Assembly: GCA_051313645.2 (NCBI GenBank)
Contig: JBNRSN020000089.1
Span: forward strand, 2,852,001-2,916,000
Source of the DNA: Centroscyllium fabricii
Taxonomy: Eukaryota
Direction of reading: 5' to 3'
Length of the DNA stretch: 64,000 nt
The notes beneath the pieces are model-generated. The model had not been told where the DNA came from. It made no database searches and saw nothing but the letters and a program-made list of their open reading frames with translations. The position numbers and the translations under genes were made by a program. This document shows positions 1-64,000 of this stretch, one piece after another. Numbering within the stretch: the stretch's first letter is position 1; each line of letters opens with the position of its first letter.

Positions 1-939
1 AAAGTACCGGCCAGACGCTTTGACCACGTCCATATTGACCTCGTTGGGCCTCTACCAGCATCTCGCGGCCACACGCACCTACTGACCATGGTCGACCGCA
101 ACACCCGCTGGCCTGAAGCAGTTCCCCTCACTGCCACCAACACCACGGACCTAGCCAGGGCGTTCATCGCCACATGGATCGCCCGATTCGGCGTGCCCAT
201 GGACATCACCTCCGACAGAGGACCCCAGTTTACGTCGATGCTATGGGCGGCCATCGCTCGTGACCTCGGGGTGACGCTACACAGGACCACCGCATACCAC
301 CCACAGGCGAACGGCCTATGCGAACGGTTCCACCGCTCAATGAAGGCATCATTGCGGGCCACGCTGAAGGATGCTTCTTGGACCGACCGCCTTCCATGGG
401 TCCTCCTCGGGCTGCGCTCGGCAGTCAAAGAGGACCTCAATGCCTCAGCAGCAGAGCTCGTCTACGGCCAGGCTTTGACGGTACCGGGCGAATTTCTGGC
501 TGAGGCCAACTCACCCTGGTCAGCAGACCAGTATTTAAAAGACTGGGCAAACCCGGCACGAGCCTTTCAGCCATTGCCAGTGGCCCGGCATGGAGAGCCG
601 GCAGCTTGGGTGCCAGAGGACATTAAAAATGCCAAATGGGTATTTATCAGACGAGACGGGCACCGAGCCCCTTTACAGCCACCGTACAATGGCCCTTATA
701 GAGTGCTTCGGGCGGGAGACAAGTTCTTCGAGTTACAAATGGGCAAAAGAACTGAGACAGTAACTATAGACCGGCTCAAGCCGGCACACGTGACAGCGGG
801 CGAGACCACGTTCCCCGCGCAACCACCACAACGCGGTCGCCCTCCCGCACCTAAACCCGCCCACACTCCAACGCAGAACCGGCAACAACGAACAACACGG
901 TCCGGCCGCATCATCCGACCGCCCCAACGGCACACATAG
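1..939 (+). CDS. pol: Gypsy pol C-terminus: rve integrase core plus GPY/F domain (5'-partial)
   Basis: Frame is open from base 1 (KVPARRFDHVHIDLVGPLP...). Motifs ITSDRGPQFTS, TTAYHPQANGLCERFHRSMK, LQPPYNGPYRV and IDRLKP, with a basic tail TTRSGRIIRPP. Stop TAG at 937-939. Confidence 0.93.
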   Translation, partial: KVPARRFDHVHIDLVGPLPASRGHTHLLTMVDRNTRWPEAVPLTATNTTDLARAFIATWIARFGVPMDITSDRGPQFTSMLWAAIARDLGVTLHRTTAYHPQANGLCERFHRSMKASLRATLKDASWTDRLPWVLLGLRSAVKEDLNASAAELVYGQALTVPGEFLAEANSPWSADQYLKDWANPARAFQPLPVARHGEPAAWVPEDIKNAKWVFIRRDGHRAPLQPPYNGPYRVLRAGDKFFELQMGKRTETVTIDRLKPAHVTAGETTFPAQPPQRGRPPAPKPAHTPTQNRQQRTTRSGRIIRPPQRHT

Positions 940-971
940 ACACGGCAATTTATTTCTCCCGGATGGATTCT

Positions 972-979
972 GGGGGGAG
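972..979 (+). other. Polypurine tract
   Basis: GGGGGGAG directly upstream of the LTR start. Confidence 0.85.
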
Positions 980-980
980 C

Positions 981-1227
981 TGTGTAGCGGCACACCCGCT
1001 GGGATTACGAATCCGCCAACGGGGCTCCGCGGAGCGCAGCTCGCTCAACCACGTGATGCGGTTGCGTCACCACGTCGGTGGACGTGATGACGTCACCAAC
1101 GGCGGGACAGTTTAAGTATGTTGATACCTCGTGGTTCTGCCTCTTCCATGATTTGAATTCCTAGAGTAAAGTTGTGTTTTCCTTTAGCTCTGTCTCTGTG
1201 CATTCTTTAAGTACTCGCAGCTCCACA
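981..1227 (+). repeat. 3' LTR (~247 bp) of the Gypsy element
   Basis: Begins TGTGTAGCGGC and ends GCAGCTCCACA (9/11 inverted match; the start could be 983). Contains CACGTG (1050-1055), TGACGTCA (1088-1095), TTTAAG (1111) and an AGTAAA polyA-like signal (1165-1170). Confidence 0.8.
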
Positions 1228-4200
1228 ATATCCACCTGTGTACAATACATCAGACAATGTCCATCTGTGTACAATACATCAGACAATATCCATCTGTGAA
1301 CAATACATCAGAAAATGTCCATCTGTGTATAATACATCAGACATTATCCATCTGTGAGCAATACATCAGACAATATCCATCTGTGTACAATACATCAGAC
1401 AATATCCAACTGTGTACAATACATCAGTAAATGTCCATCTGTGTACAATACATCAGACAATATCCATCTGTGTACAATACATCAGACATTATCCATCTGT
1501 GAACAATAGAGCAGACATTATCTATCTGTGTACAATTCATCAGACATTGTCCATCTGTGAACAATACGTCAGACATTATCCATCTGTGATCAATAGAGAA
1601 GTAAATATCCATCTGTGTACAATTCATCAGACATTGTCCAACTGTGAACAATACATCAGACATTATCCATCTGTGTACAATACATCAGAAAATATCCATT
1701 TGCGTACAATATTACAGTAAATGTGCATCTGTGTACAATACATCAGACAATGTCCATCTGTGTACAATATATCAGACAATATGCACCTGTGTACAATACG
1801 TCAGACAATGTCCATCTGTGTACAATATTTCAGACGATATCCATCTGTGAACAATACATCAGACAGTGTCCATCTGTGAACAATACATCAGACAATATCC
1901 ATCTTTGTACAGTACATCAGACAATGTCTATCTGTGAACAATACATCAGACAATATCCATCTGTGTACAATACATAAGACAAATGTCCATCTGTGTACAA
2001 TACATCAGACAATATCCATCAGTGTACAATACATCAGACAATTTCCATCTGTGTACAATACATCAGACAATATACATCTGTGAACAATATATCAGAAAGT
2101 GTCCATCTGTGCACGATACACAAGACATTATCAATCTGTATACAATACATCAGATATTATCCATCTGTGTAGAATACATCCGACAATATCCTTCTGTGTA
2201 CAGTACATCAGATCATGTCCATCTGTGTACAATCCATCAGACATTGTCCAACTGTTTACAATACATCAGAAAATTTCCATCTGCGAACAATACATAAGAC
2301 ATTTTCCATCTGTGTACAATATATCAGACATTATCCATCTGTGTACAATACATCAGACAATATCCATCTGTGTACAATACATTAGACAACGTCCATCTGT
2401 GTACAATACATCAGACAATACCCATCTGTGTACAATACATCAGACAATATCCATCTGTGAACATTACATCAGACAATGTCCATCTGTGTACAATATATCA
2501 GAAAATGTGCATCTGTGAACAATCCATAAGACAATATCCATCTGTGTACAATACATCAGACAATATTCATCTGTGAACAATACATCAGACATTACCCATC
2601 TGTGTACAATACATCAGACAGTCCATCTGTGAACAATACATCAGACATTATCCATCTGTGTACAATACATCAGACAATATCCATATGTGTACAATACATG
2701 AGAACATTTCCATCTGTGTGCAATCCATCAGAAAATGTCCATCTGCGTACAATACATCAGAGAATGTCCATCTGTGTACAGTACATCAGACATTATCCAT
2801 CTGTGAACAATACTTCAGGCAATGTCCATCTGTGTACAATACATCAGATAATATCCATATGTGTGCAATACATCAGACAATGTCCATCTGTAGCCAATAC
2901 ATCAGACAATGTCGATCTTTGTACAATATATCAGACAATATGCATCTGTGTACAATACACCAGACAATGTCCATCTGTGTACAATACATCAGACAATGTC
3001 CATCTGTGAACAATACATCAGACAATATCCATTTTTTTACAATACATCAGACAATGTCCATCTGTGTACAATACATCAGACAATGTCCATCGGTGAACAA
3101 TACTTCAGACAATGTCCATCTGTGTACAATATATCAGACAATGTCCATCTGTGTACAATACATCAGAGATTATCCATCTGTGCACAATACATCAGAAAAT
3201 GTCCATCGGCGTACAATTCATCAGACAATATCCATCTGTGTACAATACATCAGACAATGCCCATCTGTGAACAATACATCAGACAATGTCCATCTGTGTA
3301 CATTACATCAGAAAATTTCCATCTGTGAACAATACATAAGACATTATCCATCTGTGTACAATACATCAGAAAATGTCCATCTGTGTACAATACATCAGAC
3401 ATTATCCATCTGTGAGCAATACATCAGACAATATCCTTCTGTGTACAATACATCAGACAATATCCATCTGCGTACAATACATCAGAAAATGTCCATCTGT
3501 GTAAAATACATCAGACAATGTCCATCTGTGTACAATACATCAGACAATATCCATCTGTGTACAATACATAAGACATTATCGTTCTGTGTACATTACATCA
3601 GATATTATCCATCTGTGAACAATACATCAGACAATATCCATCTGTGTACAATACATCAGACAAATGTCCATCTGTGTACAATACATCAGACAATATCCAC
3701 CTGTGTACAATACATCAGACAATGTCCATCTGTGTACAATACATCAGACAATATCCATCTTTGAACAATACATCAGAAAATGTCCATCTGTGTACAATAC
3801 ATCAGACATTATCCATCTGTGAGCAATACATCAGACAATATCCATCTGTGTACAATATATCAGACAATATCCATCTGTGTACAATACATCAGTAAATGTC
3901 CATCTGTGTACAATACATCAGACAATATCCATCTGTGTACAATACATCAGCCATTATCCATCTGTGAACAATAGAGCAGACATTATCAATCTGTGTACAA
4001 TACAACAGACATTATCCATCTGTGTACAATTCATCAGACATTGTCCAACTGTGAACAATACATCAGACATTATCCATCTGTGTACAATACATCAGACAAT
4101 ATCCATTTGTGTGCAATATAACAGTAAATGTGCATCTATGTACAATACATCAGACAATGTCCATCTGTGTACAATACATCAGACAATATGCACCTGTGTA

Positions 4201-5787
4201 CAATACATCAGAAAATTTCCATCTGTGTAAAATATTTCAGTTAATGTCCACCTGTGTACAATACATCAGACAATATCCATCTGTGTACAATACATAAGAC
4301 ATTATCGTTCTGTGTACAATACATCAGACATTATCCATCTGTGAACAATACATCAGACAATATCCATCTGTGTACAATACATCAGACAAATGTCCATCTG
4401 TGTACAATACATCAGACAATATCCACCTGTGTACAATACATCAGACAATGTCCATCTGTGTACAATACATCAGACAATATCCATCTGTGAACAATACATC
4501 AGAAAATGTCCATCTGTGTATAATACATCAGACATTATCTATCTGTGAGCAATACATCAGACAATATCCATCTGTCTACAATACATCAGACAATATCCAA
4601 CTGCATACAATACATCAGTAAATGTCCATCTGTGTACAATACATCAGACAGTATCCATCTGTGTACAATACATCAGCCATTATCCATCTGTGAACAATAG
4701 AGCAGACATTATCAATCTGTGTACAATTTATCAGACATTGTCCATCTGTGAACAATACCTCAGACATTATCCATCTGTGAACAATAGAGAAGTAATTATC
4801 CATCTGTGTACAATTCATCAGACATTGTCCAACTGTGAACAATACATCAGACATTATCCATCTGTGTACAATACATCAGACAATATCCATTTGTGTACAA
4901 TATTACAGTAAATGTGCATCTGTGTACAATACATCAGACAATGTCCATCTGTGTACTATACATCAGACAATAAGCACCTGTGTACAATACATCAGACAAT
5001 GTCCATCTGTGTACAATATTTCAGACGATATCCATCTGTGAACAATACATCAGAGAGTGTCCTTCTGTGAACAATACATCAGACAATATCCATCTTTGTA
5101 CAATACATCAGACAATGTCTATCTGTGAACAATACATCAGACAATATCCATCTGTGTACAATACATAAGACAAATGTCCATCTGTGTACAATACATCAGA
5201 CAATATCCATCAGTGTACAATACATCAGACAATTTCCATCTGTGTACAATACATCAGACAATATACATCTGTGACAATATATCAGAAAATGTCCATCTGT
5301 GCACGATACATAAGACATTATCAATCTGTATACAATACATCAGACATTATCCATCTGTGTAGAATACATCCGACAATATCCTTCTGTGTATAGTACATCA
5401 GATCATGTCCATCTGTGTACAATCCATCAGACATTGTCCAACTGTTTACAATACATCAGAAAATTTCCATCTGTGAACAATACATAAGACATTATCCATC
5501 TGTGTACAATACATCAGACAATATCCATCTGTGTACAATACATTAGACAACGTCCATCTGTATACAATACATCAGACAATGTCCATCTGTGTACAATACA
5601 TCAGACAATATCCATCTGTGAACATTACATCAGACAATGTCCATCTGTGTACAATATATCAGAAAATGTGCATCTGTGAACAATCCATAGGACAATATCC
5701 ATCTGTGTACAGTACATCAGTCAATGCTCATCTGTGTACAATAGATCCGAAAATGTCCATGTGTGAACAATACATAAGACATTATCC
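1228..5787. repeat. 29-bp satellite array, block 1
   Basis: Tandem TCCATCTGTGTACAATACATCAGACAATG/A with scattered substitutions and rare indel monomers. Confidence 0.99.
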
Positions 5788-6161
5788 TGAAGGGGGAGGG
5801 GAACCAGTTAGAAGTTGTGGTCCACATTGGCACCAACGACATAGGAAAAAAGGGGGACGAGGTCCTGCAAAGAGAATTTAGGGAGCTGGGTAAAAAGCTA
5901 AAAAGCAGGAACCCAAAGGTTGTAATCTCTGAATTACTCCCAGTGCCACGAGCAAGTGAGTGTAGGAACCGTAACATAGAGCAGCTAAATTCGTGGCTAA
6001 GAAGTTGGTGTAAGAAGGAGGGTTTCAGCTTTTTGGACAATTGGTCTTGCTTCTGGGGTAAGTGGAACCTGTACATGCCGGACGGGTTGCACCTGAACCG
6101 GAATGGGACCAATATCCTTGCGGGAAGGTTTGATAGTCGGGTTGGTTTGGGTTTAAACTAA
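5788..6161 (+). pseudogene. CR1 ORF1 C-terminal SGNH/esterase-like domain (truncated)
   Basis: VVVHIGTNDIG and DGLHLNRNG motifs; ends GLN*. Confidence 0.88.
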
Positions 6162-6268
6162 AATGGCAGGGGGAGGGGACCCAGAGTGAAGGCATAAAGG
6201 GTAGGGGAATACAACCTAATAAAGGGAAGCAGACTAGACAGCAAAACAAGGTAGTATTAGGTCAGAGA

Positions 6269-9074
6269 ATGAAAGGTATATATTTTAACGCAAGGAGTCT
6301 GACTAACAAGGTGGATGAGTTAAAGGTATTGGTTGACACATGGGAATATGATATAGTAGCTATCACGGAGACGTGGCTGAAGGAGGGGCAGGAATGGCAG
6401 CTAAATATTCCGGGGTATAGAATTTTCAGGCGGGACAGAGACGAGTGAAAGAGGGGAGGGGGGTAGCGATACTGATTAAAGATTCAATCACAGCCATCAG
6501 GCGGGTCGACCTAATGGATGATTCCTCAAACGAGGCACTATGGGTGGAGGTAAAAAATAAAAAGAGGGGGGGCACCTTACTGGGAGTATATTATAGACCA
6601 CCAAACAGTAATGGGGAGATGGAGGGTAAGATATGTGGGCAAATCACGAAGATAAGCGAAAATAACAAAGTAATAATATTAGGGGACTTTAATTTCCCCA
6701 ACATCAACTGGGATTGTCAGAGTGTGAGGGGCACGGAAGGTTCAGCATTCTTAAAATGCAGCCAAGAGAGTTTTTTGAAGCAATATGTAGGGTCACCTAC
6801 AAGGGGGGGGGGGGCGGTACTAGACCTAATACTTGGGAATGAAGACGGGCAGATAGAGGAAGTAACAGTGGGGGAGCACTTCGGGGATAGCGACCACAAT
6901 TCAGTTAGTTTCAAGATTGTAATAGAGAAGGATAAAAATGGACCAGGGGTAAAAGTACTAAACTGGGGGAAGGCGGATTTCATTAAAATTAGGCGCGATG
7001 TAGCCGCAGTAGACTGGGGCCATCTTCTCAGAGGAAGATCTGCATCAGAGCAGTGGGAGGCCTTCAGAGGGAAGGTCGGGAAGATACAGGAGGAACATGT
7101 TCCTGTAAAAATCAAGGGCGGGGGAGGTAAACAAAGGGAACCTTGGATGTCTAGGGATATATGTAAATTAATGAAGAAAAAAAGGGGGGCCTTCAATGAA
7201 TATAAACGGCTAAAAACTGAGGAGGCGCTAGGGGAGTATAAGAAGTATAGGGGGGAATTAAAGAAGGAGATAAGAAAAACCAAGAGGGGTCATGAGATTG
7301 CAATGGCCGGCAAAATCAAGGATAACCCTAAGGCATTTTACAGTTATATAAAAAACAAAAGGATCACGAGGGAAAGAGTGGGGCCCATTAAGGACGATAG
7401 CGGAAAGCTGTGCGTCGAGCCCGAGGTGGTGGGGGAGGTACTAAACGAATTTTTCTCTTCAGTATTCACAAGAGAGAGGGACGGAACCGACATCGTAATC
7501 GGACAGAGTGTAGGGGGGGTAATTGAGGATATTACCATTACAAGGGAAGAATTACTAGAAATCTTGGGAAGCTGAAAGGTAGACAAATCACCAGCGCCGG
7601 ACGCGATGTTCCCCAGGCTGCTGTTTGAGGCCAGGGAAGAGCTTGCGGGCCCCCTGTCTCAAATTTTCAGGTCCTCTCTCGCGTCAGGGGACGTACCCGA
7701 GGACTGGAGAACGGCTAATGTAGTACCCCTGTTTAAAAAGGGTAGTAGGGACAAACCGGGTAACTATAGGCCAATCAGTCTTACATCTGTAGTGGGGAAA
7801 GTAATGGAAAAAATTCTGAGGGACAAAATCAGTCTGCATTTGGAAAGGCAGGGTCTGATAAGAGATAGTCAACATGGCTTCGTCAAAGGTAAGTCGTGCC
7901 TAACTAATCTCTTGGAATTCTTCGAAGAGGTAACAAAAAGGATGGATGAAGGGAGTACGGTCGACGTGGTGTATATGGACTTCAGCAAGGCTTTTGATAA
8001 ATTCCCACACAGGAGACTGATAACAAAGGTAAAAGCACATGGGATACAGGGCAACGTGGCACAGTGGATTAAAAATTGGCTGGGGGACAGGAGACAAAGG
8101 GTAATCGTAGAGGGCTGCTTCTGCGACTGGAAACCAGTAACCAGCTGTGTCCCCCAAGGATCGGTTTTGGGACCCTTACTGTTTCTAGTATACATTAATG
8201 ATTTGGACACGGGAGTAGGGGGTACGATCAGCAAATTTGCTGATGATACGAAAATTGGAAGGGTGGTAAATAACGATGAAGATAGTAAAAGGCTCCAGGA
8301 AGATATAAATGTAATGGTTAGTTGGGCAGAAAAATGGCAAATGGAGTTCAACCCAGAGAAATGCGAGGTCATACAATTCGGCAGACCAAATGGGGTAAGG
8401 GAATATACCATGAACAAAAAAACGTTAGGTAGAACCGAGGAACAGAGGGACCTTGGGGTACAGGTGCACAGCTCCCTGAAGGTTGCTGGACACGTAAACA
8501 AGGTGGTTAAGAAGGCATACGGAATTCTGGCCTTTATTAACCAGGGCATAGTGTACAAAAGTAGGGAGGTAATGTTAAACTTGTATAACACGCTGGTGAG
8601 TCCTCAGCTGGAGTACTGTGTGCAGTTCTGGTCACCGCACTTCAGGAATGATGTGGTTGCCCTGGAGAGGGTGCAGAGAAGGTTTACCAGGATGATACCT
8701 GGTCTGGGGACTTATGCTACGAGGAAAGGCTGGACAGGCTGGGGTTGTTTGCCTTGGAGAAGAAAAGATTGAGGGGTGACATGATCGAGGTATACAGGAT
8801 CATGAGGGGACACGATAAGGTGTATAAAGGGGCATTGTTTCCCTTGGTGGGAGAGTCAAGTACCAGGGGACATGGATTCAAGATTAGTGGGGTGAGGTTT
8901 AGGGGGGAGGTAAGGAGAAATTTATTTACTCAGAGGGTGGTGGAAGTGTGGAACTCCCTGCCTGTAAGGGTGGTGGAGGCAGAAATCATCGCAACATTTA
9001 AAAAAATTTTGGACCAGCACATGAAGGACCGTAACATACAGGGTTATGGGCCAGATGCGGGCAAATGGGATTAG
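6269..9074 (+). pseudogene. CR1 ORF2 (AP endonuclease + reverse transcriptase), disrupted
   Basis: Motifs GDFNFP, SDH, YRPISLTS, PQGSVLGP and KFADDTK. Frameshift near 6446, nonsense TGA at 7573-7575 (TTA in copy 2), frameshift near 8707. Confidence 0.93.
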
Positions 9075-9789
9075 TATAGCGAGGAGTTTCCTGGGCCGGT
9101 ACGGACTGGATGGGCTGAATGGCCTTTATCCGCACTGTAAAGTTTCTATGATTCTATTATTCTATGATTATCCATCTGTGTACAATACATCAGATATTTT
9201 CCATCTGTGTACAATACATCAGAAAATGTCCATCCGTGAACAATACATAAGACATTATCCATCTGTGTACAGTACATCAGTCAATGTCCATCTGTGTACA
9301 ATACATCAGACAATGTCCATCTGTGTACAGTACATCAGACAATGTCCATCTGTGTACAGTACATCAGACAATGTCCTTCTGTGTACAGTACATCAGACAA
9401 TGTCCATCTGTGTACTGTACATCAGACAATGTCCTTCTGTGTACAGTACATCAGATCATGTCCAGCTGTGTACAATACATCAGAATTGTCCATCTGTGTA
9501 CAATACATCAGAAAATGTCCATCTCTATACAATACATCAGAAAATGACCATCTGTGAACAATACATAAGACATTATCCATCTGTGTACAATACATCAGAC
9601 AATGTCCATTTGTGAACAAAATATCAGCCAATATCCATCTGTGAACAATACATCAGACAATGTCCATCTGTATACAATACATCAGTCAATATCCATCTGT
9701 GTACAATACATCAGACAATATCCATCTGTGTACAGTACATCAGACAATTTCCACCTGTCTACAATATATCAGACAATGTCCATCTGTGA

Positions 9790-12700
9790 ACAATACATCA
9801 GACAATGTCCATCTGTGTACAATACATCAGACAATATCCATCTGTGTACAATACATCAGACAATATCCATCTGTGAACAATACATCAGGCAATTTCCACC
9901 TGTCTACAATATATCAGACATTGTCCATCTGTGTACAATACATCAGAGATTGTCCATCTGTGTACAATACATCAGACTTTGTCCATCTGAGTACAATACA
10001 TTAGACAATGTCCTTCTGTGAACAATATATCAGACAATGTCCATCTGTGAACAATACATCAGACAATGTCCATCTGTGTACAATACATCAGACAATGTCC
10101 ATCTGTGTACAATAAATCAGACAATATCCATCTGTGAAAATTACATCAGACAATGTCCATCTGTGAACAATATATCAGAAAATGTCCATCTGTGAACAAT
10201 CCATAAGACAATATCCATCTGTGTACAGTACATCAGTCAATGTCCATCTGTGTACAATAGATCCGAAAATGTCCATTTGTGAACAATACATAAGACATTA
10301 TCAATCTGTGTACAATACATCAGACATTATCCATCTCTGTACAATACATCAGAAAATGTCCATCTGTGAACAATACATAAGACATTATCCATCTCTGTAC
10401 AATACATCAGACAATGTCCATTTGTGAACAAAATATCAGACAATATCCATTTGTGAACAATACATCAGACAATGTCCATCTGTGTACAATACATCAGACA
10501 ATTTCCAACTGTGTACAATACATCAGATAATATCCATCTGTATACGGTACATCAGACAATGTCCATCTGTGTACAATACATCAGAAAATATCGATCTTTG
10601 TACAATACATCACACAATGTCCATCTGTGAACAATACATCAGACAATGTCCATCTGTTTACAATACATCAGACAATGTCCACCTGTGTACAGTACATCAG
10701 ACAATGTCCATCTGTGTACAGTACATCAGACAATGTCCTTCTGTGTACAGTACATCAGATCATGTCCAGGTGTGTACAATACATCAGACATTGTCCATCT
10801 GTGTACAATACATCAGAAAATGTCCATCTCTGTACAATATATCAGAAAATGTCTATCTGTGAACAATCCATAAGACAATATCCATCTGTGTACAGTACAT
10901 CAGACAATATCCATCTCTGTACAATACATTAGAAAATGTCCATCTGTGAACAATACATCAGACATTATCCAGCTGTGTACAATACATCAGAAAATGACCA
11001 TCTGTGAACAATACATAAGACATTATCCATCTGTGTACAATACATCAGACAATGTCGATTTGTGAACAAAACATCAGACATTATCCATCCGTGAACAATA
11101 CATCAGACAATGTACATCTGTGTACAATACATCAGACAATATCCATCTGTGTACAATACATCAGACAATATCCATCTGTGTACAGTACATCAGACAATTT
11201 CCACCTGTTTACAATATATCAGACAATATCCATCTGTGAACAATACATCAATCAATGTCCATCTGTGTAAAATACATCAGACAAATATCCATCTGTGTTC
11301 AATACATCAGACAATATGCATCTGTGAACAATATATAAGACATTATCCATCTGTGTACAATACATCAGACATTATCCATCTGTGTACAATACATCAGAAA
11401 ATGTCCATCTGTGAACAATACATAAGACATTATCCATCTGTGTACAATACATCAGACATTATCCACCGGTGAACAATACATCAGAAAATATCCATCTGTG
11501 TACAATACATCAGACAAATGTCCATCTGTGTACAATATATCAGACAATATCCACCTGTGTACAATACTTCAGACAATGTCCATCTGTGTACAATAAATCA
11601 GACAATATCCATCTGTGAACAATACATCAGAAAATGTCCATCTGTGTACAATATATCAGACATTATCCATCTGTGAACAATACATCAGACAATAACCATC
11701 TGTGTACAATACATCAGACAATTTCCATCTCTGTACAATACATCAGAAAATGTCCATCTGTGTATAATACATCAGACAATATCCATCTGTGTACAATACA
11801 TCAGCCATTATCCATCTGTGAACAATAGAGCAGTCATTATACACCTGTGTACAATATATCAGACATTGTCCATCTGTGAACAAGACATCAGACATTATCC
11901 AGCTATGTACAATACATCACACCATATCCATCTGTGTACAATAAATCAGACAATGTCCATCTGTGTACAATCCATCAGACAATATCCATCTGTGAACAAT
12001 AGATCAGACAATGTCAATCTGTGTACAATACATCAGACAATATCCAGCTGTTTAGAATACATCAGACAATGTCCATCTGTGAAAAATACATCAGACAATG
12101 TCCATCTGTGTACAATACATCAGATATTGTCCATCTGTGTACAATACATCAGACAATATGCACCTGTGTACAATACATCAGACAATGTCCATCTGTGTAC
12201 AATACATCAGACAATATCCATCTGTGTACAATACATCTGAAAATGTCCATCTGTGTACAATATATCAGACAATATCCATCTGTGTACAATACATCAGACA
12301 TTATCCATCTGTGAACAATACATCAGACATTATCCATCTGTGTACAATACATCAGACATTGTCCATCGGTGAACAATACATCAGACATTATCCATCTGTC
12401 TACAATACATCAGACAATATCCATCTGTGTACAATACATGAGAAAATGTCCATCTGTGAGCAATCCATCAGACAATATCCATCTGTGTACAATACATCAG
12501 GGAATGTCCATCTGTGTACAATACATCAGACATTATCCATCTGTGAACAATACTTCTGACAATGTCCATCTGTGTACAATACAACAGACGATATCCATCT
12601 GTGTACAATACATCAGACAATGTCCATCTGTGAACAATATATCAGACAATGTCCATCTGTGGACAATATATCAGACAATGTCGATCTGTGTACAATACGT

Positions 12701-15700
12701 CAGACAATATGCTTCTGTGTACAATAAATCAGACAATGTCCATCTGTGTACAATACATCAGACAATGTCCAGCTGTGAACCATACATCAGACAATATCCA
12801 TCTGTGTACAATACATCAGACAATGTCCATCTGTGTACAATACATCAGACAATGTCCATCTGTGAACGATACATCAGACAATGTCCAAATGTGTACAATA
12901 CATCAGACATTGTCCATCTGTGTACAATACATCAGATATTGTCCATCTGTGTACAATACATCAGAAAATGTCCATCTTTGTACAATGCATCAGACAATGT
13001 CCATCTGTGAACAATACATCAGACAATATCCATCTGTGTACAATACATCAGACAATATCCATCTGTGTACAATACATCAGAAAATGTCCATCCGTGTACA
13101 ATACATCAGACAATATCCATCTGTGTACAATACATCAGCCATTATCCATCTGTGAACAATAGAGCAGACATTATCCATCTGTGTACAATACATCGAACAT
13201 TGTCCATCTGTGAACAATACACCAGACATTATCTATCTGTGTACAAGACATCAGACAATTTTCATCTTTGTACTATAAATCAGACAATGTCCATCTGTGT
13301 ACATTCCATCAGAAAATATCCATCTGTGTACAATACGTCAGAGAACGTCCAGCTGTGTAGAGTACATCAGACAATATCCATCTGTGAACAATACATCGGA
13401 CAATGTCCATCTGTGTACAATACATCAGACAATATCCAGCTGTGTAGAATACATCAGACAATGTCCATCTGTGAGCAATACATCAGACAATGTCCATCTG
13501 TGTACAATACATCAGACAATGTCCATCTGTGTACAATACATCAGACAATATACAACTGTGTACAATACATCAGACAATGTCCATCTGTGTACAATACATC
13601 AGACAATATCCATCTGTGTACAATACATCAGACAATATCCATCTGTGAACAATACATCAGGCAATTTCCACCTGTCTACAATATATCAGACATTGTCCAT
13701 CTGTGTACAATACATCAGAGATTGTCCATCTGTGTACAATACATCAGACTTTGTCCATCTGAGTACAATACATTAGACAATGTCCTTCTGTGAACAATAT
13801 ATCAGACAATGTCCATCTGTGAACAATACATCAGACAATGTCCATCTGTGTACAATACATCAGACAATGTCCATCTGTGTACAATAAATCAGACAATATC
13901 CATCTGTGAAAATTACATCAGACAATGTCCATCTGTGAACAATATATCAGAAAATGTCCATCTGTGAACAATCCATAAGACAATATCCATCTGTGTACAG
14001 TACATCAGTCAATGTCCATCTGTGTACAATAGATCCGAAAATGTCCATTTGTGAACAATACATAAGACATTATCAATCTGTGTACAATACATCAGACATT
14101 ATCCATCTCTGTACAATACATCAGAAAATGTCCATCTGTGAACAATACATAAGACATTATCCATCTCTGTACAATACATCAGACAATGTCCATTTGTGAA
14201 CAAAATATCAGACAATATCCATTTGTGAACAATACATCAGACAATGTCCATCTGTGTACAATACATCAGACAATTTCCAACTGTGTACAATACATCAGAT
14301 AATATCCATCTGTATACGGTACATCAGACAATGTCCATCTGTGTACAATACATCAGAAAATATCGATCTTTGTACAATACATCACACAATGTCCATCTGT
14401 GAACAATACATCAGACAATGTCCATCTGTTTACAATACATCAGACAATGTCCACCTGTGTACAGTACATCAGACAATGTCCATCTGTGTACAGTACATCA
14501 GACAATGTCCTTCTGTGTACAGTACATCAGATCATGTCCAGGTGTGTACAATACATCAGACATTGTCCATCTGTGTACAATACATCAGAAAATGTCCATC
14601 TCTGTACAATATATCAGAAAATGTCTATCTGTGAACAATCCATAAGACAATATCCATCTGTGTACAGTACATCAGACAATATCCATCTCTGTACAATACA
14701 TTAGAAAATGTCCATCTGTGAACAATACATCAGACATTATCCAGCTGTGTACAATACATCAGAAAATGACCATCTGTGAACAATACATAAGACATTATCC
14801 ATCTGTGTACAATACATCAGACAATGTCGATTTGTGAACAAAACATCAGACATTATCCATCCGTGAACAATACATCAGACAATGTACATCTGTGTACAAT
14901 ACATCAGACAATATCCATCTGTGTACAATACATCAGACAATATCCATCTGTGTACAGTACATCAGACAATTTCCACCTGTTTACAATATATCAGACAATA
15001 TCCATCTGTGAACAATACATCAATCAATGTCCATCTGTGTAAAATACATCAGACAAATATCCATCTGTGTTCAATACATCAGACAATATGCATCTGTGAA
15101 CAATATATAAGACATTATCCATCTGTGTACAATACATCAGACATTATCCATCTGTGTACAATACATCAGAAAATGTCCATCTGTGAACAATACATAAGAC
15201 ATTATCCATCTGTGTACAATACATCAGACATTATCCATCGGTGAACAATACATCAGAAAATATCCATCTGTGTACAATACATCAGACAAATGTCCATCTG
15301 TGTACAATATATCAGACAATATCCACCTGTGTACAATACTTCAGACAATGTCCATCTGTGTACAATAAATCAGACAATATCCATCTGTGAACAATACATC
15401 AGAAAATGTCCATCTGTGTACAATATATCAGACATTATCCATCTGTGAACAATACATCAGACAATAACCATCTGTGTACAATACATCAGACAATTTCCAT
15501 CTCTGTACAATACATCAGAAAATGTCCATCTGTGTATAATACATCAGACAATATCCATCTGTGTACAATACATCAGCCATTATCCATCTGTGAACAATAG
15601 AGCAGTCATTATACATCTGTGTACAATATATCAGACATTGTCCATCTGTGAACAAGACATCAGACATTATCCAGCTATGTACAATACATCACACCATATC

Positions 15701-17379
15701 CATCTGTGTACAATAAATCAGACAATGTCCATCTGTGTACAATCCATCAGACAATATCCATCTGTGAACAATAGATCAGACAATGTCAATCTGTGTACAA
15801 TACATCAGACAATATCCAGCTGTTTAGAATACATCAGACAATGTCCATCTGTGAAAAATACATCAGACAATGTCCATCTGTGTACAATACATCAGATATT
15901 GTCCATCTGTGTACAATACATCAGACAATATGCACCTGTGTACAATACATCAGACAATGTCCATCTGTGTACAATACATCAGACAATATCCATCTGTGTA
16001 CAATACATCTGAAAATGTCCATCTGTGTACAATATATCAGACAATATCCATCTGTGTACAATACATCAGACATTATCCATCTGTGAACAATACATCAGAC
16101 ATTATCCATCTGTGTACAATACATCAGACATTGTCCATCGGTGAACAATACATCAGACATTATCCATCTGTCTACAATACATCAGACAATATCCATCTGT
16201 GTACAATACATGAGAAAATGTCCATCTGTGAGCAATCCATCAGACAATATCCATCTGTGTACAATACATCAGGGAATGTCCATCTGTGTACAATACATCA
16301 GACATTATCCATCTGTGAACAATACTTCTGACAATGTCCATCTGTGTACAATACAACAGACGATATCCATCTGTGTACAATACATCAGACAATGTCCATC
16401 TGTGAACAATATATCAGACAATGTCCATCTGTGGACAATATATCAGACAATGTCGATCTGTGTACAATACGTCAGACAATATGCTTCTGTGTACAATAAA
16501 TCAGACAATGTCCATCTGTGTACAATACATCAGACAATGTCCAGCTGTGAACCATACATCAGACAATATCCATCTGTGTACAATACATCAGACAATGTCC
16601 ATCTGTGTACAATACATCAGACAATGTCCATCTGTGAACGATACATCAGACAATGTCCAAATGTGTACAATACATCAGACATTGTCCATCTGTGTACAAT
16701 ACATCAGATATTGTCCATCTGTGTACAATACATCAGAAAATGTCCATCTTTGTACAATGCATCAGACAATGTCCATCTGTGAACAATACATCAGACAATA
16801 TCCATCTGTGTACAATACATCAGACAATATCCATCTGTGTACAATACATCAGAAAATGTCCATCCGTGTACAATACATCAGACAATATCCATCTGTGTAC
16901 AATACATCAGCCATTATCCATCTGTGAACAATAGAGCAGACATTATCCATCTGTGTACAATACATCGAACATTGTCCATCTGTGAACAATACACCAGACA
17001 TTATCTATCTGTGTACAAGACATCAGACAATTTTCATCTTTGTACTATAAATCAGACAATGTCCATCTGTGTACATTCCATCAGAAAATATCCATCTGTG
17101 TACAATACGTCAGAGAACGTCCAGCTGTGTAGAGTACATCAGACAATATCCATCTGTGAACAATACATCGGACAATGTCCATCTGTGTACAATACATCAG
17201 ACAATATCCAGCTGTGTAGAATACATCAGACAATGTCCATCTGTGAGCAATACATCAGACAATGTCCATCTGTGTACAATACATCAGACAATGTCCATCT
17301 GTGTACAATACATCAGACAATATACAACTGTGTACAATACATCAGACAATGTCCATCTGTGTACAATACATCAGACAAT
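9790..17379. repeat. Near-identical tandem duplication, period 3772 bp (130 monomers + 2 bp)
   Basis: Identical ORF-track translations at a constant 3772 offset (10182/13954, 11818/15590, 12649/16421). Rare variant monomers are shared. Confidence 0.93.
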
Positions 17380-20300
17380 GTCCATCTGTGAACAATACAT
17401 CAGACAATATCCATCTGTGTACAATACTTCAGACAATGTCCATCTGTGTACAATACATCAGACAATGTCCATCTGTGTACAATACATCAGACAAATGCCC
17501 ATCTGTGTACAATACATCAGACAATTACCATCTGTGAACAATACATCAGACAGTTTCCATCTGTGAACAATACATCAGACAATATCCATCTTTGTACAAA
17601 ACATCAGAAAATGTCCATCTCTGAACAATATAGCAGACAATATCTATCTGTGTACAATACATCAGACAAATGTCCATCTGTGTACAATACGTCAGACAAT
17701 ATCCATCAGTGTACAATACATCAGACAATTTCAATCTGTGTACAATAAATCAGACAATATCCATCTGTGAACAATACATCAGAAAATGTCCATCTGTGTA
17801 CAATACATCAGACATTATCCATCTGTGAACAATACATCAGACAATAACCATCTGTGTACAATACATCAGACAATTTCCATCTCTGTACAATACATCAGAA
17901 AATGTCCATCTGTGTATAATACATCAGACAATATCCATCTGTGTACAATACATCAGCCATTATACATCTGTGAACAATAGAGCAGTCATTATACATCTGT
18001 GTACAATACATCAGACAATTTCCATCTCTGTACAATACATCAGAAAATGTCCATCTGTGTATAATACATCAGACAATATCCATCTGTGTACAATACATCA
18101 GACATTGTCCATCTGTGAACAATACATCAGACATTTTCCAGCTATGTACAATGCATCACAACATATCCATCTGTGTACAATAAATCAGACAATGTCCATC
18201 TGTGTACAATCCATCAGACAATATCCATCTGTGCACAATACATCAGAGAACGTCCATCTGTGTAGAGTACATCAGACAATATCCATCTGTGAACAATAGT
18301 TCAGACAATGTCCATCTGTGTACAATACATCAGACAATATCCAGCTGTGTAGAATACATCAGACAATGTCCATCTGTGAAAAATACATCAGACAATGTCC
18401 ATCTGTGTACAATACATCAGAAAATGTCCATCTGTGAACAATACAGCAGACAATATGCACTTGTGTACAATACATCAGACAATGTCCATCTGTGTACAAT
18501 ACATCAGACAATATCCATCTGTGTACAATACATCAGAAAATGTCCATCTGTGTACAATATATCAGACAATATCCATCTGTGTACAATAGATCAGACATTA
18601 TCCATCTGTGAATAATACATCAGACATTATCCATCTGTGTACAATACATCAGACATTGTCCATCGGTGAACAATACATCAGACATTATCCATCTGTGTAC
18701 AATACATCAGACAATATCCATCTGTGTACAAAACATGAGAAAATGTCCATCTGTGTGCAATCCATCAGACAATATCCATCTGTGTACAATACATCAGGGA
18801 ATGTCCATCTGTGTACAATACATCAGACAATATCCATCTGTGAACAATACATCGGACAATGTCCATCTGTGTACAATACATCAGACATTATCCAGCTGTG
18901 TAGAATACATCAGACAATGTCCATCTGTGAGCAATACATCAGACAATGTCCATCTGTGTACAATACATCAGACAATGTCCATCTGTGTACAATACATCAG
19001 ACAATATGCAACTGTGTACAATACATCAGACAATGTCCATCTGTGTACAATACATCAGACAATGTCCATCTGTGAACAATACATCAGACAATATCCATCT
19101 GCGTACAATACTTCAGACAATGTCCATCTGTGTACAATACATCAGACAATGTCCATCTGTGTACAATACATCAGAGAACGTCCATCTGTGTAGAGTACAT
19201 CAGATAATATCCATCTGTGAACAATAGATCAGACAATGTCCATCTGTGTACAATACATCAGACAATATCCAGCTGTGTAGAATTCATCAGACAATGTCCA
19301 TCTGTGAAAAATACATCAGACAATGTCCATCTGTGTACATTACATCAGACAATGTCCATCTGTGTACAATACATCAGACAATATGCACCTGTGTACAATA
19401 TATCAGACAATGTCCATCTGTGTACAATACATCAGACATTGTCCATCGGTGAACAATACATCAGACATTATCCATCTGTGTACAATACATCAGACAATAT
19501 CCATCTGTGTACAATACATGAGAAAATGTCCATCTGTGTGCAATCCATCAGACAATATCCATCTGTGTGCAATCCATCAGACAATATCCATCTGTGTACA
19601 ATATATCAGGGAATGTCCATCTGTGTACAATACATCAGACATTATCCATCTGTGAACAATACTTCAGACAATGTCCATCTGTGTACAATACAACAGACGA
19701 TATCCATCTGTGTACAATACATCAGACAATGTCGATCTGTGAACAATATATCAGACAATGTCGATCTGTGTACAATACGTCAGACAATATGCTTCTGTGT
19801 ACAATAAATCAGACAATGTCCATCTGTGTACAATACATCAGACAATGTCCATCTATGAACCATACATCAGACAATATCCATCTGTGTACAATACATCAGA
19901 CAGTGTCCATCTGTTTACAATACATCAGAAAATGTCCATCTGTGAACAATACATCAGACAATGTCCAAATGTGTACAATACATCAGACATTGTCCATCTG
20001 TGTACAATACATCAGATATTATCCAGCTGTGTACAATTCATCAGAATATGTCCATATTTGTACAATGCATCAGACAATGTACATCTGTGAACAATACATC
20101 AGACAATATCCATCTGTGTACAATACATCAGACAATATCCATCTGTGTACAATACATCAGAAAATGTCCATCCGTGTACAATACATCAGACAATATCCAT
20201 CTGTGTACAATACATCAGCCATTATCCATCTGTGAACAATAGAGCAGACATTATCCATCTGCGTACAATACATCGGACATTGTCCATCTGTGAACAATAC

Positions 20301-23300
20301 ACCAGACATTATCCATCTGTGTACAAGACATCAGACAATTTTCATCTGTGTACTATAAATCAGACAATGTCCATCTGTGTACATTCCATCAGACAATATC
20401 CATCTGTGTACAATACGTAAGAGAACGTCCATCTGTGTAGAGTACATCAGACAATATCCATCTGTGAAAAATACATCGGACAATGTCCATCTGTGTACAA
20501 TAATTCAGACAATATCCAGCTGTGTAGAATATATCTGACAATGTCCATCTGTGAGCAATACATCAGACAATGTCCATCTGTGTACAATACATCAGACAAT
20601 GTCCATCTGTGTACAATACGTCAGACAATATGCAACTGTGTACAATACATCAGACAATGTCCATCTGTGTACAATACATCAGACAATGTCCATCTGTGAA
20701 CAGTACATCAGACAATATCCATCTGTGTACAATACTTCAGACAATGTCCATCTGTGTACAATACATCAGACAATGTCCATCTGTGTATAATACATCAGAC
20801 AAATGTCCATCTGTGCACAATACATCAGACAATATCCATCTGTGAACAATACATCAGACAGTTTACATCTGTGAACAATACATCAGACAATATCCATCTT
20901 TGTACAAAACATCAGAAAATGTCCATCACTGAACAATATATCAGACAATATCTATCTGTGTACAATACATCAGACAAATGTCCATCTGTGTACAATACAT
21001 CAGACAATATCCATCAGTGTACAATACATCAGACAATTTCCATCTGTGTACAATACATCGGACAATATCCATCTGTGAACAATATATCAGAAAATGTCCA
21101 TCTGTGCACAATACATAAGACATTATCAATCTGGGTTCAATACATCTGACATTATTCATCTGTGTAGAATACATCAGACAATAGCCATCTCTGTATAATA
21201 TATCAGAAAATGTCCATCTGTGTACCATACATCAGACATTATCCATCTGCGAACAATATATCAGACAATATCCATCTGTGTACAATAAATCAGACAATAT
21301 CCATCTGTGTACAATAAATCAGAAAATGTCCATCTGTGTACAATACATCAGACAATATCCATCTCTGTAATATACATCAGACATTATCCATCTGTGAACA
21401 ATACATCGGACATTATCCATCTGTGTACAATACATCAGATTTTTTCCATCTGTGAACAATACATCAGACATTATCCATCTGTGTACAATACATCAGACAA
21501 TATCCATCTGTGTACAATACATCAGAAAATGTCCATCTGTGAACAATACATAAGATATTAATCATCTGTCTACAATACATCAGACATTATCCATGATGTA
21601 CAATACATCAGAAAATGTCCATCTGTGTGCAATCCATCAGACAATATCCATCTGTGTACAATACATCAGAGAATGTCCATCAGTGTACAGTACATCAGAC
21701 ATTATCCATCTGTGAACAATACTTCAGACAATGTCCATCTGTGTACAATACATCAGACGATATCCATCTGTGTACAATACATCAGACAATGTCCATCTGT
21801 GAACAATACATCAGACAATGTCCATCTGTGGACAATATATCAGACAATGTCGATCTGTGTACAATACGTCAGACCATATGCTTCTGTGTACAATACATCA
21901 GACAATGTCCATCTGTGTACAATATATCAGACAATGTCCATCTGTGAACCATACATCAGACAATATCCATCTGTGTACAATACATCAGACAATGTCAATC
22001 TGTGTACAATACATCAGACAATATCCATCTGTGAACAATACATAAGACAATGTCCAACTGTGTACAATACATCAGACATTGTCCATCTGTGTTCAATACA
22101 TCAGATATTATCCATCTGTGTACAATACATCAGAAAATGTCCATCTGTGTACAATGCATCAGACAATGTCCATCTGTGAACAATACATCAGACAATATCC
22201 ATCTGTGTACAATACATCAGACAATATCCATCTGTGTACAATACATCAGAAAATGTCCATCCGTGTTCAATAAATCAGACAATATCCATCTGTGTACAAT
22301 ACATCAGCCATTATCCATCTGTGAACAATAGAGCAGACATTATACATCTGTGTACAATATATCGGACATTGTACATCTGTGAACAATACACCAGACATTA
22401 TCCATCTGTGTACAAGACATCAGACAATATCCATCTGTGTACTATAAATCAGACAATGTCCATCTGTGTGCAATCCATCAGACAATATCCATCTGCGTAC
22501 AATACGTCAGAGAACTTCCATCTGTGTAGAGTACATCAGACAATTTCCATCTGTGAACAATACATCGGAAAATGTCCATCTGTGTACAATACATCAGACA
22601 ATACCCAGCTGTGAACAATACATCAGACAGTTTCCATCTGTGAGCAATACATCAGACAATATCCATCTTTGTACAATACATCAGAAAATGTCCATCACTG
22701 AACAACATGTCAGACAATATCTATCTGTGTACAATACATCAGACAAATGTCCATCTGTGTACAATACATCAGACAATATCCATCAGTGTACAATACATCA
22801 GACAATTGCTATCTGTGTACAATATATCAGACAATATCCATCTGTGAACAATATATCAGAAAATGTCCATCTGTGAACAATATATAAGACATTAACAATC
22901 TGGGTACAATACATCTGACATTATTCATCTGTGTAGAATACATCAGACAATAGCCATCTCTGTATAATACATCAAAAAATGTCCATCTGTGTACCATACA
23001 TCAGACATTATCCATCTGTGAACAATAGATCAGACAATATCCATCTGTGTACAATAAATCAGACAATATCCATCTGTGTACAATACATCAGAAAATGTCC
23101 ATCTGTGTACAATACATCAGACAATATCCATCTCTGTACAATACATCAGACATTATCCATCTGTGAACAATACATCGGACATTATCCATCTGTGTACAAT
23201 ACATCAGGCATTTTCCATCTGTGAACAACACATCAGACATTATCCATCTGTGTACAATACATCAGACAATATCCATCTGTGTACAATACACCAGAGAATG

Positions 23301-25159
23301 TCCATCTGTGAACAATACATCAGACAATATCCAACTTAGTACAATACATCAGAAAATGTCCATCTGTGAACAATGCATAAGATATTATCCGTCTGTCTAC
23401 AATACATCAGACATTATCCATCTGTGTACAATACATGAGAAAATGTCCATCTGTGTGCAGTCCATCAGACAATATCCATCTGTGTACAATACATCAGAGA
23501 ATGTCCATCAGTGTACAGTACATCAGACATTATCGATCTGTGAACAATACTTCAGACAATGCCCATCTGTGTACAATACATCAGACGATATCCATCTGTG
23601 TACAATACATCAGACAATGTCCATCTGTGAACAATACATCAGACAATGTCCATCTGTGGACTATATATCAGACAATGTCGATCTGTGTACAATACGTCAG
23701 ACAATATGTTTCTGTTTACAATACATCAGACATTGTCCATCTGTGTACAATACATCAGAGAATGTCCATCTGTGAACCATACAATCAGACAATATCCATC
23801 TGTGTACAATACATCAGACAATGTCCATCTGTGTACAATACATCAGAAAATGTCCATCTGTGAACAATACATCAGACAATGTCCAACTGTGACAATACAT
23901 CAGATATTGTCCATCTGTATACAATACATCAGATATTATCCATCTGTGTACAATACATCAGAAAATGTCCATCTGTGTACAATGCATCAGACAATGTCCA
24001 TCTGTGAACAATACATCAGATAATATCCATCTGTGTACAATACATCAGACAATATCCATCTGTGTACAATACATTTGAAAATGTCCATCCGTGTACAATA
24101 TATCAGACAATATCCATCTGTGTACAATACATCAGCCATTATCCATCTGTGAACAATAGAGCAGACATTATCCATCTGTGTACAATACATCGGACATTGT
24201 CCATCTGTGAACAATACACCAGACATTATCCATCTTTGTACAAGACATCAGACAATATCCATCTATGTACTATAAATCAGACAATGTCCATCTGTGTACA
24301 ATCCATCAGACAATATCCATCTGCGTACAATACGTCAGATAACTTCCATCTGTGTAGAGTACATCAGACAATATCCATCTGCGAACAATACATCGGACAA
24401 TTTTCCATCTGTGTACAATACATCAGACAATATCCAGCTGTGTAGTATATATCAGAAAATGTCCATCTGTGAGCAATGCATCAGACGATGTCCATCTGTG
24501 TACAATACATCAGACAATGTCCATCTGTGTACAATACATCAGACAATATGCAACTGTGTACAATACATCAGACAATGTCCATCTGTGTACAATACATCAG
24601 ACAATGTCCAACTGTGAACAAAACATCTGACAATATCCATCTGTGTACAATACTTCAGACAATGTCCATCTGTGTACAATACATCAGACAATGTCCATCT
24701 GTGTACAATATATCAGACAAATGTCCATCTGTGTACAATACATCAGACAATATCCATCTGTGAACAATATATCAGACAGTTTCCATCTGTGAACAATTCA
24801 TCAGACAATATCCATCTTTGTACAATACATCAGAAAATGTCCATCTCTGAACAATATATCAGACAATATCTATCTGTGTACAATACAGCAGACAAATGTT
24901 CATCTGTGTACAATACATCAGACAATATCCATCAGGGTACAATACATCAGACAATTTCCATCTGTGTACAATACATCAGACAATATCCATCTGCGAAAAA
25001 TGTATCACAAAATGGCAATCTGTGCACTATACATAAGACATGATCAAACTGGGTACAATACAGCTGACATTATTCATCTGTGTAGAATACATCAGACAAA
25101 AGCCATCTCTGTATAATACATCAGAAAATGTCCATCTGTGTACCATACATCAGATATTA

Positions 25160-28100
25160 TCCATCTGTGAACAATACATCAGACAATATCCATCTGTGTA
25201 CAATAAATCAGACAATATCCATCTGTGTACAATACATCAGAAAATGTCCATCTGTGTACAATACATCAGACAATATCAATCTCTGTACAATACATCAGAC
25301 ATTATCCATCTGTGAACAATACATCGGGCATTATCCATCTGTGTACAATACATCAGACATTTTCCATCTGTGAACAATACTTCAGACATTATCCATCTGT
25401 GTACAATACATCAGACAATATCCATCTGTGTACAATACACCAGAGAATGTCCAGCTGTGAACAATACATCAGACAATATCCATCTGTGTACAATACATCA
25501 GAAAATGTCCATCTGTGAACAATACATAAGATATTATCCATCTGTCTACAATACATCAGACATTATCCATCTGTGTACAATACATGAGAAAATGTCCATC
25601 TGTGTGCAATCCATCAGACAATATCCATCTGTGTACAATACATCAGAAAATGTCCATCTGTGTACAGTACATCAGACATTATCCATCTGTGAACAATACT
25701 TCAGATAATGTCCATCTGTGTACAATACATCAGACAATATCCATCTGTGTACAATACATCAGACAATGTCCATCTGTGAACAATACATCAGACAATATAC
25801 ATCTGTGGACAATACATCAGACAATTTCGATCTGTGTACAATACATCAGACAATGTCCATCTGTGTACAATACATCAGTCAATGTCCGTCTGTGATCAAT
25901 ACATCAGACAATGTCCCTCTGTGTACAATACATCAGGGAATGTCCATCTGTGTACAGTACATCAGACATTATCCATCTGTGAACAATACTTCAGACAATG
26001 TCCATCTGTGTACAATACATCAGACAATATCCATCTGTGTACAATAATTCAGACAATATCCAGCTGTGTAGAATATATCTGACAATGTCCATCTGTGAGC
26101 AATACATCAGACAATGTCCATCTGTGTACAATACATCAGACAATGTCCATCTGTGTACAATACATCAGACAATATGCAACTGTGTACAATACATCAGACA
26201 ATGTCCATCTGTGTACAATACATCAGACAATGTCCATCTGTGTACAATAAATCAGACATTATCCATCTGTGTACAATACATCAGACAATATCCATCTGTG
26301 TACCATACACCAGAGAATGTCCATCTGTGAACAATACATCAGATATTATCCATCTTTGTACAAGATATCAGACAATATCCATCTATGTACTATAAATCAG
26401 ACAATGTCCATCTGTGTACAATCCATCAGACAATATCCATCTGCGTACAATACGTCAGATAACTTCCATCTGTGTAGAGTACATCAGACAATATCCATCT
26501 GCGAACAATACATCGGACAATGTCCATCTGTGTACAATACATCAGACAATATCCAGCTGTGTAGTATACATCAGACAATGTCCATCTGTGAGCAATACAT
26601 CAGACAATGTCCATCTGTGTACAATACATCAGACAATGTCCATCTGTGTACAATACATCAGACAATATGCAACTGTGTACAATACATCAGACAATGTCCA
26701 TCTGTGTACAATACATCAGACAATGTCCAACTGTGAACAAAACATCTGACAATATCCATCTGTGTACAATACTTCAGACAATGTCCATCTGTGTACAATA
26801 CATCAGACAATGTCCATCTTTTTACAATACATCAGACAAATGTCCATCTGTGTACAATACATCAGACAATATCCATCTGTGAACAATACATCAGACAATA
26901 TCCATCTGTGTACAATAAATCAGACAATATCCATCTGTGTACAATACATCAGAAAATGTCCATCTGTGTACAATACATCAGACAATATCAATCTCTGTAC
27001 AATACATCAGACATTATCCATCTGTGAACAATACATCGGGCATTATCCATCTGTGTACAATACATCAGACATTTTCCATCTGTGAACAATACTTCAGACA
27101 TTATCCATCTGTGTACAATACATCAGACAATATCCATCTGTGTACAATACACCAGAGAATGTCCAGCTGTGAACAATACATCAGACAATATCCATCTGTG
27201 TACAATACATCAGAAAATGTCCATCTGTGAACAATACATAAGATATTATCCATCTGTCTACAATACATCAGACATTATCCATCTGTGTACAATACATGAG
27301 AAAATGTCCATCTGTGTGCAATCCATCAGACAATATCCATCTGTGTACAATACATCAGAGAATGTCCATCTGTGTACAGTACATCAGACATTATCCATCT
27401 GTGAACAATACTTCAGATAATGTCCATCTGTGTACAATACATCAGACAATATCCATCTGTGTACAATACATCAGACAATGTCCATCTGTGAACAATACAT
27501 CAGACAATATACATCTGTGGACAATACATCAGACAATTTCGATCTGTGTACAATACATCAGACAATGTCCATCTGTGTACAATACATCAGTCAATGTCCG
27601 TCTGTGATCAATACATCAGACAATGTCCCTCTGTGTACAATACATCAGGGAATGTCCATCTGTGTACAGTACATCAGACAATATCCATCTGTGTACAATA
27701 ATTCAGACAATATCCAGCTGTGTAGAATATATCTGACAATGTCCATCTGTGAGCAATACATCAGACAATGTCCATCTGTGTACAATACATCAGACAATGT
27801 CCATCTGTGTACAATACATCAGACAATATGCAACTGTGTACAATACATCAGACAATGTCCATCTGTGTACAATACATCAGACAATGTCCATCTGTGTACA
27901 ATAAATCAGACATTATCCATCTGTGTACAATACATCAGACAATATCCATCTGTGTACCATACACCAGAGAATGTCCATCTGTGAACAATACATCAGATAT
28001 TATCCATCTTTGTACAAGACATCAGACAATATCCATCTATGTACTATAAATCAGACAATGTCCATCTGTGTACAATCCATCAGACAATATCCATCTGCGT

Positions 28101-28530
28101 ACAATACGTCAGATAACTTCCATCTGTGTAGAGTACATCAGACAATATCCATCTGCGAACAATACATCGGACAATGTCCATCTGTGTACAATACATCAGA
28201 CAATATCCAGCTGTGTAGTATACATCAGACAATGTCCATCTGTGAGCAATACATCAGACAATGTCCATCTGTGTACAATACATCAGACAATGTCCATCTG
28301 TGTACAATACATCAGACAATATGCAACTGTGTACAATACATCAGACAATGTCCATCTGTGTACAATACATCAGACAATGTCCAACTGTGAACAAAACATC
28401 TGACAATATCCATCTGTGTACAATACTTCAGACAATGTCCATCTGTGTACAATACATCAGACAATGTCCATCTGTGTACAATACATCAGACAAATGTCCA
28501 TCTGTGTACAATACATCAGACAATATCCAT
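25160..28530. repeat. Tandem duplication, period 1712 bp falling to 1654 bp (58-bp indel); boundaries approximate
   Basis: ORF pairs 25225/26937 and 25370/27082 are offset 1712; 26114/27768 and 26414/28068 are offset 1654. Confidence 0.8.
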
Positions 28531-30528
28531 CTGTGAACAATACATCAGACAGTTTCCATCTGTGAACAATTCATCAGACAATATCCATCTTTGTACAATA
28601 CATCAGAAAATGTCCATCTCTGAACAATATATCAGACAATATCTATCTGTGTACAATACAGCAGACAAATGTTCATCTGTATACAATACATCAGACAATA
28701 TCCATCAGTGTACAATACATCAGACAATTTCCATCTGTGTACAATACATCAGACAATATCCATCTGTGAACAATGTATCAGAAAATGTCAATCTGTGCAC
28801 TATACATAAGACATTATCAAACTGGGTACAATACAGCTGACATTATTCATCTGTGTAGAATACATCAGACAATAGCCATCTCTGTATAATACATCAGAAA
28901 ATGTCCATCTGTGTACCATACATCAGACATTATCCATCTGTGAACAATACATAAGACAATATCCATCTGTGTACAATAAATCAGACAATATACATCTGTG
29001 TACAATACATCAGAAAATGTCAATCTGTGTACAATACATCAGACAATATCAATCTCTGTACAACACATCAGACATTATCCATCTGTGAACAATACATCGG
29101 ACATTATCCATCTGTGTACAATACATCAGACAATTTCCATCTGTGAACAATACTTCAGACATTATCCATCTGTGTACAATACATCAGACAGTATCCATCT
29201 GTGTACAATACACCAGAGAATGTCCAGCTGTGAACAATACATCAGACAATATCCATCTGTGTACAATACATCAGAAAATGTCCATCTGTGAACAATACAT
29301 AAGATATTATCCATCTGTCTACAATAAATCAGACATTATCCATCTGTGTACAATACATGAGAAAATATCCATCTGTGTGCAATCCATCAGACAATATCCA
29401 TCTGTGTACAATACATCAGAGAATGTCCATCTGTGTACAGTACATCAGACATTATCCATCTGTGAACAATACTTCAGACAATGTCCATCTGTGTACAATA
29501 CATCAGACAATATCCATCTGTGTACAATACATCAGACAATGTCCATCTGTGAACAATACATCAGACAATATACATCTGTGGACAATACATCAGACAATTT
29601 CGATCTGTGTACAATACATCAGACAATGTCCATCTGTGTACAATACATCAGTCAATGTCCGTCTGTGATCAATAAATCAGACATTGTCCCTCTGTGTACA
29701 ATACATCAGGGAATGTCCATCTGTGTACAGTACATCAGCCATTATCCATCTGTGAACAATACTTCAGACAATGTCCATCTGTGTACAATACATCAGACAA
29801 TATCCATCTGTGTAGAAAACAACAGACAATGTCCATCTGAGAACAATACATCAGACAATGTCCATCTGTGGACAATACATCAGACAATGTCGATCTGTGT
29901 ACAATACGTCAGACAATATGCATCTGTGTACAATACAACAGACAATGTCCATCTGTGTACAATACATCAGACAATGTCCATCTGTGAACCATACATCAGA
30001 CAATATCCATCTGTGTACAATACATCAGACAATGTCCATCTGTGTACAATACATCAGACATTATCCATCTGTGAACAATACATCAGACAATGTCCATCTG
30101 TGTACAATACATCAGACATTGTCCATCTGTGTACAATACATCAGATATTATCCATCTGTGTACAATCAATCAGAAAATGTCCATCTGTGTACAATGCATC
30201 AGACAATGTCCATCTGTGAACAATACATCAGACAATATCCATCTGTGTACAATACATCATACAATATCCATCTGTGTACAATACATCAGAAAATGTCCAT
30301 CCGTGTACAATACATCAGACAATATCCATCTGTGAACAATACATCAGCTATTATCCATCTGTGAACTATAGAGCAGACATTATCCATCTGTGTACAATAT
30401 ATCGGACATTGTCCATCTGTGAACAATACACCAGAAATTATCCATCTGTGTACAATACATCAGACAATATCCATCTGTGTACTATAAATCAGACAATGTC
30501 CATCTGTGTACAATCCATCAGACAATAT

Positions 30529-30874
30529 TGTGGTCCACATTGGCACCAACGACATAGGAAAACAGGGGGACGAGGTCCTGCAAAGAAAATTTAAGGAGCT
30601 AGGTAAGAAGCTAAAAAGCAGGACCCCAAAGGTTGTAATCTCTGGATTACTCCCAGTGCCACGAGCTAATGAGTACAGGAACCGTAAGATAGAGCAGCTT
30701 AATTCGTGGCTAAGAGATTGGTGTAGGAGGGAGTGTTTCAGCTTTTTGGACAATTGGTCTTACTTCTGTGGAAGGTGGAACCTCTACATGCAGGACGGAT
30801 TGCACCTGAACCAGAAGGGGACCAATATCCTTGCGGGAAGGTTTGCTAGCCGGGTTGGGGTGGGTTTAAACTAA
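30529..30874 (+). pseudogene. CR1 ORF1 C-terminal SGNH/esterase-like domain (truncated)
   Basis: VVHIGTNDIG...DGLHLNQKG...GLN*. Confidence 0.88.
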
Positions 30875-30897
30875 TTTGGCAGGGGGAGGGGACCCAG

Positions 30898-33761
30898 ATG
30901 GAAGGTATAATGGATAGGGGAACACAACCTAATAAAGGAAAGCAGACTAGACAGCAAAACAAGGTAGTTTTAGGACAGAGAATGAAAGGCATATACTTTA
31001 ACGCAAGGAGCCTGACTAACAAAGTGGATGAGTTAAAGGTATTGGTTGACTCATGGGAATATGATATAGTAGCTATCACGGAGACGTGGCTGAAAGAGGG
31101 GCAAGAATGGCAGCTAAACATTCCGGGGTATAGAATTTTCAGGCGGGACAGGGACGAGGGTAAAAGGGGAGGGGGGGTAGCGATACTGATTAAGGATTCA
31201 ATCACAGCCATTAGGCGGGTCGACCTAATGGACGAATCCTCAAACGAGGCACTATGGGTGGAGGTAAAAAATAAAAAAGGGGGGGGCACCTTACTGGGAG
31301 TATATTATAGACCACCAAACAGTAAAGGGGAGGTAGAGGATAAGATATGTGAACAAATCACGAAGATAAGTGAAAATAATAAAGTAACAATACTAGGGGA
31401 CTTTAATTTCCCGAATATCAACTGGGAGAATCAAAGTGTGAGGGGCACGGATGGTTCAGCATTCTTACAATGCAGCCAAGATAATTTTTTGAAACAATAT
31501 GTTGGGTCACCTACAAGGGGGGGGCGGTACTAGACCTAATACTTGGGAACGAGGACGGGCAGATAGAGGAGGTAACAGTGGGGGAGCACTTCGGGGATAG
31601 CGACCACAATTCAGTTAGTTTCAAAATTGTAATGGAGAAAGATAAAAATGGACCAGGGGTAAAAATACTAAACTGGGGGAAGGCGGATTTCAATAAAATT
31701 AGGAACGATGTAACCGCAGTAGATTGGGGCCATCTCCTCAGAGGAAGATCTGCATCAGAGCAGTGGGAGGCCTTCAGAGGGGAAGTCGGGAAGATACAGG
31801 AGGAACATGTTCCTGCAAAAATTAAGGGTGGGGGAGACAAACAAAGGGAACCTTGGATGTCTAGGGATATATGTAAATTAATGAAGAAAAAAAGGGGGGC
31901 TTTTAATGAATATAAACGGCTAAAAACTGAGGAGGCACTAGGGGAGTATAAGAAATATAGGGGGGATTTAAAGAAGGAGATAAGAAAAGCCAAGAGAGGT
32001 CATGAGATTACAATGGCCGGTAAAATCAAGGATAACCCTAAGGCATTTTATAGTTATATAAAAAACAAAAGGATCACGAGGGAAAGGGTGGGGCCCATTA
32101 AAGACGATAGCGGAAAGCTGTGCGTCGAGCCCGAGGAGGTGGGGGAGGTACTAAATGAATTCTTCTCTTCAGTATTCACAAGAGAGAGGGACGATACCGA
32201 CATCGAAATCGGACAGAATGTAGGGGGGGTAATTGAGGATATTACCATTACAAGGGAAGAAGTTCTAGAAATCTTGGGAGGCTTAAATGTGGACAAATCA
32301 CCAGGGCCGGACGCAATGTTCCCCAGGCTGCTGTTCGAGGCCAGGGAGGAGCTTGCGGGTCCCCTGTCTCAAATCTTCAGGACCTCTCTCGCGTCAGGGG
32401 ATGTACCTGAGGACTGGAGAACGGCTAATGTAGTACCCCTGTTTAAAAAGGGTAGTAGGGACAAACCGGGCAACTACAGGCCAATCAGTCTTACATCTGT
32501 ATTGGGGAAAGTAATGGAAAAAATTCTGAGGGATAAAATCAGTTCGCATTTGGACAACCAAGGTCTAATAAGAGACAGTCAGCATGGCTTCGTCAAAGGT
32601 AAGTCGTGCCTGACCAATCTGTTGGAATTCTTTGAGGAGGTAACAAAGAGGGTGGATGAAGGGAGTACTGTGGACGTAGTGTATATGGACTTTAGCAAAG
32701 CTTTTGATAAAGTCCCACATAGGAGACTAATAACAAAGGTTAGAGCGCACGGGATACAGGGTAACTTGGCACAGTGGATCGAAAATTGGCTGGGGGATAG
32801 GAGACAAAGGGTAATGGTAGAGGGCTGCTTCTGTGACTGGAAACCAGTAACCAGTGGCGTCCCCCAAGGATCGGTTTTGGGACCCTTACTGTTTCTAGTA
32901 TACATCAACGATTTGGATATGGGAGTAGGGGGTACGATCAGCAAATTCGCTGATGATACGAAAATCGGAAGGGTGGTAAACAACGATGAGGATAGTAAGG
33001 GGCTTCAGGAGGATATAGATATAATGGTTAATTGGGCAGAAAAATGGCAAATGGAGTTCAACCCAGAGAAATGCGAGGTCATACAATTCGGTAGACCAAA
33101 TGGGGTAAGGGAATATACCATGAACAACAAAACGTTAAATAGGACCGAGGAACAGAGGGACCTGGGGGTTGCTGGACACGTTAACAAGGTAGTTAAGAAG
33201 GCATACGGAATTCTCGCCTTTATTAACCAGGGCATAGTATACAAAAGTAGGGAGGTAATGTTAAACTTGTATAACACACTGGTGAGACCTCAGCTGGAGT
33301 ACTGTGTGCAGTTCTGGTCACCGCACTACAGGAAGGACGTGGCTGCCCTGGAGAGGGTGCGGAGAAGGTTTACCAGGATGATACCTGGTCTGGGGGACCT
33401 GTGCTACGAGGAAAGGCTGGACAGGCTGGGGTTGTTTGCCTTGGAGAAGAGAAGGTGGAGGGGTGACATGATTGAGGTGTACAAGATCATGAGGGGACAC
33501 GATAGGTTAGACAAAGGTGCATTGTTTCCCCTGGTGGGAGAGTCAAGCACTAGGGGACATAGATTCAAGATCAGGGGGGGGAGGTTTAGGGGGGAGGTAA
33601 GGAGAAATTTCTTTACCCAGAGGGTGGTGGAAGACTGGAACTCCCTGCCTGTGAGGGTGGTGGAGGCAGGAACCATCACAACATTTAAAAAATACTTGGA
33701 CAAGCACATGAAGGACCATAACATACAGGGTTATGGGCCAGGTGCGGGCAACTGGGGTTAG
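30898..33761 (+). pseudogene. CR1 ORF2 (APE-RT), nearly intact
   Basis: Split into ORFs 30898-31533 and 31578-33761 by one frameshift in a G run near 31517-31524. Has a 21-bp in-frame deletion near 33170 relative to copy 1. Confidence 0.93.
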
Positions 33762-33786
33762 TACAGTGAGGAGTTTTTCTGGGCCG

Positions 33787-33854
33787 GTGCGGACTGGATG
33801 GGCCGAATGGCCCTTATCCGCACTGTAAAATTTCTATGATTCTATGATTCTATG
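33787..33854 (+). promoter_or_regulatory. CR1 3' UTR stem-loop and octamer tail (RT recognition element)
   Basis: GTGCGGA...GGGCC-GAAT-GGCCC...TCCGCAC followed by ATTCTATG repeats. Equivalents lie near 9098-9166 and 63909-63968. Confidence 0.8.
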
Positions 33855-35178
33855 AATATCCATCTGTGTACAGTACGTCAGAGAACGTCCATCTGTGTAG
33901 AGTACATCAGACAATATCCATTTGTGAACAATACATCGGACAATGTCCATCTGTGGATAATACATCAGACAATGTCGATCTGTGTACAATACGTCAGACA
34001 ATATGCATCTGTGTACAATACATCAGACAATGCCCATCTGTGTACAATACATCAGACAATGTCCATCTGTGAACCATACATCAGACAATATCCATCTGTG
34101 TAGAGTACATTAGACAATATCCAGCTGTGTAGAATACATCAGGCAATATCCATCTGTGAGCAATACATCAGACAATGTCCATCTGTGTACAATACATCAG
34201 ACAATGTCCATCTCTGAACAATATATCAGACAATATCTATCTGTGTACAATACAGCAGACAAATTTCCATCTGTGTACAATACATCAGACAATATCCATC
34301 AGTGTACAATAAATCAAACAATTTCCATCTGTGTACAATACATCACACAATATCCATCTGTGAATATATCAGAAAATGTCAATCTGTGCACAATACATAA
34401 GACATTATCAATCTGGGTACAATACATCTGACATTATTCATGTGTGTAGAATACATCAGACAATAGCCATCTCTGTATAATACATCAGAAAATGTCCATC
34501 TGTGTACCATACATCAGACATTATCCATCTGTGAACAATACATCAGACAATATCCATCTGTGTACAATAAATCAGACAATATCCATCTGTGTACATTACA
34601 TCAGAAAATGTCCATCTGTGTACAATACATCAGACAATATACATCTCTGTACAATACATCAGACATTATCCATCTGTGAACAATACATCAGACATTATCC
34701 ATCTGTGTACAATACATCAGACAATATCAATCTGTGCACAATATACCAGAGAATGTCCATCTGTGAACAATACATCAGACAATAGCCATCTGTGTACAAT
34801 ACATCAGAAAATGTCCATCTGTGAACAATACATATGATATTATCCATCTTTCTACAATACATCAGACATTATCCATCTTTGTACAATACATGAGAAAATG
34901 TCCATCTGTGTGCAATCCATCAGACAATATCCATCTGTGTACTATAAATCAGACAATGTCCATCTGTGTACAATCCATCAGACAATATCCATCTGCGTAC
35001 AATACGTCAGATAACTTCCATCTGTGTAGAGTACATCAGACAATATCCATCTGCGAACAATACATCGGACAATGTCCATCTGTGTACAATACATCAGACA
35101 ATATCCAGCTGTGTAGAATACATCAGACAATGTCCATCTGTGAGCAATACATCAGAAAATGTCCATCTGTGTACAATA
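33855..35178. repeat. 29-bp satellite array, block 3
   Basis: 29-bp periodicity. Confidence 0.98.
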
Positions 35179-35639
35179 TGTAACCTGGGTCTGAAACCCA
35201 GAGTCAGGGAGAATCTCCCTAAAGGGTTAAAAATCTAGGGATCCAGTGGTCTGAGGTCAGGTGACCTCTTCGGTGCCAGTTTGTCTGGAAGTTTGATCAC
35301 AAGGGGGTTGTTGACCAGGTGTGAGTATGGACAATGTTTCAGACAGGCTGGGCTGCCATGGAAACCAGCACTCGGCTCCGGCCAGTCTGGAAAAACAAGA
35401 AGTCTTGCAGGTGGGGGCTGTGTGCTTGCTTTGCGATAGGCTGGCTAAAAGTGGGGTGAGTTACTGGAGGGTGGAGCCAGGACAGGATAAAAGGCTGGAC
35501 ACGCCTAGAGACAGGATTAAGATAGAGCGCAGGAGGAAGAGAGAAGATTGAGCAGGAGGTTAGATTGAGAAGATCCGGGGAAGATCCAGAAGGAGGTTAG
35601 ATTGAGAAGATCCGGGAAAGATCCAGAGAAGCCATGAGA

Positions 35640-36395
35640 GAGGCAGTTCCAAGAGCCGTCGTTGTTTCCCTTGGGATGAGTAGGCTGTAGTGTACGGTAC
35701 TCATTGCCAAGCCCTGTTCGGACAGTCGTGAGTGGCGGCTACTGAGAGAAGGGCTTGGGGAAGACGAGGTTGCAGGAAGCAGAGGGTGGAGAAGTGTGTT
35801 TGATGCCCACTGCGGGAAGATGCTGGAGGCTTTCGTGTTAAAAGGACTGAGAGACAGTCCCAAGAGCCGTCGTTGTTTCCCTTGAGATGAGTAGGCTGTA
35901 GTGTACGGTACTCATTGTCAAGCCCTGTTCGGACAGTCGTGAGTGGCGGCTACTGAGAGAAGGGCTTGGGGAAGACGAGGTTGCAGGAAGCAGAGGGTGG
36001 AGAGCTGTGTGCGACGCCCATTGCTGGAAGAGGCTGGAGGCTTTCGTGTTAAAAGGACTGAGAGACAGTTCCAAGAGCCGTCGTTGTTTCTCTTGAGATG
36101 AGTAGGCTGTAGTGTACGGTACTCATTGTCAAGCCCTATTCGGACAGTCGTGAGTGGCGGCTACTGAGAGAAGGGCTTGGGGAAGACGAGGTTGCAGGAA
36201 GCAGAGGGTGGAGAGCTGTGTGCGACGCCCACTGCTGGAAGATGCTGGAAGCTTTCGTGTTAAAAGGACTGAGAGGCAGATCCAAGAGCCGTCGTTGTCT
36301 CCCTTGAGATGAGGAGACTGTAGTGTACGGTCCTCATTGTCAAGCCCTATTCGGACAGTCGTGAGTAATAACTTCTGAGAAAAGGGCTTGGGGAA
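35640..36395. repeat. 211-bp tandem repeat (~3.6 copies) inside the solo LTR
   Basis: CAAGAGCCGTCGTTG recurs at 35650, 35861, 36072 and 36283. Confidence 0.93.
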
Positions 36396-36400
36396 CAAGG

Positions 36401-36571
36401 TGTAAGGGTGCTAAAGTGGATGCCTTGCCATTGTAAATTGCTGATTGAAATGTGTTCTGTAAGGGTGCTAAAGCGAGTGCCTTGCCATTGTAAATTGCTG
36501 ATTGAAATGTGTTCTGGAAGGGTGCTAAAGCGAGCGCCTTGCCATTGTAAAGTTCTGATTGAAGTGTGTTC
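36401..36571. repeat. 57-bp tandem repeat (x3) inside the solo LTR
   Basis: TG[T/G]AAGGGTGCTAAAG...TGTGTTC at 36401, 36458 and 36515. Confidence 0.9.
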
Positions 36572-36889
36572 TTGGGAGTGGTTGTGAGCTGAATGAATGT
36601 GTAAATGATTTGTTGTATGACATTAATGCTGCTTTCTATTTGTGTATGCAGTTGCTAGTTGTTTAACACTGTTTGTATTTAAACTCTATCATCCATCCCT
36701 GTTATTAAAGTTTGTAAATAGAAAGTTTGTCTCTGATTCATCTCTCTCAAGATAAAAGCGTTACATTTGGGTGGAGGTCACAGAGTTCTACACGTGGGGT
36801 ACGTTCAGAACCTACGGGGTAATTGGTATTAACCTACCCCCCCATTCTCAGTAAAGGAGAGGGGGGGGGCAATCGTAAAAAGGGTTACA

Positions 36890-37881
36890 AATACATCAGA
36901 CAATGTCCATCTGTGTACAATACATCAGACAATGTCCAACTGTGAACAAAATATCTGACAATATACATCTGTGTACAATACTTCAGACAATGTCCATCTG
37001 TGTACAATACATCAGACAATGTCCATCTGTGTACAATACATCAGACAAATGTCCATCTGTGTACAATACATCAGACAATATCCATCTGTGAACAATACAT
37101 CAGACAGTTTCCATCTGTGAACAATTCATCAGACAATATCCATCTTTGTACAATACATCAGAAAATGTCCATCTCTGAACAATATATCAGACAATATCTA
37201 TCTGTGGACAATACAGCAGACAAATGTTCATCTGTGAACAATACATCAGACAATATCCATCTGTGTACAATAAATCAGACAATATCCATCTGTGTACATT
37301 ACATCAGAAAATGTCCATCTGTGTACAATACATCAGACAATATACATCTCTGTACAATACATCAGACATTATCCATCTGTGAACAATACATCAGACATTA
37401 TCCATCTGTGTACAATACATCAGACAATATCAATCTGTGCACAATATACCAGAGAATGTCCATCTGTGAACAATACATCAGACAATAGCCATCTGTGTAC
37501 AATACATCAGAAAATGTCCATCTGTGAACAATACATATGATATTATCCATCTTTCTACAATACATCAGACATTATCCATCTTTGTACAATACATGAGAAA
37601 ATGTCCATCTGTGTGCAATCCATCAGACAATATCCATCTGTGTACTATAAATCAGACAATGTCCATCTGTGTACAATCCATCAGACAATATCCATCTGCG
37701 TACAATACGTCAGATAACTTCCATCTGTGTAGAGTACATCAGACAATATCCATCTGCGAACAATACATCGGACAATGTCCATCTGTGTACAATACATCAG
37801 ACAATATCCAGCTGTGTAGAATACATCAGACAATGTCCATCTGTGAGCAATACATCAGAAAATGTCCATCTGTGTACAATA
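36890..37881. repeat. 29-bp satellite array, block 4
   Basis: 29-bp periodicity between the two solo LTR copies. Confidence 0.98.
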
Positions 37882-39592
37882 TGTAACCTGGGTCTGAAAC
37901 CCAGAGTCAGGGAGAATCTCCCTAAAGGGTTAAAAATCTAGGGATCCAGTGGTCTGAGGTCAGGTGACCTCTTCGGTGCCAGTTTGTCTGGAAGTTTGAT
38001 CACAAGGGGGTTGTTGACCAGGTGTGAGTATGGACAATGTTTCAGACAGGCTGGGCTGCCATGGAAACCAGCACTCGGCTCCGGCCAGTCTGGAAAAACA
38101 AGAAGTCTTGCAGGTGGGGGCTGTGTGCTTGCTTTGCGATAGGCTGGCTAAAAGTGGGGTGAGTTACTGGAGGGTGGAGCCAGGACAGGATAAAAGGCTG
38201 GACACGCCTAGAGACAGGATTAAGATAGAGCGCAGGAGGAAGAGAGAAGATTGAGCAGGAGGTTAGATTGAGAAGATCCGGGGAAGATCCAGAAGGAGGT
38301 TAGATTGAGAAGATCCGGGAAAGATCCAGAGAAGCCATGAGAGAGGCAGTTCCAAGAGCCGTCGTTGTTTCCCTTGGGATGAGTAGGCTGTAGTGTACGG
38401 TACTCATTGCCAAGCCCTGTTCGGACAGTCGTGAGTGGCGGCTACTGAGAGAAGGGCTTGGGGAAGACGAGGTTGCAGGAAGCAGAGGGTGGAGAAGTGT
38501 GTTTGATGCCCACTGCGGGAAGATGCTGGAGGCTTTCGTGTTAAAAGGACTGAGAGACAGTCCCAAGAGCCGTCGTTGTTTCCCTTGAGATGAGTAGGCT
38601 GTAGTGTACGGTACTCATTGTCAAGCCCTGTTCGGACAGTCGTGAGTGGCGGCTACTGAGAGAAGGGCTTGGGGAAGACGAGGTTGCAGGAAGCAGAGGG
38701 TGGAGAGCTGTGTGCGACGCCCATTGCTGGAAGAGGCTGGAGGCTTTCGTGTTAAAAGGACTGAGAGACAGTTCCAAGAGCCGTCGTTGTTTCTCTTGAG
38801 ATGAGTAGGCTGTAGTGTACGGTACTCATTGTCAAGCCCTATTCGGACAGTCGTGAGTGGCGGCTACTGAGAGAAGGGCTTGGGGAAGACGAGGTTGCAG
38901 GAAGCAGAGGGTGGAGAGCTGTGTGCGACGCCCACTGCTGGAAGATGCTGGAAGCTTTCGTGTTAAAAGGACTGAGAGGCAGATCCAAGAGCCGTCGTTG
39001 TCTCCCTTGAGATGAGGAGACTGTAGTGTACGGTCCTCATTGTCAAGCCCTATTCGGACAGTCGTGAGTAATAACTTCTGAGAAAAGGGCTTGGGGAACA
39101 AGGTGTAAGGGTGCTAAAGTGGATGCCTTGCCATTGTAAATTGCTGATTGAAATGTGTTCTGTAAGGGTGCTAAAGCGAGTGCCTTGCCATTGTAAATTG
39201 CTGATTGAAATGTGTTCTGGAAGGGTGCTAAAGCGAGCGCCTTGCCATTGTAAAGTTCTGATTGAAGTGTGTTCTTGGGAGTGGTTGTGAGCTGAATGAA
39301 TGTGTAAATGATTTGTTGTATGACATTAATGCTGCTTTCTATTTGTGTATGCAGTTGCTAGTTGTTTAACACTGTTTGTATTTAAACTCTATCATCCATC
39401 CCTGTTATTAAAGTTTGTAAATAGAAAGTTTGTCTCTGATTCATCTCTCTCAAGATAAAAGCGTTACATTTGGGTGGAGGTCACAGAGTTCTACACGTGG
39501 GGTACGTTCAGAACCTACGGGGTAATTGGTATTAACCTACCCCCCCATTCTCAGTAAAGGAGAGGGGGGGGGCAATCGTAAAAAGGGTTACA
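37882..39592 (+). mobile_element. Solo LTR (1711 bp), copy B
   Basis: Same ends, TSD and flanks as copy A; no difference noticed by eye. Confidence 0.85.
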
Positions 39593-42500
39593 AATACATC
39601 AGACAATGTCCATCTGTGTACAATACATCAGACAATGTCCAACTGTGAACAAAATATCTGACAATATACATCTGTGTACAATACTTCAGACAATGTCCAT
39701 CTGTGTACAATACATCAGACAATGTCCATCTGTGTACAATACATCAGACAAATGTCCATCTGTGTACAATACATCAGACAATATCCATCTGTGAACAATA
39801 CATCAGACAGTTTCCATCTGTGAACAATTCATCAGACAATATCCATCTTTGTACAATACATCAGAAAATGTCCATCTCTGAACAATATATCAGACAATAT
39901 CTATCTGTGGACAATACAGCAGACAAATGTTCATCTGTGTACAATACATCAGACAATATCCATCAGTGTACAATACATCAGACAACTTCCATCTGTGTAC
40001 AATACATCAGACAATATCCATCTGTGAACAATTTATCAGAAAATGTCAATCTGTGCACTATACATAAGACATTATCAAACTGGGTACAATACATCTGACA
40101 TTATTCATCTGTGTAGAATACATCAGACAATAGCCATCTCTGTATAATACATCAGAAAATGTCCATCTGTGTACCATACATCAGACATTATCCATCTGTG
40201 AACAATACATCAGACAATATCCATCTGTGTACAATAAATCAGACAATATCCATCTGTGTACAATACATCAGAAAATGTCCATCTGTGTACAATACATCAG
40301 ACAATATCCATCTCTGTACAATACATCAGACATTATCCATCTGTGAACAATACATCGGACATTATCCATCTGTGTACAATACATCAGACATTTTCCACCT
40401 GTGAACAATACTTCAGACATTATCCATCTGTGTACAATACATCAGACAATATCCATCTGTGTACAATACACCAGAGAGTGTCCAGCTGTGAACAATACAT
40501 CAGACAATATCCATCTGTGTACAATACATCAGAAAATGTCCATCTGTGAACAATACATAAGATATTATCCATCTGTCTACAATATATCAGACATTATCCA
40601 TCTGTGTACAATACATGAGAAAATGTCCATCTGTGTGCAATCCATCAGACAATATCCATCTGTGTACAATACATCAGAGAATGTCCATCTGTGTACAGTA
40701 CATCAGACATTATCCATCTGTGAACAATACAACAGACAATGTCCATCTGTGTACAATACATCAGACAATATCCATCTGTGTACAATACATCAGACAATGT
40801 CCATCTGTGAACAATATATCAGACAATATACATCTGTGGACAATACATCAGACAATTTCGATCTGTGTACAATACATCAGACAATGTCCATCTGTGTACA
40901 ATACATCAGTCAATGTCCGTCTGTGATCAATACATCAGACAATGTCCCTCTGTGTACAATACATCAGGGAATGTCCATCTGTGTACAGTACATCAGACAT
41001 TATCCATCTGTGAACAATACTTCAGACAATGTCCATCTGTGTACAATACATCAGACAATATCCATCTGTGTACAATACATCAGACAATGTCCATCTGTGA
41101 ACAATACATCAGACAATGTCCATCTGTGGACAATACATCAGACAATGTCGATCTGTGTACAATACGTCAGACAATATGCATCTGTGCACAATACAACAGA
41201 CAATGTCCATCTGTGTACAATACATCAGACAATGTCCATCTGTGAACCATACATCAGACAATATCCATCTGTGTACAATACATCAGACAATGTCCATCTG
41301 TGTACAATACATCAGACATTATCCATCTGTGAACAATACATCAGACAATGTCCATCTGTGTACAATACATCAGACATTGTCCATCTGTGTACAATACATC
41401 AGATATTATCCATCTGTGTACAATACATCAGAAAATGTCCATCTGTGTACAATGCATCAGACAATGTCCATCTGTGAACAATACATCAGACAATATCCAT
41501 CAGTGTACAATACATCATACAATATCCATCTGTGTACAATACATCAGAAAATGTCCATCCGTGTACAATACATCAGACAATATCCATCTGTGAACAATAT
41601 ATCAGCCATTATCCATCTGTGAACTATAGAGCAGACATTATCCATCTGTGTACAATATATCGGACATTGTCCATCTGTGAACAATACACCAGAAATTATC
41701 CATCTGTGTACAATATATCAGACAATATCCAACTGTGTACTATAAATCAGACAATGTCCATCTGTGTACAATCCATCAGACAATATCCATCTGTGTACAG
41801 TACGTCAGAGAACGTCCATCTGTGTAGAGTACATCAGACAATATCCATCTGTGAACAATACATCGGACAATGTCCATCTGTGGATAATACATCAGACAAT
41901 GTCGATCTGTGTACAATACGTCAGACAATATGCATCTGTGTACAATACATCAGACAATGCCCATCTGTGTACAATACATCAGAAAATGTCCATCTGTGAA
42001 CCATACATCAGACAATATCCATCTGTGTAGAGTACATTAGACAATATCCAGCTGTGTAGAATACATCAGACAATATCCATCTGTGAGCAATACATCAGAC
42101 AATGTCCATCTGTGTACAATACATCAGACAATGTCCATCTCTGAACAATATATCAGACAATATCTATCTGTGTACAATACAGCAGACAAATTTCCATCTG
42201 TGTACAATACATCAGACAATATCCATCAGTGTACAATAAATCAGACAATTTCCATCTGTGTACAATACATCACACAATATCCATCTGTGAACAATATATC
42301 AGAAAATGTCCATCTGTGCACAATACATAAGACATTATCAATCTGGGTACAATACATCTGACATTATTCATCTGTGTAGAATACATCAGACAATAGCCAT
42401 CTCTGTATATTACATCAGAAAATGTCCATCTGTGTACCAAACATCGGACATTATCGATCTGTGAACAATACATCAGACAATATCCATCTGTGTACAATAA

Positions 42501-45500
42501 ATTAGACAATATCCATCTGTGTACAATACATCAGAAAATGTCCATCTGTGTACAATACATCAGACAATATCCATCTCTGTACAATACATCAGACATTATC
42601 CATCTGTGAACAATACATCGGACATTATCCATCTGTGTACAATACATCAGACATTTTCCATCTTTGAACAATACATCAGACATTATCCATCTGTGTACAA
42701 TACACCAGAGAATGTCCATCTGTGAACAATACATCAGACAATATCCATCTGTGTACAATACATCAGAACATGTCCATCTGTGAACAATTCATAAGATATT
42801 ATCCATCTTTCTACAATACATCAGACATTATCCATCTGTGTACAATACATGAGAAAATGTCCATCTGTGTGCAATCCATCAGACAATATCCATCTGTGTA
42901 CAATACATCAGAGAATGTCCATCTGTGTACAGTACATCAGACATTATCCATATGTGAACAATATTTCAGACAATGTCCATCTGTGTACAATACATCAGAC
43001 AATATCCATCTGTGTACAATCCATCAGACAATGTCCATCTGTGAACAATACATCAGACAATGTACATCTGTGGACAATACATCAGACAATTTCGATCTGT
43101 GTACAATACATCAGACAATATGCTTCTGTGTACAATATATCAGACAATGTCCATCTGTGTACAATACTTCAGACAATGTCCATCTGTGAACAATACATCA
43201 GACAATATTCATCTGTGTACAATACATCAGGCAATGTCCATCTGTGTACAATACATCAGTCAATGTCCATCTGTGTACAATAATTCAGACAATGTCCATC
43301 TGTGAACAATACATCAAACAATTTCCCTCTGTGTACAATACATCAGGGAATGTCCATCTGTGTACAGTACATCAGACATTATCCATCGGTGAACAATACT
43401 TCAGACAATGTCCATCTGTGTACAATATATCAGACAATATCCATCTGTGTACAATACATCAGACAATGTCCATCTGTGAACAATACATCAGACAATGTCC
43501 ATCTGTGGACAATACATCAGACAATGTCGATCTGTGTACAATACGTCAGACAATATGCATCTGTGTACAATACAACAGACAATGTCCATCTGTGTACAAT
43601 ACATCAGACAATGTCCATCTGTGAACCATACATCAGACAATATCCATCTGTGTACAATAAATCAGACAATATCCATCTGTGTACAATACATCAGAAAATG
43701 TCCATCTGTGTAGAATACATCAGACAATATCCATCTCTGTACAATACATCAGACATTATCCATCTGTGAACAATACATCGGACATTATCCATCTGTGTAC
43801 AATACATCAGACATTTTCCACCTGTGAACAATACTTCAGACATTATCCATCTGTGTACAATACATCAGACAATATCCATCTGTGTACAATACACCAGAGA
43901 GTGTCCAGCTGTGAAGAATACATCAGACAATATCCAACTGTGTACAATAAATCAGAAAATGTCCATCTGTGAACAATACATAAGATATTATCCATCTGTC
44001 TACAATACATCAGACATTATCCATCTGTGTACAATACATGAGAAAATGTCCATCTGTGTGCAATCCATCAGACAATATCCATCTGTGTACAATACATCAG
44101 AACATGTCCATCTGTGAACAATTCATAAGATATTATCCATCTTTCTACAATACATCAGACATTATCCATCTGTGTACAATACATGAGAAAATGTCCATCT
44201 GTGTGCAATCCATCAGACAATATCCATCTGTGTACAATACATCAGAGAATGTCCATCTGTGTACAGTACATCAGACATTATCCATATGTGAACAATATTT
44301 CAGACAATGTCCATCTGTGTACAATACATCAGACAATATCCATCTGTGTACAATCCATCAGACAATGTCCATCTGTGAACAATACATCAGACAATGTACA
44401 TCTGTGGACAATACATCAGACAATTTCGATCTGTGTACAATACATCAGACAATATGCTTCTGTGTACAATATATCAGACAATGTCCATCTGTGTACAATA
44501 CTTCAGACAATGTCCATCTGTGAACAATACATCAGACAATATTCATCTGTGTACAATACATCAGGCAATGTCCATCTGTGTACAATACATCAGTCAATGT
44601 CCATCTGTGTACAATAATTCAGACAATGTCCATCTGTGAACAATACATCAAACAATTTCCCTCTGTGTACAATACATCAGGGAATGTCCATCTGTGTACA
44701 GTACATCAGACATTATCCATCGGTGAACAATACTTCAGACAATGTCCATCTGTGTACAATATATCAGACAATATCCATCTGTGTACAATACATCAGACAA
44801 TGTCCATCTGTGAACAATACATCAGACAATGTCCATCTGTGGACAATACATCAGACAATGTCGATCTGTGTACAATACGTCAGACAATATGCATCTGTGT
44901 ACAATACAACAGACAATGTCCATCTGTGTACAATACATCAGACAATGTCCATCTGTGAACCATACATCAGACAATATCCATCTGTGTACAATAAATCAGA
45001 CAATATCCATCTGTGTACAATACATCAGAAAATGTCCATCTGTGTACAATACATCAGACAATATCCATCTCTGTACAATACATCAGACATTATCCATCTG
45101 TGAACAATACATCGGACATTATCCATCTGTGTACAATACATCAGACATTTTCCAACTGTGAACAATACTTCAGACATTATCCATCTGTGTACAATACATC
45201 AGACAATATCCATCTGTGTACAATACACCAGAGAGTGTCCAGCTGTGAAGAATACATCAGACAATATCCAACTGTGTACAATAAATCAGAAAATGTCCAT
45301 CTGTGAACAATACATAAGATATTATCCATCTGTCTACAATACATCAGACATTATCCATCTGTGTACAATACATGAGAAAATGTCCATCTGTGTGCAATCC
45401 ATCAGACAATATCCATCTGTGTACAATACATCAGAGAATGTCCATCTGTGTACAGTACATCAGACATTATCCATCTGTGAACAATACTACAGACAATGTC

Positions 45501-48500
45501 CATCTGTGTACAATACATCAGACAATATCCTTCTGTGTACAATACATCAGACAATGTCCATCTGTGAACAATACATCAGACAATATACATCTGTGGACAA
45601 TACATCAGACAATTTCGATCTGTGTACAATACATCAGACAATGTCCATCTGTGTACAATACATCAGTCAATGTCCGTCTGTGATCAATACATCAGACAAT
45701 GTCCCTCTGTGTACAATACATCAGGGAATGTCCATCTGTGTACAGTACATCAGACATTATCCATCTGTGAACAATACTTCAGACAATGTCCATCTGTGTA
45801 CAATACATCAGACAATATCCATCTGTGTACAATACATCAGAAAATGTCCATCTGTGAACAATACATCAGACAATGTCCATCTGTGGACAATACATCAGAC
45901 AATGTCGATCTGTGTACAATACGTCAGACAATATGCATCTGTGCACAATACAACAGACAATGTCCATCTGTGTACAATACATCAGACAATGTCCATCTGT
46001 GAACCATACATCAGACAATATCCATCTGTGTACAATACATCAGACAATGTCCATCTGTGTACAATACATCAGACATTATCCATCTGTGAACAATACATCA
46101 GACAATGTCCATCTGTGTACAATACATCAGACATTGTCCATCTGTGTACAATACATCAGATATTATCCATCTGTGTACAATACATCAGAAAATGTCCATC
46201 TGTGTACAATGCATCAGACAATGTCCATCTGTGAACAATACATCAGACAATATCCATCTGTGTACAATACATCATACAATATCCATCTGTGTACAATACA
46301 TCAGAAAATGTCCATCCGTGTACAATACATCAGACAATATCCATCTGTGAACAATATATCAGCCATTATCCATCTGTGAACTATAGAGCAGACATTATCC
46401 ATCTGTGTACAATATATCGGACATTGTCCATCTGTGAACAATACACCAGAAATTATCCATCTGTGTACAATACATCAGACAATATCCAACTGTGTACTAA
46501 AAATCAGACAATGTCCATCTGTGTACAATCCATCAGACAATATCCATCTGTGTACAGTACGTCAGAGAACGTCCATCTGTGTAGAGTATATCAGACAATA
46601 TCCATCTGTGAACAATACATCGGACAATGTCCATCTGTGGATAATACATCAGACAATGTCGATCTGTGTACAATACGTCAGACAATATGCATCTGTGTAC
46701 AATACATCAGACAATGCCCATCTGTGTACAATACATCAGAAAATGTCCATCTGTGAACCATACATCAGACAATATCCATCTGTGTAGAGTACATTAGACA
46801 ATATCCAGCTGTGTAGAATACATCAGACAATATCCATCTGTGAGCAATACATCAGACAATGTCCATCTGTGTACAATACATCAGACAATGTCCATCTCTG
46901 AACAATATATCAGACAATATCTATCTGTGTACAATACAGCAGACAAATTTCCATCTGTGTACAATACATCAGACAATATCCATCAGTGTACAATAAATCA
47001 GACAATTTCCATCTGTGTACAATACATCACACAATATCCATCTGTGAACAATATATCAGAAAATGTCCATCTGTGCACAATACATAAGACATTATCAATC
47101 TGGGTACAATACATCTGACATTATTCATCTGTGTAGAATATATCAGACAATAGCCATCTCTGTATAATACATCAGAAAATGTCCATCTGTGTACCATACA
47201 TCAGACATTATCGATCTGTGAACAATACATCAGACAATATCCATCTGTGTACAATAAATTAGACAATATCCATCTGTGTACAATACATCAGAAAATGTCC
47301 ATCTGTGTACAATACATCAGACAATATCCATCTCTGTACAATACATCAGACATTATCCATCTGTGAACAATACATCGGACATTATCCATCTGTGTACAAT
47401 ACATCAGACATTTTCCATCTTTGAACAATACATCAGACATTATCCATCTGTGTACAATACATCAGACAATATCCATCTGTGTACAATACACCAGAGAATG
47501 TCCATCTGTGAACAATACATCAGACAATATCCATCTGTGTACAATACATCAGAAAATGTCCATCTGTGAACAATACATAAGATATTATCCATCTTTCTAC
47601 AATACATCAGACATTATCCATCTGTGTACAATACATGAGAAAATGTCCATCTGTGTGCAATCCATCAGACAATATCCATCTGTGTACAATACATCAGAGA
47701 ATGTCCATCTGTGTACAGTACATCAGACATTATCCATCTGTGAACAATATTTCAGACAATGTCCATCTGTGTACAATACATCAGACAATATTCATCTGTG
47801 TACAATCCATCAGACAATGTCCATCTGTGAACAATACATCAGACAATGTACATCTGTGGACAATACATCAGACAATTTCGATCTGTGTACAATACATCAG
47901 ACAATATGCTTCTGTGTACAATATATCAGACAATGTCCATCTGTGTACAATACTTCAGACAATGTCCATCTGTGAACAATACATCAGACAATATTCATCT
48001 GTGTACAATACATCAGGCAATGTCCATCTGTGTACAATACATCAGTCAATGTCCATCTGTGTACAATAATTCAGACAATGTCCATCTGTGAACAATACAT
48101 CAGACAATGTCCCTCTGTGTACAATACATCAGGGAATGTCCATCTGTGTACAGTACATCAGACATTATCCATCGTTGAACAATACATCAGACAATGTCCA
48201 TCTGTGTACAATATATCAGACAATATCCATCTGTGTACAATACATCAGACAATGTCCATCTGTGAACAATACATCAGACAATGTCCATCTGTGGAAAATA
48301 CATCAGACAATGTCGATCTGTGTACAATACATCAGACAATATGCATCTGTGTACAATACAACAGACAATGTCCATCTGTGTACAATACATCAGACAATGT
48401 CCATCTGTGAACCATACATCAGACAATATCCATCTGTGTACAATACATCAGACAATGTCCATCTTTGTACAATACATCAGACATTATCCATCTGTGAACA

Positions 48501-51500
48501 ATACATCAGACAATGTCCATCTGTGTTCAATACATCAGACATTGTCCATCTGTGTACAATACATCAGATATTATCCATCTGTGTACAATATATCAGAAAA
48601 TATCCATCTGTGTACAATGCATCAGACAATGTCCATCTGTGAACAATACATCAGACAATATCCATCTGTGTACAATACATCATACAATATCCATCTGTGA
48701 ACAATACATCAGAAAATGTCCATCCGTGTACAATACATCAGACAATATCCATCTGTGTACAATACATCAGCCATTATCCATCTGTGAACTATAGATCAGA
48801 CATTATCCATCTGTGTACAATATATCGGACATTGTCCATCTGTGAACAATACACCAGAAATTATCCATCTGTGTACAATACATCAGACAATATCCATCTG
48901 TGTACTATAAATCAGACAATGTCCATCTGTGTACAATCCATCAGACAATATCAATCTGTGTACAGTATTTCAGAGAACGTCCATCAGTGTAGAGTACATC
49001 AGACAATATCCATCTGTGAACAATACATCGGACAATGTCCATCTGTGGATAATACATCAGACAATGTGGATCTGTGTACAATACGTCAGACAATATGCAT
49101 CTGTGTACAATACATCAGTCAATGTCCATCTGTGTACAATACATCAGACAATGTCCATCTGTGAACCATACATCAGACAATGTCCATCTGTGTACAATAC
49201 ATCAGACAATGTCCATCTGTGTACAATACATCAGACAATATGCAACTCTGTACAATACTTCAGACAATGTCCATCTGTGTACAATACATCAGACAATGTC
49301 CATCTGTGAACAATACATCAGACAATATCCAATTGTGTACAATGCTTCAGACAATGTCCATCTGTGTACAATACATCAGACAATGTCCATCTGTGTACAA
49401 TACATCAGACAATGTCCATCTGTGTACAATACATCATACAATATGCAACTGTGTACAATACTTCAGACAATGTCCATCTGTGTACAATACATCAGACAAT
49501 GTCCATCTGTGAACAATACATCAGACAATATCCAATTGTGTACAATACTTCAGACAAAGTCCATCTGTGTACAATACATCAGGCAATGTCCATCTGTGTA
49601 CAATACATCAGACAAATGTCCATCTGTGTACAATACATCAGACAATATCCATCTGTGAACAATACATCAGACAGTTTCCATCTGTGAACAATAAATCAGA
49701 CAATATCCATCTTTGTACAGTACATCAGAAAATGTCCATCTCTGAACAATATATCAGACAATATACATCTGTGTACAATACATCAGACAAATGTCCATCT
49801 GTGTACAATACATCAGACAATATCCATCAGTTTACAATACATCAGACAATTTCCATCTGTGTACAATACATCAGACAATATCCATCTGTGAACAATATAT
49901 CAGAAAATGTCCATCAGTGCACAATATATAAGAGATTATCAATCTGGGTACAATACATCTGACATTATTCATCTGTGTAGAATACATCAGACAATATCCA
50001 TCTCTGTCTAATACATCAGAAAATGTCCATCTGTGTACCATACATCAGACATTATCCATCTGTGAACAATATATCAGACAATATCCATCTGTGTACAATA
50101 AATCAGACAATATCCATCTGTGTACAATACATCAGAAAATTTCCATCTGTGTACAATACTTCAGACAATATCCATCTGTGTACAATACATCAGACATTAT
50201 CCATCTGTGAACAATACATCGGACATTATCCATCTGTGTACAATATATCAGACATTTACATCTGTGAACAATACATCAGATATTATCCATCTGTGTACAA
50301 TACATCAGACAATATCCATCTGTGTACAATACACCAGAGAGTGTCCATCTGTGAACAATACATCAGACAACATTCATCTGTGTACAATACATCAGAAAAT
50401 GTCCATCTGTGAACAATACATAAGACATTATCCATCTGTCTACAATACATCAGACATTATCCATCTGTGAACAATACATCAGACAATGTCCATCTGTGGA
50501 CAATACATCAGACAATGTCGATCTGTGTACAATACGTCTGACAATATGCTTCTGTGTACAAGACATCAGACAATGTCCATCTGTGTACAATACATCAGAC
50601 AATGTCCATCTGTGAACCATACATCAGACAATATCCATCTGTGTACAATACATCAGACAATGTCCATCTGTGTACAATACATCAGACAATGTCCATCTGT
50701 GTACAATACATCAGACAATGTCCATCTGTGTACAATATATCAGACAATGTCCATCTGTGATCAATACATCAGACAATGTCCCTCTGTGTACAATACATCA
50801 GACATTGTCCATCTGTGTACAATACATCAGACAATATCCATCAGTGTACAATAAATCAGACAATTTCCATCTGTGTACAATACATCACACAATATCCATC
50901 TGTGAACAATATATCAGAAAATGTCAATCTGTGCACAATACATAAGACATTATCAATCTGGGTACAATACATCTGACATTATTCATCTGTGTAGAATACA
51001 TCAGACAATAGCCATCTCTGTATAATACATCAGAAAATGTCCATCTGTGTACCATACATCAGACATTATCCATCTGTGAACAATACATCAGACAATATCC
51101 ATCTGTGTACAATAAATCAGACAATATCCATCTGTGTACAATACATCAGAAAATGTCCATCTGTGTACAATACATCAGACAATATCCATCTCTGTACAAT
51201 ACATCAGACATTATCCATCTGTGAACAATACATCGGACATTATCCATCTGTGTACAATACATCAGACATTTTCCATCTGTGAACAATACATCAGACATTA
51301 TCCATCAATGTACAATACATCAGACAATATCCATCTGTGTACAATACACCAGAGAATGTCCATCTGTGAACAATACATCAGACAATATCCATCTGTGTAC
51401 AATACATCAGAAAATGTCCATCTGTGAACAATACATAAGATATTATGCATCTTTCTACAATACATCAGACATTATCCATCTATGTACAATACATGAGAAA

Positions 51501-54500
51501 ATGTCCATCTGTGTGCAATCCATCAGACAATATCCATCTTTGTACAATACATCAGAGAATGTCCATCTTTGTACAGTACATCAGACATTATCCATCTGTG
51601 AACAATATTTCAGACAATGTCCATCTGTGTACAATACATCAGACAATATCTATCTGTGTACAATACATCAGACAATGTCCATCTGTGAACAATACATCAG
51701 ACAATGTACATCTGTGGACAATACATCTGACAATTTCGATCTGTGTACAATACATCAGACAATATGCTTCTGTGTACAATACATCAGACAATGTCCATCT
51801 GTGTACAATACTTCAGACAATGTCCATCTGTGAACAATACATCAGACAATAATCATCTGTGTACAATACATCAGGCAATGTCCATCTGTGTACAATACAT
51901 CAGTCAATGTCCATCTGTGATCAATACATCAGACAATGTCCCTCTGTGTACAATACATTAGGGAATGTCCACCTGTGTACAGTACATCAGACATTATCCA
52001 TCTGTGTACAATACTTCAGACAATATCCATCTGTGTACAATACATCAGACATTATCCATCTGTGAACAATAAATCGGACATTATCCATCTGTGTACAATA
52101 CATCAGACATCTACATCTGTGAACAATACATCAGACATCATCCATCTGTGTACAATACATCAGACAATATCCATCTGTGTACAATACACCAGAGAGTTTC
52201 CATCTGTGAACAATACATCAGACAACATCCATCTGTGTACAATACATCAGAAAATGTCCATCTGTGAACAATACATAAGACATTATCCATCTGTCTACAA
52301 TACATCAGACATTATCCATCTGTGAACAATACATCAGACAATGTCCATCTGTGGACAATACATCAGACAATGTCGATCTCTGTACAATACATCAGACAAT
52401 ATGCTTCTGTGTACAATGCATCAGACAATGTCCATCTGTGTACAATACTTCAGACAATGTGCATCTGTGAACAATACATCAGACAATATTCATCTGTGTA
52501 CAATACATCAGACAATGTCCATCTGTGTACAATACATCAGGCAATGTCCATCTGTGATCAATACATCAGACAATGTCCCTCTGTGTACAATACATCAGAC
52601 ATTGTCCATCTGTGTACAATACATCACACATTATCCATCTGCGTACAATTCATCAGAAAATGTTCATCTGTGTACAAAACATCAGTCAATTTCCTCTGTG
52701 AACAATACATCAGACAATATCCATCTGTGTACAAAACATCAGACATTGTCCATCTGTGAACAATACATCAGAAAATAGCATCTGTGTACAATACATCAGA
52801 CATTGTCCGTCTGTGTACAATACATCAGACAATGTCCATCTGTGAACAATACATCAGACAATGTCCATCTGTGTACAATACATCAGACAATGTCCATCTG
52901 TGAGCAATACATCAGACAATATCCATCTGTGTACAATACATCAGACAATGTCCATCTGTGAACAATACATCAGACAATGTCCATCTGTGAACAATACATC
53001 AGACATTGTCCATCTGTGTACAATACATCAGAGATTTTCCATCAGTGTACAATACATCAGACATTGTCCATCTGTGTACAATCTATCAGACAATATCCAT
53101 CTGTGTACAATACATTAGACAATGTCCATCTGTGAACAATACATCAGACAATGTTCATCTGTGAACAATACATCAGACAATGTCCATCTGTGTACAATAT
53201 ATCAGACAATGTCCATCTGTGTACTATACATCAGACAATATCCATCTGTGAACATTACATCAGACAATGTCCATCTTTGTACAATATATCTGAAAATTTC
53301 CATCTGTGAGCAATCCATAAGACAATACCCATCTGTGCACAGTAAATCAGACAATGTGCATCTGTGTACAATAGATCAGAAAATGTCCATGTGTGAACAA
53401 TACATAAGACATTATCCAACTTTGTACAATACATCAGACATTATCCATCTGTGTACAACACATCAGAAAATTTCCATCTGTGAACAATACATAGGACATT
53501 ATCCATCTGTGTACAATACATCAGACAATGTCCAATTGTGAACAAAACATCAGACAATATCCATCTGTGAACAATACATCAGACAATGTCCATCTGTGTG
53601 CAATACATCAGACAATTTCCATCTGTGTACAATATATCAGACAATATCCATCTGTTTACAGTACATCAGACAAAGTCCATCTGTGTACATTACATCAGAA
53701 AATGTCCATCTGTGTACAATACATCAGACATTATCCATCTGTGAACAATACATCAGAAAATAACCATCTGTGTACAATACATCAGACAATATCCATCTCT
53801 GTACAATATATCCGAAAATGTTCATCTGTGTATAATACATCAGACAATGTCCATCTGTGAACAATACATCAGACAATATCCATCTGTGTACAATACATCA
53901 TACAATATCCATCTGTGTACAATACATCAGAAAATGTCCATCCGTGTACAATACATCAGACAATATCCATCTGTGTACAATACATCAGCCATTATCCATC
54001 TGTGAACTATAGAGCAGACATTATCCATCTGTGTACAATATATCGGACATTGTCATCTGTGAACAATACACCAGAAATTATCCATCTGTGTACAATACAT
54101 CAGACAATATCCATCTGTGTACTATAAATCAGACATTGTCCATCTGTGTACAATCCATCAGACAATATCCATCTGTGTACAGTACGTCAGCGAACGTCCA
54201 TCTGTGTAGAGTACATCAGACAATATCCATCTGTGAGCAATACATCGGACAATGTCCATCTGTGGATAATACATCAGACAATGTCGATCTGTGTACAATA
54301 CGTCAGACAATATGCATCTGTGTACAATACATCAGACAATGTCCATCTGTGTACAATACATCAGAAAATGTCCATCTGTGAACCATATATCAGGCAATAT
54401 CCATCTGTGTAGAGTACATTAGACAATATCCAGCTTTGTGGAATACATCAGACAATGTCCATCTGTTAGCAATACATCAGACAATGTCCATCTGTGTACA

Positions 54501-57500
54501 ATACATCAGACAATGTCCATCTGTGTACAATACATCAGACAATATGCAACTGTGTACAATACATCAGACAATGTCCATCTGTGTACAATACATCAGACAA
54601 TGTCCATCTGTGAACAATACATCAGACAATATCCAATTGTGTACAATACTTCAGACAATGTCCATCTGTGTACAATACATCAGGCAATGTCCATCTGTGT
54701 ACAATACATCAGACAAATGTCCATCTGTGTACAATACATCAGACAATATCCATCTGTGAACAATACATCAGACAGTTTCCATCTGTGAACAATACTTCAG
54801 ACAATATCCATCTTTGTACAATACATCAGAAAATGTCCATCTCTGAACAATATATCATACAATATCCATCTGTGTACAATACATCAGACAATGTCCATCT
54901 GTGAACAATACATCAGACAATGTCCAACTGTGTACAATACTTCAGACATTGTCCATCTGTGTACAATACATCAGATATTATCCATCTGTGTACAATACAT
55001 CAGAAAATGCCCATCAGTGTACAATGCATCAGACAATGTCCATCTGTGAACAATACATCAGACAATATCCATCTGTGTACAATACATCAGACAATATCCA
55101 TCTGTGTACAATACATCATAAAATGTCCAACCGTGTACAATACATCAGACAATATCCATCTGTGTACAATACATCAGCCATTATCCATCTGAGAACAATA
55201 GAGCAGACATTATCCATCTGTGTACAATACCTCGGACATTGTCCATCTGTGAACAATACACCAGACATTATCCATCTGTGTACAATACATCAGACAACAT
55301 CCATCTGTGTACTATAAATCAGAGAATGTCCATCTGTGTACAATCAATCAGACAATATCCATCTGTGTACAATACGTCAGAGAACGTCCATCTGTGTAGA
55401 GCACATCAGACAATATCCATCTGTGAACAATACATCGGACAATGTCCATCTGTGTACAATACATCAGACAATATCCAGCTGTGTAGAATACATCAGACAA
55501 TGTCCATCTGTGAGCAACACATCAGATAATGTCCATCTGTGTACAATACACCAGACAATGTCCATCTGTGTACAATACATCAGACAATATGCAACTGTGT
55601 ACAATACATCAGGCAATGTCCATCTGTGTACAATACATCAGACAATGTCCATCTGTGAACAATACAAAAGACAATATCCATCTGTGTACAATACTTCAGA
55701 CAATGTCCATCTGTGTACAATACATCAGAGAATGTCCATCTGTGTACAATACATCAGACAAATATCCATCTGTGTACACTACATCAGACAATATCCATCT
55801 GTGAACAATACATCAGACAGTTTCCATCTGTGAACAATACATCAGACAATATCCATCTTTGTACAATACATCAGAAAATGTCCATCTCTGAACAATATAT
55901 CAGACAATATCCATCTGTGTACAATACATCAGACAAATGTCCATCTGTGTACAATACATCAGACAATATCCATCAGTGTACAATACATCAGACAATTTCC
56001 ATCTGTGTACAAAACATCAGACAATATCCATCTGTGAACTATATATCAGAAAATGTCCATCTGTGCATAATACATAAGACATTATCAATCTGGGTACAAT
56101 ACATCTGACATTATTCATCTGTGTAAAATACATGAGACAATATCCATCTCTGTATAATGCATCAGAAAATGTCCATCTGTGTACCATACATCAGACATTA
56201 TCCATCTGTGAACAATACATCAGACAATATCCATCTGTGTACAATAAGTCAGACAATATCCATCTGTGTACAATACATCAGAAAATGTCCGTCTGTGTAC
56301 AATACATCAGTCAATATCCATCTCTGTACAATACATCAGACATTATCCATCTGTGAACAATACATCGGACATTATCCATCTGTGTACAATACATCAGACA
56401 TTTTCCATCTGTGAACAATACATCAGACATTATCCATCAGTGTACAATACATCAAACAATATCCATCTGTGTACAATACACCAGAGAATGTCCATCTGTG
56501 AAAAATACATCAGACAATATCCATCTGTGTACAAAACATCAGAAAATGTCCATCTGTGAACAATACATAAGACATTATCCATCTGTCTACAATACATCAG
56601 ACATTATCCATCTGTGTACAATACATGAGAAAATGTCCATCTATGTGCAATCTATCAGACAATATCCATCTGTGTACAATATTTCAGAAAATGTCCATAT
56701 GTGTACAGTACATCAGACATTATCCATCTGTGAACAATAATTCAGACAATGTCCATCTGTGTACAATACATCAGACAATATCCATCTGTGTACAATACAT
56801 CAGACAATGTCCATCTGTGAACAATACATCAGACAATGTCCATCTGTGGACAATACATCAGTCAATGTCGATCTGTGTACAATACATCAGACAATATGCT
56901 TCTGTGTACAACACATCAGACATTGTCCATCTGTGTACAATACTTCAGACAATGTCCATCTGTGAACAATATATCAGACAATATTCATCTGTGTACAATA
57001 CATCAGACAATGTCCATCTGTGTACAATACATCAGACAATGTCAATCTGTGATCAATACATCAGACAATGTCCCTCTGTGTACAATACATCAGTGAATGT
57101 CCATCTGTGTACAGTACATCAGACATTATCCATCTGTGAACAATACTTCAGACAATGGCCATCTGTGTACAATACATCAGACAATATCCATCTTTGTACA
57201 ATACATCAGACAATGTCCATCTGTGAACAATACATCAGACAATGTCCATCTGTGGACAATACATCAGACAATGTCGATCTGTGTACAATACGTCAGACAA
57301 TATGCATCTGTGTACAATACATCAGACAATGTCCATCTGTGTACAATACATCAGACAATGTCCATCTGTGAACCATACATCAGACAATATCCATCTGTGT
57401 ACAATACATCAGACAATGTCCATTTGTGTACAATACATCAGACAATGTCCATCTTTGAACAATATATCGGACAATGTCCAACTGTGTACAATACATCAGA

Positions 57501-60500
57501 CTTTGTCCATCTGTGTACAATATATCAGATATTATCCATCTGTGTACAATACATCAGAAAATGTCCATCTGTGTACAAAGCATCAGACAATGTCCATCTG
57601 TGAACAATACATCAGACAATATCCATCTGTGTACAATACATCAGACAATATACATCTGTGTACAGTACATCAGAAAATGTCCATCCGTATACAATACATC
57701 AGACAATATCCATCTGTTTACAATACATCAGCCATTATACATCTGTGAACTATAGAGCAGACATTATCCATCTGTGTACAATACATCGGACATTGTCCAT
57801 CTGTGAACAATACACCAGACATTATGCATCTGTGTACAATACATCAGACAATATCCATCTGTGTACTATAAATCAGACAATGTCCATCTGTGTACAATCC
57901 ATCAGACAATATCCATCTGTGTACAGTACGTCAGAGAACGTCCATCTGTGTAGAGTACATCAGACAATATCCATCTGTGAACAATACATCGGACAATGCC
58001 CATCTGTGGACAATACATCAGACAATGTCGATCTGTGTACAATACGTCAGTCAATATGCATCTGTGTACAATACATCAGACAATGTCCATCTGTGTAAAA
58101 TACATCAGACAATGTCCATCTGTGAACCATACATCAGACAATATCCATCTGTGTAGAGTACATCAGACAATATCCAGCTGTGTAGAATACATCAGACAAT
58201 GTCAATCTGTGAGCAATACATCAGACAATGTCCATCTGTGTACAATACATCAGACAATGTCCATCTGTGTACAATACATCAGACAATATGCAACTGTGTA
58301 CAATACATCAGACAATGTCCATCTGTGTACAATACATCAAACAATGTCCATCTGTGAAAAATACATCAGAAAATATCCATCTGTGTACAATACTTCAGAC
58401 AATGTCCATCTGTGTACAATACATCAGACAATGTCCATCTGTGTACAATACATCAGACAAATGTCCATCTGTGTACAATACATCAGACAATATCCATCTG
58501 TGAACAATACATCAGACAGTTTCCATCTGTGAACAATACATCAGACAATATCCATCTTTGTACAATACATCAGAAATGTCCATCTCTGAACAATATATCA
58601 GACAATATCCATCTGTGTACAATACATCAGACAAATGTCCATCTGTGTACAATACATCAGACAATATCCATCAGTGTACAATACATCAGACAATTTCCAT
58701 CTGTGTACAATACATCAGTCAATATCCATCTGTGAACAATATATCAGAAAATGTCCATCTGTGCACAATACATAAGACATTATCATTCTGGGTACAATAC
58801 ATCTGACATTATCCATCTGTGTAGAATACATCAGACAATATCCATCTCTGTATAATACATCAGAAAATGTCCATCTGTGTACCATACATCAGACATTATC
58901 TATCTGTGAACAATACATCAGACAATATCCATCTGTGTACAATAAATCAGACAATATCAATCTGTGTACAATACATCAGAAAATGTCCTTCTGTGTACAA
59001 TATATCAGACAATATCCATCTGTGTACAATACATCAGACATTATCCATCTGTGAACAATACATCGGACATTATTCATCTGTGTACAATACATCAGACATT
59101 TTCCATCTGTGAACAATACATCAGACATTATCCATCTGTGTACAATACATCAGACAATATCCATCTGTGTACAATACACCAGAGAATGTCCATCTGTGAA
59201 CAAAACATCAGACAATATCCATCTGTGTACAATACATCAGAAAATGTCCATCTCTGAACAATACATAAGACATTATCCATCTGTCTACAATACATCAGAC
59301 ATTATCCATCTGTGTACAATACATGAGAAAATGTCCATCTGTGTGCAGTCCATCAGACAATATCCATCTGTGTACAATATATCAGAGAATGTCCATCTGT
59401 GTACAGTACATCAGACATTATCCATCTGTGAACAATAATTCAGACAATGTCCATCTGTGTACAATACATCAGACAATATCCATCTGTGTACCATACATCA
59501 GACAATGTCCATCTGTCAACAATACATCAGACAATGTCCATCTGTGGACAATACATCAGAAAATGTCCATATGTGTACAGTACATCAGACATTATCCATC
59601 TGTGAACAATACTTCAGACAATGTCCATCTGTGTACAATACATCAGACAATATCCATCTGTGTACAATACATCAGACAATGTCCATCTGTGAACCATACA
59701 TCAGACAATGTCCATCTGTGGACAATACATCAGACGATGTCGATCTGTGTACAATACATCAGACAATATGCTTCTGTGTACAACACATCAGACAATGTCC
59801 ATCTGTGTACAATACATCAGAGAACGTCCATCTGTGTAGATTACACCAGAAAATATCCATCTGTGAACAATAGATCAGACAATGTCCATCTGTGTACAAT
59901 ATATCAGACAATATCCAGCTGTGTAGAATACATCAAACAATGTCCATCTGTGAACAATACATCAGACAATGTCCAGCTGTGTACAATACAACAGAAAATG
60001 TCCATCTGTGAACAATACATAAGACATTATCCATCTGTCTGCAATACATCAGACATTATCCATCTGTGAACAATACATCAGACAATGTCCATCTGTGGAC
60101 AATACATCAGACAATGTCGATCTCTGTACAATACATCAGACAATATGCTTCTGTGTACAATACATCAGACAATGTCCATCTGTGTACAATACTTCAGACA
60201 ATGTCCATCTGTGAACAATACATCAGACAATATTCATCTGTGTACAATACATCAGATAATGTCCATCTGTGTACAATACATCAGACAATGTCCATCTGTG
60301 ATCAATACATCAGACAATATCCCTCTGTGTACAATACATCAGACATTGTCCATCTGTGTACAATACATCACACATTATCCATCCGCGTACAATACATCAG
60401 AAAATGTTCATCTGTGTACAATACATCAGTTAATTTCCTCTGTGAACAATACATCAGACAATATCCATCTGTGTACAAAACATCAGACATTGTCCATCTG

Positions 60501-63361
60501 TGAACAATACATCAGAAAATACCATCTGTGTACAATACATCAGACATTGTCCGTCTGTGTACAATACATCAGACAATGTCCATCTGTGAACAATACATCA
60601 GACAATGTCCATCTGTGTACAATACATCAGACAATGTCCATCTGTGAACAATACATCAGACAATATCCATCTGTGTACAATACATCAGACAATGTCCATC
60701 TGTGAACAATACATCAGACAATGTCCATCTGTAAACAATACATCAGACATTGTCCATCTGTTTACAATACTTCAGAGATTTTCCATCTGTGTACAATACG
60801 TCAGACATTGTCCACCTGTGTACAATGCATCAGACAGTATCCATCTGTGTACAATATATTAGACAATGTCCATCTGTGAACAATACATCAGACAATGTTC
60901 ATCTGTGTACAATACATCAGACAATATCCATCTGTGAACATTACATCAGACAATGTCCATCTTTGTACAATATATCAGAAAATTTCCATCTGTGAACAAT
61001 CCATAAGACAATATCCATCTGTGCACAGTAAATCAGACAATGTGCATCTGTGTACAATAGATCAGAAAATGTCCATGTGTGATCAATACATAAGACATTA
61101 TCCAACTGTGCACAATATATCAGACATTATCCATCTGTGTACAACACATCAGAAAATTTCCATCTGTGAACAATACATAAGACATTATCCATCTGTGTAC
61201 AATAAGTCAGACAATGTCCATTTGTGAACAAAACATCAGACAATATCCATCTGTGAACAATACATCAGACAATGTCCATCTGTGTGCAATACTTCAGACA
61301 ATTTCCATCTGTGTACAATACATCAGACAATATCCATCTGTGTACAGTACTTCAGACAAAGTCCATCTGTGTACAATACATCAGAAAATATCCATCTGTG
61401 TACAATACAACACACAATGTCCATCTGTGAACAATACATCAGACAATGTCCATCTGTGACAATAAATCATACAATGTCCATCTGTGTACATTACATCAGA
61501 CAATGTCCATCTGTGTACAATACATCAGACAATGTCCTTCTGTGTAGAATACATCAGACAATGTCCATCTGTGTACATTACATCAGAAAATGTCCATCTG
61601 TGTACAATACATCAGACATTTTCCATCTGTAAACAATACATCAGACAATAACCATCTGTGTACAATACATCAGACAATATCCACCTCTGTACAATACATC
61701 AGAAAATGTTCATCTGTGTATAATACATCAGACAATATCCACTTGTGTACAATACATCAGAAAATGTCCATCTGTGTACAATATATCAGACAATATCCAT
61801 CTGTGTACAATACATCAGACATTATCCATCTGTGAACAATACATCAGACATTATCCATCTGTGTACAATACATCAGACATTGTCCATCTGTGAACAATAC
61901 ATCAGACATTATCCATCTGTGTACAATACGTCAGACAATATCCATCTGTGTACAATACATGAGAAAATATCCATCTGTGTGCAATCCATCAGACAATATC
62001 CATCTGTGTACAATACATCAGGGAATGTCCATCTGTGTACAGTACATCAGACATTATCCATCTGTGAACAATACTTCAGAAAATGTCCATCTGTGTACAA
62101 TACATCCGACGATATCCATCTGTGTACAATACATCAGACAATGTCGATCTGTGAACAAAACATCAGACAATGTCCATCTGTGGACAATACATCAGACAAT
62201 GTCGATCTGTGTACAATACGTCAGACAATATGCTTCTGTGTACAATACATCAGACAATGTCCATCTGTGTACAATACATCAGACAATGTCCATCTGTGAA
62301 CCATACATCAGCCAATATCCATCTGTGTACAATACATCAGACAATATCCATCTGTGTACAATACATCAGACAATGTCCATCTGTGAACAATACATCAGAC
62401 AATGTCCAACTGTGTACAATACATCAGACATTGTCCATCTGTGTACAATACATCAGATATTATCCATCTGTGTACAATACATCAGAAAATGCCCATCAGT
62501 GTACAATGCATCAGACAATGCCCATCTGTGAACAATACATCAGACAATATCCATCTGTGTACAATATATCAGACAATATCCATCTGTGTACAATACATCA
62601 GAAAATGTCCAACCGTGTACAATACATCAGAGAATATCCATCTGTTTACAATACATCAGCCATTATCCATCTGTGAACAATAGAGCAGACATTATCCATC
62701 TGTGTACAATACCTCGTACATTGTCCATCAGTGAACAATACACCAGACATTATCCATCTGTGTACAATACATCAGACAATATCCATCTGTGTACTATAAA
62801 TCAGACAACGTCCATCTGTGTACAATCAATCAGACAATATCCATCTGTGTACAATACGTCAGAGAACGTCCATCTGTGTAAAGTATATCAGACAATATCC
62901 ATCTGTGAACAATACATCGGACAATGTCCATCTGTGTACAATACATCAGAAAATATCCAGCTGTGTAGAATACATCAGACAATGTCCATCTGTGAGCAAT
63001 ACATCAGACAATGTCCATCTGTGTACAATACACCAGACAATGTGCATCTGTGTACAATACATCAGACAATATGCAACTGTGTACAATACATCAGACAATG
63101 TCCATCTGTGTACAATACATCAGACAATGTCCATCTGTGAACAATACATCAGACAATATCCATCTGATAACAATACTTCAGACAATGTCCATCTGTGTAC
63201 AATACATCAGACAATATCCACCTCTGTACAATACATCAGAAAATGTTCATCTGTGTATAATACATCAGACAATATCCACTTGTGTACAATACATCAGAAA
63301 ATGTACATCTGTGTACAATATATCAGACAATATCCATCTGTGTACAATACATCAGACATTA
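39593..63361. repeat. 29-bp satellite array, block 5
   Basis: Continuous 29-bp periodicity with recurring higher-order variant blocks. Confidence 0.99.
42732..45435. repeat. Tandem duplication, period 1334 bp (46 monomers); boundaries approximate
   Basis: ORF pairs 42849/44183, 43060/44394, 43244/44578 and 43824/45158. Confidence 0.82.
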
Positions 63362-63968
63362 CAAAAGTAGGGAGGTAATGTTAAACCTGTATAACACACT
63401 GGTGAGACCTCAGCTGGAGTACTGTGTGCAGTTCTGGTCACCGCACTACAGGAAGGATGTGGCTGCCCTGGAGAGGGTGCAGAGAAGGTTTACCAGGATG
63501 ATACCTGGTCTGGCGGACCTATGCTACGAGGAAAGGCTGGACAGGCTGGGGTTGTTTGCCTTGGAGAAAAGAAGGTGGAGGGGTGACATGATTGAGGTGT
63601 ACAAGATCATGAGGGGACACGATAGGGTAGACAAAGTGGCATTGTTTCCCCTGGTGGGAGAGTCAAGCACTAGGGGACATAGATTCAAGATCAGGGGGGG
63701 GGGAGGTTTAGGGGGGAGGTAAGGAGAAATTTCTTTACCCAGAGGGTGGTGGAAGACTGGAACTCCCTGCCTGTGAGGGTGGTGGAGGCAGGAACCATCA
63801 CAACATTTAAAAAATACTTGGACCAGCACATGAAGGACCATAACATACAGGGTTATGGGCCAGGTGCGGGCAACTGGGGTTAGAACAGTGAGGAGTTTTT
63901 CTGGGCCGGTGCGGACTGGATGGGCCGAATGGCCCTTATCCGCACTGTAAAATTTCTATGATTCTATG
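63362..63968 (+). mobile_element. CR1 LINE copy 3, heavily 5'-truncated (~0.6 kb; ORF2 C-terminus + 3' UTR)
   Basis: YKSREVMLNLYNTLVRPQLEYCVQFWSP..., closer to copy 2 than to copy 1. Tail ATTCTATG; direct repeat ATTA at 63358-63361 and 63969-63972. Confidence 0.96.
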
Positions 63969-64000
63969 ATTATCCATCTGTGAACAATACATCAGACATT
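63969..64000. repeat. 29-bp satellite resumes
   Basis: ATTATCCATCTGTGAACAATACATCAGACATT. Confidence 0.95.

Follow-up and report, generated by a model that had tools for sequence, protein, structure and literature searches.

The window analysed here is a 64,000-nucleotide stretch of Centroscyllium fabricii DNA, in which a 29-bp satellite is interrupted by three putative CR1 LINE copies (A, B and C).

1225..64000, + strand: 29-bp satellite, monomer AWTRTCCATCTGTGWACAATACATCAGAC, interrupted by inserted elements
5781..5787, + strand: 5' target copy of A, ATTATCC (TSD 3-7 bp; the last 3-4 nt match the element too)
5788..9166, + strand: copy A, putative CR1, family F1 subfamily a, tail ...ATTCTATTATTCTATG
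9167..9173, + strand: 3' junction A, target ATTATCC, monomer phase 1 after GAC
30524..30528, + strand: 5' target copy of B, AATAT (TSD 4-5 bp)
30529..33854, + strand: copy B, putative CR1, family F1 subfamily b, tail (ATTCTATG)2
33855..33861, + strand: 3' junction B, target AATATCC, phase 1
63358..63361, + strand: 5' target copy of C, ATTA (TSD 2-4 bp)
63362..63968, + strand: copy C, putative CR1, family F1 subfamily b, 3' fragment of 607 bp
63969..63975, + strand: 3' junction C, target ATTATCC, phase 1

The satellite, whose monomers occur as AATG, AATAT, ATTAT and ATTG variants, belongs to a single ~886-kb array (G000:C1477:2,152,903-3,039,055) that contains ~820 kb of satellite, or ~27-28 thousand monomers. 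All exact monomer matches in the genome (7550/7550) lie inside this one array.

Copy A (3379 bp) is truncated at its 5' end within the ORF1 esterase region, and its ORF2 is interrupted by stops and frameshifts. Copy B (~3325 bp) retains the end of an ORF1 GDSL/SGNH esterase followed by an APE endonuclease and an RT, with a single frameshift located in the endonuclease region. Copy C has an identical twin with the same junctions 4.9 kb further on, outside the window, which represents an array duplication. The three tails end at 9166, 33854 and 63968 and each is joined, in + orientation, to the satellite base that follows GAC, as reported in a preliminary description of the window. Its view of the copies as separate events also holds: they differ in length, in sequence (A/B 91.5%, A/C 91.3% and B/C 97.9% identity) and in their flanking monomers, and each is closer to some dispersed relative than to any array copy. 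The TSDs of 7, 5 and 4 bp given there stand as maxima. Microhomology at the 5' junctions, judged against a natural long copy, reaches up to 4 nt in A, 1 nt in B and 2 nt in C, and the TSDs may therefore be only 3, 4 and 2 bp. At junction A, the target ATT also prolongs the tail of the element.

ORF1 of copy B carries an esterase domain (PF13472, E=9e-13) and matches the PDB entry 4c1b, 'ORF1-encoded protein' (E=2e-18), and its ORF2 encodes an APE endonuclease (PF03372/PF14529) and then an RT (PF00078); no other Pfam family was found on these stretches. Both the window copies and dispersed copies end in a tandemly repeated octamer, (ATTCTATG)1-3, with no poly(A). Assignment of F1 to the CR1 clade is suggested by this architecture, the tail and a general resemblance. 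F1 shares with vertebrate CR1-clade LINEs an esterase-type ORF1, an ORF2 with APE and RT, a short tandem-repeat tail, 5' truncation, short TSDs and tail-target overlap, the traits of amniote CR1 (with its 3' octamer microsatellite) and of the clade being taken from parts of PMC4316615 and PMC6007223. The elements here bear a resemblance to HER1 and its partner SINE HE1 of sharks and rays and may be identical with them. HE1/HER1 is described as a SINE/LINE pair of these fishes in PMC3747384.

Tabulation of phase and strand at 3' junctions, a check proposed in the preliminary description, was carried out across the whole array. The 31 non-LTR copies reduce to 15 independent events once duplications are collapsed, and these comprise two CR1 families, F1 and F2 (about 68% identical to F1), and a SINE. 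Fourteen of the 15 are + strand junctions at the base that follows GAC (phase 1), the 15th is at the monomer's other AC|AAT site (the bar marks the bond), and all 15 lie on one strand. F1 accounts for 7 independent events (11 copies), every one at the same bond and strand (7/7); F2 uses the phase-1 bond in 6/6 events, and the SINE uses it too. Insertions in the window had been noted to avoid AATGTCC. That is true of the three copies there (3/3 AWTAT, P=0.08) but not of the array, in which AATG-type monomers are the target of 5/14 phase-1 events; the lean toward AWTAT is 6/7 for F1 (P=0.026) and 9/14 for the pooled events (P=0.085).

We regard it as very improbable that the events only look independent, array duplication having copied a single ancestral insertion (or a few) which deletion or gene conversion then altered. 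Duplication is real, given the reduction from 31 copies to 15 events, and two F2 copies are 99.5-99.75% alike. The events nevertheless come from a SINE and from families that are 65-68% alike, each of the 7 F1 copies is nearer to dispersed copies than to the other six, and most 5' junctions in the array lie within about -6 to +7 of the phase-1 bond, as expected of TPRT and not of random deletion.

Exact F1 3'-end matches number 17,455 genome-wide, of which 11 are in the array and >99.9% are outside the satellite. The 3' flanks of dispersed copies are diverse, and no long conserved flank was found across F1 copies, the logo being flat past about +5 (103 dispersed junctions). Downstream of the junction in dispersed copies (103/118 junctions), A is found at +1 in 93%, and +2 is T in 60% and A in 31%. 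Upstream, 37 empty-site homologues give C at -1 in 49% and A at -2 in 38%. A weaker logo (C 35% at -1, A 47% at -2) comes from 17 TSD-defined contexts, a mostly uninformative source: of the 80 5' junctions resolved, only 18 showed a match of at least 3 nt, and 17 were used. Tail and target often share 1-3 bases, with AT, ATG or ATT common to both at many dispersed junctions, and TSDs are short. These junctions point to a target preference for AC|AW on the top strand, which would correspond to a nick at WT/GT on the bottom strand.

Hot spots for F1 also occur in three stretches of an unrelated, dispersed SINE, where junctions gather at top-strand AC|A(T/A) bonds as they do in the satellite. One SINE segment holds 344 F1 insertions, and among the first 100 listed, 67 are at GACAC|ATATCC and 20 at CCCAC|ATATTC; a script check of these bonds gave 22/30 and 4/30. 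In the next segment, CGCAC|ATC takes 34/41 insertions, with none at TC|AATT and one at CC|AATC. Opposite-orientation insertions number 46, and 35 of these share a single bond within that ATAT. The nested events are true insertions: the remaining SINE sequence lies 5' of them, and they are truncated to varied extents. F2 uses the same SINE bond as F1 in 6 of the 100 cases listed. Estimated per-site rates relative to the genome mean are ~650-660x, ~200x and ~100x for the SINE sites and ~200x for the satellite site. In a ~29-bp double-stranded interval at the best SINE site, ~69% of events fall on one bond and orientation, a share within the 95% interval for 14/15 (lower bound 68%). The SINE orientation ratio is ~4.4:1, and under such a ratio 14:0 has P=0.056.

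A candidate satellite-targeting CR1 had been the central proposal of the preliminary description. The corresponding reading, a lineage devoted to the satellite with site specificity like that of Tx1 or R1 elements, is the least probable of those considered, being refuted by the genome-wide distribution. All 7 F1 events at one bond and strand, and a 3.5-fold insertion density in the array (7 observed vs 2.0 expected, P=0.004), would suit such a lineage. Against it, 7 events (11 copies) compare with 17,455 matches genome-wide, dispersed 3' flanks are diverse, the look-alike SINE bond is hotter per site than the satellite bond, F2 and the SINE use the same satellite bond, and no satellite-specific subfamily was found among the F1 copies. 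The phase lock does exceed uniform choice among 58 positions (14/15, P~1e-22), but uniform choice is the wrong null for F1, given the AC|AW logo and the SINE hot spots. Uniform phase and strand, or nothing beyond generic AT or ATT microhomology, had been named as grounds for abandoning the proposal; the phase is non-uniform and goes beyond such microhomology, yet it is matched outside the satellite.

Could nicking be unselective and the junction be set solely by base pairing between the element's tail (its ATT or AT) and the cut target? Tail and target do share AT, ATG or ATT at many dispersed junctions, and the main opposite-orientation SINE site has TATG in common with the tail. Four observations contradict this reading and leave it very improbable: three F2 junctions connect ...TATGT with AATGTCC and have no tail match; the SINE bond CAT|ATTC, with a 4-nt tail match, received 1/100 of the listed insertions vs 87/100 at AC|ATAT; the base upstream of the junction is C-biased although unable to pair; and the satellite's many other AT, ATT and ATG sites are empty.

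How far sequence preference accounts for the satellite phase was gauged with a weight matrix derived from the dispersed sites. The matrix predicts the SINE hot spots (72-98% on two bonds). It gives satellite phase 1 only 6-27%, with phase 18 or 23 often equally high, and under this share 14/15 has P<=1e-7; as a complete explanation the matrix thus fails for the satellite. A six-base upstream matrix places phase 1 first. With a share of 70%, calibrated on the SINE, 14/15 has P=0.035, and with 56%, P=0.002. Insertion density inside the array, also put forward for comparison in the preliminary description, is raised about 2.6-fold in the pooled data (P=0.002), F2 alone showing 2x (6 vs 2.9, P=0.08). 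No F1, F2 or F3 tail was found inside the neighbouring 37-bp satellite (150 kb), but with ~1 expected this absence is uninformative. Context or chromatin effects beyond the AC|AW motif are possible, because the matrix underpredicts phase 1 and array density is ~2.6-fold high.

One such effect would be an array-specific factor (a bound protein, positioned nucleosomes, monomer bending, or one-way replication or transcription) that exposes phase 1 and one strand among the bonds picked by AC|AW and also lifts density. The shortfall of the weight matrix in the satellite but not the SINE, the raised density, and the use of one strand in 15/15 events, despite a near-mirror site (GAC|ATTGTC, its heptamer used elsewhere) on the opposite strand of the AATG monomer, are all in keeping with it. 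Downstream heptamers were rejected as the cause of the strand bias, those of both orientations being used alike outside the array (ATTGTCT 10, AATGTCC 12, AATATCC 17 and ATTATCC 9 in 100 of 130 junctions listed). We nonetheless judge an array-specific factor unlikely. CAC|AT bonds in the dispersed SINE differ 3-7-fold without explanation and show a ~4.4:1 orientation bias, and such a factor is therefore unnecessary; the six-base matrix already has phase 1 at the top; LTR elements inserted in the array sit at three phases other than this one; and one good site per 29 bp with weak purifying selection would yield a few-fold density excess.

The most probable account is that these are ordinary genome-wide CR1s with a marked target preference and 0-3 nt of tail pairing, for which each monomer presents one best site. 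Sequence preference, and not satellite targeting, is likely to lie behind repeated insertion at one bond, because the endonuclease likely prefers a short motif whose best version in each monomer falls at that bond. The APE domain would nick the bottom strand at 5'-(A/T)T/GT-3', and the freed 3' end would prime reverse transcription, helped where possible by pairing with the tail. A second nick on the top strand, 2-4 nt away, would create the short TSD. Wider context may rank AC|AW bonds and the two orientations several-fold, and one bond and strand would therefore win in every monomer; array duplications later multiplied some insertions. Nick preference, tail-target pairing or both were also the cause favoured in the preliminary description, whose ATAWT/GTC fits the WT/GT deduced here.

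A possible but doubtful variant is that the CR1 endonucleases of this lineage read extended DNA structure beyond AC|AW, which would make CR1 a semi-site-specific clade and the array a natural landing pad. Two or more CR1 families with just ~68% identity would have the trait in common, and it would be selective enough to direct ~2% of one family into one 44-bp SINE stretch, up to ~6% of another to one SINE bond, and 14/15 insertions to a single bond and strand of the satellite. Strand and phase in the array may also depend on array chromatin.

Tx1 and R1 elements sit mainly in their target repeat. F1 resembles them in that it inserts again and again, in one orientation, at a single bond of a tandemly repeated unit (F1 7/7, non-LTR 14/15) and differs from them in having >99.9% of its matches outside the satellite (11/17,455 in the array); PMC6007223 names no site-specific APE clades besides Tx1 and R1. 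Dispersed F1 copies have a short motif at their junctions and form hot spots in other repeats, and in this they behave more like L1 and Alu (TT|AAAA). With these F1 shares a dispersed APE LINE habit, a short degenerate nick preference and single-nucleotide, orientation-biased hot spots within other repeats, and nested-insertion hot spots in human TEs are described by Levy et al. in the relevant part of PMC2836564. F1 differs from L1/Alu in clade, in its probable nick (WT/GT vs TTTT/AA), in a microsatellite tail vs poly(A), in TSDs of mostly 0-4 bp vs ~15, and in having a tandem satellite as host repeat. PMC6007223 describes 3' overlap between CR1 tails and the target and, for APE LINEs, site preferences that are weak. 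No target motif like AC|AW was found for CR1 in the literature searched, and the definite AC|AW motif and single-bond hot spots of 100-660x measured here set F1 apart from vertebrate CR1s.

With these results a satellite-targeting CR1 loses its case, but a clade mostly handled as if its insertion were close to random gains strong hot spots and a target motif that can be measured. Where separate insertions share a bond, CR1 presence/absence markers run a risk of homoplasy, and nested-insertion dating that assumes uniform targets is affected as well. The hot-spot sites are ready substrates for CR1 endonuclease biochemistry, and a nicking assay has been performed for Tx1L-EN and L1-EN, according to PMC1950540. 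If the leftover phase and strand bias is array-specific, insertion phase would report satellite chromatin.

Most of the 64,000-nt window consists of a 29-bp satellite, and its repeats are presumably like those of cartilaginous fishes. A 25-nt core of the monomer had 7550 exact matches in the 7.2-Gb assembly that was searched, all on one strand of a single array on contig JBNRSN020000089.1 (C1477), and the side-by-side comparison of insertions took in this entire array:

C1477:2,152,903-3,039,055, all core matches on the same strand: 29-bp satellite array, with ~820 kb of satellite.

Three CR1 copies of one family (F1) interrupt the satellite within the window. Their tails, which carry the octamer ATTCTATG, end at 9166 (copy A), 33854 (copy B) and 63968 (copy C), and in every case an AWTATCC monomer begins directly after the tail on the + strand (3/3), confirming the shared phase and strand noted in the preliminary description. 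Copy B encodes the end of an esterase-type ORF1, an APE endonuclease and an RT, and the architecture of F1, as read from sequence, is that of a CR1 element. The copies are 91.3-97.9% identical pairwise. The 7, 5 and 4 bp first given for their target-site duplications (TSDs) stand as maxima rather than exact sizes because of 5' microhomology, the ranges being 3-7, 4-5 and 2-4 bp.

Array-wide, 37 interruptions were found in a count that is blind to gaps below ~40 bp: 31 non-LTR copies, 5 LTR-type and one captured genomic piece of 3.1 kb. Merging copies that share both junctions (a 411-bp F1 copy x4, copy C x2, F2 x4, a SINE x10) left 15 independent non-LTR events, namely 7 of F1, 6 of F2 (a second CR1 family with tail TGTTCTA, ~68% alike to F1), 1 of F3 (a third family) and 1 SINE. 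Fourteen of the 15 lie at the monomer bond after GAC (phase 1), with the minus strand unused (0/15); the single F3 event is at phase 18, the second AC^AAT of the monomer (the caret marks the junction). For F1 itself, phase and strand are non-uniform (7/7 at phase 1, + strand). The proposed restriction to AWTATCC monomers is true of the three window copies but not of the array, where 9/14 phase-1 events are on AWTAT and 5/14 on AATG-type monomers. That the insertions were separate events is supported by a comparison of the 400-bp 3' ends of the 7 F1 array copies with 157 dispersed matches, in which the closest match of each array copy was dispersed and not another member of the array (7/7). The three LTR-type events occupy three phases, none of them phase 1; non-phase-1 insertions are therefore not purged.

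Several other features of the array were recorded. A 4.4-kb LTR element (C1477:2,848,784-2,853,224; window 1-1224) has an integrase core (PF00665), ~240-bp terminal repeats that are 98% alike, an insertion site at phase 2 of the monomer (TSD of 4 bp), and a second copy at C1477:2,835,930 made by array duplication. An identical pair of 1.7-kb solo-LTR-like elements (window 35180-36889 and 37883-39591), each with an internal 211-bp tandem repeat, sits in a 2.7-kb array duplication, and a 3.8-kb two-unit relative lies at a different phase at C1477:2,602,883. The captured piece (C1477:2,669,080-2,672,219) is ordinary genomic DNA whose two ends each share short microhomology with the monomer, and it looks like a templated repair insertion; its exon-like start matches NSRP1_N (PF09745, E=9e-10), after which come a GT donor and intron-like repeats. 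The long copies of F1 (5.6 kb, C1477:2,607,066-2,612,689) and F2 (5.1 kb, C1477:2,485,846-2,490,932) have tandem-repeat 5' regions with a common motif, GCCAGCGCGGGCT(T/A)TTTAAAAA, despite ORFs only ~65-68% alike. Nested duplications of ~10 kb and ~2.4 kb spanning ~50 kb (C1477:2,696,504-2,745,699) hold 10 SINE and 4 short CR1 copies, and the SINE pairs differ by 3-5%, a divergence that could date amplification steps of the array. Directly adjoining is a 150-kb, C-rich 37-bp satellite (C1477:3,039,059-3,189,268, ~4060 copies) with a single interruption above 120 bp, of ~200 bp.

Genome-wide, 17,455 sites match the F1 3'-end pattern exactly, and 11 of these fall within the array; for F2 the figure is 12,332 with a G/C filter, or ~26,000 in total by scaling. 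F1 contributed 7 array events against 2.0 expected and F2 6 against 2.9 (pooled P=0.002), an enrichment too mild to count as targeting.

An unrelated dispersed SINE (127,991 exact 33-mers; ~370,000 copies, estimated from 8/23 sampled) served as a control target. Its first window held 344 F1 insertions, the first 100 of which, tallied by eye, were 67 at GACAC^ATATCC, 20 at CCCAC^ATATTC and 13 at other bonds; a script tally of the first 30 gave 22 and 4 at the two named bonds. In the adjoining window, CGCAC^ATCTT took 34/41 insertions (24/30 by script). Of 46 opposite-orientation matches, 35 used a single bond within the same ATAT, and one belonged to a different repeat. Most insertions with a 5' junction inside the locus have the remaining SINE sequence upstream and vary in length, and are therefore independent. 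Estimated per-site rates were ~660x, ~200x, ~140x (opposite orientation) and ~100x the genome mean in the SINE and ~200x at satellite phase 1, with an accuracy of perhaps twofold given small-sample copy-number scaling. F2 used the best SINE bond in 6/100 sampled rows, a figure possibly inflated by the G/C filter. Within a ~29-bp double-stranded window around that bond, one bond in one orientation takes ~69% of events, and the lower 95% bound of the array share (14/15) is 68%; locking this strong is therefore also F1 behavior outside the satellite. With equal locking in the SINE and 11/17,455 matches in the array, the idea of a satellite-targeting CR1 is not upheld.

The target preference was derived from 120 dispersed F1 loci (118 distinct; 30 picked via a distant GC filter). 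The logo used the 103/118 junctions with a tail end ≤4 bases from the full octamer, excluding 15, and is slightly flattened by the absence of two SINE hot-spot loci. After the tail came A (93%), T (60%) or A (31%), A/T (69%) and A/T (67%), and the logo was flat past about +5. Upstream of the junction, 37 empty-site homologues (42 found, filtered by mismatch) had C at -1 (49%), A at -2 (38%), A/C at -3 (81%) and C at -5 (51%). TSDs at dispersed sites were mostly 0-3 nt (80/148 loci resolved).

Nick preference and/or pairing of the tail had been offered as the cause. Junctions do cluster at AC^A(T/A), with short TSDs and tails commonly overlapping the target by 1-3 nt. Under TPRT, the bottom strand would be nicked at (A/T)T/GT, priming would be aided by tail-target pairing, and a second nick would follow 2-4 nt away. 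Pairing as sole cause is rejected, given three F2 junctions without a tail match and a SINE bond that has a 4-nt tail match and yet is cold (1/100 listed insertions). L1-type endonucleases are described as using a hairpin loop to choose targets, largely by the structure of the DNA (PMC1950540), and a similar reading of structure could plausibly account for the several-fold differences in rank between similar bonds.

A weight matrix recovered the SINE hot spots but gave satellite phase 1 only 6-27% (12 settings), frequently favoring phase 18. Outside the array, the heptamer downstream of the empty minus-strand site is hit about as commonly as the plus-strand ones (by-eye tally covering 100 of 130 rows), and 14/15 is marginal at the SINE-calibrated share (P=0.035; P=0.002 at 56%). 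The present account therefore falls short of explaining why phase 1 outdoes the mirror site as well as phases 18 and 23; longer context, DNA shape and array chromatin are candidate causes.

The literature covered, which lay largely outside subscription journals, yielded no description of a target motif for CR1, of phase-locked CR1 insertion in a satellite or of a site-specific CR1. Two papers by Ichiyanagi reportedly analyze CR1/L2 targets. For both reasons, such a motif may have been published before.

The insertions are best explained by a target preference of CR1 that is marked yet generic, for AC^AW together with tail pairing, plus a modest unexplained remainder. About 2% of F1 copies (the 344 matches) lie in a ~44-bp stretch of the SINE, a very strong hot spot of nested insertion that could cause homoplasy.
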